DNA of 64,000 nt from the NCBI GenBank assembly GCA_963707025.1, contig CAVPOM010000005.1:64001-128000 (forward strand), read 5' to 3'. Position 1 is the stretch's first letter. Each line of letters begins with the position of its first letter. Below the pieces are notes generated by a model, which saw only the letters and a program-made list of their open reading frames with translations, searched no databases and was not told the DNA's origin. The position numbers were made by a program, and so were the translations under genes. This stretch comes from an uncultured Verrucomicrobiae bacterium (lineage in GTDB: Bacteria; Verrucomicrobiota; Verrucomicrobiia; Limisphaerales; Palsa-1400). Shown piece by piece: positions 1 through 64,000 of the stretch.

Positions 1-1240
1 GATCCTTGACGGGGACGGTGGTGCCATCCGACAGGACTTTCTCGCTGTCCACTTCTTTTACCAGGGCTTGCAGGGCGTCCTTGACGTCCACCCGCAATTT
101 TTCGGTTTTGTTGAAAATCAAGCCGACGCAGATAAGAGAGACGATGATGCCGGCGCTGCCGAGGGAGAGCAGGAACTTGCGGCCCTTCCGGTCCACCAAG
201 GCGATGGCGCCGATGGTCATAAGAAAGTTGACGGCGGTGAAGATGACGTAGCCCAGGTGCGCCTGTTGGTCGTTCAAGCCGGCCTGAATGAGGATGGTGG
301 CGTTGTAGCCGATGATGGAGTTGATGCCGGTGGCCTGATTGCACGCCAGAATGATGCAGGCCATCACGAACGGAATGACGTATTTGCGGCGCAAAAGCGA
401 TTCCCTGGCCTTGGCGCCGGGCGAAGCAACCCTGGCCTTTTCCGCAGCGGCCGTTTCTTCCATTTCCTTCAATTCCATGGCGGCCTGTTCCGGTGTGCGG
501 GAACGGAGCAGGGCGGCGCGCGCGGCTTCGACCTCGCCGCGCCGATAGAACCAGCGCGGCGATTCGGCGACCAGCATACTGCCCAGGACAAAGAGGATTC
601 CCGGCGGCAAGGAAACCCAGAAAATGCCGCGCCAGGCGGTGTCTTTGAAGGCATACAACCTGGCAAGATCACCGAGCTTGGCGATGTCGTCCACCTTGAG
701 GCTGAAAAGATAGCCAATCACGGCCGCCGTCACGATGCCCAGCGTGAGCAGCCACTGGAAAACCGCCGTGCCCTTGCCGCGGTTGGCCGCGCCGAGACAC
801 TCCGCCAGATATAACGGCACCACCACGCCAATCAGTCCGGCGCTCATCCCCTGCAATAATCGGCCTATGACCAGCGCATGAAAGCCATGCGCCAGCGCAA
901 TCATCGGGATGCTGATCACAAAGAAAATGCCGCTCAACACCATCAGCTTCTTGCGCCCCATCAAATCGGCCAGCATGCCCGCGAACAAGGTCGAAATCAC
1001 GCTGCCCAGCAGCACGGCCGCCACGATGATGGAAAGCTGGCCGGCGTTGACGATCTGACCCGTGGCCGCGTCCTTGAAGGTGGCCTGCACATACGGCAGC
1101 GCCACGGCGATGATGCCGACGTCAATGCCGTAGAGCAGGCCGCCCAGGCCGGCGACCAGCAGGAGAAAACGGTTGTAGCCGGCCTGTTTGCTATTGGCGG
1201 TTGCCGAGTCGGTTGCGTTCATGTTGGTGGCCACATCCAT
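1..1240 (-). CDS. Sugar porter family MFS transporter, 5' part (continues past window start)
   Basis: Not in the ORF track because it is open-ended. Manual translation from ATG 1240 (or 1222) gives ...YNRFLLLVAGLGGLLYGIDVGII..., ADLMGRK, PLYLAE, ESPRW, QATGINSIIGY, VDRKGRK. Paralogue of 18891..20687. Confidence 0.93.
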   Translation of the reverse strand, partial: MDVATNMNATDSATANSKQAGYNRFLLLVAGLGGLLYGIDVGIIAVALPYVQATFKDAATGQIVNAGQLSIIVAAVLLGSVISTLFAGMLADLMGRKKLMVLSGIFFVISIPMIALAHGFHALVIGRLLQGMSAGLIGVVVPLYLAECLGAANRGKGTAVFQWLLTLGIVTAAVIGYLFSLKVDDIAKLGDLARLYAFKDTAWRGIFWVSLPPGILFVLGSMLVAESPRWFYRRGEVEAARAALLRSRTPEQAAMELKEMEETAAAEKARVASPGAKARESLLRRKYVIPFVMACIILACNQATGINSIIGYNATILIQAGLNDQQAHLGYVIFTAVNFLMTIGAIALVDRKGRKFLLSLGSAGIIVSLICVGLIFNKTEKLRVDVKDALQALVKEVDSEKVLSDGTTVPVKD

Positions 1241-1351
1241 GCCATACCCCCGCCCCAAATGCACTGAGTTTCTGCGCCAAGGGGCCGACTTATTGTGACG
1301 TAATTCGCCCCCACAGGCAAACCCAGGAATTTATCTTCCGCGGGTCGGGAG

Positions 1352-1485
1352 GCATTTCAGATTTTTGGGTTCCCCTCTTAATCTTGCTCCTAACCCTAAC
1401 CTTAATCGCATCGCCCTCCCCCATTCGGATTAAGAGCAAGATTAAGATTACGATTAAGAAAGAAAACCCACAAATGGGAAATGCA
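1352..1485. repeat. Palindromic MITE/REP-like element built from hexamer microrepeats
   Basis: Outer inverted repeat gcatttc..atttttgggtt / aacccacaaat..gaaatgc. Inner arms ctcttaatcttgctcctaaccctaaccttaatc / gattaagagcaagattaagattacgattaag. Confidence 0.7.
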
Positions 1486-1608
1486 CCCCGCGGGTCAGGA
1501 TGCGGGGGTCGCGGAAGAGCGTGTTGATTGGTTCGAGGTTGTTGCCGCCTGTCGGCAAACCCTGGCCAACGCGTCCCACTCGCCGCATGGCGGGGAAAAC
1601 CGCCGCGC

Positions 1609-2376
1609 TCAATTATCGTCAAAGCCGCCGGAGATGTCGCCGCCGATGTTGGGTGCGCCGGTGTTGAATTGGCCGTTGCCTCCGTAAGTGAACCAATTGG
1701 GGTCATAAAGGCTGGCCGGGCCGTTTTGCCGAAATTTGACTTTCCAAGTGCGGACGTGGCAGTCGGCGTAAAGCGCGTTCTCCGTCGGCGCCACCAGGGG
1801 ATACATCACCGGATAAAGCCTGGCGTAATGAAAATCATACGCTTCATGGTAGATGACCTGGCTGGATGGCCGGGCGAAGTCCGACAGCTTGAGTCCGGGG
1901 TAATCCACCGAATCATTCCAGACCACGAACCGATAGTCATAGGAAACAAAGCTGTCCCTGGCAATCGTGGCGTAGCTGGCGGGGACCTGCTGGAGATCGC
2001 TGGGGCACCACAATGCCCTGTCGTTGCCAACGTTCAACAGGCTGATGACGCCGCCATACTCTTCTGTCTGACCAAAGGCTTGGGCCGCTCCCACAGCATC
2101 GCCCGCCGCGACCCCAAAACTCCGGGCGCTTGGCACCTGGTCGCCGTTGTCGTCCACGTAAATGCTCAGGGCCACCCCGATCTGCCTGAGGTTGTTGAGG
2201 CACGCCGTCGTTTTCGCCCTTTCCTTGGCCGCGGCCAAGCCGGGCAGGAGCAGCGCCGCCAAAATGGCGATGATCGCAATCACCACCAGCAGTTCGACCA
2301 GTGTGAACGCGCGTTGCCCGGCGGAAAGTCGCACGGACTTCGCGTGTTTCTTCAATGCGTTGCGCCGCTTCAGCAT
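1609..2376 (-). CDS. Prepilin-type N-terminal cleavage/methylation domain protein (PVC pseudopilin-like)
   Basis: [23 protein letters not shown], then C.NNLRQIG, a CPSD motif and C-terminal N.LYADCHV (variant of the H-X9-DG motif). Confidence 0.92.
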
Positions 2377-2633
2377 AAACCGCTCCTACATTAGCACATT
2401 TCAGCCAAGCGTCTAAATGGAATCTTTCGCCCGCGCCATCGCCCTGCCGCCGCTTCCAGCCGCGCGTCGCTTCGCTCCAGCGACATGGGCGCCGGCTGAT
2501 GAGAATCCGGCGCCGCTTCGCCCACAATCAAGCGAAAAGCTAAAATCCGAAGGAAAAAAGAAAAGGCTTTCCACGCTGTTTTCGGTGGAATAAAACATGC
2601 CGTCTTTGCGCTCGCTACAAATGGCCCGGTCTT

Positions 2634-2852
2634 CAATCCCGAAGGGATTGGATCATATAGCCCAGGGTTGGCCCGATTCCGAGGGCCTACCCTGGGTTAT
2701 TGCATGCAAGTTCCAATACCCTGAAGGGGTTGCCTCACAAAGGTTTACGAAACAGATTCAACCCATTCAGGGTAGTGGTTTATCGGTCTTTTCACCCAGC
2801 GTAGCTCGTGGCTCGCAACGCTGGGCTGATAGGTTCAATCCCGTTGGGATTG
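2634..2852. repeat. 219-bp multi-hairpin palindromic REP/MITE-like element
   Basis: Both ends are hairpins caatcccNNNgggattg. Nested complementary arms agcccagggttg/caacgctgggct and accctgaaggggttg/caacccattcagggt. Confidence 0.8.
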
Positions 2853-2950
2853 GCCAAACCGAATGAAACCTTTTTCAAGTGCGTCCGGTATTCCACCGAA
2901 AACAGCGAGGAACCAGAAAAGGCTTGAAAAGTGCTCCGAACCCCTTAGGC

Positions 2951-5377
2951 ATGTCCCAGTCGCTTTTGCACCCGACTGTGAAACAGAATGCATTCCAACC
3001 GAGCGCCGGTGAGCGCGGCATAACGCGATCTATCGCAGGGATGGCCCTGGCCGTCGCTTTGCTGACGGCGGCGGGCCGGGCGCCGGCAGCGGACAGCAAC
3101 GCCGTAACCACCCTCTCGGGACTGGCCGGCCAGATTGACGCGCACCTCGCCGAGCCGAAGTTTTCCGCCGCGACTTGGGCCATCAAAGTCGTCTCGCTCG
3201 ACTCCGGTCGCACGCTCTACGAAAATCACGCCGACCGGCTGATGAGTCCCGCCTCCAACAGCAAGCTCTACACCAGCGCCGTCGTGCTGGACCGCTTCGG
3301 CGGGGATTACCAGATCGCCACCCCGATTTTTGGGACGGCGCCGGTGGACGCCTCCGGCACACTGCCCGGCGACCTGATCATTTCCGGGCGCGGCGATCCG
3401 AGTTGGAACGCCCGGCGTTTGGGCACCAATTTTTGGGACATCTTCGAGCCTTTTGTGGCCGTGCTGACCAATGCCGGCCTCCGCAGAATCAGCGGCGACA
3501 TCGTGGGCGACGCGACCTATTTTCGCGGACCGCCAACTGGTTCGAGTTGGGAGATTGACGATTTGAGCGGGGGCGAGGCGGGTGAGATTTCCGCCCTCAC
3601 GCTCAACGACAATCTCACGCAAATCCGCGTCACGCCCGGCGCGGCGCCGGACGCGCCGTGTGTCATCGCGCCCTTGCATCCCGGCACCGGGCTGGTCTTC
3701 AGCAATCAAACCGTCACGGTCCCCGCCGGAAGACCCGGCCGCGTCCAAGCCTATCGCCCCCTCCATGGCGAGACCGTTTTCCTCATGGGTCAATTGCCGG
3801 TCGGGGCGGCCAGCGAGATGATTGATTTGGTGGTGCCGGTGCCGGCGGGATGGTTTGCCGCCGCGCTGAAGGTGGCGCTGGCGCATCACGGCATTATGGT
3901 TGACGGCCGGTCGCGCGGCGCGGCCTGGCCGCAGACGCCTTGGTGGAATCCCGCCGCGCTGGTCAAGATCGGCCAAGTGCTTTCGCCGCCGATGCGCGAG
4001 GTGGTGCGCCTGTTCATGAAACCATCGCAAAATCTCGAAGCCGACACCTTGCTGGCCGACGCCGGTGAATTCACGCGCCTTTCCAACGCGCCCCCGCGGC
4101 TGACTTCCGAAGACGCCGGCCTGGCCGCCCTGCGCGAATTTCTCGCGGCCGCCGGCGTGCCCGTTGGAGACGTGAAGTTCGATGAAGGCTCCGGCCTGTC
4201 GCGCAACAATCTGACCTCCGCCGACGCCACCGTGGCGCTGCTGCTGCACATGGCCCGGCATCGCGAGGCGCAGGCTTTCATGGATTCGCTGCCCGTCGCC
4301 GGAGTGGACGGCACGCTGCGCCGCCGTTTTATCGGCACCGTCGCCGCCGGCAATGTCCGCGCCAAAACCGGCACGCTCAAATGGTCGGCGGCGGTTTCGG
4401 GCTACGTGACCAACGCCGCCGGCGAGCGCCTGGTCTTCAGCATCATGCTCAATCGTTTCGCGGGCACGGCTGGCGACACCGCCCACCAGGAAATTGATCC
4501 GCTGGTGCTGATGCTGGCCAAATTTGCCGGGCGCACCGATGTTCCGCTGGCAACGCCCTACGAGCCGCTGGGCAAACTGCTCGTGCGCCAACTCGCCTCC
4601 GCGCCCTTCCCGCATCCGGCGCGCGCCGAGGGACACCGCTATCACGACGAGTTCTTCTCCGCCAAGGAACATTATTCCGACCGCACCGTGGCCTTCTTCA
4701 TTCCCAAGCACTTTCGCGAATCGGACAAGATTGATTTCGTCGTCCATTTTCACGGCTGGAACAACACGGTGGCCGGCGCGCTGGAGCAGTACCAATTGAT
4801 CGGGCAGTTTTGCGCCAGCGGAAAGAACGCCGTTTTGATCGTGCCGGAAGGCCCGCACAACGCGCCGGATTCTTTCGGTGGAAAACTGGAAGACACCAAC
4901 GGCTTCGCAAATTTCATGGCCGAAGCCGCCGCTAATTTGCGCGCCTCGGGCCTGCTGGCCCGGACCAATTTTGAAATCGGCAACCTCATCTTGTCCGGCC
5001 ACAGCGGCGGTTACCATGTCATGGCCGCGATTTTGGATCACGGCGGCCTGTCCGCGAAAATCAAGGAAGTCTGGCTCTTCGACGCCCTCTATGGCAACAC
5101 CGAGAATTTTGTGGCGTGGCAAAAAAACGAAAACGGCCGTCTCCTTGACATCTACACCGACCACGGCGGCACCAAAGACGAGACCGAGAAACTGATGGCG
5201 TCGTTCAAGAGCAGCGGCGTCCCCTTTTTGGCGGAGGAGGATTCGGCGGCAGCGGAGGAGGCTCTGCGGACCAACAAGCTGGTGTTTCTGCACACCGGCA
5301 TGGTCCACGATGACGTGGTGGCAAAACGGGCGACCTTCGCCCAGTTCCTCAAAACCAGCAGCCTGGAAAACAAATGA
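2951..5377 (+). CDS. dacB: D-Ala-D-Ala carboxypeptidase/endopeptidase (PBP4, peptidase S13) fused to a C-terminal alpha/beta-hydrolase domain
   Basis: PASNSK (SxxK), GRGDP, SQN (SxN), GSGLSR, AKTGTL. After about 4540: HFHGWNN, LSGHSGG, LFDALY, HDD. The start is uncertain (2951 or 3041). Confidence 0.9.
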   Translation: MSQSLLHPTVKQNAFQPSAGERGITRSIAGMALAVALLTAAGRAPAADSNAVTTLSGLAGQIDAHLAEPKFSAATWAIKVVSLDSGRTLYENHADRLMSPASNSKLYTSAVVLDRFGGDYQIATPIFGTAPVDASGTLPGDLIISGRGDPSWNARRLGTNFWDIFEPFVAVLTNAGLRRISGDIVGDATYFRGPPTGSSWEIDDLSGGEAGEISALTLNDNLTQIRVTPGAAPDAPCVIAPLHPGTGLVFSNQTVTVPAGRPGRVQAYRPLHGETVFLMGQLPVGAASEMIDLVVPVPAGWFAAALKVALAHHGIMVDGRSRGAAWPQTPWWNPAALVKIGQVLSPPMREVVRLFMKPSQNLEADTLLADAGEFTRLSNAPPRLTSEDAGLAALREFLAAAGVPVGDVKFDEGSGLSRNNLTSADATVALLLHMARHREAQAFMDSLPVAGVDGTLRRRFIGTVAAGNVRAKTGTLKWSAAVSGYVTNAAGERLVFSIMLNRFAGTAGDTAHQEIDPLVLMLAKFAGRTDVPLATPYEPLGKLLVRQLASAPFPHPARAEGHRYHDEFFSAKEHYSDRTVAFFIPKHFRESDKIDFVVHFHGWNNTVAGALEQYQLIGQFCASGKNAVLIVPEGPHNAPDSFGGKLEDTNGFANFMAEAAANLRASGLLARTNFEIGNLILSGHSGGYHVMAAILDHGGLSAKIKEVWLFDALYGNTENFVAWQKNENGRLLDIYTDHGGTKDETEKLMASFKSSGVPFLAEEDSAAAEEALRTNKLVFLHTGMVHDDVVAKRATFAQFLKTSSLENK

Positions 5378-5529
5378 GCGCACGGCTTACCGAGAGATGT
5401 TGTCAGGCTTCCTTTGGCCTGAATGCTTCAGCATGGCTCAGTGTATCCTCCCAATTGCCATCACCCCATTGGCCACGTTGCGAGTTTCAAAACTAATCGT
5501 CTCGGGTGTTACCTCTTGAATCCAAACCG

Positions 5530-6123
5530 ATGACCCCCCACAACGATTTTCTCCGCTTCTTCGATGTTTTGAAAAACAACCCGGCCCTGTTCACTGCGCG
5601 CAAGGAGGACGTGTACCGTCAAGGGCTGCCGCGCTGGATGTCGCTTCCGTACCGGTTCACCGGGGTCGGATCGGTTTTTACCGGTGCGCGCTGGAGCGTG
5701 AAGGAATTGATGCCAACCGTTTACGCGAGCACGGAACTGAGAACTCTCCTCGCCGAGGCTTACTACAAGGCCCGGCGTTACGGTTGGAGGCCTGCCCAGT
5801 TCCAACCGCAGTTGACGGTTCTTATGCACTGGGAACTTCAGAGTGTGGTGGATCTGACAAACGCCACCACCCGCAGAGCACTGAAAGTGACAAAAAACGC
5901 GATTGTGAGTTGTGACTGGTCTGCAGAACAGGCGAGCGGCACGGAGCCGGTGACGCAAGCCATTGCGCGGGCGGCGTTCGAGAATCTGGCTGAGGGCCTG
6001 GTTGTCCCATCAGCACGCCGCAAAGGCGGTGTGAACCTTGTGTATTATCCGACCCATCGGCGCGACGGCACGGTGATCCAGACGCTGAACGAGGCGAACA
6101 TTCCGGTTGTGCATGGATTATGA
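5530..6123 (+). CDS. RES domain toxin (NAD+ phosphorylase family)
   Basis: YRQ...GARW...VYAS..L.EA...TQAIARAA...GLVVPSAR..GG.NLVYY, consistent with the R-E-S conserved residues. Confidence 0.88.
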   Translation: MTPHNDFLRFFDVLKNNPALFTARKEDVYRQGLPRWMSLPYRFTGVGSVFTGARWSVKELMPTVYASTELRTLLAEAYYKARRYGWRPAQFQPQLTVLMHWELQSVVDLTNATTRRALKVTKNAIVSCDWSAEQASGTEPVTQAIARAAFENLAEGLVVPSARRKGGVNLVYYPTHRRDGTVIQTLNEANIPVVHGL

Positions 6124-6196
6124 ACGATGAAAACATGCAGATCTGCCTGCATATCTGCTGGACAGGCTGTGCAGAATGGCGTAGAGTATTCCCGTT

Positions 6197-6835
6197 ATGA
6201 ACGACAAAACGGCGGGCAAAAATAAAGGTAAAGCCAAGTCTGTGCAGGTTCTCACAATTGGCGATCAGCAAGGTGGCCTGAAGCCAGTTCTTTCTGTCAA
6301 ACGCGGGAAACAATATTCTTTCGTGCCAAAGGCCCCTGCGGTTCATGGGAAACAGAAGGCGGCTTACACCTCGTATAGTCCTTCGGCTATACAAATCCAC
6401 GACGCCGGAATTGGAGCGGAATTCGCTGCTGCCCCCCCCACCGGATTGGAAACCACGCCGCTGGAAGACGAAACGGGACTGGCTGATCAACTGGTCTCAG
6501 AGGTTGCTCGTGACAGTGCCGACGTGAGGGCATTGTGCGAAACTTATAAACTCAAGCGGGAAGAGTTGGGACGGTTGACCGGCTTTTCACTGCGGGCGCT
6601 GGCCGAATGGGCTGCGGGCAAGTTGCCGAGCCAGCCAGCCCGGAGGCGTTTGCAGGAAGTGCGACGGCTGTTGGATGCGCTGGCTCAGATTGTGAAGCCC
6701 GAAAGCATTCCCCAATGGCTTCATCAACGCAACCCGGCGTTTGACCGGTTAAGTCCTCTACAGATAATCGAACTGGGCGAAATTGACCGCCTCTGGGCGA
6801 TGGTGCATGACCTGGCCTCCGGCCAGCCAGACTGA
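6197..6835 (+). CDS. Xre/MbcA/ParS-type antitoxin (HTH plus DUF2384-like toxin-binding domain) with N-terminal extension
   Basis: HTH LKREELGRLTGFSLRALAEWAAG. C-terminal WLHQRNPAFDRLSPLQII..GE motif. Lies next to the RES gene. Confidence 0.85.
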   Translation: MNDKTAGKNKGKAKSVQVLTIGDQQGGLKPVLSVKRGKQYSFVPKAPAVHGKQKAAYTSYSPSAIQIHDAGIGAEFAAAPPTGLETTPLEDETGLADQLVSEVARDSADVRALCETYKLKREELGRLTGFSLRALAEWAAGKLPSQPARRRLQEVRRLLDALAQIVKPESIPQWLHQRNPAFDRLSPLQIIELGEIDRLWAMVHDLASGQPD

Positions 6836-6961
6836 GCCTTTCCCTTTCCCAAAATCTGACCTTAATCCGTGTAAGCCGTGAAATCCTGCCGTGCTCCATC
6901 ACTCCACCACTCCATTCCGCCTCAGTTCAACGGGTCCCTAACGCTTTCTATCGGGTACACC

Positions 6962-7027
6962 CAACCCCCAGTTCGAAGCGAAGCAGGGAACTTTCATCTT
7001 TCTGACGCCATTTTTCTGACCATCGCC
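6962..7027. repeat. Dispersed repeat, partial copy of the element at 18139..18234
   Basis: caacccccagttcgaagcgaagcagggaactttcat...tttttctgacatcgcc aligns by eye with 18168-18234. Confidence 0.6.
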
Positions 7028-7380
7028 TTCCTTCTGAAAACGCAAGCGGCTTTCGGCTCAGCCAGGAAATTGGCCGTCCTGACATAATCCACAAGTCCCG
7101 TACCCACAATGATTTATGATTCTGTCCAGCCATGATTCTGTCTTTCCGCATGCTTTTGCCTTCCACCGCTTTCACTATTCACCATTCTAAATTCACAATT
7201 CTCCAATCCCGGCTTGACAAAAATTAGAACCTATGGTTGAATTGTCAGCGTGAGAGACGTAGGCACAGACCAGCGCCGCTTCCGGGTGGAAGCGGCCAGC
7301 GCCGGCGCGGGGGGCGGGGAGAAACCCCCGGATCGTTGTCATGCTCGCCAACACCGAAATGGATGGCGGCCCCTTCGAGT

Positions 7381-7440
7381 TGATTTCACTTGGTTTCACC
7401 TAATTTCACCTGATTTCACCTGGTTTCAGCTAATTTCAGT
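7381..7440 (+). repeat. Six tandem 10-bp repeats, consensus tRRtttcacc
   Basis: tgatttcact tggtttcacc taatttcacc tgatttcacc tggtttcagc taatttcagt. Confidence 0.85.
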
Positions 7441-7546
7441 TCCCGGCTATAGGGGGGGGCCACGCAACCAACCCCATTTCTCCTCAGTACCGATGACAAA
7501 TCCTCCAAGATTTTTTACCACGGATTCCAAGGATCACACGGTTTTT

Positions 7547-8931
7547 ATGTTCCCGGCGCGGCTATTCACCTTCCTCTCGCTCCTGACGCTGTTCGCCGGC
7601 TGCCAGAACCGCGTCAATCCAACCCGCTCCGGCGCGGCAGCCGGTGATCGGGCAACCCAGCCCGGCACCATCTGCGGCACAGGCGTCAAACCAACCCGCT
7701 CCGGCGCGGCAGCCGGTGAAGCTGGGGGTGGAGGTGCTGTTTGCAGAGCATCTGGATTTGATTCGGGGCAAGCGCGTCGGCCTCATCACCAATCCGACCG
7801 GCCTGGACAGCAAGCTGGACAGTGTGATCGAACTTTTCCGGGCGCATCCCGAGGTGAGGCTGGTCGCGCTTTACGGCCCGGAGCATGGCGTGCGCGGCAA
7901 CGCGCAGGCTGGCGAATACGTGGCGTTTTACTTCGATGAGCAATTGAAATTGCCCGTGTTCAGCCTTTACGGGCAGTCGCAAAAGCCGCCGGCCGGCATG
8001 CTGACCAACATTGACGAATATATGCGCCGGTTCGACACCCAACATGCCGGCAAACAGGTCGAGGCCGGGATGATGCAATCGGTGGACGTGATGGTCTTTG
8101 ACCTGCAGAGACGTCGGCACGCGGGTCTATACCTACATCGCCACCATGGCCTACGCCATGCAGGCCTGCGCGGAGGCGGGCATTCCGTTCCTGGTTCTGG
8201 ACCGGCCAAATCCCGTCAACGGCGTCACGATGGAAGGGCCGGTTTTGGAATATCCGGCGCTCAGTTCGTTCATCGGCCTGTATCCCATTCCCTTGCGCCA
8301 CGGCATGACCGCCGGGGAACTGGCGCGGCTGTTCAACGGGAAGTTCCTCAAGAAAAAAGTGGATCTCACCGTCGTGCCCATGGAGAACTGGACGCGGGAG
8401 GAATGGTTTGATCAAACCTCCCTTCCGTGGGTCATCCCCTCCCCCAACCTGCCGACGCCCGACTCGGCCACGGTCTATCCCGGCCAGGTTTTGCTGGAGG
8501 GAACCGGCTTGTCCGAGGGACGCGGCACGACCAAGCCGTTTGAGTTGTTCGGCGCGCCCTGGATTGACGGCTACGTGCTGGCGCGCCAATTGAACCAATT
8601 GCATCTGCCCGGCGCCAAGTTTCGCGAGGCTTGGTTCACCCCCACGTTTTCCAAATTCTCCGGCCAGCTTTGCGGCGGCTGCCAGTTGCACGTCACCGAC
8701 CGAAGCGCCTACCGGCCCGTCGCCACGGTCCTGGCCGAACTGGCCGTGATCAAACAACTTTACGGGGACAAACTGGAACTGCACGCTTCCTATTTCGACA
8801 AGGTGATGGGCACCTCCAGCGTGCGCGAGGCGCTGCTGTGGGGCGAGCCGGCGGAAAAGATTGTGGCCGGATTCAAACCCGGCCTGGATGAATTTGCCCG
8901 ATTACGCGAACCATATTTGCTGTACCATTGA
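7547..8931 (+). CDS. namZ: Exo-beta-N-acetylmuramidase NamZ (DUF1343/YbbC) lipoprotein, with two +1 frameshifts (about 7607 and 8110)
   Basis: Lipobox LFAGC, RVGLITNPTG, PEHG, SLYG, FDLQ/DVGTRVYTY (split by an extra A), DRPNP, RHGMTAGE, PSPNLP, SEGRGT. Contains a 37-bp internal duplication (7611-7647 and 7683-7719). Confidence 0.88.
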
Positions 8932-8942
8932 GGAACAATGCC

Positions 8943-10130
8943 ATGCGCTCAAAAATCCTGATCCTCCTCTGGCTGCTCTGGCCCGGCTTTGTGCGGGGAG
9001 TTTTGGGCGAAGCTTTCCATGCGGACAAGCTGGCGGCCATGGACGCGGCGATTGAATCGGCCATTGCGGACAAGAGGTGCCCGGGAGGCGTCCTCTGGCT
9101 GGAGCATGGCGGGACGGCGTATCACAAGGCCTTTGGCAGCCGGGCGCTGGTCCCGGAGCGGGAAGCGATGACCGAGGACACCATTTTCGACGCGGCGTCG
9201 CTGACGAAGGTGATCGCCACGACCCCCGCCGTGATGCTGCTGATCCAGCGCGGCCAGGTGAAGCTGGATGAGCCGGCGCATACTTACCTGCCGGAGTTCA
9301 CCGGCGGCGGCAAGGAACTGGTGACGGTGCGCGAATTGTTGACACATACCTCCGGCCTGCCTCCGGACATCGAAACAAAATCCGACTGGCACGGCCAGGC
9401 TGAGGCGGTCAGGAAGGCGTGCGCCGAAGCCTTGCAATCCAAGCCCGGCGCGGCCTTCCGCTACAGCGACATCAATTTCTTTCTGCTGGGCGAAATCGTC
9501 CAGCGTGTGGCCAAGACCCCGCTGGAGGTTTTTGTCCAGCGCGAAATATTCGGGCCTTTGCAGATGACCGACACGGGCTATTTGCCGGCGCCGGACAAAC
9601 GGCCGCGCATCGCGCCGACCGAAGTGGTGGACGGCCAGCTCTGGCGCGGCGTGGTGCATGATCCGACGGCGCGGAAGATGGGCGGCGTGGCGGGGCACGC
9701 CGGACTTTTCATCACCGCTTCCGACCTCGCCCGCTACGCCAGGATGCTCCTGCATCTGGGCGAACTGGACGGGGTGAGGATTTTTAAGCCCGAGACAGTC
9801 AAGCTGATGACGAGCGTGCAGTCCCCGCCGGATATTTCGGCCCGCCGCGGCCTGGGCTGGGACATTGATTCCCCATACGCCGGGCCGCGCGGGGCGGTTT
9901 TTCCGGTGGGTTCCTATGGCCACACCGGGTGGACGGGCGGGTCGTTGTGGATTGATCCATCTTCGAAAACATTCGTGATTTTTCTCTCCAACCGCAATCA
10001 CCCGACGGAATCGGGGAGCGTCGTGGCGTTGCGGCGTCAGCTCGGCACGCTCGCGGCGCAAGCCCTGGCCGATTACGACTTTGCCCCGGCGCGGGCGGGG
10101 GCGACAAATTCCGCGGCCCCATCGCGGTGA
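8943..10130 (+). CDS. Secreted serine hydrolase, beta-lactamase class C/AmiE-like family
   Basis: ASLTK (SxxK), LLTHTSGL, YSD, VHDP.A..MGGVAGHAGLF, GHTGWTG. Directly downstream of namZ. Confidence 0.9.
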   Translation: MRSKILILLWLLWPGFVRGVLGEAFHADKLAAMDAAIESAIADKRCPGGVLWLEHGGTAYHKAFGSRALVPEREAMTEDTIFDAASLTKVIATTPAVMLLIQRGQVKLDEPAHTYLPEFTGGGKELVTVRELLTHTSGLPPDIETKSDWHGQAEAVRKACAEALQSKPGAAFRYSDINFFLLGEIVQRVAKTPLEVFVQREIFGPLQMTDTGYLPAPDKRPRIAPTEVVDGQLWRGVVHDPTARKMGGVAGHAGLFITASDLARYARMLLHLGELDGVRIFKPETVKLMTSVQSPPDISARRGLGWDIDSPYAGPRGAVFPVGSYGHTGWTGGSLWIDPSSKTFVIFLSNRNHPTESGSVVALRRQLGTLAAQALADYDFAPARAGATNSAAPSR

Positions 10131-10145
10131 TGTCGCGACCATCCT

Positions 10146-11252
10146 TCAATGGCCGGCCCAGTGGCCGAACCGGTTTTTGGGGATGGGCGCGTTTTCCGGA
10201 TAGACCAGGTAAACGGCGTTGGCCGATTTTGTCCAGGCGTGGAGGACGTCTGCCCGCTTGTAAATCTGGCGCACGGAGTCGCCGCGCTCCAGACGGGCGG
10301 CCGGGTCGTTGATCACCACGTCGCCATTTTCGGTGAAGCCGATGCAGACAATCAAGTGCCCGGCGGCATCATTGGGGCGGCCCGGCCGCAGCCAGTCCCA
10401 GCGGGCGGAGAGAATTACCGGAATACCGGCGGAGATCCAATCCTCCGCCTCCGAAAGATCGTCAAAGCGTGTCACGCAGCTTCTCATGCCGCTGAAACTG
10501 CCGGCGAAGGCGGTGTTGAACGGCCAGTTGCCGGTGCCGGAAAGGCCGGTGTCATAAACCGCCGCCGCGACCGCTGGCACGTTCAGGTCCATTTCCGGAC
10601 GATGCAAGACCTCCGCCCAGCGTGACAGAGCCATGGAGAGAGAGGCCGGGCTGCACCAGCCTCTTTCGTTGGGATAGCCATGCTGCGAATGTTCCGGCGT
10701 GGCGATGATTTTGCCCCAGGCCGCCCGGTTGGGAGGACGGGTGAGACGCGGAACTCGTGTGTTGGCAAAGGAAACGCCCAGGAATTTGAGCGCAGGCCGG
10801 ACGCCCGTCGCGCCGGCGAGCGTCACCCGAATTTGCGCCGCGTCGGCCGGCTCAGTCAAAACCAGCGTGTCCGTGTCCACCGTTCCTTCAGCGTCCCTTT
10901 GTCCGCGGACGCTGGCCCGGGGATGGGATGGGTTGTCCAACGACCATAAGGCCATGGTGTAAAACTTGGTTTGGTGTCCGCCGGAAATGCCGGACGCCTC
11001 CATCTTCAGATACGTTCCCGCGGGCGCGCTGGCATTCCAGGAAACGATGAGTTGATTCCAAGCAATGTGTGATTTGACGGGCGGGGAGAGGAGAACCAGG
11101 CCGCCATCTCGGGAAGGAACGCGCGTGAATTTTGAAAAATCCGTGAACGCCACAAAGCGGCTGAAATTACTGGCGGGTTGAACCGGCGCGGTTTGGCAGC
11201 CGGAAAAAATCACGGCGGCGAGCGCGGCCAAAAGTCTGGCTGGGCGATTCAT
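10146..11252 (-). CDS. Peptidase C39-like lipoprotein
   Basis: Lipobox IFSGC. SQ..WCSPAS (catalytic Cys), GNWPFN, GHLIV, NDP. Confidence 0.88.
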   Translation of the reverse strand: MNRPARLLAALAAVIFSGCQTAPVQPASNFSRFVAFTDFSKFTRVPSRDGGLVLLSPPVKSHIAWNQLIVSWNASAPAGTYLKMEASGISGGHQTKFYTMALWSLDNPSHPRASVRGQRDAEGTVDTDTLVLTEPADAAQIRVTLAGATGVRPALKFLGVSFANTRVPRLTRPPNRAAWGKIIATPEHSQHGYPNERGWCSPASLSMALSRWAEVLHRPEMDLNVPAVAAAVYDTGLSGTGNWPFNTAFAGSFSGMRSCVTRFDDLSEAEDWISAGIPVILSARWDWLRPGRPNDAAGHLIVCIGFTENGDVVINDPAARLERGDSVRQIYKRADVLHAWTKSANAVYLVYPENAPIPKNRFGHWAGH

Positions 11253-11265
11253 AAAAGCGGCTCGG

Positions 11266-12378
11266 TCACCAATGGCCAAATCGGTCGGCGGGCAGCGGCC
11301 AGTTTTCCGGATAGACCAGATAGACGGTGTTGCGGGAGGTCGCCCAGGCGCGAAGGACATTGGCCCGCCGGTAAATGTGCCGCACACTTTCCACTTTCAC
11401 GTCCGTCCACGGATCGTTGATGACCAGGTCGCCGCTTTCTGTGAAACCACGGCAGACGGTCAGGTGGCCGCTGAGATCCTCGGCCCGGCCATCCTGCAAC
11501 AAATCATACCGCGCGGAAATGATCACCGGGATGCCCGCGGCAATCCAATCTTCCAGTTCGGAAATATCGCTCAAGCGGGTCACGCAGGCGCGGAGGCCCG
11601 GGAGGCTCCCGGCGAAGGCGGTGTTGAACGGCCAATTGCCGGTGGCCCTGGAAAAATTGTGATCGAAAACGGCGGCGGCGGTTTCCGGCGCGTCAAAATC
11701 CCAATCCGGGCGATGAGCCACGGCCGCCCATCGCGCCAGGACCATGGAGAGGGATGTCGGACTGCACCAACCGCCGCCACCCTCGTAAGATTGCTGCGAG
11801 CGCTCCGGCGTGGGAATGATTTTACCCCAGGCGGCGCGGTTCGGCGGCGACGGAGCGGGCGTCACGTTCGTGGCGCAAAAGCAAAGGCCGAGATATTTCA
11901 AAGCGGGCCGTCCGCCATTGGCGCCGCCGCAGGTGAGGCGGACCTGGGCGGCCCTGGCAGCCCGGTTCAAAACAAGCGTGTCCACCTCGACATCGCCGTC
12001 GCCATCCTTCTGGCCGGTGACGCTGGCGCGAGGGAAGGCCTTGTTGTCCGGGGACCACCATCCCATCGAGTAGAATTTGGTGGTGTGATCAGGCTCAATG
12101 GCCCTGGCTTCGATCTTCAAATACGTTCCCGCCGGCGCGCTGGCATTCCAGGAAACGATGAGTTGATTCCAGCGAAGGCGTGATTCAATTTGCGGCGAGA
12201 GCAGGACGGTCGCGCCGTCGCCGGGTTCGGTGCGCGTGAATTTTGAAAAATCCGCAAGCCCGACAAATTGGCTGAAATCGCGGCCGGTTGGCACCGGAGC
12301 GCTGTGGCAGCCGCCCACCATCACCGCGGCAAGAGGGATGGAAAGGCGCCTCCCGAGGTTGGGAATGAAAAGGCTCAT
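11266..12378 (-). CDS. Peptidase C39-like lipoprotein (tandem paralogue)
   Basis: VMVGGC, SQ..WCSPTS, GNWPFN, GHLTV, NDP. Co-linear with 10146..11252. Confidence 0.88.
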   Translation of the reverse strand: MSLFIPNLGRRLSIPLAAVMVGGCHSAPVPTGRDFSQFVGLADFSKFTRTEPGDGATVLLSPQIESRLRWNQLIVSWNASAPAGTYLKIEARAIEPDHTTKFYSMGWWSPDNKAFPRASVTGQKDGDGDVEVDTLVLNRAARAAQVRLTCGGANGGRPALKYLGLCFCATNVTPAPSPPNRAAWGKIIPTPERSQQSYEGGGGWCSPTSLSMVLARWAAVAHRPDWDFDAPETAAAVFDHNFSRATGNWPFNTAFAGSLPGLRACVTRLSDISELEDWIAAGIPVIISARYDLLQDGRAEDLSGHLTVCRGFTESGDLVINDPWTDVKVESVRHIYRRANVLRAWATSRNTVYLVYPENWPLPADRFGHW

Positions 12379-12424
12379 TTCGGCGGGGCGGACAGTTCTT
12401 TGAGTAATGCGTCCGTCATGGATG

Positions 12425-12540
12425 GGGCGGGAAAGGCAGCGGGGGCACTCCGCTGCCCGCCGCCGGGCCGCGGCCGAGGAAGCAACCACGCACCGCCGTC
12501 GTGCGGCCGGTCCCGATAATTCGGGACCCGCCCTGCCACC
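12425..12540 (-). repeat. About 110-bp REP-like element, copy 1 of 4
   Basis: Reverse complement gtggcagggcgggtcccgaattatcgggaccggccgcacgacggc... matches 34909-35021 and partly 25258-25297 and 26309-26396. Confidence 0.75.
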
Positions 12541-12692
12541 CATGAGTGAGGTTTGCTTTTCACGGCAAGCAGACAACGGCTCCTCATACCGAATTGCCGG
12601 CGCCTCCGCAAGTTTTTCTTTATGGCCCGTTTAATCTGGATAATACTGCCGAAGTCAGCGGCGCGTTATCCGCGATCGCCGCCAGAAAAAAC

Positions 12693-13928
12693 ATGGCCGA
12701 AGCCGTCAACGCCAGTTCCGCCGCGCCTGAATCCCAGCGCCTGATGTCGCTGGACGCGCTGCGCGGCTTCGACATGTTTTGGATTCTCGGCGCCGACTCG
12801 TTCGTTTATGCGCTGCACCAAGCCACCCCGGGGGCGGCGACGAAATTTCTGGCGGAGCAACTCGACCACGCCGAGTGGGAGGGTTTTCATTTCTACGACC
12901 TGATTTTCCCGCTCTTCGTTTACATGATGGGCGTCTCCACGGTGTTTTCGCTCACGAAAATCATCGCGCGCGAGGGCCGCGCCGCCGCGGTGAAACGGGT
13001 TCTGCGCCGCGGCCTTCTGCTCTTCATCATTGGCCTGATTTATTCCGGGGGCTTCAGCAATCCCTGGCCGGACATGCGGTTGATGGGGGTGCTCAACCGC
13101 ATCGCGCTCTGTTACCTGTTCGGCGGGTTGGTTTTTTGTTTCTGCCAACCGCGGGTGATGGCGGCCCTGGCGGCCAGCCTGCTGCTCGGTTACTGGGCGG
13201 CGCTGGCGCTGACGCCCTTTCCCGATGTCCGCCCGACTCCCGGAGGGACGGCGGTGATTACCAAGGAGGCCGGTTTCAGGGACATTTCGCAGTTGAACAT
13301 GGCCAGCACCAACCGCCTGCGCGGTTCCTACATCCAGGGTGTGAATTTGACGGACTATATAGACCAGAAATATTTGCCCGGACGAAAATACGACGGCACC
13401 TACGACCCCGAAGGTATTCTCAGCACGCTGCCGGCGCTGGCCAGCGGTTTGCTGGGAATATTCACCGGCCTGTTCCTCCAGAACAAATCGGTGGAGGACA
13501 AGCGAAAGGCGGCCTGGCTTCTGGGAGCGGGGGCGGCTGCGGTGGCGCTGGGGTTTTTGTGGGGCGTCGAATTTCCAGTCATCAAGAAGATTTGGACTTC
13601 GTCGTACGTCCTGGTGGCCGGCGGTTACAGTGCGATGTTGCTGGGGGCATTCTATTGGATTATTGACGTGAAAGGATGGCGGAGGTGGTGCCAGCCCTTC
13701 GTGTGGATTGGCATGAATCCCATCACGTTATATCTGACGAGTAATTTTCTTGGCGGCCTGGGCTTTCACAAGCTCGCGGTGCGTCTGGCCGGAGGCCCGG
13801 TCAAACAGTTTTTCGACACGCACCTTGGCGCCGGTTGCGGCGAACTGGTGATTTCGCTGGCCGGTGTGGCGCTCTTCCTGTGGATGGCGTGGTTTCTCCA
13901 TCGCCGGAAGATTTTCCTGCGGCTTTAA
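12693..13928 (+). CDS. HGSNAT/DUF5009 (NagX-like) membrane acyltransferase family protein
   Basis: RLMSLDALRGFDM, HAEWEGFHFYDLIFPLF, GVLNRI, DPEG, KKIWTSS and multiple TM segments. Confidence 0.9.
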   Translation: MAEAVNASSAAPESQRLMSLDALRGFDMFWILGADSFVYALHQATPGAATKFLAEQLDHAEWEGFHFYDLIFPLFVYMMGVSTVFSLTKIIAREGRAAAVKRVLRRGLLLFIIGLIYSGGFSNPWPDMRLMGVLNRIALCYLFGGLVFCFCQPRVMAALAASLLLGYWAALALTPFPDVRPTPGGTAVITKEAGFRDISQLNMASTNRLRGSYIQGVNLTDYIDQKYLPGRKYDGTYDPEGILSTLPALASGLLGIFTGLFLQNKSVEDKRKAAWLLGAGAAAVALGFLWGVEFPVIKKIWTSSYVLVAGGYSAMLLGAFYWIIDVKGWRRWCQPFVWIGMNPITLYLTSNFLGGLGFHKLAVRLAGGPVKQFFDTHLGAGCGELVISLAGVALFLWMAWFLHRRKIFLRL

Positions 13929-14373
13929 AGCTTCCCCCTTCGCTAAAACTACGGCGGACAAGACTCAAAATTGCACCTTTCAGAATTTCTCCCCCTCACT
14001 TTTCCTCGCTTGGGCGAATCTTGACACCACCACCGCGCGCTTCTTCTCCCTCTCCTCCACACACTTGTGGAGGAGAGGGTCGGGGTGAGGAGGTTTCCAT
14101 CTGTTCCATGGGCCGGCGTTCATGCCATGCATGGTGGTAGTATCAAGATGCGCCCTCCTTGCTTAACACACGCACAAAATCCTTGATTTCATTGGCAAAA
14201 ATACGTTTTTTGGACTTTTCAAGCGATTTGCCAATGATCGCCAACGGCCTCCAAAAAGGAGGCGGCTCTAGCACAAAAAGTAGCACAGACAAAAATCGCT
14301 TGGACCGCCGGGACTCGATTTGCGGCAAAAAAACTGTTGTTTCAGGCTGTCTCGTGTGGCACCATAACTTTGC

Positions 14374-14547
14374 ATGAAAAACGTGTTCGTCAGCCACCAC
14401 ACCAACGGGATAGACTGGAAAGCGGAAGCGCGGGACCTGCGGCGGACCGGAAAGCGCATTGCCGCTTCGCCATCAGCGTCACGGCGATTTTTAGTGTCCA
14501 TCGGCATGTACACCACCAAGGGCAAGTTGAAGCCCCAATTCCGCTGA
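14374..14547 (+). CDS. Small basic protein (57 aa), putative partner/antitoxin of the downstream ART-like gene
   Basis: MKNVFVSHHTNGIDWKAEARDLRRTGKRIAASPSASRRFLVSIGMYTTKGKLKPQFR. The stop overlaps the next ATG (TGATG). Below the ORF-track length cutoff. Confidence 0.55.
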   Translation: MKNVFVSHHTNGIDWKAEARDLRRTGKRIAASPSASRRFLVSIGMYTTKGKLKPQFR

Positions 14548-14702
14548 TGCTCTCTCATTCGCTTGCCATCGCCTATCACGGTTGCGACCGAAATTTGGCC
14601 GGACGGATCGTCGCATGGGAAACCGAGTTGAAACCAAGTGAAAATGCCTGGGACTGGCTTGGCCACGGCATTTACCTGTGGGAAGACTGGATCACGTTCT
14701 AA
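14547..14702 (+). pseudogene. Truncated ADP-ribosyltransferase-like protein (N-terminal 51 aa)
   Basis: IAYHGCD...KPSENAWDWLGHGIYLWE resembles the YHGT...GxGxY NAD-binding strands of PARP/ART folds. The ORF stops right after this motif. Confidence 0.55.
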
Positions 14703-15229
14703 TCTGCGTTCGTTCGTCCAAACAGATCATCGGCTATTTCCTGCCGCGCCGAAATGTTTGACGGTTCGACAGCCGCTGGTGTGCGTCGGAAAAGGCATTT
14801 CCCCCGCCCTGTCCGCCGTAGCTTTAGCGGAGGAGGAGGCTCGTTCCCGCGTCGCCTGTCCCGTCGTAGGCCAGGCGAAGGCGGATCATCCGGCTTGCTC
14901 AAGCCGGGAAGGCCAAGCCGACCTGTCCGCCGTCTTGTCCGCCGTAGGCCGGGCGAAGGAGGACGCCCCGTTTGCCCTTCGCAACATGGAATCCACAGAC
15001 ATCACCACCAGGGAGTTAAAGGCAGGGAAGGAAGGCCGCTTTTGGGGCGTCAATGTTGTTTTCCGCTGTCGCGGCGGCGGAACGATCAAGATTGTGCCAT
15101 CACTCGCTCCCTGCCGCCGCGAGGGGCGGCCATCGTGCCCAACGGCCCGTCGGCTGGCATGGCCCGATCCTCAAACGCGCCACGTTTCGGGCTTGAGTTC
15201 GCGGAGGCAGGTGCCATTCTCGCCCTCGG

Positions 15230-15475
15230 ATGAGAGAAACCAGGTGCGACATAAAGCGCGGCGACTGTCTGGAAGTGTTGAGGGATTACCCCGACAATTC
15301 CTTTGACCTCATTTTCACGTCGCCGCCCTACGCCGACAGCCGGGCCAAGACATACGGTGGCACCAGGCACGATCTTTACGTGGACTGGTTTTTGCCGCGA
15401 AGCGACCAGTTCCTGCGCGTTTTGAAGCGGGCCGGTACCATTGTTCTGAACACCAGCGAGACGGTGGTCAACTGA
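15230..15475 (+). pseudogene. Truncated site-specific DNA methyltransferase (beta class, N4/N6 MTase)
   Basis: GDCLEVLRDYPDNSFDLIFTSPPY...RVLKRAGTIVLN. It stops before the SAM-binding DPFxGSG motif. Confidence 0.8.
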
Positions 15476-15494
15476 AGCCCGAAGAAGCAAATCA

Positions 15495-16454
15495 ATGAGT
15501 TACGAAGCCAAAATGCTCCAAAGGTTGGCAATGCCGACGAAGGAGCAAGTTGAGCAGGTGCTGCTCCGCACGCTACTCAAACACGGCGGCGTCATTAGAG
15601 AGTTCGGCGGTGGCGAGGACATCGTAAGTGAAATGGCTGATGAATTTGAGTTGAGTGAAGCCCAGCGCTCTGCTTTCTTGGAAACCGTATATCGTAAAGA
15701 GAACCGCGTAAAAAAGGCGCTTCTCTGGCACCGGTTGCTATTTCGAGCTGCTGATGCCCTGACGCAGGACAAATTAGCTTCCCGGCCAACACAAACATTT
15801 CAACTAACCGGACGAAGAGAATGGATGCTCACGGAGAAGGGCTTTGATGACGCACTCAGGATTTGCAATATTCCAGCCTCAACAAAAGATTCATTGTCAA
15901 TCAAATCTTACGAAGTTCAGAAGGTCGTGAAAAAGCTTGTAGAATCTCAACAGCCTCAAGAATACGATCCAATTGACCATGGCAAGAGAATCACCAAGAC
16001 AACGACAGAGTCTGCTTTGCGCGCCCGGGGGTTTCGTGCTGCCGTTATCGAGGCGTACGATTGCCGATGCGCTGTCTGCGGGCTAAAGATCAAATCGCCC
16101 GACTCTTTGGCGTGGGAGGTAGAAGCAGCCCATATTGTCCCTAATCGTGCCCTGGGCCGGGACGATGTATGGAACGGCATAGCTTTGTGCCGTCTTCACC
16201 ATTGGGCGTTCGATGTCGGTTGGTTCGGCTTGTTGGATGATTACCGGATCCAAGTTTCATCGCAGATTCTGCGTTTGCCAGCAGATTTTGGGAAAATGGG
16301 CAGCTATGAATTTATTCGCTCTCTTGAGGATAAGGCTGCGGCGATATTCTTACCGAAACGGAACGAGATCCGCCCTCACCATACGGCAATCCGCTGGCAC
16401 CGTGAAAATATCCTCGGCCGAAAACCCGTTGTATGTGAAGGAGCATCCTTATGA
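15495..16454 (+). CDS. HNH endonuclease with N-terminal Mrr_N-like winged helix (putative type IV restriction nuclease)
   Basis: FRAAVIEAYDCRCAVC, EAAHIVP, NGIALCRLHHWAFD, IRWHRE. N-terminal MPT...ADEFELSEAQR...WMLTEKG. Confidence 0.85.
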   Translation: MSYEAKMLQRLAMPTKEQVEQVLLRTLLKHGGVIREFGGGEDIVSEMADEFELSEAQRSAFLETVYRKENRVKKALLWHRLLFRAADALTQDKLASRPTQTFQLTGRREWMLTEKGFDDALRICNIPASTKDSLSIKSYEVQKVVKKLVESQQPQEYDPIDHGKRITKTTTESALRARGFRAAVIEAYDCRCAVCGLKIKSPDSLAWEVEAAHIVPNRALGRDDVWNGIALCRLHHWAFDVGWFGLLDDYRIQVSSQILRLPADFGKMGSYEFIRSLEDKAAAIFLPKRNEIRPHHTAIRWHRENILGRKPVVCEGASL

Positions 16455-16639
16455 AAAACCGGAAAACTGAAAAAATTATTTATTCGATATGTGTCGGCGA
16501 CCTGCAAGAAGTTTCGCAAGAAGTCCTGGAGCGCCGCCTGACCAAGAAAGAAATCGATAAGGTTCAAGGGTCAGTGGGCGATTATATTGATTGGTTCCAA
16601 GCAATAGAGCACGCAATTCGAGAGCGTGTCCTGGAATGA
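16451..16639 (+). CDS. Small hypothetical protein
   Basis: ATGA overlap with the HNH gene, aggag RBS, 62-aa helical-looking ORF. Confidence 0.65.
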   Translation: MKNRKTEKIIYSICVGDLQEVSQEVLERRLTKKEIDKVQGSVGDYIDWFQAIEHAIRERVLE

Positions 16640-16656
16640 TGTGAGGAGAGCAGACT

Positions 16657-17555
16657 ATGAATGACACCGGGCAAAACCCCGAAACCCACATCGCCCTATT
16701 CCAGCGAAAGGAAGTCCGCCGCGCCATTCACAACAATGAATGGTGGTTTGTCATCACTGATGTTGTTGCGGCCTTGACCGATTCGGTTGATCCCGGCGAT
16801 TACCTCAAGAAACTCCGCAAACGGGACCCTTCCCTCGCCGAGACCTTCAAAGGGGGGGACAACTTGTCCCCCCCCTTGGGCTTGAATTCGACACGCCCGG
16901 CGGACGCCAGTTACTTCAATGCTGGAACACCGAAGGCATCTTCCGCCTCATCCAGAGCATTCCCAGCCCCAAGGCCGAGCCATTCAAACGCTGGCTGGCC
17001 AGGGTGGGTTACGAACGAATCCAGGAAATTGAAGACCCTGAACTCGCCACCAAACGAACCCGTGCCCTCTACAAAGCCAAGGGCTACTCGGACGACTGGA
17101 TCGAAAAACGGATGCGCTCCATTGCCATCCGCGACGAACTGACAGACGAGTGGAAAAAGCGCGGGGTCAAAGAACAGCGCGAATACGCCATCCTCACCGC
17201 GGAAATCTCAAAAGCTGCCTTCGGCCTCACGCCAAGCCAATACGCCGAATACAAGCGTCTCAAGCGTGAAAATCTCCGCGACCACATGACGGACCTCGAA
17301 CTCATCTTCTCCATGCTGGGGGAAGCCTCGACCACCGAAATCGCCCGCACCCGCGACGCTCAGGGCTTTCCGCAGAACAAACAAACCGCCCACGACGGCG
17401 GCGCGGTGGCCGGCAATGCCCGTCGAGAACTGGAAAGGAAGAGCGGACGTAAAGTTGTGACCAGCGAAAATTACCTTTCGCTCGCGCAATCGGCGAAGAA
17501 GGTTAAGCCCTTGCGCAACGACGCCGAGAACAAGCCGCCGGCCAGGAAGACTTGA
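16657..17555 (+). CDS. Bro-N domain/phage antirepressor-like protein, frameshifted at G7 tract (16852-16858)
   Basis: IALFQRKEVRR..EWWFVITDVV. Adding one G restores KGGGQLVPPL..GGRQ..IFRLIQSIPSPKAEPFKRWLA..GYERIQEIEDPE, then NLRDHMTDLELIF and GGAVAGNAR. Confidence 0.85.
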
Positions 17556-17998
17556 CCAAGCAGGGGGCGCTTACTTTGTCATCTTTTATTCTCAATGCTG
17601 CTTTTGGGCGGTAAAACGAACGACGTGGCCATTCACGACTTCGAGCCGGGCGGCATGAAATCGTAATTCGCACGCCCTTTGCTCACCTTTGCGCACAACT
17701 TCAGGACTCAATGGCGTTTCGGCCACCTTTTCGCCCAACGAAGCGCAAAGGCCAATTAAAACGGATCCCCCGACCCTTCCATCAAATCGCTTTGCAAATC
17801 CGTTTCTGTCGCAGGCCCCACATCAATATTGTCCGCTTCCGCTGGCCGGGATTCCTCCCAACGCGCATCCGCCGCCTCATCAAACGCCAACTCCGTGAAT
17901 TTCCGCAACAAAGCCGACCTGTCCGCCGTAGGCCCGGCGAAGGCGGAATGCCTACACGCGATCATGTGCTTTTTCCCCGCGTCATCCAGAGCCCAGTA

Positions 17999-18815
17999 AA
18001 CCGCGAAATACGCAAAATACCTGAACCCAGAGAATATTGGCGGAAAAATTCTGCAATTTTCGCGTGTTTCGCGTGTTTCGCGGTTAAAAGAATTTCTTCC
18101 GGCCTGCGCAAAAACAATCGCCAGTTCTTCGCGAAGAGGATGTCAGAAATATCCAGTCAGAAATATAACAACCCCCCCGTTCAGAGCGAAGCGGGCCAAT
18201 TTCATTTTTTTGACTCGGTTTTTCTGACATCGCCATCCTGGATACGGAAACGGGTCTTGCACAAACTCCCGCAACATCATTGCCGCCACTCCTCTTTCAA
18301 ACTGGCCTTTGCCAACCACCAAAGGCGCGGCATGGGAAAGCCGCAACCGAAACCGGAATTGCAGAATGGAACAACACAATGATGTGCGCCAGAGGCGCGG
18401 GCAGATGACGCAGATTGACGCAGAATCAGGAAAAAGCCTTGAACAGGAGCAAACAGAGTCTTTTCTCTGTTCCCTCCGTTCCTGTTCGAAAGTTCTTTAT
18501 CTGTGTGCATCTGCCCCGTTATCTGCGGGCAAAGGTCTTTTCTTGTTTCCTCCGTCGTTGCGTTCCACCCGCCCGAAACGATACTTGCAGCAAGTTTCCC
18601 GCAACACCTGCCATTCCGCCGCCAGCACCTCATTGCGCAGGTGCTTCCCGCGCCGCATCCAGTAGGGCAGCTTGTAGTTGGAGAGAGTTTCAACGTCAGT
18701 GCCGGTCCGAATAATGGTTGTCAAGGGAAGTTGGATGTAACAGAATGTAACGGGGTGTAACGGGGGCACTTTTCGTAAACCGTTGATAATCAACAACTGT
18801 AACGGTGTAACGGGT
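17999..18815. repeat. Patchwork of short palindromic microrepeat elements
   Basis: aaccgcgaaa..tttcgcggtt (17999-18085). gatgtcagaaa..tttctgacatc (18139-18231). Nested gcagatgacgcagattgacgcaga..atctgtgtgcatctg around gaacaggag..cctgttc (18401-18530). gtaac repeats (18737-18815). Confidence 0.65.
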
Positions 18816-18890
18816 GTGGCGCACCTCACCCTGCCTGCAAGAGGGGGCGTCGAACAAGTCGCCACCCACATTTCACTGAGGCATGACGGT

Positions 18891-20687
18891 TCAGGGGGTT
18901 TTGGCGGCGAAGGAGGCTTCGATTTCCTCCAGGGTTTTGCCCTTGGTTTCGGGCAGGAAAAAGGCGGCGGTGACGAAATAAACCACGGTGCAGGCGGCGA
19001 AGCCAAAGAACATGGCGCTGTAGCCGTATTGGCCGACGGTCGGCAGAAAGATGGTGGCGATGGTGGTGGATACCACGCTTTTGAGGAGCAGGGCAATGCT
19101 CATGCCGTTGGAGCGGATGCGCGTGGGCATGAGTTCGGAAAGGGCCAGCCAGACGCACACGCCGGGGCCAACGGCGAAGAAGGCCATGAAACAATAGATG
19201 CAGGCGGCGGTAAGCCAGCCGTTGGCCTCAGTCGGCACGGGTGTCACGAGGGCATTTTGAATCTTGAGCGGCGCAAGCCGGGCCGCGTCGAGACTGGCGA
19301 AGGGGTTATTGAAGAGCGCGGCCACCTTGGTCGCTGGAACGCATTTCTCGCGGTTCATGATCAGTTTCGCGCCGAGGTCGTCGGAACGCACCGTCTTGGT
19401 CGCGGCGGTGAAACCGCCATAAGAGTAAATGACCACCAGGGACTTGGGCTGAAGGAAGCTGGCCCCGACGGTGCCGGCCAGGACTTTGGCGGCGGTGGCC
19501 TCGTTGAAATCAATCACGGCGGTTTGATTGGAGGCCACGACCATGGCCTGCACGGCGTCCTTGACGTCCACGCGCCGGACTTCGGTGCGGCGGAAAATGA
19601 ACCCCGTGGCGAGGAGGGAAACGATCACGCCCGCGCTGCCGAGGGAAAGGAGGAATTTGCGGCCTTTCCGGTCCACCAGGACAATGGCGGCGATGGTCGT
19701 CAGGAAATTGATGACGGTGAGAAGGAAGTAGCCGAGGTGGGCCTGCCGGTCGCTCAGGCCGGCCTGGATGAGAATGGTGGCGTTGTAGGCAATAATCGAA
19801 TTGACGCCGGTGGCCTGATTGCAGGCCGCGATGATGCAGGCCAGGGCGAAAGGTACCAGGTATTTGCGCTGCAGCAGCGGCTCGCGGTTTTTTTGCCTCG
19901 CTCCGGCGCGGGATTTTTCCGCCGCGGCCAGCCGTTCCATTTCCTGATACTCGAGATGGGCCTGCGCCAGCGCGCGCGACCGCAGCAGGGCGCGCAGGGC
20001 GGCCTCCCGCCTGCCACGACGGAACAGCCAGCGCGGGGATTCGGCGATCAGGAAGCTGCCGATGACAAATAAAACCCCCGGCGGCAGCGAGACCCAGAAA
20101 ATGCTGCGCCACGCCCAATCTTGCAGGGCAAACAGTTTGGCCGCGTCACCCAGTTTGGCCACTTCATCCACCCGGGCGCTGAAATAGAGTCCGATGGCCG
20201 CGGCCACGACGAAGCCGAGGGTGAGCAGCCATTGGAAAATCGCGGTGCCTTTGCCGCGATCCGACGCCGCCAGACACTCCGCCAGATAAAGCGGCGCGGC
20301 GACGGCGATCAATCCGCCGCTCAGGCCCTGCAACAACCGTCCGAAAATCAGCGCGCCATAGCCATGAGCCAGCGCGATGACCGGCACACTCACCACAAAG
20401 AGGATTCCACTCAACGTCATCAGGGTCTTGCGCCCGAGCAGATCGGCCAGCGCGCCGGCAAACAAAGTTGAAATCACACCGCCGAGCAAAACGGCGGCCA
20501 CGATAAAGGAGAGCTCTCCCGCGTTCAGGCCGGAAGTGGCTTCCAGATATGGCAGCGCGCCGGAAATGATGCCGACATCCACGCCAAACAGCAGCCCGCC
20601 CAACCCGGCGACCAGGAGCAACAGGCGGTTGTAGCCCTTCTGGCCGCTCTCGGCGGCGCCGGGGAGGCGTTGACCGGCGATGTTCAT
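18891..20687 (-). CDS. Sugar porter family MFS transporter with large loop insertion
   Basis: GGLLFGVDVGIISG, DLLGRK, YLAE, ESPRWL, NQATGVN, DRKGRK, SELMPTRIR, PETKGKTLEEIE. Confidence 0.93.
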   Translation of the reverse strand: MNIAGQRLPGAAESGQKGYNRLLLLVAGLGGLLFGVDVGIISGALPYLEATSGLNAGELSFIVAAVLLGGVISTLFAGALADLLGRKTLMTLSGILFVVSVPVIALAHGYGALIFGRLLQGLSGGLIAVAAPLYLAECLAASDRGKGTAIFQWLLTLGFVVAAAIGLYFSARVDEVAKLGDAAKLFALQDWAWRSIFWVSLPPGVLFVIGSFLIAESPRWLFRRGRREAALRALLRSRALAQAHLEYQEMERLAAAEKSRAGARQKNREPLLQRKYLVPFALACIIAACNQATGVNSIIAYNATILIQAGLSDRQAHLGYFLLTVINFLTTIAAIVLVDRKGRKFLLSLGSAGVIVSLLATGFIFRRTEVRRVDVKDAVQAMVVASNQTAVIDFNEATAAKVLAGTVGASFLQPKSLVVIYSYGGFTAATKTVRSDDLGAKLIMNREKCVPATKVAALFNNPFASLDAARLAPLKIQNALVTPVPTEANGWLTAACIYCFMAFFAVGPGVCVWLALSELMPTRIRSNGMSIALLLKSVVSTTIATIFLPTVGQYGYSAMFFGFAACTVVYFVTAAFFLPETKGKTLEEIEASFAAKTP

Positions 20688-21208
20688 GGAATCATGGTTG
20701 GCTGGGGCTTGATCTGTTTGTGGAAAGCGCGGAGTGTCACCGCCTATTCACGCGCCGGCGCCTGCAAACCGGCTGCTCCTCAAACCGATATGCGCAATCG
20801 CGCCGATAAGAAAGACAAAAATTTCGGCGCCCAAGCCCCATTTGAAAACAAAAAGCCACGCCTGTTTTTTTTTGCGCCGCCTGCGCGAAAGACGCCACGG
20901 GGCCGGGCCGCCTGGTTCCACCTCAACCCGCGGCCGGGGCGTTTTCGGGTTTTGGCATGAAAACGGCTGTAGGTCTAATCCCGGATGTGCATGTGACATG
21001 CTGGCGCAATAGCCGGCGCAAAACTTTGCAGAACATTTATGAAACCTGGCCGGTCAGAACCGTTGGCGCAACGTTGCCCAACCGGAAGACATTGCCCGGG
21101 TGTCACATACATGCAAGCGACCGCGAGATGAATATTTTTGCATTTTCTTCTTGCAAATGCGCTGATTTGTGGTTTTAATAGAATGATCCAAGCCGCAGAA
21201 TAAATGCA

Positions 21209-24200
21209 ATGAAAGGCAGAACCATGATGACATGCATCCGTCGTAAATCGCCCGCCACCCTTCTCTACATCGCGGCCGCAGCCGCGTTGATCTGCACCAG
21301 CGCCAAGGCCTCATCTTACGCCTCGGCTGTGACCAACAACAACGGCACCATTCAGTTCATTCTGAATCAAACGGCCGATTCCAACGGGGTGTACGTTCTC
21401 TTCGACAACGGCACGGTCAGCAACCTGTTGGCCGGCCAGACGAACGTGGGCTTGCAGACGTTTCCTCTGGGCAGCCACACCAACTTCGCCATCTACGTCA
21501 TCACCACCGGCAACGGCGCCCCGGCCCAGATCAGTTCTGACACCAACGCCAACTCCAGCTACCCTTCCCCGCGCGGCGTCGCATCGCAAATCAATCCGAA
21601 AATCGGCCCCGAGTTCGGCCGCATTTACGTGGCCAACAGCACCGATACCGCCGCCGCCAAAGGCATTTATATGATGAACGCGGATGGAAGCTCATCGGCG
21701 CTGGGCCACGGGCCGTTCACGACCGGAGTGTGGACTATGGCGAGCACCTCCAGTCCCTACCGTATGAGAGTGGCGGACGATGGCACCCTTTACGTGGGCG
21801 ACTTTTCCACGGCCGACGCGATGGTCTGGCAATTCGACCCCAATCTCAACCTGTTCACCAATCAGGTGCTGAGCGTTGTCGGTGAAAACCAGGGAATCGC
21901 GGCTGGAATCCACGGGGATTTCCTTGGCGAACCCGTGGCCGTCGGCAGTGTCGCGAAGGGGAATCTGGTGCTCTATACCGCTGACCCGGGGATGGCGGCG
22001 GCCACGCTGGCGACGAACGGCAGCGGCGGTGCGGGTCAGACGCTCGGGTTTCGCACCACGGCCGGCACGTATAATAACGTCTATCGTTACACCATTGGCG
22101 GGGACGCGTTGCCCTATCCCAACGCGCCTGATCTGGCCATCGGGATGGGATTGGGCAGCATCCCCGAGTTGACCATTGATGTCGCCGTCCACGAGCAAAC
22201 CGGGAATATCTACGGAATGTTCTACCGCGACAATTTTGCGGCCCCCTGCCTCCAGGTTTTTGATCCGACCGGAACCACCCGGCTTTTCACCTCCCTGCCT
22301 GACACCCTGGTCAATGTGGGGCCCGATCCGGTGCGAGATGCCTACGCCATCAGCATTTCGCCCGACGGCCTGTATGTGGGAATCATGAGCGTCTTCGACC
22401 CGATTTATGTGATGAGTATTACCAACGGCGTGCCCGACATCAGTTCCTTGGTGACCATCCCCAACACGCCCAACGTGGCCAACGGTCGCGGGATATGCTG
22501 GGACGCGGCGGATAACGTTTATACTGTCAGCTCCGGTCAGGCTTTGCTGCGCGTTTTTTCCTTGGGCAACAGCACCGTCGCCGTTACCAGCAACGACTTC
22601 ACAGGCACGAACGGAGGCTTCCAATTGGAGCTTCCGCCCATCCACGCCAATGTGCTCGCGACCACGCCGCTGGCCTCGCAGAATTACGGCACGCCGATTC
22701 CCGGCGTCTTCACCATCACCCTGAACACGAACATCCTGACCAGCCCGCTGGTGGTCAATTTCGTGCTCGGCGGCACCGCCACCAATGGCACCTATATTTC
22801 CAGCGCGACCAACACCGTGACCTTCCCCGCCGGAACGTCGCCTTCCGGCAATTGGTCCACCAATATCCTGATCACGCCGACGGCCGTGCCGGTCACCGGT
22901 CCGGTCACCACCGTCACCTGCAACGTGACCGGCGGCTCGGCTTATTTGGCCGTTCCGCTGTTGATTGATACGGTGACGATTGCCAACACCGGCCCGCAGT
23001 CCTTCAGCATCAGCTCGGTGCCCCTCCAGTCACCCCCGATCATGTCCGTCAGTGGTTCCACCAACTCGTCCCTTTACCGTGGGATTCCGAACGATTTTGT
23101 GCCGCTTCTCATCACCCGCCTGGGGGACACCAATGGACCGCTGCAAGGTTCACCGACCTCGTTGACCATCACCAACTTCGTTTACGGTGGCACGGCCGTG
23201 TTTGGCACGGACTACAAGGCCGGCGTTCAGAGCGGCATAACCCCGGTCAACGGCAGCGGCTCGGTCACCTTTAATCCCGGTGACATCGTCAAACAGGTGA
23301 TCATTGGCAACCCGGTGCCGACGCCTTACGCAGCGCCTGCGGTTGGCGACAAAACCATCACCGTTGGCCTGGGCTCCGGAGCGCCCTCCCAAGAGGGTTA
23401 CACTTATTCGGTGACGGGTGGGCCGGCCAGCTTCGTCGAGTTGGACAATTCCTTTGGAAAGGAGGTTGTGCTCTGGTCCGACCCGCTGACCAACGCTCTT
23501 TCCAGCACGAACTGGACGTTGACCTTCGCCAGCAGCAATCTGGGCAGCACCACGGTAAACCCCGTGATCTACACCAATTACAATAACGTCTCCCCGGCTT
23601 CCAGCAGTTACTCGACTGACGGCACCGGCACCAACGACTTCGACGTTGATTTCGGCTACCTGGTGGCCAACGACCTGGTTGGCCCATCCCTGGCCATGAC
23701 GGCCAATGGCTGGAGCAACGCGTTGAAGATGACCGTCAACAAGGACGGGTTGAATAGTATCTTCTCCGCAACGGGAGCGTCCGCGGGAGTCAACGTCTAT
23801 CCCCAAGGGCTGCTGTTCGCGGGGAATTACGCCTTGCGGTTCAACATGATGCTGGTCGAGGGCACCTTCAACGGCAGTTCCAGCTCGGAATTCGCCCTGT
23901 TCGGCATCAACCATTATGGGACCAACTGCAACTGGATCGGCGCCGATGTCACCCACGGCAGCGGCACCACCAACGCCGATGGAAGCTGGGCGGCGGTGGG
24001 CGCCGATCAGGGGGCCGCTCCCGGAGGCACCCCGGCCGACCTGGCCCTCTACACCGGCCTGCACGCCCTGCCCGATACCGGCTGGATTGAAACGGTCAGC
24101 GCCGTCGAAAACACCTTCTCCAATGTGTACAGGCATAATTCGCCCTTTACCGCCAGCGGCATCGGCAGCCCGGCCAATCTGGGCAGCCAGCCCGCCAACA

Positions 24201-25165
24201 CCTGGGTGGATGTTGAAATGAAGCAATATCAAGGATCCTTCACCTTATCCATTGACAAGTCCATTGTGTTGACCTTCGCCAATACCAACGTCTTCACCAA
24301 CGGCACCATCATGCTGGGCTATGACGACCCCTTCGCCAACGAGGGCGATGTCGGCGCCGCCTATTATTCCAATCTTCGCGTCGTTGAGCTCGCCCCGGCT
24401 ATCACCAACGGTCCCAAAAGCGTGGTCCTCAATCCGGGCGGCACCGCCACCTTTAGCGTTGGGGCCGTTGGCACGCCGCCGTTTACCAATCAGTTGTATG
24501 CCTCCAACGGGCCGGTGGCCATCGGCAGCCCGGTGGTGGTGGCGACCGCGACGGACAGCGCCTCCTTCAGCATCGCCAGCGTCACCCCCGCCAATGCCAC
24601 CAATTATTATGTGGTGGTGAGCGATGTGGCCGGTTCCATCACCAGCGCGGTGGCGACCATTACCGTGGTGACCCCGCCGCCCAGCATCACCAACAACCAG
24701 GATGCGAATGTTTCCTTCACGGTGGGCCTGGCGGGACCGGGCACGGCCGGCCTGCTTTATCATTGGAGCACCAACGGAGTCAACCTGGTCAACAGCACGC
24801 ACATTGCCGGCGCCACCGCCAACCCGCTGACCTTGACCAACATCCAGCCGGCCGACGCCAACACTTACACCATCGTGGTGAGCAACACCTTCGGCTCCGC
24901 GGCGACGAACTCGGCGACCTTGACGGTAATCATCCCGACGCAGCCGACGTTCACGGGCATCACCTATGTCCAAACCAACGCGAACTTGCAATTCACCAGC
25001 ACGGACATTTATGACACAACGAATTCCTTCACTTTGCAAAGCTCGACCGTGGTGACCGGACCCTACACCAATACGCCCGCCACGGTGACATTCAGCGGCG
25101 GAGTTTTCCAGATTGTATTGCCACAAACCAATGCGACAAAGTTTTACCGGTTGCTGCACAAATGA
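21209..25165 (+). CDS. Large secreted/surface protein (propeller-like N-terminus, Calx-beta-like and Ig-like domains, C-terminal KFYRL domain)
   Basis: Signal peptide ending AKA. T/N/S/G-rich beta composition. Ig motifs ATFSVGAVGTPP, YYVVVS, YHW..YTIVVSN.FGS. Ends LQSSTVVTGPYT..TKFYRLLHK. Confidence 0.85.
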   Translation: MKGRTMMTCIRRKSPATLLYIAAAAALICTSAKASSYASAVTNNNGTIQFILNQTADSNGVYVLFDNGTVSNLLAGQTNVGLQTFPLGSHTNFAIYVITTGNGAPAQISSDTNANSSYPSPRGVASQINPKIGPEFGRIYVANSTDTAAAKGIYMMNADGSSSALGHGPFTTGVWTMASTSSPYRMRVADDGTLYVGDFSTADAMVWQFDPNLNLFTNQVLSVVGENQGIAAGIHGDFLGEPVAVGSVAKGNLVLYTADPGMAAATLATNGSGGAGQTLGFRTTAGTYNNVYRYTIGGDALPYPNAPDLAIGMGLGSIPELTIDVAVHEQTGNIYGMFYRDNFAAPCLQVFDPTGTTRLFTSLPDTLVNVGPDPVRDAYAISISPDGLYVGIMSVFDPIYVMSITNGVPDISSLVTIPNTPNVANGRGICWDAADNVYTVSSGQALLRVFSLGNSTVAVTSNDFTGTNGGFQLELPPIHANVLATTPLASQNYGTPIPGVFTITLNTNILTSPLVVNFVLGGTATNGTYISSATNTVTFPAGTSPSGNWSTNILITPTAVPVTGPVTTVTCNVTGGSAYLAVPLLIDTVTIANTGPQSFSISSVPLQSPPIMSVSGSTNSSLYRGIPNDFVPLLITRLGDTNGPLQGSPTSLTITNFVYGGTAVFGTDYKAGVQSGITPVNGSGSVTFNPGDIVKQVIIGNPVPTPYAAPAVGDKTITVGLGSGAPSQEGYTYSVTGGPASFVELDNSFGKEVVLWSDPLTNALSSTNWTLTFASSNLGSTTVNPVIYTNYNNVSPASSSYSTDGTGTNDFDVDFGYLVANDLVGPSLAMTANGWSNALKMTVNKDGLNSIFSATGASAGVNVYPQGLLFAGNYALRFNMMLVEGTFNGSSSSEFALFGINHYGTNCNWIGADVTHGSGTTNADGSWAAVGADQGAAPGGTPADLALYTGLHALPDTGWIETVSAVENTFSNVYRHNSPFTASGIGSPANLGSQPANTWVDVEMKQYQGSFTLSIDKSIVLTFANTNVFTNGTIMLGYDDPFANEGDVGAAYYSNLRVVELAPAITNGPKSVVLNPGGTATFSVGAVGTPPFTNQLYASNGPVAIGSPVVVATATDSASFSIASVTPANATNYYVVVSDVAGSITSAVATITVVTPPPSITNNQDANVSFTVGLAGPGTAGLLYHWSTNGVNLVNSTHIAGATANPLTLTNIQPADANTYTIVVSNTFGSAATNSATLTVIIPTQPTFTGITYVQTNANLQFTSTDIYDTTNSFTLQSSTVVTGPYTNTPATVTFSGGVFQIVLPQTNATKFYRLLHK

Positions 25166-25257
25166 AGGTGATCGCAACACACTTCGCCTCCTCATTTGGC
25201 TGCCCGCTTTCCGGCGGACGCCCCGCGGCGAAAGCGGATGGCCTGCTTCAGTCTTGC

Positions 25258-25297
25258 GTGGCAGGGGCGGGTCCCGAGTTTATCGAGACCCGCCGCG
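25258..25297 (+). repeat. Partial copy of the about 110-bp REP-like element
   Basis: gtggcaggggcgggtcccgagtttatcgagacccgccgc. Confidence 0.6.
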
Positions 25298-25393
25298 CGA
25301 TCTCAGGGCGGCATCAGCTGACGCATTTCATGGCGGGAACGATTGTGCTGGTGTTTTTATCAAAAATGTGGCAGATTACAAAGTATTATTGAA

Positions 25394-26278
25394 ATGAGAA
25401 GTGCCACGAATAGTTTACCGGGCTCAACCGTGAACCATTCCCGGTCCGGAGGCCCTGCCTTCACTCTCATCGAGTTGCTCGTCGTCATCGCCATCATCGC
25501 CATTCTCGCCGCGCTTTTGCTCCCGGCCTTGGCCAGGGCCAAGATTCACGCTCAGGCGGCCAATTGTCTGGCCAACAAGAAGCAGATGAGCTTGGGCTGG
25601 CACATGTACTCCGACGACTACAATGATGTGATGGTGCCCAATTCTCCCTTGGGCGCCTCGGATACCGGCGAAATTTGGTGCCCGGGCGATATAGGAGAAA
25701 ACTGGACCACCTCAACCGAGAATACCAACGTCGCCTTATACAGAAGTTGCCTGCTCGCCCCTTACCTCATCAACCAGGTCAATGTTTACCAATGCCCGGG
25801 CGATATGATTCCTTCTCAAAATGGAGTCCGGATTAGGTCTGTTTCCATGAACAGCCAGATGGGCATGATTTACATGAGCCAAGGTGTGATTGACAACCAT
25901 AATGCGCTTACCTGGATATATAACCCCGGCTGGGCCTTGATCAGTAAGCTGACAGACCTTAGTGTTCTGTCTGCCGCCAATGCGTGGATTTTCGCCGATG
26001 AGGCGATGTACAGTCTGAACGACGCCTATTTGCAGATGCAATGCAGCCAGCCTCTTTATCCGGATGTTCCCGCCAATTATCACGGCCAAGTCGGCTCTTT
26101 TGCCTTTGCCGACGGCCATGCGGAACTGCACAAGTGGCTGCACGCAACCCTCCAGAACATTCCCTATAATTACGGGGTCACCGAGGAAACTACGGGTATG
26201 ACCGGAGGCGTCCCCACTTCCGGGACTGACCCGGACTGGAAGTGGCTGGTCAGCAAAACGTCCTTCAAAGTCCAATAA
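25394..26278 (+). CDS. Prepilin-type N-terminal cleavage/methylation protein with H-X9-DG motif
   Basis: [53 protein letters not shown]. Confidence 0.92.
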
Positions 26279-26353
26279 CTTTGCCAGTAGGTACATCAGT
26301 GCTGGATCGCAGAGCGGGCAGTCCCCTGCCCGCCGCACGACGATGGTGCGACG

Positions 26354-27409
26354 TTGAGTCCCCGGCCAATTCCCGATGGCGGACAGCGGAGTGCCATTAG
26401 TTTTCTTTTCGCCTTTCTCCTGCTATCGCTCCTCACCGCCTGTCAGATCGCGCCCCGTCCCGGCACTCCCGCCCCGCGCCGCGGCGATGAAATCGTGGCC
26501 GCCGGCCGGTTCTTCCACACCGGAACCCCGGTGGTTCTTTGGATGGACCCGGGCGGCTACGATGCCTACCGCGTCGAGCGGCGGTTCAGTCCGGTGGAGA
26601 AATCCGGCTGGGAGGATTCCAAGGCGGAAATCAACGCGCTGCGCACCCCCAACCGCTACGGCTCCCGCACAAAAGGTCTGACGCCGGAGCAGGTGGAGCG
26701 CGTCCGCGGCGGCGGCTGGGATTTGCCGTTGCTCCAACAGGTCGTGGATCAATTTGTCATTCACTTCGACGAATGCGGCACCAGCCGCGAATGCTTCCGC
26801 ATCTTGCAGGACAACCGCGACCTGAGCGTGCATTTCATGCTCGATGTGGACGGGACGATTTACCAGACGCTGGACCTCAAGGAACGCGCCTGGCACGCCA
26901 CCATTGCCAACGACCGGTCCATCGGCGTGGAAGTGGCCAACATCGGCTGCTATCGGGCCGACGGAAGAAATCCGCTGGCCGATTGGTATAGAACCACCAA
27001 TGGCCAAACGACGCTGATCTTTCCCGGCCGGCTCGGTCCGTCGCCGGTTCGCGTGCCAGGATTTGTCGGGCATCCGGCCAGACCGGACTTGGTTCAGGGC
27101 GTCATCCAGGGCGAGTCCCTCGTCCAGTACGATTTTACCCCGCAACAATACGCGGCGTTGACCAAGCTGACCGCCACGCTGTGCCGGGTGTTCCCGAAGA
27201 TCCGCTGTGACTACCCCAAAGACCGGGGTGCCAAGTTGATTCCCAAAAAACTGCCGGATGAAATGCTCAAGGACTATCACGGCCTGCTCGGCCATTACCA
27301 CATTCAGACCAACAAAACCGACCCCGGCCCGGCCTTTCAGTGGGACTTGGTGGTGGGCGGCGCGCGCCGGTTGCTGCAGGAAATCAAGCCGCCGCGAATG
27401 ATGCCCTGA
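26354..27409 (+). CDS. N-acetylmuramoyl-L-alanine amidase (Amidase_2, AmpD/AmiD-like) lipoprotein
   Basis: Lipobox LTAC, VIHFD, SVHF, AWHA, SIGVE, GHYH..KTDPGP. Confidence 0.9.
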   Translation: MSPRPIPDGGQRSAISFLFAFLLLSLLTACQIAPRPGTPAPRRGDEIVAAGRFFHTGTPVVLWMDPGGYDAYRVERRFSPVEKSGWEDSKAEINALRTPNRYGSRTKGLTPEQVERVRGGGWDLPLLQQVVDQFVIHFDECGTSRECFRILQDNRDLSVHFMLDVDGTIYQTLDLKERAWHATIANDRSIGVEVANIGCYRADGRNPLADWYRTTNGQTTLIFPGRLGPSPVRVPGFVGHPARPDLVQGVIQGESLVQYDFTPQQYAALTKLTATLCRVFPKIRCDYPKDRGAKLIPKKLPDEMLKDYHGLLGHYHIQTNKTDPGPAFQWDLVVGGARRLLQEIKPPRMMP

Positions 27410-27451
27410 ATCGCCGGTGGATTTGGCTCGCGCGCAACCCGCGCGCCGGCT

Positions 27452-28432
27452 ATGCATGCGGCCGTGCGCCATCGCAGCCTGTTGATCAAGCCTCCGCGTT
27501 TGCGGTTCGGGGATGTGGTTGGCCTGGTCGCACCCGGCAGCCCGCCCCGGGATCCGGGAGCGGTGGCCCGCGCCCTCGCCGCCCTGGCAAAACTCGGTTT
27601 CCATCCCAGGCCCGCCCACAACGCGCGCCGGCGTCTGGGATTTCTGGCCGGCAGCGACGCCGAGCGCGCCTCGGACCTCATGGAGATGTTTTCAGACCGG
27701 GAGGTCAAAGCCATCTTCTGCCTCCGTGGCGGTTACGGCGCGGGACGATTGCTGCCTCTGCTCGATTATGCATGGATCCAGAGGCATCCCAAGGTCTTTG
27801 TCGGTTACAGCGACATCACCGCGCTGCACTGCGCACTGCTCACCCAAGCCGGCCTGGTTTCCTTCCATGGCCCGATGATGATTGACGGACTGGGCGGCAG
27901 GCGCGCGCCCGCCTTCGCGCGCCAATCCTTGCTTCGCCTTATCATGGAACCGTCGCCCGCAGGGAGCATCCGTGAAAATTACCGCGGCAAAACTGTCCGC
28001 ATTTTGAAGCGTGGCCGCGCGGAAGGCGCCTTGATCGGCGGGAACCTCTCGCTGTTGTGCGCAACCTTGGGGACGCCCTTTCAGCCGGACTTCCGCGATG
28101 CCATCCTTTTCTTTGAAGACATCAGGGAGGAGCCGTATCGCATGGACCGGATGCTGACGCACCTGCTCAATGCCGGTTTGCTGCAACGGGTCGCTGGCGT
28201 GGCGGCGGGCATCCAAGCGGGCGGTCAAAAGGAACCATCGAAAAGACGCGGGGAATACCGGCAATCCATGGAGGATGTACTGGAGGAGCGGCTGGGCCTG
28301 CTGAAGGTACCGGTGGTCGTCGGGCTGCCCTTCGGCCATGTTCCTCTGAACGCAACCTTGCCGGTTGGCCTGAAGGCCACGCTCGACGCGGACGGTGGCG
28401 ACCTCCTCATCAACGAGCCGGCGGTGCGGTGA
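27452..28432 (+). CDS. ldcA: LD-carboxypeptidase (peptidase S66)
   Basis: RGGYG, GYSDIT, HGPM, GGNL, EDIREEPY, FGH. Confidence 0.92.
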   Translation: MHAAVRHRSLLIKPPRLRFGDVVGLVAPGSPPRDPGAVARALAALAKLGFHPRPAHNARRRLGFLAGSDAERASDLMEMFSDREVKAIFCLRGGYGAGRLLPLLDYAWIQRHPKVFVGYSDITALHCALLTQAGLVSFHGPMMIDGLGGRRAPAFARQSLLRLIMEPSPAGSIRENYRGKTVRILKRGRAEGALIGGNLSLLCATLGTPFQPDFRDAILFFEDIREEPYRMDRMLTHLLNAGLLQRVAGVAAGIQAGGQKEPSKRRGEYRQSMEDVLEERLGLLKVPVVVGLPFGHVPLNATLPVGLKATLDADGGDLLINEPAVR

Positions 28433-28435
28433 GGT

Positions 28436-29476
28436 TCACCCTCTGGGCCGGACGCGCAGGCCGGTTTTTTCCGGCGCGCTGGCAAAGGAGAGAATCCCTT
28501 TTTCCGTAATGACTCCGGCGTAAGGATCGTTGGTGATGAGCAGGTTGCCGTCCAGGTCCAGATTGTCCGCCAGGTTGGCGAGGTGGGCGCCAGCGCTGGT
28601 CAGGACGCTGGTTTCGATCATGCTGCCGATCATGGTTTTGAGGCCGGACTGGCGTGCGGCCAGGAGGGCCTCCTGGGCGGCGCTGATGCCGCCGGTTTTG
28701 ACCAGTTTGACGTTGACGCCGTGAAAACATTCGGCGCAGTGGCCGGCATCGCGGGCGGTGTGATACGATTCGTCGGCGAACAAAGGAAGTGGCGAACGAG
28801 CCTTCAGCCAGATGAGGTCGCGCGCCGGGGTCTGATGCGGCATGGGTTGCTCGACGAATTGAATCCGTCCATCCTTGGCCAGCCACTCGATCATTTCCAG
28901 GGCTTGTTCCTTGGTTGGCCAGCCTTCGTTGGCATCCACGCGCACGGGTTTGGCGGGCGCGACTCCTCTCAAGGCAGCCAGGTTTTGACGGTCGCCCGCG
29001 TCACCCACCTTGAGTTTGAGCACGGGGTGGTTTGCGGCCTCAATGACTTTTTGGCGGATGATTTCAGGCGTGTCCAGGCCGATGGTCAGGGAGGTGACGT
29101 GATGCTGTTCGCGAAAGCCCAGGCCGAGGAAATCGTACACCGGCTGGCCGGCGCGCTGCGCGGCCGCGTCCACCAAGGCGATGTTCAAGGCACACTTGGC
29201 GGCCATCTCTTTGGGCCCGATGGCTTCCAGGCGGCGCATGCTGCCGGGGATGTCGGCGAAGGAAAGTTTGTCGGGATCCACTTTTTCGAGAAAGGCGGTG
29301 GCGCTGGCGGCGGATTCACCGTAAGTGCTCGCGGGCGCGGCTTCGCCAAGGCCGGCGACACCGTCTGCATCGGTCAGTTGCACCAGCACATTGTGGCGGA
29401 GGTTGGAGCCTGGGCGGCCCGAGATGGCCCAGCGGTGGGCCAGGAACAAATCACATGTCCAGAACTTGAGTTTCAC
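28436..29476 (-). CDS. L-Ala-D/L-Glu dipeptide epimerase (enolase superfamily, YcjG/YkfB-like)
   Basis: KLK, RVDANEGW, EQP, DES, NVK and DLD motifs. Confidence 0.9.
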   Translation of the reverse strand: MKLKFWTCDLFLAHRWAISGRPGSNLRHNVLVQLTDADGVAGLGEAAPASTYGESAASATAFLEKVDPDKLSFADIPGSMRRLEAIGPKEMAAKCALNIALVDAAAQRAGQPVYDFLGLGFREQHHVTSLTIGLDTPEIIRQKVIEAANHPVLKLKVGDAGDRQNLAALRGVAPAKPVRVDANEGWPTKEQALEMIEWLAKDGRIQFVEQPMPHQTPARDLIWLKARSPLPLFADESYHTARDAGHCAECFHGVNVKLVKTGGISAAQEALLAARQSGLKTMIGSMIETSVLTSAGAHLANLADNLDLDGNLLITNDPYAGVITEKGILSFASAPEKTGLRVRPRG

Positions 29477-29574
29477 CCGGCCAGTAAGAGGCTAAAACCG
29501 CCGGGAAAGCAATCCTTTTGACTGCGCCGTCCAGCCGCCCCTCCGCGCCCCGGGCGGGCGGCGGGGCGTTTTCC

Positions 29575-31357
29575 TCACGGCTCCGCTATCCACTGTTCGT
29601 AGGCGCGCGGGCCGAAGTAAGTGTAGCCGCGGCTTTCCAGCGCGGTGCCGGTCAGCAGGGCGTGGATGAATCCGTTGAGCTCCACCTGTTTGGTGTGCAG
29701 GACCGCCTTGTCCGGATTCTCGTTGAGCAGGAACTGGATCCTCCCGCCCAGCGCCGTGTATCGCTCCCATCCGCCCGCCGCTTCGCCTGTAAAGTCGAAT
29801 TTTGTGGCGAGGTCCGACTGCATGGCGTGGCTCCGTCCCCAGGTCCCCCCTTGTTCGCTCACAAAGGTCTTCCCGTTCAGGAGCGCGATGCTGTCGTGGT
29901 AGGCCAGCACACACAGATAGTGCGGGTCCGGCCGGGAGAGCCATTGCGCCAGCTTCCCGGCGTGGCCTTTGGCGGCGTCATAGCGGTAATCGCTGTCCAG
30001 AAAAGCGATGCGCTCGACCTCGTCCGGAATGCGCTCCACGCTGTCCAGATATGCGAACGTGAAACTGCCGCCGCCGCTGTGTCCGGTCAGCACCAGGCGC
30101 GGCGGTGGCCCGGGGAAACGATCGCGCAGGGCGGCCACGATTTGCCCGGCGCGCCGGCCGTCGGGATCGTGGGCGCTGAGCCAGGCGGGCCAGGCATTGC
30201 TGGAGCATTGCAGATAGGCCACCGCCAGGGTCAGCCCGGTCCAGCGCTCCCGCAGCCAGCGGGTCTGGGCGCCGATGTGTTGAATGTCGGAATGCCAGTC
30301 CTCCCCGGGCTTGATTTTGCGGCCGATGGTTTGCTCGATGGTGTTGCCGTTGGGCAGCGCGTAGAGGACCAGACGCACCGGCTTGTTCGGATCGAGGGTC
30401 GCCCGGCAGGTTCAGCAGCACGCGCACGCCGGGTTCGAAATGCAGCGTCTCGTTCTTTTCGTGAAATCGCGCGTCGCGGCCCGCCGGGGCCGGCGCCGCC
30501 GCCGCGGCAACTGCATTCGATTCGGGCGGATGCACTGTTCCATAGCGCGGGTCCAACAGCGGCCCTTCATCGCTCAACAAAACGCACCTCTTTGCGTCCG
30601 CCAGCACCGCCGCGACGGTCGTGGCCTGGCCATCCACCGTCATGCTCCGCCGGACCAGGCGCGTGCCCTGGCTGTAATCCACCCACGAGGCCGCGTGCCC
30701 GAGGTAAAGCGGCTGGATCGGCGTGCCGTCCAGGCGATGCCAGCCGTAGATGGCGACTTTGTCCGGCGCGTTGACCAGCCGGCGCGTGAGCACCAGGTCC
30801 TTCTTGTCCCCTGCCACCAGCGCGCCCAGCGGATGCGCCGCCAGAACCCCGGCACGCTGCCGGCCGACGATTTCGTTGTGTTGCTGGAAGACCGGCACGG
30901 TGGTCATCCCGGCACTGGGCGGGATCGGCATGGGCGGGAGTTTGACGGCGGCGGCGGCATAGATGTCCCCGACCATGCGAGGAGTGGGCAGGACGCAATC
31001 CAGCTTGTCCGCCAGCGCCTGCGCCGTGGCCGGCGAAACCGGGACCAGGAAATAATCATCATCCGCCCCGATGGCAAGATAGTCGGGCGACACTTCGTAA
31101 ACCGCGGTTGTGTCCCGCGCCTCCACCGGGCGCGTGACCGTGACGGGGACAAAGTGCCGCCAAAAATCGGGCACATTGCCGCGTGCGACTTCCGCCATGA
31201 TCTCCTGTTCGCGTGTGGCCAGATCCAGGGCGGCGATCCGGCCGGCAAATGCCGCCCCCTTGGCCGCGTCCGGCGGGCGCGGCGGCAGCGACACATCACC
31301 CGCCAGCATCGAGCCTGACGCCAGAATCCAAAGGAGCATTGCCACCCCGCTGCTCAT
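29575..31357 (-). CDS. Secreted two-domain protein (uncharacterised N-domain plus alpha/beta hydrolase), with a +1 frameshift at about 30403
   Basis: N-domain GNVPDF, DYLAIG, LPT, KKD, AIYGWH, PIQP, VDYS. Removing one G gives ..LPATLDPNKPVRLVLYALPNGN.., followed by GHSGGGS and FLDS. Confidence 0.75.
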
Positions 31358-31548
31358 TGTTGCTTTCCTGGTTCGGAGGCGGAGCCTTGGTAACCAGCGC
31401 GATCTTTTTTCATGTCCAGGTGGCGGCGGGGCCAGCCGCTGTCGAGCCGCGACTCTTTCCCAGGCAGTCGAGTTTCGGCCCGACGGCGTCCGGCCGTGTC
31501 ACCCATGGCTGGCGCATTAACATTTTTGGCATCCTTCGCCGCGCGGCG

Positions 31549-32973
31549 CTATTCTGGCGGAATTTCTTCCGCCTTGAAATCCCAGTTCCATTGGTTGAAG
31601 TAAAGATTGCCGCCGCGCCATTCGACTTCGCCGCGCTGGAAATCCACGATCTCGGAGCGGAAGAACAACTTGGCCGGATAAAGCGGCTGGGCGTAATCGG
31701 TGTTGACCACAAACCGGGCGCCGTCAATGCCGCCGAGGTAAAACCATTTCTCAGGATCCTGCTCACTGTGAACCAGCCCGTAATACACGTCCACCGGCAT
31801 CCAGCCGTAGGGCGCCAGGTAGATTTCGCACCAATCGTGCATGTTCTTTTCCGGCCCGGTGACCCAGCCGGATTCCCAGCGGGCGGGGATGGCGTTAAAA
31901 CGGCACAATGTCATAAACGTCATGGTTTCAATGCCGCAGTCGCCATGGCCGCGGCTGAGGGCGTAGTGCGGCAGGCAATCCAGCGTGGAATATTCCCGCG
32001 CCGAGGCCCAAGGCACATGCTCAGCCACCCATTGAAAAATGCGCCGCGCCTTGAGATAGGGATTGGTCTCCGCTCCAACGATGTCCCGCGAAAGGTTCTT
32101 GATTTCGTCGGAAAAAACAAGATGCGGCGGCTGCCCGGCCAGGAACGGAAGCAGGGCCGGATCGTTGGTGGAAACCGGCGTGACCCGGGTTGGATCAATG
32201 GGCTGGTAAAAGGCGCGGCTCGTGCAGGCAAACACAATTTTGAATTGCGCCGGCTGCCCGCTTAAGGCCGGTTTTTCCAGATAGACTGAGGCGATGGCAT
32301 CGTTGGTGCCGGATAGAATGTAACGCGGCGGATCGGTGGAGATGAGCCGGATGTCCGTTTGCCGGTTTCCCGCATGAGGAAATGGCAGCCAGGCGCGAAT
32401 GGTTTCGCCGGGCGGAACCGCTCCCGGTTTGACGCTCAACGAGCAGGTGACACGCCAGGACCTTGGCGTGCTGAGTTTCTCCCCCGTCTTGTCATGGTTC
32501 GCCAGCACCTTTTCAACGTCTTCCAACCGGTATGGCAGCGGGCGAAAAGTGGCGCCGGGATGCTCCCTCATTCTGAGCGCCCGGGCTTCCGGGTTGATGA
32601 GAAACAAATTGTTCGCCGCCCGGTGGAAATACCGGCGCGTCCCGTCAATATCCAAAAACTCCACGGCTCCGCTTTTTTCCCAATCGCCAAACTGTTCGCC
32701 ACTGAGGGACGGCGCGATGGCGCGGGCCTCGCGGAAAACCTCCTCGCGCGTCTTGTCAAAGTCCAGGCCGATCCGCTCCATCCGGTCGCTTTGAAAAAGC
32801 AAGTCCTCCCGCGCCTGGAAATTCAAGTTGGTCCGGGTCAATTCCTGCATGATCTCCGTCCGCGCCTGCCGCCACTGCCCGGCGCCGACCAGCCTGCTGA
32901 TTTCTTCAATCGAGGCGGCCCGGAGGCCCGCCGCCGGCAACACCAGCAAGACAAAGAATAAAAGCGATCTCAT
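31549..32973 (-). CDS. Secreted transglutaminase-like domain protein
   Basis: Signal peptide, GHGDCG, IPARWESG, HDWCEIY..GWMPVD (Cys-His-Asp triad). Confidence 0.9.
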   Translation of the reverse strand: MRSLLFFVLLVLPAAGLRAASIEEISRLVGAGQWRQARTEIMQELTRTNLNFQAREDLLFQSDRMERIGLDFDKTREEVFREARAIAPSLSGEQFGDWEKSGAVEFLDIDGTRRYFHRAANNLFLINPEARALRMREHPGATFRPLPYRLEDVEKVLANHDKTGEKLSTPRSWRVTCSLSVKPGAVPPGETIRAWLPFPHAGNRQTDIRLISTDPPRYILSGTNDAIASVYLEKPALSGQPAQFKIVFACTSRAFYQPIDPTRVTPVSTNDPALLPFLAGQPPHLVFSDEIKNLSRDIVGAETNPYLKARRIFQWVAEHVPWASAREYSTLDCLPHYALSRGHGDCGIETMTFMTLCRFNAIPARWESGWVTGPEKNMHDWCEIYLAPYGWMPVDVYYGLVHSEQDPEKWFYLGGIDGARFVVNTDYAQPLYPAKLFFRSEIVDFQRGEVEWRGGNLYFNQWNWDFKAEEIPPE

Positions 32974-33095
32974 GCGCAGCCGGCACGATGAAGGGATTGA
33001 AAGCAAATGTAAATCGGTTTTTGGCGATGAACTGGCGCGTTTTGCCACCCTTTGGCGCTTGCGCTGGACCCGCGCCTGGGTTTAATCGGTCTGGC

Positions 33096-33995
33096 ATGAG
33101 TCCGCCCGCCAACGTGTCCTTGCTGGTGACGATTGCCTTTCTGGCGGGGGCCTGCACCACGATCACGCCAACCATGAATTTCGATTTGCAAAACTACACC
33201 CTGGATTACAACACGCCGGTCAACCCCGTGCTGCAGGCCGCCCTGGAAAAAATGGACGCCGCTCTGCGCGCCCAATACGGCATGAGGCCGGGGCAGACGG
33301 CAACCGGCCTGCTGGATTTGCGGACAATGGCCTTGGCGATGATTGATCCCGACCGCGAGGAATACGCCGCCAGCGTCGCCAAGATCGGCATTCTGCTGGC
33401 CTGGTTTGAATATCATCCGGCGGCCGCCGCCAACCTGGACGCGCCGACACGCCACGAACTGGGTCTGATGATCAAGGCTTCCGACAACGAGATGGCGGCA
33501 AAGTTTTCCCATGAACTGGGCTTGCCGCAAATCCAGCGGGTGCTCGACGCGTATCATTTCTACGACGCCCATCGCGGCGGCGGCCTGTGGGTGGGCAAAC
33601 ATTACGGCCAGGACACCGCACGCATCGGCTCGCCGGCCGGTGACAATTCGCACGCCGCGACGGTGCGTCAGTTGCTGCGCTTTTATCTGTTGCTGGAACA
33701 AGGAAAACTCGTCTCGCCCCCGGCCTCAAAAACCATGCTCGCCATTTTCGCCTCGCCCGACATTCCGCAAGACAACCTCAAATTCGTCAAGGCGCTGGCC
33801 GGGCGCGACGCGCAAATTCTGCGCAAATGGGGTTCGTGGCAGGATTGGCAGCACGACACCGCGATCATCACCGGGGCCGGGCGGCATTATATCCTGGTCG
33901 CGTTGACCCATCACCCCAGGGGCGATGAATACCTGGCCGGTCTGGCCGTGGCGGTGGATGATTTGATGATTCGCCGCGCGGCCGCAGAACCATGA
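33096..33995 (+). CDS. Class A beta-lactamase-like serine hydrolase lipoprotein
   Basis: Lipobox LAGAC, ASVAK, SDN, and KWG in place of KTG. Confidence 0.82.
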   Translation: MSPPANVSLLVTIAFLAGACTTITPTMNFDLQNYTLDYNTPVNPVLQAALEKMDAALRAQYGMRPGQTATGLLDLRTMALAMIDPDREEYAASVAKIGILLAWFEYHPAAAANLDAPTRHELGLMIKASDNEMAAKFSHELGLPQIQRVLDAYHFYDAHRGGGLWVGKHYGQDTARIGSPAGDNSHAATVRQLLRFYLLLEQGKLVSPPASKTMLAIFASPDIPQDNLKFVKALAGRDAQILRKWGSWQDWQHDTAIITGAGRHYILVALTHHPRGDEYLAGLAVAVDDLMIRRAAAEP

Positions 33996-34068
33996 TTCCC
34001 GCCGCGCCGGGGCGCCAGTTCTCTCGCAACGCCCTGACAGGGGTGTTGCCCTTCCGCCAGGCTCATCG

Positions 34069-34803
34069 CTAAGAAAAACTAAACAGTTGGCCAAATGGCG
34101 CGGCCTGGATATTGGCCAGCCCATTTATTCCGAGGTCCTTAAAAGTGGAGGACAGGACGACTTTTCCGCCCGCCAGGCCGGCGGTGTACATTTTGTAGTA
34201 GGCCACCCGGCCTGGCTCATCGGTCTTGTAGAAATTCAGGCAATGGATGGCAGGCGGGTTTTTCCCGTCCCGGGGAATTGCCAGCACGAGCAGATTCAGC
34301 GCTGAATTTGGCCGGGTTCGCTTTTTCAATTCCGGCAGCGCCTTTTCGATTCGGCCAGCCTTCGCCATGACGGCCAGCGCCCATTCGCTGTCAACCACAC
34401 GGCTTGCCGGTGGATGAGGCGGATTGACCGCGCCATTGTGCGCCAAAAGCAGGACTTCCTTGTCCGTCGCGGCCAGGAATGGGTGGGAACAAATCGGGGA
34501 GTTGAGTGTTGGATCAGAGGCCAGCCTGGAATGGAAAATGGCATAAACGTTCCTGCCTTTGACCGGCGGCAACGGAACATCCTCCTGCCAGGCGGGAAGT
34601 GAACTGCGGTAGTGATGCAAACGGCCGCCGTCGTAGAGCACAAACCCCCATCCGTGCGGATGGCATGTGGATGCCGGGCCAAAGGCATCTTTTACGTAAG
34701 GGTCGCATTTTGAGCCGTCGCGGAAGGCCCGGTAAAGGGTCTGGAGGCCTGCGCTCTGCGCCTTCCCGCGCTTGCCGCCAATGAAAGCAATCATCCGGCA
34801 CAT
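34069..34803 (-). CDS. Class II glutamine amidotransferase (Ntn hydrolase, YafJ/EgtC-like)
   Basis: N-terminal MCRM, HPHGWG, HSRLAS, SHPF, HNG, DSE. Confidence 0.88.
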   Translation of the reverse strand: MCRMIAFIGGKRGKAQSAGLQTLYRAFRDGSKCDPYVKDAFGPASTCHPHGWGFVLYDGGRLHHYRSSLPAWQEDVPLPPVKGRNVYAIFHSRLASDPTLNSPICSHPFLAATDKEVLLLAHNGAVNPPHPPASRVVDSEWALAVMAKAGRIEKALPELKKRTRPNSALNLLVLAIPRDGKNPPAIHCLNFYKTDEPGRVAYYKMYTAGLAGGKVVLSSTFKDLGINGLANIQAAPFGQLFSFS

Positions 34804-34908
34804 AGATTTAAAGATGTCTGACCCTGTCTCATATTGTCCCGGACAATACGATTTGCCTGGCGGTTTGTCAAAAGACGCTATTGGCCAGTTGCAATGCTTC
34901 AGTCATGC

Positions 34909-35021
34909 GTGGCAGGGCGAGTCCCGAATTATCGGGACCCGCCGCACGACGGCAGCGCGACGTTGAATCCCCGGCCAAAGCCCGACGGCGGGCCCCGATA
35001 TATCGGGACCCGCCCTACCTT
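34909..35021 (+). repeat. About 110-bp REP-like element (fullest copy)
   Basis: Two hairpin units, ggcagggcgagtcccgaattatcgggacccgcc and ggcgggccccgatatatcgggacccgccctacc. Confidence 0.75.
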
Positions 35022-35100
35022 TCCTGATCCAGCAATTTGACTGGCGCATTACGCCGATAAAGACTTTTTCTTTTCCCCGGACCTGTTAGTCTGGGAGCGC

Positions 35101-36786
35101 ATGAAGATGACAACCCAATTTCTCGGCCTGATCCTCTGCCTGGCGGCGGGGACCTGCCTTGCCGTGGACACAAACGCACCCGCTCTCATTCCCGCGCCGC
35201 GGAAGATGTCGCTGGGCGACGGGGTGTTCCCACTCAAGCCCGGGACGATGATCTTTACGGATCACGCGTCCGTAGCGACCGGCCAACAACTGGCGGAGCG
35301 GTTGCGCAGATCCACGGGGTATCCATTCCAGGTCAGCTCCAGGGTTTTTGCGGGCAGCGCCATCCGGAACGCCATCCTGTTGACGACCCAAAAAGCCAGG
35401 GCGGGCCTGGGGCCGGAGGGCTACGAACTGTCGGTCGCGACCAACTCGGTGGTCATCCGCGCGCCGGCCCAGGCCGGTTTGTTCTACGGCGCGCAAACCC
35501 TGGCGCAAATGCTGCCGCCGCAAATCTTTTCCACCAATCTCGTCAGCCGTGAAAACTGGCTCATTCCGTGCGCGCAAATTGAGGATCAACCCCGGTTTGC
35601 CTGGCGCGGCATGATGCTCGATGTCAGCCGGGATTTCTTCACCAAAGAGGAAGTCGAACGACTGCTGGACCTGCTGGCCCTGCACAAGATCAACGTCTTT
35701 CACTGGCATTTGGTGGACAACAACGGGTGGCGGATCGAGATCAAGAAGTATCCCAAACTGACGCAGATCGGGGCCTGGCGGGAGCACAGCCGGGTCACGC
35801 CGCAGCGGCCAAGCGCCTCCAATCCGGAAACGAACACGGCCCATCCGGCTTGGGCCCCTGCCCTGCCCTCTGCTTATGGACCGGATGGCCGTTACGGCGG
35901 CTTTTACACGCAGAAGGAGATTCGCGAAGTCGTCGCTTACGCCAGCGCGCTGCATATCACCATCGTGCCGGAGATCGAATTGCCGGGGCATTCGGCGGCC
36001 GCGCTCGCCGCTTATCCTGAATTGAACTGCACCGGCGTGCTGCGCGGACAGGTGTATTGCGCGGGGCGGGACGCGAGCTTTGATTTTCTGGAGGGCGTGC
36101 TGACCGAGGTTTTCAATCTCTTTCCCGGCAAATACATTCACATCGGGGGCGACGAGGTGAACACCGCCAACTGGGCCAGGTGCGCCGAATGCCGGGCGCG
36201 CATGGAGCAAGAAGGATTGACCAACGTGGATCAATTGCAGAGCTATTTCATCCGGCGCATCGAGAAATTCGTCAACGCCCGCGGGCGCAAGCTGGTGGGC
36301 TGGAGTGAAATCATGAAAGGCGGGCTGGCCCAAAGCGCCACCGTGATGGACTGGATCGGCGGCGGAGTCGAAGCCGCCACCGCCGGGCACGATGTCGTCA
36401 TGTCGCCCAATGCCGACGCCTACCTGGACCACTACCAGTCGCAGAACCATTCCACCGAGCCGTGGGCCATCGGCGGATACCTGCCATTGAGCAAGATTTA
36501 CGCCTTCGAACCCATTCCCGCCAAGCTGGACGCGCAATTCCAGTCACACATCCTGGGCGCGCAGGGCAATCTCTGGACGGAGTACGTCGCCTCCTTCAAG
36601 CATGTTGAATACATGGCCTTTCCGCGCATGTGCGCTCTGGCGGAAGTGGACTGGTCGCCCAGGGAGGCGCGCAATTGGGATGACTTTTCCCGCCGCTTGC
36701 AAACCCATCTCCTGCGCTTGGATGAACTGGGCGTCAATTACCGCCCTGTCTCCGTTGATACCCGGAGATCGGATTCGGCCCGTTAG
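35101..36786 (+). CDS. Beta-N-acetylhexosaminidase (GH20)
   Basis: Signal peptide, DQPRFAWRGMMLDVSR, HWHLVD, PEIELPGH, HIGGDE, GNLWTE, FPR. Confidence 0.95.
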   Translation: MKMTTQFLGLILCLAAGTCLAVDTNAPALIPAPRKMSLGDGVFPLKPGTMIFTDHASVATGQQLAERLRRSTGYPFQVSSRVFAGSAIRNAILLTTQKARAGLGPEGYELSVATNSVVIRAPAQAGLFYGAQTLAQMLPPQIFSTNLVSRENWLIPCAQIEDQPRFAWRGMMLDVSRDFFTKEEVERLLDLLALHKINVFHWHLVDNNGWRIEIKKYPKLTQIGAWREHSRVTPQRPSASNPETNTAHPAWAPALPSAYGPDGRYGGFYTQKEIREVVAYASALHITIVPEIELPGHSAAALAAYPELNCTGVLRGQVYCAGRDASFDFLEGVLTEVFNLFPGKYIHIGGDEVNTANWARCAECRARMEQEGLTNVDQLQSYFIRRIEKFVNARGRKLVGWSEIMKGGLAQSATVMDWIGGGVEAATAGHDVVMSPNADAYLDHYQSQNHSTEPWAIGGYLPLSKIYAFEPIPAKLDAQFQSHILGAQGNLWTEYVASFKHVEYMAFPRMCALAEVDWSPREARNWDDFSRRLQTHLLRLDELGVNYRPVSVDTRRSDSAR

Positions 36787-36798
36787 CAGCCCGTTAAG

Positions 36799-38319
36799 TC
36801 AACCTGGCTGACTGGCGGCGCCATCGTCGCGCCCGGCCTCATGGACGCGAATGTAGCGGCGCAGCGCAAGCAGGCCCGCTGGCGCGACCAGGCTGCACAC
36901 GGCCACGATCAGCCAAAGAGTTTGCGAATGGCGCGGGCCGGTTTCCGGACAGTAGCGCATGAGCGACTGGCCAGAAAATATCCCGATCAGCATTTTGGCC
37001 AGCACCCAGGGCACGTAAGACAGGGCGCCGTAGGAAGCCTCCTGTCCTTTGGGCGCAATCGCCGCCGCATACTCATAGACGCGCGGCGAATAGAAAGCTT
37101 CTCCAATCGAGAGCATGAGGACAAAAAGCGCGATCATCACGTAATACGGATGCACGCCGCCCTTGAGGCCGAGAAAGAGGTGGCCCACGAAATTCCCGGG
37201 CCAACCGTTGGCCATCGGCTCGAACCAGGCCGGCGGCAGCGCCATGATGAAAATGGATGCCGACGAAATAAGGCCGCCCACAATCACCATCGAGTAGGCG
37301 GAGAACTTCTGGGTGAGCGCGCCAATGACCGGCGCCAGCACAATAATCAGGAGGCTGTTCATCCCCCACAGGATTCCGATGGGCGCGCCCGGGCCTAACT
37401 CGCGGATGCCAAAAGTCGGATAAACATAGTCCATCTGCCGGTAAATCAGCTTGATGAACCCGATCAAAACAAGAAAGGCCAGGAGCCGGTAGAATCCGGT
37501 TTGCCGCAACAAGGTGGCAAGGAGGCGGACGGTTTCCCGCGACGCTTCGCGCACCGTCAGACCAATGGATTGCATGAAGCTCCGGTCTGAAGGCCGTGGT
37601 TTCAGGGGAACCAGCTTGAGACCTTCGTCGGTCGCCTCTGCGCCTTCGCGCAATAAAAAGACCAGCGGCAGCACGAGCACCTCCAGTATCAGACTGACCA
37701 TGAAAAGTGCCTGATAGGTCGAGATGTGCAGGCCCGGCGCATCCAGATGGCCGTGCTCTCCCAAGCCCCTGCGCACATGATCGAAGAGCCAGGCTGCGAT
37801 GAGGAATCCGACATTCATCATCGCGTAAATCATGGAGAAGGACATGGACCGTTGCCGGGTGTTGGAATAGCGGCGCGCCGCCGCCACCAGCACCGGCCCG
37901 GTCAGCGCTTCGCCGACCGCCAGCGGCAACAATCCGCCTGCCAGGGCCAGCCATTTGACCGTCGTCAAGACCATGACCAACCGCGAGGCGATGCAGAGGC
38001 CCGTTCCGAGAAAGAGCGTCCGGCGCATCCCCAGCACGTCCGTGAGCGAGCCTACCAACAGCATGGTCACCGTCATCATCATGGACCACGCGGCCACCAA
38101 AGGAAGGGCCTGCGCATCACTGTAACCCAAATCGGAGTGAAGCCAGAGGACGATGGTTGAGTTGGTCAGGGCGTAGCCGGCGATGACGACGAACTTGATC
38201 GCGAAGATGATCCACAATTCGGGAATCGCGTCCTTGAGGACACCAAACTTGGCCATGAAACGGATCAGGGCGGAAGTGTCAGCGGCGCCCGCTTTGCCGC
38301 CTGGAGCGGTGTTTGTCAT
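36799..38319 (-). CDS. MFS transporter, oligopeptide (POT-like) type
   Basis: About 12 TM segments, GSLTDVLGMRR, FSMIYAMMNVG, GEAFYSPRVYEY..IAPKGQEASY. Confidence 0.8.
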   Translation of the reverse strand: MTNTAPGGKAGAADTSALIRFMAKFGVLKDAIPELWIIFAIKFVVIAGYALTNSTIVLWLHSDLGYSDAQALPLVAAWSMMMTVTMLLVGSLTDVLGMRRTLFLGTGLCIASRLVMVLTTVKWLALAGGLLPLAVGEALTGPVLVAAARRYSNTRQRSMSFSMIYAMMNVGFLIAAWLFDHVRRGLGEHGHLDAPGLHISTYQALFMVSLILEVLVLPLVFLLREGAEATDEGLKLVPLKPRPSDRSFMQSIGLTVREASRETVRLLATLLRQTGFYRLLAFLVLIGFIKLIYRQMDYVYPTFGIRELGPGAPIGILWGMNSLLIIVLAPVIGALTQKFSAYSMVIVGGLISSASIFIMALPPAWFEPMANGWPGNFVGHLFLGLKGGVHPYYVMIALFVLMLSIGEAFYSPRVYEYAAAIAPKGQEASYGALSYVPWVLAKMLIGIFSGQSLMRYCPETGPRHSQTLWLIVAVCSLVAPAGLLALRRYIRVHEAGRDDGAASQPG

Positions 38320-38599
38320 TTGCGCGGCACCATCAAACGACACTTTGGCGCCGTGGTAAAGGAAGAATCCCGCCGCGACATCGGCGCTGGAGCCGCTTTG
38401 GTCACGATGTGACCGGCCTTGCGCCAAGCCCATCCCTCCCGGTGGCGAAAATCAAGGCGCCGCCAAACCAACGGCTGCTTTCCGATGCTTGCTCCCACGG
38501 TGATGCGTCAGTGATGGGTGCAAATGAGTTGGCAGGGTCGGCGGGTTGCGCCGACCGGACGCCGCAGCGCGGCGTCCCTACCCGCTCATGACTGACGCA

Positions 38600-40507
38600 T
38601 TATCTCCCGCGCCCTATTGACATGGACAGCCACTTGGTCAGGCTGTCGAGATGTTCCAACGCCTTTTTTTCGTAGGTCTGCTTTTTGATACCGGAACTGA
38701 TGCCGCCGAGTTCCAGAGCGGCGGCGTAAAGGCGGAGGCTTTTGGAGAACACGTCATCCTTGCCCGTGAGCCGGAAAAAAACTTCGTCGCCCTTTTTGTC
38801 ATCCTTGTAATCTGGTTTCTCGAACGGCTGGATGAAATACAGGTAAAACTCCCGGGTGGGCACTGCCGTCGAGCGGTCGTTGGGGGCGCCGAAAAAAAGA
38901 TAACCCAACCGGCCAGCCTTGCGGTCCTGCCATTCGATTTCATGCTGCCAGATTTGAAAGCCAGTGACGTGGGTGGGGGTGTCGGTGCATTCGAGCACCT
39001 GGCGGAGGGCGTCGTAGTAATACCGGTCAAGAGTGCTCTCTTCCAGGGTCTCGGCCCGCTTTTCGACCAGAGCGTCGTAATCGTCCGTTTTCTTGAGATC
39101 GAGGTAATATTGGCGATTGTCCTTGTTCGACGAAATAAACTGGCCACTGACAGTCTTGTGGATTTCTCGGAGCGTGGTTTCGATGATGGAGAGAAGATCG
39201 TCGGCGGGGTCGCCACCCATTTCTGCGGCGCCGGAGTGGTAGAGGCAAAGGCCATCGCGCAGTTCCTCTGGCGTCAGGCCGAGCGGGGAATACACGTCGC
39301 CCACGGTGAGCCGGTGGACCGACAGGCCCTCGATAATGCGGATGGCCATCGGTTTGTAGATTTTCTTCGGGAAGGCACTCTGGACCTTAGCTTCAAGCGT
39401 GGTGCTGCATTCGATGATGGCCTTCACTTCCGGCAGGGCACGATGGGCGGCATTATCTTTGAGCGCCTTCCAATAACTGTCGTAGGCGACAATGCCGGGA
39501 CGGTCTTGCGGAACTTCCTGGCCGACCAATTCCTTGATGGCGAAGGAGATTATTTGCAGGACCCCGCGCTTTTCGACAATTGGAATTCGCTCGAATGTCT
39601 CAACGTAACCGGGATGAATTGGGAACAGCGCGGCAAAATCGTCCATGCGCTCGGTCATGTTGCCGTAGAACTTGGCAAACGGGGTCAGATATTCGCGGAT
39701 CCTGGCGAGTTGGTCCGGTGATTTTTGGAGGAGGCGGTTGGCGACAACAAATTTGACGTCCGTGGTGGCAATCTTCACCTGCTGGAAGCGGTCCTTTACG
39801 CGGCCCAGGCTGTCGGCAACATGCGCAAAACGGCCACTGTCAAAAATGGCCTCCTGCACACCAGCCATGAAGCGGAAGCGGAGGTCTTTGCACACCTCTC
39901 CAATTTCACGGAGAATCCCGAGGTCGAGAATCAGGGCATGATCTTTGCGCGTCCGGAGGTAGTCGAGCAGCTCATCGACCACGAGGAGCAGTCCATGATT
40001 GGGAAATTTTTGGTGGAAGACGTCCATCATGGCCTCCAGCGCCGTCTTATTTTCACGGATTTTGTCGGCGGCCGGAAATTGGAAGTTGATGCCCCATTCG
40101 GCGAGTTTTTCCTCAAGGTGGCCGGTGATTATTTCCCGAAGGGACATCTCCGTGGAACCGATCTCCAAACGGATGACTTTGAATTTTCCTGCGATGGCCG
40201 TGGCGGCAGCGCGGACTTTGTCGTGTTTGAGCAGACCCTTCAGTTCCTCATTTTCAGCGACGCTGGAAATGACGGACATCAAATGGGACTTGCCCGTTCC
40301 GTAATTGCCGACGATGAGCAAGCCCCGATTATCCTGCGGCTTTGCATACTGCAACTGTGGGAAAACCAAGTCGCAAAGCCTTTGGGCCATGTCGTCGGAA
40401 ATGACGTATGTGGAGACAAATTCCCGGGCCTTGGCGGTTTTACTCGCCTGACGCAACTCGATGACAGATTCGATGGGCTGGAACTGGATGAGTTCGTTGT
40501 ATTTCAT
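38600..40507 (-). pseudogene. brxC: BREX type 3 BrxC-like ATPase (DUF6079), C-terminally truncated
   Basis: [16 protein letters not shown], Walker [10 protein letters not shown], Walker [15 protein letters not shown]. It ends abruptly (..[11 protein letters not shown]) with no further BREX genes. I recall full-length homologues being about twice as long. Confidence 0.8.
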
Positions 40508-40508
40508 T

Positions 40509-41006
40509 TCATGTGGTCAGGTGAAGCTGGAGTTTTTCGTCGGAAACGGTGACGATGGGGAAACCCACCGCCATCTGGCTGAAGAAATCAGGGTGGCCAG
40601 CGTAGCCGAACCTCAATTCGCCGGCGTCGAGCGGGCCGTCCCAAGATGCGATTATGAGGCGATTGCGGGAGATGTCCTGTAGAAAAACAAGCGGGTTCAG
40701 GTGCAGCGTGGAGTCAAAGAGGATTTCCGTGTTGTCGAGGCACAGGCCAATCTGGATGTGCTCATCAACCAGTTCGATGGCCACCTCTCCGGCCTGAAGC
40801 GGGCGTTGGCGCCGCGTCACCCCGAGCAGGCGCTCGCTCAACAGGAGGCTGAGATTAAGGATGGGCAGATTCAACTCGCCAGCCACCAGTTTCAAAAGTC
40901 TCGTTTTGCCGGAACCGGAGGGACCTGCGATGACGGTCAGTTTGTAATAGGCACCCTGGCAGGCCCGGACGGTTTCGATAAGCTGAGGAAACGGGATATC
41001 GGTCAT
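40509..41006 (-). CDS. brxF: BREX-3 system P-loop protein BrxF
   Basis: [52 protein letters not shown]. Directly upstream of the DUF6079 gene. Confidence 0.88.
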
Positions 41007-41766
41007 GGAGCAGCCCCCCTCTGCCTGTGCATTTGCGAAAATGCCAGGGCGCAATTCAAGCCCTGCAAGGAAACCTGCCGGCTCAAAGAATCAAAAGTCA
41101 GGTCCGCCGCCATACGTGTAGCGGGAATGATGTCACCTTCCGTTCTTTTTTACAGCAAAAAACAGATCGAAATATTCCCGCGCAACCCCTTGCTGTCGTG
41201 CAGTTTATTCTCTATCGGTCTGGAAGCCTTGCTCGTCCACCTGTGCCACGGAACTTTGCATTCCGCCTGTAATTCACACGGGGGGGCATGCTCCCCGCGT
41301 CCTTCAGTGCGGCGTGCAAGTTGGCGAAGCTCAACCGCGCCTAAGTGCCGGCCCGCGCACTGGCGCAATGCCGCCGGGGATGCTGAGGAAGGCCCAGTTC
41401 GATGAATTGAGGTTCGTCATGGCGGAACAAATGAACGGGTTGCAGGGGTTGGGGCAAAAGGGCTGGTTCGATCGGCGACATCCTTAAACCAATTCTCGAA
41501 AAGACCAGCACATCGTCAAAAACAACGGGCACGGATCAGCGGCGTCAGAGTCGCTTGTCTGGGACCTGTGCATCCATCTGCAAGATAAAGGAGCCGGTCG
41601 CCGTTGTTACAGGACATACAGCAGGAACAGACCAATTTCGCCGTCCCATACGCATGGATCCCACCGAGCCACACAACGCCATTTTTTTATAAAACGCCGT
41701 CGGCACGCTTGCAATGAGTTGTTTTTTTGAAAATGGGAACAAAAAAGCGAAAAAACAACCTTTTCC

Positions 41767-41793
41767 TTGACTTTTTTCCTTGGCGCATATAAT
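41767..41793 (+). promoter_or_regulatory. Putative sigma70 promoter for a leaderless xis transcript
   Basis: TTGACT at 41767-72 and perfect TATAAT at 41788-93 (spacer only 15 nt). The GTG start follows 6 nt later with no SD. Confidence 0.45.
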
Positions 41794-41799
41794 CTCAAA

Positions 41800-41976
41800 G
41801 TGACTGATGGCGATAAATTGCTGACCATCGAAGAGCTGGCCGACCGGCTTCAGTATTCAGTTGAATGGATACGGGAGAAGGTTAAAGCTGGCATTATTCC
41901 TGCCATCAGATTTAATTCGAGGGCTTGGCGGTTCCACTGGCCGACTGTAGTTGCCGCACTTTCGAAGCTGCAGTAA
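41800..41976 (+). CDS. Excisionase-like HTH protein (HTH_17/MerR-like)
   Basis: LLTIEELADRLQYSVEWIREKVKAGIIPAIRFNSRAWRF. Convergent with and overlapping the integrase end. Confidence 0.85.
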   Translation: MTDGDKLLTIEELADRLQYSVEWIREKVKAGIIPAIRFNSRAWRFHWPTVVAALSKLQ

Positions 41977-43192
41977 CGGTGTCTAGCCATTTTTTGGTAT
42001 TCAGGTAGGCCTTCACCTTCTTGGGGGTTATCTCCCAGTGTTGGAAGGACACAGACTCGGGTACATGCAGATCGGCGTAGTGCTTCAGGAGCACTCGGAT
42101 ACTGTTCCCCATGTCCTTGATCACGTCATAGTCGTTCTTGTAAACAGCCCGCAAGTGCGTTGCACAGTTCTTTCGCAGTCCGTCGCGGATCCACTCTTTC
42201 AAGCCGATCAATTCGCAGCACTGGTCCACCAGACGACGCTCGTTCACCGGCGGAAGCGGGTTTTTCAGTTCCTTGGCCAATTTCAGCCACTCCACCGCTA
42301 CGGGCTGCAGGCGAATGGTGCGCTGGTCTCCGGTTTTGGCAACGTCAACGCTCACCGTTGCAAGTCCATGTTCCAAGTCGATTTGGTCCCACCCAAATGG
42401 CGGTTTGCCGGCCGCAAGCGCCTTGGCAGACTCGACCTCCTCTGGCCTCATGCACCCGAAAAATCCAAGTGCCAGAGGAGCGAGAATCTGCTGTGTCAAA
42501 GGGTTCGACAGCGCGGCAGCCATGATGTTTAGGGTGGTCTCGTTGGGATATATTTCGACCGTGACGCCAATTTTACCGATCGGCTCCAGCCGATCAACGA
42601 TGTTGAGACTGCACCAGCCCTTTGCAATTGCCACCTCCCAGAGCGACGAAAAACGACCTTGGTTTGTTCGCTTTGTGTTCAAGCTCCAAGGCTGCTCTGT
42701 CCTGGTTTTTTTCTGGACCTTGATCCAATCCTCCAGTTCTGCGGGCTGGATTTCGTGGATCGGTTGCCTCTCCCGGCCTTCGCCGAACCTCATGAATAAA
42801 TCCGCCACTTCATCAACATACCGTTGCGTTTTGCCTGCGGCAAGCTTCCGACGTTTGAACTCAGCAACCACGTCTTCGTAGGCCATCGGGGTGGTCGTTG
42901 TCTGTTGGTTGTCCTTTCGCCATTGTTGCCAATCGGCCCAGACGCCAGGCAGCGTCTGGCCTTTGGCCTTGATATCCTGCAAAACGCTAACCACGAGATC
43001 TCGCTCCACCGGGGTAAGCCGATCCCAATACTCGCCTCGCCTCTTGACCTCCTTTTTGTATTCGTCAATTTCAGCGTCAGCGTCTCCCTCAGTTTTAAAA
43101 GTGTGCCGGAGCTTTTTCCCTGTTGCATCAATCCCGTAATCCAGCTCCCACCGACCACTATTTAGCTGCCTCTTGGTTGGTTCCTTCTTCAT
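41912..43192 (-). CDS. Tyrosine recombinase/phage-type integrase
   Basis: N-terminal arm-binding-like WELDYG..GKKLRHTFKT. Catalytic R (MRPEE), K (AKT), DGLR, MGNS, KHY. Lies next to the tRNA fragment. Confidence 0.9.
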   Translation of the reverse strand: MKKEPTKRQLNSGRWELDYGIDATGKKLRHTFKTEGDADAEIDEYKKEVKRRGEYWDRLTPVERDLVVSVLQDIKAKGQTLPGVWADWQQWRKDNQQTTTTPMAYEDVVAEFKRRKLAAGKTQRYVDEVADLFMRFGEGRERQPIHEIQPAELEDWIKVQKKTRTEQPWSLNTKRTNQGRFSSLWEVAIAKGWCSLNIVDRLEPIGKIGVTVEIYPNETTLNIMAAALSNPLTQQILAPLALGFFGCMRPEEVESAKALAAGKPPFGWDQIDLEHGLATVSVDVAKTGDQRTIRLQPVAVEWLKLAKELKNPLPPVNERRLVDQCCELIGLKEWIRDGLRKNCATHLRAVYKNDYDVIKDMGNSIRVLLKHYADLHVPESVSFQHWEITPKKVKAYLNTKKWLDTVTAASKVRQLQSASGTAKPSN

Positions 43193-43229
43193 GTCAGTTT
43201 TCGTCAGTTTATTCGTCAGTTTTCGTCAA
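43192..43229. promoter_or_regulatory. Four direct repeats (c/t)gtcagttt, putative integrase arm-type sites
   Basis: tgtcagtttt cgtcagttta ttcgtcagtt ttcgtcaaa, between the integrase start and the att core. Confidence 0.55.
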
Positions 43230-43339
43230 AATACCTACCTGAGAACTACCAAACAACTCCTTAACATGTCAAACCGCAATCGAAGTGGGAAAAGCGCCAT
43301 TTTACGAGGCAAAACGGCGCCTTTGCGCGGCAAATTGGA

Positions 43340-43388
43340 TGGTGGAGCCGACAGGAATCGAACCTGCGACCTTCTCATTGCGAACGAG
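43340..43388 (-). tRNA. 3' fragment of tRNA-Ala(CGC), att site of an integrative element (not a complete tRNA)
   Basis: Minus strand reads ctcg-ttcgcaa-tgagaaggtc-gcagg-ttcgatt-cctgt-cggctcc-acca: anticodon loop, T arm, 3' acceptor strand and CCA. The D arm and 5' acceptor strand are missing. Confidence 0.88.
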
Positions 43389-43559
43389 GAGTGCTCCCCA
43401 TGAGAGATTGGCGAATATAGCATTGCTCCGTTTTGCGCCTGTCATTTTTAACTGCGCACGCCACACAGTACCTCTCATTCGCAAGTGCCGTGGAGTTGTG
43501 GCTGGGTCAGCTTGCTCTGGCCAAGGCAATGCTCAACCAGCCGACCAAGAACCGAGCGC

Positions 43560-45140
43560 TCAGAGCCTGGGCAACCCTTCCGTTTGGAACTTCTGGTCGA
43601 GTTCGACGAACGCGGGGTGATGGTCCGGCCAGAACGACGCGCGCTTGGTCGGTTTGGGAAACAGATGCGAATCGAACCGCAGCAACCGGTGCATTTGGTG
43701 AAAGGCAAGGCCATCCATCCCCAGGAGATCCTCGATCTCCTGGCCGGTGCGAGAGGTCGTTTCGGCGCGGTCGCTCTTGGCCCGGAAGCCAGCGTGGTTC
43801 ATGAGGTTGACCACTCCGGCCTGCCAGTCCAGCTGCTGATAGTAGTAGGACCGCATCAGCTCTGGCCCGAGATCACACTCCGACTCGCTGAGGTGGTCGG
43901 ACAGACGCAGGTTTCCGCCCAGCCAAGAGTGCGTCAGGTGGTTGGCGAGCGGGTAAGCGCGGAAGTTGGGGTCGGCAGAAATGTTTTGGATGAGCCGCAT
44001 GAAATTGGAGTAGTAGGGCTCGACGCGCTGGAAATAATTGAATTCCCGGATGGCGGCATGCTGGGTGGAAACGGCGTAGGAGCTGAGATCGCCGGGCCGG
44101 TCCAGTTCCATTCGCCAATGGGTCAGCACGATGGCGAAGACCAAGGGCTGCAGGGGAGCCGGCAGGGAGAAGGGCAGGCCATCGTGGGTGACCGCACCCC
44201 GGAGCAGGCAGGTGGCGTCTTCAAATCCCTCGCGGTCCAGCCCCAACTCCTGTTGCAAGGCCGGGTCCAGGGTGGCGTAAGCGCAAGTCTCGCTGCGACG
44301 CGCGACGACCCGCCGGCCGCTGGGCAAGAGCATGGCCCGATCCTCATGGTCGTGCAGAGTGAAGTCCTGCATAGAGTCGCCTGCCGCTCGGAAGGGGTAT
44401 CCGTAATAGCGATCCCCGTTGCCGAAGCGGGCCAGCACACGCCAGGGGTCGGGTTCGCAGTCAACGCAGGGGTAGGCAAACCCGCCCGTGGCGGGCAGGA
44501 TGTCCGCGAAAATGGGGGCCGGCATATTGGCCAGCCCGCCCAAGTGGGCGTCTGGATAAAGGTAACGCGCCGGGAACAACTGGGCCGGGCCCAGGCCCCG
44601 GGCCAGCGAACCGAGGAACAGAAACACCTTCTCAAGCTGGATGTGGGGTGTGAGGGCGAACCCAATCTGCGGCAGGGCGAGAACGAGGGTCGTATGGACG
44701 CCTTGCAGCACCTTGGGCTTGAGTTCCTGCCAGAGGCTGTGGTGATAACGCACATGGCGGGCGTTGATCCCAAGCCCGGTGGATTGGGAGGGTGATTCAA
44801 ACCAGGGGAGATCCTGGAGGGTGGCGGCTTCCGGAGGCAGTGGCGCCAACTGCGGAAGCTGCGGCTCCGAGCAGAACTTCGGTTGGTATTTCCAATCCCG
44901 GAGCGAGTCGGGGAAATTGCCGGTGACGGAGGTGGTGATACAGTCGCCAGCGGTCAACCCGGCGGGCATCTGGAAATCGGTGAAGGCATGGGCCCGCGCC
45001 AGGGGGACCGCGCAGTTCAACACCTTGCGCCCCCGGCCGCAGCCGCGGATGAAATCCGTGAAAGCCTGTTCGGTGTGCTCGGCGCCGGGATTGGCGATGA
45101 CGTTCCATCGTTCTGCGAAGTTTTCGGTTTGTTGCGGCAT
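43560..45140 (-). CDS. Hypothetical protein (526 aa)
   Basis: Long ORF with G/C-ending codon bias and globular composition. No family recognised. Confidence 0.7.
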   Translation of the reverse strand: MPQQTENFAERWNVIANPGAEHTEQAFTDFIRGCGRGRKVLNCAVPLARAHAFTDFQMPAGLTAGDCITTSVTGNFPDSLRDWKYQPKFCSEPQLPQLAPLPPEAATLQDLPWFESPSQSTGLGINARHVRYHHSLWQELKPKVLQGVHTTLVLALPQIGFALTPHIQLEKVFLFLGSLARGLGPAQLFPARYLYPDAHLGGLANMPAPIFADILPATGGFAYPCVDCEPDPWRVLARFGNGDRYYGYPFRAAGDSMQDFTLHDHEDRAMLLPSGRRVVARRSETCAYATLDPALQQELGLDREGFEDATCLLRGAVTHDGLPFSLPAPLQPLVFAIVLTHWRMELDRPGDLSSYAVSTQHAAIREFNYFQRVEPYYSNFMRLIQNISADPNFRAYPLANHLTHSWLGGNLRLSDHLSESECDLGPELMRSYYYQQLDWQAGVVNLMNHAGFRAKSDRAETTSRTGQEIEDLLGMDGLAFHQMHRLLRFDSHLFPKPTKRASFWPDHHPAFVELDQKFQTEGLPRL

Positions 45141-45680
45141 TGGTTTGTTTGTCGGAGCGGCGCTCGCCAAGGAGTTGCCACGGACGCCTTGAGGGACGCG
45201 GTTATAGGGTGTGGGCTGAGGAAACGACCACCGCCCTGACATGTTAAAGTATTTTTGAGCGTAAGCTTTTGACGAGGAACCGACGCACTCCTCCTCCCAA
45301 ACGCTGTCAGGCTCGTCGTACCCGCAGCCTGGAAAATGTATCGTTGAGCGAGGAAGGCAATCGCGGTGGTTAAAGCCGCTTGGCGGAACTTTAAACCAAT
45401 ATAAAACTCACATTGCGCACGATAAAACTGACATGTTTATCGTGCTCCTTTAGCACATTGAAGAAAGAACGCCTGCCAAGTGTTGACTTGCTTCAACGAG
45501 GCCGCGCCCGCACGGGCGCGGAAATGACGAACGCTGCCTTCAAAAGGCCCGCCCGGGAAGGCGCAAGCGCCGAACGCACGGGCTGGGACGCGGTACCATG
45601 TCCCCGCCGACGCCGCCGTCCGGAAGTTGTAGTATTCTCCCTCCGCCGATTCTGGACAAACTTGGCGCTGTCCGCCATCG

Positions 45681-46380
45681 TTGGTGGATAAACACGCGGC
45701 CGACAACGAAATCGAGACCGAAAAAAGAAGAAAACCCATACTTGTTCGCCTTTGGCTAGATCCGACCGACCATCCTGTTATCATGAGCGAGGAATATGCG
45801 GATCGGAAACTGGAATCCATCCACCAGCAAGTTGGTGGGTGGTTCGATGGTTTCGCCAACAGCCCCCAGCCGTGCCGAAGCTCAAAAAAACAAGGCTTCG
45901 GGCATTGTCCGGTGCTTTCCCGCCACGGCGACGGTGTGAACGGCCCCAGTCGCACGAAAATTGAAGAGATGGCCCGCTTCGTGTACAAGCTGGAGAAAAT
46001 GCAAGAAGCCCGCCCATGAGCAGCCAAGAATGGTCAATAGCACCGCCACGGCCAAAGTGACCACCCACACGGAGCAATGTTTCGCCGAACTGCTGGCCCG
46101 CGACAAGGAACTTTCAGCCCTCCGAGCCGAGCACGCGCGAAAGCCCACGACGAAGCGCCGGGCGGCAGCGGAGTGGGTTTATGGTGAAAGCATCAGCAAC
46201 AGCCTGTTTGGGGCAGCTCTAGCGCGCCTTCAGGGCGAACGATTGCTTGCACCCAAGTGGCCCCAGCCTTTGGCACCTTGGCCATTGACCCAAAATATGG
46301 CCCTGTCCTGTTGACGGTTGGCTGTTATGAACACGGTGGCGGCCGACGTGCCAAACAAAGTGCATCGTGGCGCCACATGG
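45681..46380 (+). pseudogene. Degraded gene remnants (hypothetical)
   Basis: Protein-like segments in shifting frames, for example ELLARDKELSALRAEH and ALAIDPKYGPVLLTVGCYEH. Confidence 0.3.
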
Positions 46381-46482
46381 CCGAGCAATGGGCCGCTTCA
46401 ACCCCAAAAATGGTCCGATTGGACTTGACAAAATGACCTCAAAAAGCTTGTTTTTGACGGGGGAACGCCGCATTCTTGCCCT

Positions 46483-49400
46483 ATGCGTCTGCTAAAGGTA
46501 GGATTTTTCGCTGGCATGATGGTCGTTGCCAATATTGTTAACGGTCAATTGACGATTCGAGTGCCCGCGGATTATCCGACAATTCAGGCGGCCCTCAACG
46601 CTGCCAGCGTTTTGACCAACGACACCATATTGGTGTCGCCTGGGGTTTATGCTGAATCCGTCAATTTCAATGGCAAAGCAGCCCTGTTGATCAGCGAGAA
46701 TGGTCCGACTGTGACGTTGATAAATCCACCTGCAGGTTCGGCTGCCGTTACCTTCAACAGCGGTGAAATCTCGAATTCGACCATATCTGGCTTTACCATC
46801 ACCAATGGTGGGGTTTCAGTTTTGTTTTCGTCGCCAACGATTATTTCGAATACGATTACCGGCTGCTCAGGAAACGGGGTTTACTTGGTTGGAGGGAACA
46901 CTGCGGTAATCCAAGGCAACATCATTGAGGATAATGGAGGGGGTATCGGTCTGGATGGGGCTGGAGCTGCCATCGTCAATAATTTGATACAAAACAATCA
47001 GGGGAACGGAATCAGCATGGAAAATGGAAGCGATTCTCAAATCGTTCAAAACCTAATCGCGCATAATGCTGGAGATGGCATTAACGCATTGGTACCAGAC
47101 GGGACACCTGGTCCATTGGCCATTAATAACACAATTGTGGAGAACGGCGGCGCAGGGATTAACGAGTATGGCTTTATCTCCAGTTGCGAGATTATCAACA
47201 ATATCGTGATTGGAAATCCTGCGCTCAATGTGAGCTTCTTGAATACGACCCCTTCCTTCCCCACCATACAATTCAACGATTTTTACTCTGCTGAGGGCAA
47301 TTTGTATGAGGGAGGATTTGTCACCAACTTGAATGGAGTTGATGGCAATATATCAACCAACCCATTCTTTGCTTGCCTTCCCGGCGGCGACTTCCATTTG
47401 CTGGCTGGGTCACCCTGCATTGATGCGGGCACGAACGGAGCGCCTGGCCTGATTTCGGTGGATTTTGATGGAAACCCTCGGGTCTTGGCCGGCAAATCCA
47501 ACGACACGGCGATTGTAGATATGGGGGCCTACGAGTTCAATCCCGCCTCACCGCCAACTCCCTGCATATATTTAAATCCTCCTTCAAACGTCGTGGTAGT
47601 GGCCGTGGTGGGGCAAAATTCAGCGGTCGTCAATTATCCCGCGCCCGACGCTACGCCGGCGGCGACGGTAACTTGCATTCCGGCTTCCGGTTCAATTTTC
47701 CTGGCTGGCACCAACGTCGTAGTTTGCACCCTGGTCTATGGCACCAATACCTTGACCGGCACTTTCACCGTCACCGTTGAGGTTCCGCCGTTCGTCAACA
47801 ACCAACCGTCCATTATCAGCGTTTTGGCTAACAGCAACGCCACCATGACCGTTGGCGCGCTCGGAACGGGGCCAATGAGTTATCAATGGTCATTTGACGG
47901 CGCGGCAGTTGACGGTGCCACGAACACCATCTTGACCGTGTCCAACGCGCAATCGCTCAACGAAGGCTATTATCAAGTCACCCTGGCAAATAATGTCGGC
48001 ACAGCCACCAGCTTGCCCATCCTCTTGCGCGTCTTGCCTTCCGCCGCGCTGATTATTTCCGGACCGCTTCCTGTTTCTGTTCCGGCCGGAAGCGAGGCAC
48101 TGTTCAATGCCAATGTTCTTGGCAGTGCGCCATTGAACATTCATTGGTTTAAAGATGGCGCCTTTCTCCCGGAAGCCACTTCCTCCCAACTGGTCATTTC
48201 CAATGCGCAGCCAGCCGACGCCGGCGTTTATCAAATACAGGCCTCAAACTATTTGGCATCAGTCACCAGCGCCGGGGCGACGTTGACGGTGCTGCCGGCC
48301 CGACCGTCGTTTGCCCTGCAACCGGCTTCCGTGGCGGCCGTGGCTGGCACCAATGCGGAGTTTGACAGCCTGGCCATTGGTTCGAACGACGCCCTGAACC
48401 CCATCCGATACGCCTGGTATTTTCAGAACCACCGAATCGCCGATCAAACCGACCCAGTTTTATCGTTCTCCTCGATTGCCGCCACAAACCAGGGCGCCTA
48501 TTATGTTGTCGCTTCAAATTCGTATGGCACGGCCACCAGCACGGTCGTCCAATTGACGGTTTATCTGCCTCCCTCGTTCCAAACCGGTTTGCCTAACCAG
48601 GTGGCGGACGAGGGAAGCGTGGTTCTTTTGAGCGCAACCGCGACTGGGACAGCGCCGTTGGCCTACAGTTGGACTTTCAATTCCACCCTACTTTCTAATA
48701 CGACGGCATCCATTTCGCTCACCAACCTCACGCTGGTGCAGTCGGGGTTTTATTCGGTTACTGTCACGAATCTATTTGGCACCGCCACCTCCACCGGCAG
48801 AGTGAGCGTGTTTTTGCCGCCGCTGCAAGTCGCGGCTTGGGGCGATGATTCCGGGGGACAGACCCAGGTGCCGACCAATTTGGACAATGCCGTGGCGATT
48901 GCGGGCGGGGACTATCATTCGATTGCGCTCCGGCATGACGGAACACTGTTAGCCTGGGGCTTTGACGGCGAAGGGCAAATTGATGTCCCCACCAACTCCT
49001 TGCGTTTCGTAGCAGTGGCTGCCGGGGCGGAGCACAACCTGGCCATTGCGGAAGACGGCAGCGTCGTCGCCTGGGGAAGAGACGATTCAGGGCAAAGCGA
49101 TGTTCCCAGCTCAGTGTCAAACGTGATGAGTGTGGCGGCGGGCGAGTCCCACAGCTTGGCCTTGCAGGCATCGGGAGCCGTGGTGGCTTGGGGAGATAAC
49201 ACCTATGGGCAAACCAGCATCCCGGATGCGTTAATACCAACCTCATTCATCAGTACCTGGTGGGGAGGATACTGGGCGTACAATCCCGATTGGGTACCGG
49301 TTCAAGCGATTGCTGCGGGACGCAACCACAACCTGGCATTGCTGACTAATGGAACGGTGGTGGCATGGGGCGACAATGGCTTTGGGCAGGTGTCGCCGCC

Positions 49401-49881
49401 GTCCAATCTGTCAAACGTCGTTGCCATCACCGCCGGCGATCTGCACAGCGCGGCATTGTGCTCGGACGGAACCGTGGTGGTTTGGGGGGACAACACGTTT
49501 AGCCAAACCAATGTGTCTGCGGGACTCTCAAATATTGTGGCCATTGCGGCCGGCGATTTCCACACCCTAGTGCTCTTATCGAATGGGACAGTGGTGGGAT
49601 GGGGCAGTGGGACGTATGGCCAACTGGCGGTGCCGTTGAGTGCTACAAACGCCGTCGCAATTGCCTCCGGGTATTATCACGGATTGGCTCTCGTTCCGTT
49701 TGATTCGCGCCTCCAGGCGAATTTGACCCGCAACGGGTTGGTGATTCAATGGAACGGATCGGGTAATCTCCAATGGTCTTCCATGGTGACCGGGCCTTTT
49801 ACCGATATGCCGAGCCAGGGGAATACCTGGACAAACATCAATATGTCCGCTCCAGCAAAATTCTTCAGAATACACCGATGA
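46483..49881 (+). CDS. Exoprotein 1: parallel beta-helix, HYR, 4 Ig, RCC1/BLIP-II-like propeller, C-terminal KFFR domain
   Basis: [14 protein letters not shown]-rich PbH repeats, [18 protein letters not shown], Ig YQW/YQV motifs, seven WG..GQ..P/AIAAG..H repeats. Confidence 0.9.
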
Positions 49882-52800
49882 AAACGCCAGAGTGTTGGCC
49901 CCTCAGCGCCCGATTTATCTGTCGAGTAATCGGACATCAGGACTTGGGCGTTCCAAAAGTCCAAAAATGCAGTTCACCTTGTCGCCCTCATTTTTTTGCA
50001 TTTATCGTTGGCATGCTATTCATTGCCAAAGTTGCCACTTGTCAATCCGCGACGATTCGCGTGCCGGCGGATTATCCGACCATTCAGGCGGCCATCAATG
50101 CCGCACATGCTTCGACGCAGGACATTGTGTTGGTCTCGAACGGAACTTATTTTGAAAATTTGAATTTCATTGGAAAGGCAATCACCGTCACCAGCGTCAA
50201 CGGCCCTCAAGTGACCACCATTGATGGAAGCCATTCAGGCCCAGTTGTCCTGTTCGAGACCGCAGAGAGCGCCGGCTCTGTAATCAAAGGGTTCACCATA
50301 CAGTATGGATATTCCACTTTCGGCAGCGGCATGGCTCTGTCGTGGGCGTCGCCGACAATTATCAGCAACATTTTTCAAAACAATGAAGAATACAGCGGCT
50401 ATTACGGAGCTGCCATCGGCGGGAATGCCTCGTCCGCGATAATCGAACAGAATCTTTTTCGGAACAATACCACTGATGGCCAAGATTCATCCGGTGTTGT
50501 TGCCTTCATTAACGACTCGTCGCCTACAATTGCCGACAATGTGTTTTTAAATAATCCGTGTGCGGCAATTTACACGTACTTGCCTGCGGACAACACGCCG
50601 ATCATAATCAACAATACGATTGTGGGCAATAGTGTGGGGATTTCGGCCAATGCCGGGATCATTTGCAACAACATATTGCTGGACAATGGACTTGGCGTGA
50701 GGTCCACCGGTAACGTGTGGCAAAACAACCTGGTCTTCGGAGGTCAGTCCCTCTATTCGGGTCAGGATTTGACCGGCACCAACGGAAACATCTCCACCAA
50801 CCCGTTCTTCGCCTGTCTTCCAGGCGGCGATTTCCATTTGCTGTCCGGATCCCCATGCATTGATGCGGGCACAAACGGAGCGCCTGACCTGCCGGCGGTG
50901 GATTTTGATGGAAACCCGCGAATCCTGGCCGGCAGCGCCAACCATCCGGCGATTGTGGACATGGGGGCCTATGAGTTCAATCGCGGGTCACCACCAACTC
51001 CCTGTATTTATCTTAACCCTCCATCAAATGTCGTGGCGGTTGCCGCAATTGGACAAAACTCGGTGGTGGTCAATTATCCTGCGCCCGACGCCACACCGGG
51101 GGCGACGGTCATGTGCGTTCCCGCTTCCGGGTCAGTTTTCCAAGCTGGCACCAACCTCGTGGTTTGCACCCTGGTCTATGGCCCCAATACCTTGACCGGC
51201 ACTTTCACCGTCACCGTTGAGGTTCCGCCTTACATCACCAACCAACCGTCCATCATCAGCGTTTTGGCCAACAGCAACGCCACCATGACCGTTGGCGCGC
51301 TCGGAACAGCTCCAATGAGCTATCAGTGGTCATTTGACGGCGCGGCGGTTGACGGTGCCACGAACAGCACCCTGACTGTGTCCAATGCCCAATCGCCCAA
51401 CGAAGGCTATTATCAAGTCACCCTGGCCAATAATGTTGGCACGGCCACAAGTCAGCCCATTTTTTTGCGGGTATTGCCCTCCGGGGTGGTGATTGTCTCC
51501 AACCCGGCGCCTCTTTCTGTCCCGGCAGGAACTCAAGCTGTGTTCAATGCCGGTGTGATTGGCAGCGCGCCGTTGACCTTCCAGTGGTTTAAGGATGGGG
51601 ATCTTCTGACAGGAGCAGGTTCGCCCCAACTGGTCATTTCCAATGCGCAGGCGGCCAATGCCGGCGTTTATCAAATACAGGTTTCAAACTATTTGGGATC
51701 AGCCACCAGCGCCGGGGCGACGTTGACGGTGCTGCCAGGCAAGCCGTCGTTTGTCCTGCAACCACTTCCAGCGGCTTCGGTGGCTGGCAGCAACGTGGTT
51801 TTTGAAAGTCTGGCCGTCGGTTCGGACGACGATTTGAATCCCCTCAGATATGCCTGGTATTTCCAGAACAATAGAATCGCCGGGCAAACAAATGCCGATT
51901 TGCTGCTGTCTTCCATCACAGCTATGAACCAGGGCGCATACTACGTTGTGGCTTCAAATGCCTACGGCACGGCCACCAGCGCCGTCGCCCAACTGACGGT
52001 CTATCTGCCTCCCTCGTTCCAAACCGGATTATCCAACCAGGTGGTGACTGAGGGGAGAACAATCGTGTTGAGCGCCGGTGCCACTGGCACGCCGCCGCTG
52101 GCCTACTGTTGGAATTTCAACACCGCCCAACTTTCCAACACTGCCGCGTCCCTTTCCCTGACGAACATCACCCCGCAGCAGGCGGGATTTTATTCAGTCA
52201 CGGTCACAAACCAGTATGGCAGCATCTCATCAACCGGCAGAGTGAGTGTTTTTTTGTCGCCCTCCCAGGTTGTGGCCTGGGGCGATAATTCGGGGGGACA
52301 AACCGAGGTGCCGACCAATTTGGACAATGCTGTGGCGATTGCGGGCGGGGATTATCATTCGGTTGCCATCCGGGATGACGGGACGCTGGTGGCTTGGGGA
52401 TTTGATGACGAAGGACAAATTGACGTGCCGACCAACTCCTTGCCTTTTGTGTCGGTGGCCGCCGGAGCGGAGCATAATCTGGCCATAGCTGAAGACGGCA
52501 GCGTTGTCGCCTGGGGAGCAAATGATTCTGGGCAAACGGATGTTCCCAGCACGGTGTCCTCCGTGCTCAGTGTGGCTGCCGGGGAGTCTGACAGCTTGGC
52601 CTTGCTGGCATCGGGAACCGTAGTGGCCTGGGGAGATGACACTTGCGGGCAAACGTCCATTCCGGGTATCTTGATACCAACTTATTACGTTGATACTTGG
52701 TGGGGAGGATATTGGGTATTCAATCCAAATTGGATCCCTGTTGAATCGATTGCTGCTGGACGAAATCACAACCTGGCGTTGCTTACTAATGGCACCGTGG

Positions 52801-53321
52801 TTGGATGGGGAGACAATGGTTTTGGCCAGGCGTCACCGCCGTCCAATCTCTCAAATGTCGTGGCCATCACTGCCGGTGATCTGCACAGTGCCGCGTTATG
52901 CTCGAACGGAACCGTGGTGGTCTGGGGTGACGACACATTTGGCCAAACCAATGTGCCTCCGGGGCTCTCAAACGTTGTGGCCATTGCCGCCGGCGATTTC
53001 CACACCTTGGCGCTCTTGTCGAATGGCACTATTGTTGCATGGGGTAATAATACTTATGGCCAACTCGACGTGCCTCCCAGCGCGACGAACGCCCTCGCGA
53101 TTGCATCAGGGTATTACCACGGGTTAGCCCTGGTTCCCTTCATTTCACTCTTGCAAGCAAACCTGACCCGCAGCGGCCTGATTCTCAATTGGAATGGAAC
53201 AGGAGTTCTGCAATGGTCTCCGAACCCCGCCGGGCCTTACACCGAAATGCCCTTTCAAGGCAACCCCTGGACAAATGCGGACATGTCTGCACCAGCAAAA
53301 TTCTTCCGCGTGCGGCGATAA
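49878..53321 (+). CDS. Exoprotein 2: same architecture as exoprotein 1
   Basis: ATGA overlap with gene 1 (start may be further downstream). Divergent beta-helix and highly similar C-terminal two thirds. Confidence 0.9.
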
Positions 53322-53473
53322 GACTCGAAACCGACCCGGAATACATTTTAATATATTTCATGGTTAGTTCTATTCATACACTATATTACGGTGCATCCAT
53401 TATTAGAATTGCTTAAACTATTTGGTTTGATAAGCTTAAATGTCATGTTTTCATTGCTCCATATGGCCAATTT

Positions 53474-56400
53474 ATGAAATGGTTCAACCTCCCCTGTTTT
53501 GCGGCGCTGCTCGCGTTAATTTTCTGCGCGCCATCCCCATTACCCGCTCAGGTGGCAACGAACAGTCTTCCGGGGCGGGTGTTGGTGAAATTGCTTTCGG
53601 ATTATTTGCGCCCCCAAGTATACGCACTCAACGAATCCACGGGCACCAATGCAGGAACTTTGTTGGCCCTGAATGCGGCTGATGGTTCGACGATTGCGGA
53701 AATCACTGTTGGAACCAATCCGACCGATATGGCAATGAGTCCCGGTGGCGACGCCATTTACGTCATAAACGCCGGCAGTCGGACCATCGCCAAGGTAAAT
53801 CTTGGCACATTTAGCGTCTCGGCTGAGAAAGTTATTTCAACGCCTTATGCGGCAAATCTCGCCTATCCGCTTCATGTGGCGGCGGGCGGTTCCAATCTGG
53901 TTTATTTTACCGATGGAGCACTGGGGCCGCGAGTCACCCTATTTGACTATCAAAATGGCACAAATATAGGGATTTATAGCGGGACGGTCGGTGGCATGGT
54001 GCTCACTCACGACGGCGACACCATGTATACTTTTTATCAGTACGGGTGGGCCACGGGTGGGGATGATGGGACTGATTATTTTTCATACATACAACGGGTG
54101 AATGCGGCGACCAATGATCTGGTTGGTTTGGAAACGGGGCCCTTTCAGGGCTTTGGTCCCTTGAATGCGCCGATTTTGATGGATGCCACGGAAACGAAGG
54201 TCTTTAACAAGGTTCAAATGGTGTCAGCAAGCAATGTCTCCGATCTACTGACGCAATTCAGCGACAACATCTATGCCATTTCCGCTGATGGTTCACTGGC
54301 ATTCGGCCCGACGGAGGTCTTTGCGACCACCAACGGCAGCCAGCTTACCAATTTTCCATTCTCCTCCACCGTCCAGGTTCTATCGGGCGACCAGAGCAGA
54401 CTGTTCCGTTACCAAAGCAACACAAGCAGCCTGTTGATTTACGATATGACCACGGTGGCGCCGGTGAGCGAGCCATACATGATACCGACTCCTGCCAATG
54501 GCGCGGTGGTTAATCTGCCTTTAACCAACGTCGTGTGGACATTTTCACCTTATGCACTCAGCTATGATGTTTATTTCGGGACCAACCAATTCGATGTTGG
54601 CAACGCAACACCTGCTTCCTCACAATACCTAGGACGAGTCGGCTTCGCCGTTGGAACTTCTGCCACAACCGTTGTCCGCAGGCGCAACTGTACTATTGGA
54701 GGGTGGATGGCATCGGTCTAACCGTCACGAACACGGGAGTGGTTTGGTCGTTTACCACATCGCTTGCTGACCGTCGCACAGCAGGCATATATGTCGCTGG
54801 GAATTGCCGGAATGCCGGTTCTTCCGCAATCTCTGTCGTTAACCTCCCCGTTGCCGATCCCATGGAGCCTGGCAATCGCGCAACCGTGGCTCTCCGCATC
54901 CGCCACTAGTGGCGTCAGTCCATCGACGGTTACGCTCAGCTTCAACGCGACCAACCTGGTTAGCGGCATCTACACAAACCAAATATTGCTGACGGCCAAC
55001 GGGATTTCGCTGCCGCTTACACTGGTCCTGCAGTTGTATAATTTGAATGCCTCGAAAATGGTGGTCGATCCAAACCGTGATTATATTTACATTTTACATC
55101 CTGGGAGCGGAGTCAATGCCGATGCGTTTGTGCTATTCTTGAATACAGACACAGGCAACGTTGAGAAGGTTTTTCCCATTGGAAGAAATCCAACCGACAT
55201 GAGCATAAACAGGTTTGAGGACCGACTTTATGTGTCCAATTGGAAATATAACCAAACACAAGTCCTTGACCTAAAGGACAAAGCAGAACTTCCATCGCTT
55301 TCGCTCGGGACTGACGTATACAGATTAAGTGGGAGTTTCGCGGGTCAGCTCGTCACCGAAAGCGAATTTGAATGGATTACTGCCAGTCTTATTAATACCA
55401 CGAACGGCTCCGTAATTGCGACCGCAGGACTTTACGAGGGTGGTGGTCAATGCGATCCCAGCGGGCAATACTACTACCACGTCGAGGACAACCTTGACGC
55501 TGCTGGAATTACAAAATTCGCTATCGGAGATGCTGGGTTCGTCGCGGTCACCAGCGCCGGTCAGCATTTTCAGGCCGGTTCCCGCAATCTTGTAATGAGC
55601 TTGGATGGATCCAGGCTGTTTTGGACAGGTGCCATGTACGATTCTAATTTGCAAGATTTTGGCGTGATCGGTGCCGAGGTTTACTCGTCGTCCACGAATG
55701 GGGCGGTCGCTTTTAGCTATGTTCAGGCCATTGACACGGCCGCGAAATTGCCTATTTACAACTTGCCCATCCCTTCAACTGTTCAGGCAGTGGATCGCCT
55801 CGACCAGAACCTTTGGTATTTTAACAGTGTGAGCAACAACATTGGAAGTGTCCCGATGGTTTTGATAAAAGCCCCGTCAATTGTTCAGCAGCCCGGAACC
55901 AATATCGTGGTGGTTGCCGGGAACGAGCTGGACATCCCGGTCAGGGCCACCGGTCTTAGCCCCTTGGGCTACCAGTGGTATTTTAATAACGTTGCCATTA
56001 CCGGTGCGACCGATAATGGGTTCACGAATGCCAACCCCCAATATTTCCAGTCAGGCTCTTATTTTGAAATTGTCAGCAATGCGTTCGGCATGGCTACGAG
56101 CACCGTTGCCCAGGTGAGCATACTTCCGCTACTATACATCACTAACCAACCGTCCATCATCAGCGTCCTGGCCAACAGCAACGCCACCATGACCGTTGGC
56201 GCGTTCGGCACAGCCCCGATCAGCTATCAGTGGTCATTTGACGGCGCTGCGGTTGACGGTGCCACGAACAGCACCCTGACTGTGTCCAACGCCCAATCGC
56301 CCAACGAAGGCTATTATCAAGTCACCCTCGCCAATAATGTTGGCACATTCACAAGTCAGCCCATTTTTTTGCGGGTATTGCCTTCCGGCGTGGTGATTGT

Positions 56401-58218
56401 CTCCAACCCGGCGCCTCTTTCTGTCCCGGCAGGAACTCAAGCTGTGTTCAATGCCGGTGTGATTGGCAGCGCGCCGTTGACCTTCCAGTGGTTTAAGGAT
56501 GGGGATCTCCTGGCAGGAGCAGATTCACCCCAACTGGTCATATCCAATGCGCAGGCAGCCGATGCCGGCGTTTATCAAATACAGGTTTCAAACTATTTGG
56601 GATCAGCCACCAGCGCCGGGGCGACGTTGACGGTGCTGCCAGCCAAGCCGTCGTTTGTCTTGCAACCACTTCCAGCGGCTTCGGTGGCCGGCAGCAACGT
56701 GGTTTTTGCAAGTTTGGCCGTCGGTTCGGACGACGATTTGAACCCCCTCAGATATACCTGGTATTTCCAGAACAACAGAATCGCCGGGCAAACGACTGCC
56801 AATTTGCTGCTGTCTTCCATCACAGCCATGAACCAGGGCGCGTACTACGTTGTGGCTTCAAATGCCTACGGCATGGTCACCAGCGCCGTCGCCCAACTGA
56901 CGGTCTATCTGCCTCCCTCGTTCCAAACCGGATTATCCAACCAGGTGGTGACTGAGGGGAGAACAATCGTGTTGAGCGCCGGTGCCACTGGCACGCCGCC
57001 GCTGGCCTACTGTTGGAATTTCAACACCGCCCAACTTTCCAACACTGCCGCGTCCCTTTCCCTGACGAACATCACCCCGCAGCAGGCGGGATTTTATTCA
57101 GTCACGGTCACAAACCAGTATGGCAGCATCTCATCAACCGGCAGAGTGAGTGTTTTTTTGTCGCCCTCCCAGGTTGTGGCCTGGGGCGATAATTCGGGGG
57201 GACAAACCGAGGTGCCGACCAATTTGGACAATGCTGTGGCGATTGCGGGCGGGGATTATCATTCGGTTGCCATCCGGGATGACGGGACGCTGGTGGCTTG
57301 GGGATTTGATGACGAAGGACAAATTGACGTGCCGACCAACTCCTTGCCTTTTGTGTCGGTGGCCGCCGGAGCGGAGCATAATCTGGCCATAGCTGAAGAC
57401 GGCAGCGTTGTCGCCTGGGGAGCAAATGATTCTGGGCAAACGGATGTTCCCAGCACGGTGTCCTCCGTGCTCAGTGTGGCTGCCGGGGAGTCTGACAGCT
57501 TGGCCTTGCTGGCATCGGGAACCGTGGTGGCCTGGGGAGATGACACTTACGGGCAAACGAATCTTCCTTCGGTGCTTACGCAAGGAGGCTACTGGGTTTA
57601 TAGCTACTGGTGCGGTGGCGTGGGTGCCGGATCCAGACACAAGTGATTGCCGCAGGGCGCGACCACAATTTGGCATTGTTGTCCGATGGCACCGTGGTTG
57701 GATGGGGGAACAACAGTTTTGGCCAGGCGTCACCGCCGTCCAATCTCTCAAATGTCGTGGCCATCACTGCCGGTGATCTGCACAGCGCCGCGTTGTGCTC
57801 GAACGGAACCGTGGTGGTCTGGGGTGACGACACATTTGGGCAAACCAATGTGCCTGCGGGCCTCTCGAATGTTGTGGCCATTGCGGCCGGCGATTTCCAC
57901 ACCCTTGCTCTTTTGTCGAATGGCACTGTTGTGGGGTGGGGTGATGATACATTTGGCCAAGTGGTCGTGCCCTCAAGCGCAACGATTGCCATCGGGATTG
58001 CGTCCGGGTATTACCACGGGTTGGCCCTGGTTCCCTTCATGTCGCTTTTGCGGGCCAACATGACCCAGGGCGGGCTGGTAATTCAATGGAATGGGTCGGG
58101 GAATTTGCAATGGGCACCCAAAGTGACCGGGCCGTATGCCACTGTGCCGAGCCTGGGGAGCAGTTGGACAAATCTGGACATGTCCGCCCCTGCTAAATTC
58201 TTCCGGTTACAGCGATGA
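53474..58218 (+). CDS. Exoprotein 3: two YVTN-like propellers, Ig array, RCC1/BLIP-II-like propeller, KFFR domain; frameshifts at about 54640-54765 and 57610-57645
   Basis: Signal peptide, VGTNPTDM and IGRNPTDM. Removing three single bases restores ..YYWRVD..GVVWSFTT.. and joins the ORFs. From 56135 it is near-identical to gene 2. Confidence 0.82.
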
Positions 58219-58223
58219 CACCT

Positions 58224-58562
58224 TCAAAAGGATTGGGCTATCCGCATCTGGCCAGGGCCTTTGCCTAATGCGCTCGCCCCGGATATTACACGGCAACTGC
58301 CAACGATTTGCGCGCCTGCGCTCCTCACGATTCTAACGAAGAATCGCACAATAAACCCGGCCTGCTGGCAGATCAGGTAATCCGGCGGGACGGCAGAATT
58401 TGGCCGGTAGAAGACGCGGTGCAGTGGCAGGTTGTCCCGCGCCATCACCACTTTGGCCAAAAGCGTTCCTGGCAGGTTTGGGTCCGGCTCCACATGAACG
58501 GGAATGCCGGAGCGCTCCTCGACCTGGCCGAGCACCTTCCGTGTTGTTTCGCTCAAACTCAT
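58224..58562 (-). pseudogene. Truncated hypothetical protein (N-terminal fragment)
   Basis: MSLSETTRKVLGQVEERSGIPVHV..DYLICQQAGFIVRFF looks protein-like, then the sequence degenerates. Confidence 0.4.
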
Positions 58563-58637
58563 TTGACCGTGCCATGCTAAGCGGTCCGGTTGACGGTTGC
58601 GAGCCATGAACCCCCGAAAGTCTCGGATCGCACGGCA

Positions 58638-59408
58638 ATGTGGATTTTAAAATTCGTGCGACGTGTCCTGGGCACCTCTATGATGTGCGCTGTGTTCGAG
58701 CTTTTTTATCGGCTTCCTCGGAACGCCATCGCTATCTTCAGTGGTCGCAACCTTTTGTGGCACGCATCGGCCATTGTATTGACGATTGTGATAGTTACGT
58801 CCAGCTGCGATTGGGCCTATTATCGTTGGACGCGGGCGGAGACGTTTTCCGTGTTGGCCCGCCCGGCACTCCGGCTCGGAATGTTGATGCCTGTCCTGGG
58901 GAGTTTGGTCATCCTGGTCGCGGGAATGGCAACAAGAAACCGCCGCCTCACCACGACCGCCTGGGCTTTGGGGCAGGCGGCGCTTCTCGCGTACCTGATC
59001 ACTTCCTGCTACAAGGCAATCACCGGACGCCGCCCGCCGCCGTTTCACGGCCATGTTGGAACGTTTGCGCTGAACGGCCCTGCGCTGACGGACTCCAGCC
59101 ACGGCTTCCAATTTGGCTTTCTTAGGGGCGGCATCTTTTGGGGTTGGCCGTCGGGACACACCACCGTGGCGTTTGCCATGGCGCTCTGCCTGACGACGCT
59201 TTATCCCAGGAACAGGAGCATTGTCTTCTGCGCGCTGCTTTACGCGTTTTACATTGGGCTTGGCGTTTCCGTGACCATCCATTGGGTTTCCGAATTCGCG
59301 GCCGGAGCCATCATTGGCAGCGTAATCGGGATGACGGTTGGCCGAAGTTTCAGAGTCAAACTCCTTGATTGTAATGACGATTCGCACCCATGTGACGACA
59401 AACCATAG
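58638..59408 (+). CDS. PAP2 family membrane phosphatase
   Basis: K...GRRP, WPSGHT, HWVSE and TM helices. Confidence 0.85.
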   Translation: MWILKFVRRVLGTSMMCAVFELFYRLPRNAIAIFSGRNLLWHASAIVLTIVIVTSSCDWAYYRWTRAETFSVLARPALRLGMLMPVLGSLVILVAGMATRNRRLTTTAWALGQAALLAYLITSCYKAITGRRPPPFHGHVGTFALNGPALTDSSHGFQFGFLRGGIFWGWPSGHTTVAFAMALCLTTLYPRNRSIVFCALLYAFYIGLGVSVTIHWVSEFAAGAIIGSVIGMTVGRSFRVKLLDCNDDSHPCDDKP

Positions 59409-59410
59409 CC

Positions 59411-59977
59411 ATGACCACAGCACTTGATCGCGATCTAAAAACACTCAAAGCCCGCGCTTTTGATACGGCAGATTGGGTTGAGGAGGTTCTTCGGCGTTAT
59501 CATATCGCAAGCGTGAATCTTGACGATTCGGTTGCTCAACAACTACGAACGTTGCACGACTGGATGCTCGTCCCAATAACGCTTTGGCCATTTAACGTCC
59601 ACGATGTGCTAGAAAATTGCCTTGGTGCTCTGGAGAATGGAAAACGTTTGAACGTGCGGCACTGTCTTCTCATTGACCTGCTGCCGGAACCACCGGACGA
59701 AACCATTTGCGCCGCCATGTCGGACCACGAACTCCACTTTCAGCACGGCGCATACGAAAACCTAGTCAAAACGCAGGCCAAATATGCCCAGAACGAACTG
59801 GCCATCAAAGCAAATCCTGAACTTCGCCGCCAATGGGCGCGCATCAAAGCGGCCTTCAACGTTCAAGCCCACTGCGACCATAAGGGGGTAATCCGCCGGA
59901 CCATGACTGCCGCGCGCAACGTCCGCCCGTCGTTTACTTTCAACATGCACCCCGACTATACTTACGGCAGCTCATGA
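59411..59977 (+). CDS. Hypothetical protein, possibly truncated
   Basis: 188-aa helical-looking ORF starting 2 nt after the PAP2 stop. Confidence 0.55.
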   Translation: MTTALDRDLKTLKARAFDTADWVEEVLRRYHIASVNLDDSVAQQLRTLHDWMLVPITLWPFNVHDVLENCLGALENGKRLNVRHCLLIDLLPEPPDETICAAMSDHELHFQHGAYENLVKTQAKYAQNELAIKANPELRRQWARIKAAFNVQAHCDHKGVIRRTMTAARNVRPSFTFNMHPDYTYGSS

Positions 59978-60062
59978 AGGCGAACTGCTGCAACCGCTAC
60001 TCTCTCCTGTTCCCAGCGGTGGTGACCGCTGCCGCTGGACCATCTTGCGCGAGAGGAAAACA

Positions 60063-61052
60063 ATGATTTGTAACGATTTTGGTGACATTTACAAATCGTT
60101 GGATAGGTTTCCACGTTTATCACTCGGAAGATTTCCGTCACCAGTGAGGCAAGTAACGCTGGAAAATGATTTCCGGTTTTGGATCAAGGACGACGGGCTA
60201 TGCTCCGAATTCTATGGCGGTAACAAGCTTCGAAAGCTGGAATACTTGCTGGCGGCCGTCCAGAGAAACCAGAAGGGTGCGCTGGTTGTGCATGGTGACG
60301 TGGAATCACACACGGTGCAGGCCTGCGGGATTTTGGGCCGAAGGGCGGGTTTGGATGTGAATGCGGTGGTTTTCCGTTATCGAGGCCAATCGTTCAATGC
60401 GCCAGAACTGGCCCGGCTTCGCGAGATAGGGGTCCGCATTCACCAGCGGAGCACGATGCTTGCGACAGTGTTGCATGCCCACTGGATTGGATGGCGCATG
60501 AATGCCCGCGTCGTGCCCCTGGGAGCTTCGACACCCGTGGCAACACTGGGGCATGTCCGGGCCGCACTGGAGTTGGTTGAGCAGGTGCGGGCTGGATTGC
60601 TGCCGCAACCGCGTCGCATTTACATCCCGTTTGCGACCGGCGGTTCGGTCGCGGGACTGCTGATCGGCCTGACTGCGACGGGATCCACCACGCGGGTGGT
60701 GGCCGTGCAAACAGTGGAGACCATCATCGCAAATCGTCGTCGGCTGGAACGACTCCTGAAAAACACGCTTTCGCTGCTCGACTTTGGAGAAGTGAGCCTC
60801 GAGCGTTGTTTAAATCAACTTGAAATGATTGACGATCATCAACTCGGACGAGGTTATCGAGATGTCCCGGCGGGCACGAGGGCGGCGATTTCCGTTGGGG
60901 CGAAATACGAACTTTACCTGGATCCAGCGTTCAGCGGGAAGGCGTTTGCCGCGTTGCTAGAGGCCCTTCCACAATCCCCAAATGGTGAGCTGGTCTTTTG
61001 GAATACGCATGATCAGCATGGGCTGTCGGTTGGTTTGGGAGGCGCCAGATGA
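60063..61052 (+). CDS. PLP-dependent enzyme, ACC deaminase/D-cysteine desulfhydrase family
   Basis: FPSPV, IKDD, YGGNKLRKLEYLL, PLGAS, ATGGSVAGL, GRGY, LDPAFSGKA. Confidence 0.88.
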   Translation: MICNDFGDIYKSLDRFPRLSLGRFPSPVRQVTLENDFRFWIKDDGLCSEFYGGNKLRKLEYLLAAVQRNQKGALVVHGDVESHTVQACGILGRRAGLDVNAVVFRYRGQSFNAPELARLREIGVRIHQRSTMLATVLHAHWIGWRMNARVVPLGASTPVATLGHVRAALELVEQVRAGLLPQPRRIYIPFATGGSVAGLLIGLTATGSTTRVVAVQTVETIIANRRRLERLLKNTLSLLDFGEVSLERCLNQLEMIDDHQLGRGYRDVPAGTRAAISVGAKYELYLDPAFSGKAFAALLEALPQSPNGELVFWNTHDQHGLSVGLGGAR

Positions 61053-61714
61053 AGCTCGATTGCCTTTGGCGGCGGGTCATCGCGGAATGGAAGATCAAGA
61101 TTTTCCTCGGCGGCGGCATTACGCTGGCATTTTGGACAGGCTACTTCCTGCTCGAACGTTTGTCGGAAAGGCGCGTGACCGAGATGCCTCAATTGACGAT
61201 TGACCGTTTAATTCCTTTTCAGCCCGGAACGGCCTTTGTGTATGTCTCCCAGTTTGTCACCATGCCACTGGTGATCTGGTTAATGACATCGCGTCGCCAA
61301 TTGCTCGCCTGCTGCCGGGGCGTTGCCTCACTGATCATCGTCAGTTTTATCATTTTCTATTTCTGGCCGACTTCCGTGGCACGACCCAAGGCGTTTCCTG
61401 GCGGACACTTTTTCTACGATTTGATCGTAAGCTCCGACCTGCCCCGCAATGCGTGCCCGTCGCTGCATGCTGGCTTTGGCGTGTTTACCGCAGGATGTGC
61501 ATGTGACGTTTTCCGTGGCTGGAAACACAATCAATGGTTCGTCGGGGCTGTCTGGGTGTGGACTGCCGCAGTGTTGGTGTCCACGCTTTTGATAAAACAG
61601 CATGTTTTGCTGGATTTGCTGGCTGGCAGCTTTCTGGGGGCGCTGAGTTGGTTGGCAACGCACTGGCAAAACAGGTTTTCCAAGGGATTTGCCGTGGAAA
61701 GGGCGCCGATATGA
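61049..61714 (+). CDS. PAP2 superfamily membrane protein (Aur1/IPC-synthase-like)
   Basis: IDRLIPF, FWPT..RP, D.PRNACPSLH, STLLIKQHVLLD. ATGA overlaps on both sides. Confidence 0.85.
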   Translation: MKLDCLWRRVIAEWKIKIFLGGGITLAFWTGYFLLERLSERRVTEMPQLTIDRLIPFQPGTAFVYVSQFVTMPLVIWLMTSRRQLLACCRGVASLIIVSFIIFYFWPTSVARPKAFPGGHFFYDLIVSSDLPRNACPSLHAGFGVFTAGCACDVFRGWKHNQWFVGAVWVWTAAVLVSTLLIKQHVLLDLLAGSFLGALSWLATHWQNRFSKGFAVERAPI

Positions 61715-63462
61715 GTTGGCATCCCGGCAGCACAAATATTACCGCAGCCGAAGCGACAGTGGAAGCTTTGAAGCTCCTGGCCGTGGAGCGGATTTTCGGG
61801 CTGCCGGGAATTCAAAACATTGAATTATTCGACGCGTTAGCCGACGCTCCATTTCCCACCTTCACCCCAACCAACGAGAGCGCCGCGATATTCATGGCCG
61901 ATGCCTATGCCCGAGTTACTGGAAAACTCGGCATCGCCGTGGTCACGTCCGGACCAGGGCTGACCAACGCCCTCACCGGGATCGCTGAGGCCCGGCTTGA
62001 TTCCTCGCCGTTGGTGGTTCTGGTCAGCGCGAGTGGCGAAGTGCCGGGAAAAACGTTTCAGCTTCATCAAATCCAGCAAGACGCGGTGGTGGAGCAGCTG
62101 GTCAAAGGATGCTTCAAACCGGCGACAGCGGAAGAAGTTCCTCAGGCCGTGTTGCGCGCGGCGGAATTGGCCTGCCAAGGTGAGCCGGGACCGACACTGG
62201 TCGAACTGCCTTCAACTCTGTTGATGGAGCGGAGCCGGTTCATATTCGCCCCGGGCACTTGCCCTCCACCTCCCCAAGACATTGGCGGGCAACTTGATGC
62301 GGCGGCGGATCAACTGCGGCATTCTCCTTCTGTTGGAGTTTACGCAGGTGCTGGCGCGGTAACGGCCACGGATGAGTTGAGGGAGTTGGCGGAGTTACTG
62401 CAGGCCCCGGTGGCGACGACGATCTCCGGTCGCGGCGTCATTTCCGAGGATCACCCCCTTAGCGTCGGCTATGGCTTTGGGCGCAGCGGAACGACAGCAG
62501 CCTGGCGGGTTTTCCGGAAAATCCATACTCTGTTGGCCGTGGGTTGCAAATATGGCGAGACGGCCACGGGTGCTTACGGAGTGCAACCGCCTCGGGAGCA
62601 TATCCATATCAATATTAGCCCGGCGTCGTTGGGAGCAAATTATCCGACCTCGCTGGCAATTGCCTCGGACGCAAAGATCGCGCTCAGAGGTTTGTTGGCT
62701 CGCCTCGCGGGAGATCGCCGGCCAGCCAACGCAGCCCTACAGGAGTTCATCAGCCAAGCCCGCGCGCGTTGTGAAACCAAGGCTTTGGCAATTCCAGCTT
62801 CGTCCGCCGGTGTCACCCCGTCCAAGTTCCTTCGGCTCCTGCGGCGGCGCTTGGATCGGGACGCGATTCTGGTCGCGGACAGCGGATCGCACCAGTTCTG
62901 GGCTCTAAATGATTTCTCGGTTTTTTCACCCCGCTCATTTCTCGCGCCAGCGGATTTCCAGGCAATGGGCTTTTCAATCCCGGCGGCCATTTCGGCCAAA
63001 CTCTCCTTCCCGACACGACAGGTGGTGAGTCTGGTCGGAGACGGTGGATTCCTGATGAGCGGCTTCGAATGCCTCAACGCTGTGCGGTGGGGGGCAAAAA
63101 TTCTCGTGGTGGTTTTCCGGGACGGAGCTTGGGGGCTGATCAAAGAAGCCCAACGCCGCGTTTACCGTCGCACGCCATTCACCCAGCTTCCCAACCCTGA
63201 CTTTCAGATCCTGGCGCAGAGTTTTGGCATGGAGTACGTCCGTATTGCGAGCGATACCGACACCGAAAACGGCTTGAACAAGGCTTTGGTGGCCGGATCG
63301 CCAGCCCTGATTGAAGTGAACGTGGACTATGCCGAACCGCCTCCCTATGTGAAGGGAGCGGGGCCACAGATGTTTCGCAATCTGCCCTCACGACTGAAGG
63401 TCGGTGTCGCCCTGCGATTCGCCAAACGCTGGTTTTTTCCGCCCCGAACAATGCAACCATGA
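61711..63462 (+). CDS. Thiamine-diphosphate-dependent enzyme (acetolactate synthase-like)
   Basis: FGLPG, NE..A.FMADAYAR, SGPG.TN, AMGFSIPAA, GDGGF...RDGAWG. Confidence 0.9.
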   Translation: MSWHPGSTNITAAEATVEALKLLAVERIFGLPGIQNIELFDALADAPFPTFTPTNESAAIFMADAYARVTGKLGIAVVTSGPGLTNALTGIAEARLDSSPLVVLVSASGEVPGKTFQLHQIQQDAVVEQLVKGCFKPATAEEVPQAVLRAAELACQGEPGPTLVELPSTLLMERSRFIFAPGTCPPPPQDIGGQLDAAADQLRHSPSVGVYAGAGAVTATDELRELAELLQAPVATTISGRGVISEDHPLSVGYGFGRSGTTAAWRVFRKIHTLLAVGCKYGETATGAYGVQPPREHIHINISPASLGANYPTSLAIASDAKIALRGLLARLAGDRRPANAALQEFISQARARCETKALAIPASSAGVTPSKFLRLLRRRLDRDAILVADSGSHQFWALNDFSVFSPRSFLAPADFQAMGFSIPAAISAKLSFPTRQVVSLVGDGGFLMSGFECLNAVRWGAKILVVVFRDGAWGLIKEAQRRVYRRTPFTQLPNPDFQILAQSFGMEYVRIASDTDTENGLNKALVAGSPALIEVNVDYAEPPPYVKGAGPQMFRNLPSRLKVGVALRFAKRWFFPPRTMQP

Positions 63463-64000
63463 GCCGCACTGTCATTCGCTTTTGGGTTTATGTGCTGCCG
63501 CTGCCGCTGTTTGTGGTGATGTATTTTGTTTGGGCGGCGTGGTCAGACAACCGGGTTTTCGCGCTCTACGTGATGCTCTTGCCGTTGTTTTACGGCTACG
63601 TGGCACCCGGCATCGCCACCAACCTGTTGCACAAATGGCGGTTTAAGGGACCGTGGGTGGTGGGCAGCTATTACGCGCACCACGGCTTCATGTACTCGGC
63701 GAATTTGAGTTCCTTGCTGTTTATCGCCTTCCTGGGAACCAACCGTGAACCTCTGTCGCTCGCAACGGTGTTTCGGGTTCTGTTATGCACGGGTGCTCTC
63801 CACGGCTTCGTGGCCTGGATGCATGACATCCTGATCGTGCGCCACGGCATGGTGGAGATTTACAACCGTCCGGCCGCAGAGGGGCGGAGTCCTGAAGAAA
63901 TCGTAACGCATTACGCGCCGCTTTGTTTCTTCCTGCTCGGACTGACGTACGCGGCCGGAGCTTTGCTGGCTTTCCAAACCTTTGTGGTGCATCAACAGAC
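63459..64000 (+). CDS. Integral membrane hypothetical protein (continues past window end)
   Basis: ATGA overlap. The frame stays open to the window end: MSRTVIRFWVYVLPLPLFVVMY..GIATNLLHKWRF..YAHHGFMY..WMHDILIV.., at least 5 TM segments. Confidence 0.75.
   Translation, partial: MSRTVIRFWVYVLPLPLFVVMYFVWAAWSDNRVFALYVMLLPLFYGYVAPGIATNLLHKWRFKGPWVVGSYYAHHGFMYSANLSSLLFIAFLGTNREPLSLATVFRVLLCTGALHGFVAWMHDILIVRHGMVEIYNRPAAEGRSPEEIVTHYAPLCFFLLGLTYAAGALLAFQTFVVHQQ

Follow-up and report, generated by a model that had tools for sequence, protein, structure and literature searches.

A recurring NamZ-centred peptidoglycan-salvage locus in an uncultured Verrucomicrobium that appears to lack the standard route to the wall tripeptide

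That NagZ, AmiE and NamZ digest peptidoglycan in sequence is known (PMC8054146), and the murQ-murR-murP-amiE-nagZ-namZ operon of Bacillus subtilis, as outlined in the same source, has in common with the locus analysed here a secreted NamZ beside an AmiE-type amidase (here a putative one), an exo-N-acetylglucosaminidase and MurQ-dependent catabolism. In contrast to the operon as outlined there, the present locus has a GH20 enzyme in place of a GH3 NagZ and sugar porters where the operon has the PTS MurP, and adds DacB, LdcA, an epimerase, Amidase_2 and several less-characterised hydrolases; its MurQ is encoded elsewhere, fused to a kinase, and the host has no detectable MurC, MurD or MurE.

Two other described bacteria depend on outside wall material. 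The NamZ1 cluster of Tannerella forsythia, according to the preprint (bioRxiv 10.1101/2021.12.02.470905), likewise represents NamZ-centred salvage in a Gram-negative that needs an outside wall building block: in Tannerella this is MurNAc, whereas for the present host, which retains MurA and MurB and in which AmpG was not found, it seems to be peptide. Fidelibacter multiformis IA91, from another phylum, draws wall, carbon and energy from the muropeptides of other bacteria, and MurNAc and D-alanine are among the components it is described as not making (PMC11652737), whereas the present host has retained MurA, MurB and Ddl; reliance on foreign muropeptides is shown in culture for IA91, whereas we infer it here. 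As for recycling in Gram-negatives, amidase, LdcA and the tripeptide ligase Mpl are described as returning L-Ala-gamma-D-Glu-mDAP to UDP-MurNAc, Mpl being dispensable because MurC, MurD and MurE exist there (PMC3060825); in the present host, Mpl would be the only detected entry.

The window, i.e. the whole stretch of 64,000 nucleotides that was analysed, was described in a first-pass annotation as holding a large locus for peptidoglycan foraging or recycling. Profile searches and motifs confirmed all the named families at their places, and added a sugar porter, a large-Ig/prepilin pair and an upstream ROK/PIG-L/NagB arm, all missed before. The gene identities and catalytic motifs observed are as follows.

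1..1264, minus strand, cut by the window edge: sugar porter SP1, head of the upstream arm (PF00083; 65% identity to SP2)
1609..2376, minus: prepilin-type N-methyl protein, doubtful as a member (the genome has 45 such motifs)
2879..5377, likely start near 3041, plus: DacB/PBP4-like DD-endo/carboxypeptidase (SNSK, SQN, KTG) fused to a GHSGG domain of putative alpha/beta-hydrolase type
5506..6835, plus: RES / Xre-like toxin-antitoxin pair, between dacB and namZ, outside the pathway
7547..8931, plus: NamZ (GH171 exo-N-acetylmuramidase family), lipoprotein-like N-terminus (PF07075 and PF20732)
8928..10130, plus: serine hydrolase, AmiE-like and with a beta-lactamase fold, immediately following namZ (PF00144; SLTK, YSDIN, HTGW)
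10146..11279, minus: C39-like cysteine peptidase b, lipoprotein-like (Peptidase_C39_2)
11266..12399, start approximate, minus: C39-like cysteine peptidase a, N-terminal jelly-roll domain (Peptidase_C39_2; invariant Q202, C212, H312, D329)
12546..13928, plus: NagX-like membrane protein (NF046061)
15495..17555, plus: HNH endonuclease and dinD-like gene, lower-GC insert, outside the pathway
18891..20687, minus: sugar porter SP2 (profile match)
21209..25165, plus: secreted 1318-aa Ig-domain protein (unnamed 311-aa domain at 23456-24388)
25343..26278, plus: prepilin-type protein; together with the large Ig protein it makes up a conserved cassette of two genes
26354..27409, plus: Amidase_2 N-acetylmuramoyl-L-alanine amidase, lipoprotein-like (profile match)
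27452..28432, plus: LD-carboxypeptidase of LdcA type (S66), in which no signal peptide was seen (profile match)
28436..29476, minus: L-Ala-D/L-Glu epimerase-like protein of the enolase superfamily (MR/MLE; profile matches)
29575..31357, break near 30400, minus: N-terminal lectin/FGE-fold domain (fold search) and second GHSGG domain, a putative alpha/beta-hydrolase, in one gene
31549..32973, minus: secreted transglutaminase-like (TGase-like) cysteine protease (Transglut_core; GDCG, HDWxE, PVD)
32988..33995, likely start near 33096, plus: class-A-like penicillin-recognising serine hydrolase (KWG protein), lipoprotein-like (SVAK, SDN, KWG)
34069..34803, minus: Ntn hydrolase resembling class II (N-terminal Cys) amidotransferases (GATase), rare (GATase_4)
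35101..36786, plus: GH20 beta-N-acetylhexosaminidase (profile match)
36799..38322, minus: weakly POT-like MFS transporter, a candidate for peptide import (also in the clusters of G019 and G021)

The locus extends past the upstream window edge with the arm SP1-ROK kinase-PIG-L deacetylase-DegT-GFO-NagB, and is interrupted twice, by the RES/Xre pair (5506-6835), which was not seen between dacB and namZ in other NamZ loci, and by the HNH/dinD-like insert (about 14-18.5 kb), whose dinD-like gene has a 97% identical copy on contig C6. BREX-3 genes and an integrase are also found in the region. That most products carry signal or lipoprotein peptides, as first suggested, agrees with a judgement made by eye only: such N-termini were seen in the DacB, NamZ, AmiE-like, both C39, large Ig, Amidase_2, lectin-fold/GHSGG, TGase-like, KWG and GH20 proteins, and none in LdcA, the epimerase or the GATase. 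Concerning frame breaks, namZ is spread over three frames (breaks near 7600-7720 and at about 8108) and the 29575-31357 gene over two. A near-identical contig from run X1 does not have the second namZ break, and P0001, from another assembly, reads through the break near 30400; since independent assemblies thus lack two of the three, the breaks are probably assembly indels. An intact 447-aa NamZ orthologue is present in G015, and the lectin-fold/GHSGG gene is fused and intact in relatives.

Among the core enzymes, DacB (S13; PF02113, TIGR00666) and both NamZ domains score above cut-off. The AmiE-like label rests on PF00144, intact motifs and adjacency to namZ, the best solved-structure matches being esterases; the protein is fused to NamZ in G009. 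The NagX-like protein (NF046061, 263 bits, under the cut-off of 480) resembles a family for which a role as glucosamine transacetylase is proposed (PMC9007349). No GH3 NagZ was found among the window proteins scanned, and the GH20 enzyme there is presumed to stand in for it.

The closest NamZ relatives, which come from several families of the order, likewise stand within a similar cluster with rearranged genes, so the cluster is a real, recurring peptidoglycan-salvage locus of known kind. Sixteen loci anchored on these relatives were compared, the counts not being independent because transfer and descent link the loci: the AmiE-like protein occurs in 10, a DacB-type GHSGG domain, 1.3-2.6 kb upstream of namZ, likewise in 10, the epimerase in 9, LdcA and NagX in 7 each, DacB, a GH25 lysozyme, the large-Ig/prepilin pair and the sugar porter (SP2 copies 69-77% identical) in 6 each, Amidase_2, GH20 and C39 (within 14 kb) in 5 each, and alanine dehydrogenase in 4. 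The TGase-like, KWG, GATase and MFS genes were each found in 1 of the 16, and their closest homologues in cluster fragments. In the single-contig genome G009, the cluster genes are scattered.

As for the host itself, MurC, MurD and MurE were not found in its genome (88% complete), either with HMMs or by tblastn with the dcw genes of G043, and its dcw cluster lacks murE, murD and murC at three slots that are filled in this control; the same gaps are present in G009, G015 and G473. MurD scored above cut-off in none of 31 family genomes vs. 17 of 30 others, and no family genome has more than two Mur-ligase matches. Glutamate racemase (MurI) was found in 0/4 genomes vs. 1/1 control, and not in the host, nor was AnmK. 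The host retains MurA (present in 5/5 genomes), MurB, Mpl, MurF, Ddl, MraY, MurG and FtsW; Mpl reaches 470.9 bits with TIGR01081 (cut-off 388.7) and 298 with the murC model (cut-off 335.1). MurQ (TIGR00274) is above cut-off in two of five genomes (G000 and G015), the kinase-MurQ fusion lying on contig C13. Since MurC, MurD, MurE and MurI were not found, foreign walls are probably the necessary source of any net stem peptide, which sharpens the earlier proposal of a pathway dismantling "foreign or own" wall: the dismantling stands, and for net stem peptide the source would be narrowed to the foreign one.

The reading that we favour, at a probability of roughly 0.6, is that of a kit for peptidoglycan foraging and salvage, carried by a Pedosphaerales-like Verrucomicrobium in which the standard route cannot yield the wall tripeptide. 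Since the enzymes starting the stem peptide seem to be missing from the genome, the cluster is probably a source of food and of ready-made wall components alike, taken from other bacteria. From the Mur gene pattern, the clustering, the catalytic motifs and the gene identities observed, we infer activities, transport specificity, flow to Mpl and the roles of the less-characterised genes as follows. Exported DacB, and probably also C39 and the TGase-like protein, would cut the cross-links, Amidase_2 and the AmiE-like enzyme would release stem peptides, and GH20 and NamZ would alternate in peeling sugars from the non-reducing end. Amino sugars would be imported by the sugar porters and pass to the ROK/MurK kinase, MurQ, PIG-L deacetylase and NagB; peptides would be imported, perhaps via the MFS, and trimmed by LdcA, Mpl would ligate L-Ala-gamma-D-Glu-mDAP to home-made UDP-MurNAc, and MurF and Ddl would finish. 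Surplus peptide would go to the epimerase and alanine dehydrogenase. The epimerase would use up dipeptide instead of saving it, which counts against this reading, as do the failure to find AmpG and AnmK in the host, its 88% completeness and the scatter of the genes in G009. Concerning the MFS (19.3 bits with the POT model PTR2, cut-off 27), a role as dedicated peptide importer is disfavoured, as it was not found in G003 or G473 yet is present in the MurD-positive G043.

A purely nutritional locus, using foreign peptidoglycan or other GlcNAc glycans as carbon and nitrogen source, with the tripeptide obtained through a family-wide minimal kit (Amidase_2, an importer and Mpl) or an unrecognised ligase, is a possible but clearly less likely explanation. 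The epimerase (9/16), alanine dehydrogenase (4/16), ROK, PIG-L and NagB are catabolic, and E. coli peptidoglycan is reported to have enriched one Verrucomicrobia OTU (PMC7511781). In five genomes of the same genus (64-92% complete), neither NamZ, C39, TGase, lectin-fold, KWG or GHSGG matches nor MurD were found, so that the cluster is not required for life without MurD; all five keep Amidase_2, whose orthologue is present in 37 of 61 genomes. Against this explanation, LdcA (7/16) and DacB yield peptides accepted by Mpl, and no de novo tripeptide route was detected in the host. Nutritional use and wall-supply use are compatible.

The proposal that the less-characterised members are new muropeptide enzymes is supported in part: the DacB-type GHSGG domain (10/16) and C39 (5/16) emerge as good candidates, the TGase-like, KWG, GATase and MFS genes recur in 1/16 each, and the majority of the scattered orthologues are without a neighbouring wall gene (one was seen at 0/21 C39, 2/13 GHSGG and 1/7 KWG loci). 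The DacB-linked GHSGG domain is C-terminal (277 aa, 4544-5377), and in an alignment of 25 sequences H153-S154-G155, D180 and H255 (domain numbering) are invariant. GHSGG domains gave no Pfam or PDB sequence match; as to the hydrolase's function, an esterase or peptidase unblocking the substrate for NamZ/AmiE is the likeliest, with O-acetyl esterase as the lead guess. In C39, of papain-like fold, the Gln, Cys, His and Asp are invariant in 29/29 aligned sequences. The modelled catalytic domain of C39a appears most similar to the pseudomurein endoisopeptidase PeiR (8Z4H/8Z4N) and a B. anthracis C39-like peptidase (3ERV) (Foldseek E 5e-5; VIA Z 16.0, rmsd 2.5, 147 aligned; Z 17.2, rmsd 3.1, 162 aligned), although at 22% identity only and with bacteriocin-processing C39 domains scoring equally high (Z 16.6); the jelly-roll domain would be an addition relative to both. 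Haladaptatus archaea carry C39 homologues with no wall genes beside them.

The lectin-fold domain (30530-31357; AF2 pLDDT 94.6) has at least 3705 homologues, all without a name, and no Pfam or PDB sequence match. Its predicted C-type-lectin/FGE-sulfatase fold would be shared with the Bd2740 CTD, PvdO, CarF and DGR variable proteins (Z 8.3, rmsd 2.2, 108 aligned; many same-fold matches at Z 6-7.6). A YkuD L,D-transpeptidase was also considered: no Cys is invariant at the DYSHG motif, and no YkuD is among the fold matches listed. In relatives, the 311-aa domain of the large Ig protein is also fused to a lectin-fold domain. The KWG protein is above cut-off for Beta-lactamase2 (PF13354), with SxxK, SxN and KTG-like motifs all there, and the GATase_4 match is weak (15.7 bits, under cut-off), a Cys following the first Met. 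A more far-reaching version, in which the family cannot make its stem peptide and lives on the walls of others, the mobile cluster is a full foraging kit, the GHSGG hydrolase and the C39 and TGase-like proteins represent new families of peptidoglycan-processing enzymes, and SusC/SusD are replaced in capture and uptake by the large-Ig/prepilin pair with sugar porters, is doubtful as a whole; the family would there comprise widespread soil and freshwater Verrucomicrobia.

It is improbable that only a core for recycling the host's own wall is present, the other genes being unrelated hydrolases gathered in a mobile region. The toxin-antitoxin pair, HNH gene, BREX-3 genes and integrase would fit such a region, as would the lack of wall genes beside the 21 scattered C39 loci and 20 large-Ig-anchored loci and the single occurrences of TGase, KWG, GATase and MFS. 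However, if MurC/D/E are missing, recycling by itself brings in no net tripeptide; GHSGG stands before namZ in 10/16 loci and C39 lies less than 14 kb away in 5/16, the closest TGase homologues (71-74% identity) neighbour amiE-namZ in G559 and, in G021, the epimerase, C39 and MFS, and in G019 the GATase orthologue adjoins Amidase_2 and LdcA. Finally, a contact weapon, in which secreted enzymes and the large-Ig/prepilin pair lyse living neighbours, is very improbable: GH25 lysozymes (6/16), secreted Ig-rich proteins and a pilin-type protein would suit it, but most of the kit acts in exo fashion and goes together with importers and catabolic genes, the pair is usually found away from wall genes (0/20 loci anchored on it), and no immunity gene was noticed.

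Soil holds a large pool of carbon and nitrogen in the form of bacterial wall, the degraders of which are, to our knowledge, poorly defined. Returning to the favoured foraging and salvage kit, the cluster yields a short ranked list of candidate enzymes, with the GHSGG hydrolase first and C39 second, tied to hosts apparently unable to start their own stem peptide. For this mostly uncultured family, tripeptide or digested wall would be the predicted culture supplement, and Mpl is likely the essential entry to wall synthesis.

In 60 relatives of the host, single genes of the peptidoglycan locus are common and mostly lie apart from each other. Full-length C39 is present in 32 of the 60; with the host included, NamZ was found in 38 of 61 genomes, Amidase_2 in 37, the transglutaminase-like (TGase-like) protein in 25, GHSGG in 23, the lectin-fold domain in 22 and KWG, a class-A-like penicillin-recognising protein, in nine. 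The closest NamZ type occurs in 16 of 401 genomes of the order, host counted. The NamZ-anchored set comprised 16 loci besides the host, with comparison genome G019 added, and 8-60 kb around each was inspected; the loci are not independent and all counts are lower bounds, several contigs ending early. AmiE-like genes are found in 10/16 loci, the epimerase in 9/16, LdcA and NagX in 7/16 each, DacB, the sugar porter, GH25 and the prepilin-type gene in 6/16 each, Amidase_2, GH20 and another Beta-lactamase2 protein in 5/16 each, alanine dehydrogenase in 4/16, and the lectin-fold domain and ROK kinase in 3/16 each; in three loci NamZ stands without other cluster genes. Gene order varies from family to family, so the association has outlasted rearrangement. 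Next to nagX, an 8-amino-7-oxononanoate-synthase-like PLP enzyme, labelled by sequence reading, is seen in four of the 16 loci (L230, L238, L244, L234).

The first-pass annotation had proposed that the uncharacterised genes encode new muropeptide enzymes, to be checked by their co-occurrence with wall genes elsewhere. In the NamZ loci such co-occurrence was seen for the DacB-type GHSGG (10/16) and for C39 (5/16), and rarely for TGase, KWG, GATase and MFS (1/16 each); the second GHSGG type also scored 1/16. The uncharacterised genes were ranked as DacB-type GHSGG, C39, TGase-like, KWG, GATase and the 29575-31357 protein. PDB sequence searches with C39a, GHSGG, the lectin-fold domain, KWG and GATase returned nothing useful. 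Atlas searches gave unnamed clusters. No RNA holder appeared among the matches listed.

The DacB-type GHSGG, either fused to DacB or free, lies immediately 5' of namZ in 10 of the 16 loci, and its Ser, Asp and His are invariant. A search at an E cut-off of 0.001 gives 2552 representatives of the domain, and those scanned carry no Pfam name. Among 15 longer representatives scanned (150 listed of 2552), GDSL, Beta-lactamase2 and DUF4174 partners were found once each, the remaining partners being unnamed; one further representative is a DacB fusion. Outside the cluster, the DacB-type GHSGG often adjoins a GDSL/SGNH hydrolase, and an ester-removing role is therefore our leading guess. Stand-alone copies with such a neighbour recur at L107, L213, L217, L219, L220 and L223.

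Concerning C39, the catalytic triad is invariant in the alignment. The C39a model (pLDDT 88.9) has as its nearest matches the pseudomurein endoisopeptidase PeiR and a B. anthracis C39-like protein, and its N-domain is modelled as a jelly-roll resembling carbohydrate-binding modules. Peptidase_C39_2 is among the catalytic domains of phage lysins according to PMC8223927. Ten plasmid homologues were found and five inspected: two Deinococcus copies adjoin an M23 peptidase, one of the two also an amidase, and the other three, one from Deinococcus and two haloarchaeal, lack a wall gene in their vicinity. The same two-domain protein is encoded on Haladaptatus (haloarchaeal) plasmids (L269, L273). As for the scattered orthologues, a tested wall gene was nearby in none of the 21 loci inspected (of 29); they are frequently flanked by a 4HBT thioesterase on one side and a Dabb-domain gene on the other (L107, L108, L112, L113, L115, L117). 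The intergenic stretch between C39a and nagX (12400-12560) is a dispersed repeat with many matches in the host and same-genus genomes.

The two closest TGase-like homologues (71-74%) sit in cluster fragments of two comparison genomes (G021 and G559), and orthologues at 32-39% are scattered (three loci inspected at 20 kb). KWG is found in the cluster of one relative (G473), adjoins GH20 and the Ig/prepilin pair in another (G015), and has a wall gene nearby in 1/7 of the other loci. Of 151 genomes of the phylum, the host alone gave a GATase match. It is present in five metagenome loci, most too short to show context, one copy lying near a GH20-like gene, and an orthologue (78%) in G019 adjoins Amidase_2 and LdcA. 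Judging by its family, it could plausibly hydrolyse gamma-glutamyl or amide bonds. The MFS was rejected as a dedicated tripeptide importer, as it was not found in G003 and G473, yet is present in the MurD-positive control genome G043.

The N-domain of the 29575-31357 protein has at least 3705 unnamed homologues. It folds well, and its fold matches, with middling Z scores, are to the C-type-lectin/FGE fold, which makes a binding module more likely than a peptidase. A YkuD reading of its DYSHG motif was dropped, the fold matches being C-type-lectin/FGE with no YkuD among the matches listed. In 36 of 80 GTDB loci, the domain occurs with the second GHSGG type, mostly fused, and a tested wall gene is nearby in six of the 80; many Bacteroidota proteins have a T9SS tail in place of the second GHSGG. 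Two of these Bacteroidota loci (L161:9986-12076, L177:9986-12106) combine the lectin-fold domain with an FN3-like part, an unnamed domain and a T9SS tail. Their C-terminal module may be similar to proteins with a xanthan lyase annotation; a protein annotated in this way heads the Tannerella namZ1 cluster.

The host genome comprises 6.96 Mb in 18 contigs and is 88% complete; its order was inferred from the nearest protein relatives, labelled Verrucomicrobiota, Limisphaerales or Pedosphaera. Every gene family named in the first-pass annotation was recovered with Pfam and NCBIfam, the GATase and POT labels with scores under the cut-off. Catalytic motifs of the locus enzymes are intact, and signal peptides are by-eye calls. 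Frame breaks, two in namZ and one in the 29575-31357 gene, are probably assembly indels. The namZ break at ~8108 is absent from a near-identical contig, P0001, a protein from another assembly, continues through the break near 30400, and in a rough genome-wide check 18 out of 229 conserved genes appeared to be broken between frames, false positives among them. A 72-bp duplication in namZ (7619 and 7691) was ruled out as the source of a break, being in frame. The Pro/Ala/Gln linker of namZ (7619-7719) contains an exact 29-base repeat at a spacing of 72 bases.

Members missed earlier are a sugar porter (18891-20687), with copies at 69-77% identity in six of the 16 NamZ loci, a large Ig protein and prepilin-type gene, paired in 6/16, and an upstream arm. 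In the last, the first sugar porter (1-1264, cut by the window edge) is followed, 5' of the window, by a ROK kinase, PIG-L deacetylase, DegT-type aminotransferase, oxidoreductase and NagB; ROK and PIG-L also lie within the G019 and G255 clusters. The large-Ig/prepilin pair is not wall-specific but serves as a general cassette too: none of 20 loci anchored on it holds a tested wall gene. Three elements are passengers: the RES/Xre pair, the HNH/dinD insert and, starting at 38600, the BREX-3/integrase region. The rest of the window holds the following features, the last a possible biosynthetic cluster:

38600-43192: BREX-3 brxF and, spanning just half its family profile, a brxC/DUF6079 gene, by an integrase-like gene
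46483-57646: three tandem paralogous secreted beta-helix/Ig/RCC1-repeat proteins in a lower-GC stretch
58590-64000: consecutive genes for two PAP2 phosphatases, a PLP-dependent enzyme and a TPP enzyme

The host dcw cluster reads ftsI-murF-mraY-x-ftsW-murG-murB-ddl-ftsQ-ftsA-ftsZ. Neither this stretch (G000:C18:322001-342000, on host contig C18; L275) nor its counterparts in relatives include murC, murD or murE. The control G043 has three extra Mur ligase genes, in the murE, murD and murC slots, and G009, G015 and G473 show the same gaps as the host. When the host was searched by tblastn with the G043 genes, the matches were limited to MurF, Mpl and one more, which was weak. MurD over the cut-off was found in 0/31 family genomes vs. 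17/30 others, and the MurE score band was reached by no family genome vs. 14/30 others. Mur-ligase central domains never exceed two in any family genome, the second match being verified as Mpl in the host and G009 (80% identical) and assigned by score band elsewhere. MurA is present in 5/5 genomes, glutamate racemase in 0/4 and in the control; AnmK was not found in any of the five genomes searched, nor AmpG in the host. A BadF-type kinase fused to MurQ (G000:C13:55314-57164, host contig C13; L276:7314-9164) is likely a MurK-MurQ fusion. Some genomes of the order look intermediate, G031, G042 and G054 having MurD over the cut-off without a MurE-band match and G050 and G051 a low-scoring MurD, which suggests stepwise loss of Mur ligases. 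No description of this loss in the order, or of the cluster itself, was found in a literature search that missed most subscription papers and supplements; a Limisphaera paper (PMC13608581) mentions GH171 genes.

The tripeptide is probably salvaged, though it might be made by an unrecognised synthase. Exported DacB, Amidase_2, AmiE-like, GH20 and NamZ would dismantle the wall as in B. subtilis (PMC8054146), and porters would bring in the sugars for catabolism, with possible glucosamine re-acetylation by NagX (PMC9007349). LdcA would cut down peptides, Mpl, a tripeptide ligase (PMC3060825), would join the tripeptide to the precursor, and MurF and Ddl would finish it. The host locus would work like the salvage clusters of B. 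subtilis and Tannerella, and the lifestyle would resemble that of Fidelibacter multiformis (PMC11652737), with differences in parts and in the missing building block. A catabolic role is suggested by the epimerase and alanine dehydrogenase, against a strict link to wall supply. Five same-genus genomes are devoid of cluster genes and of MurD but retain Amidase_2; the cluster is therefore an optional expansion, other than the minimal kit.
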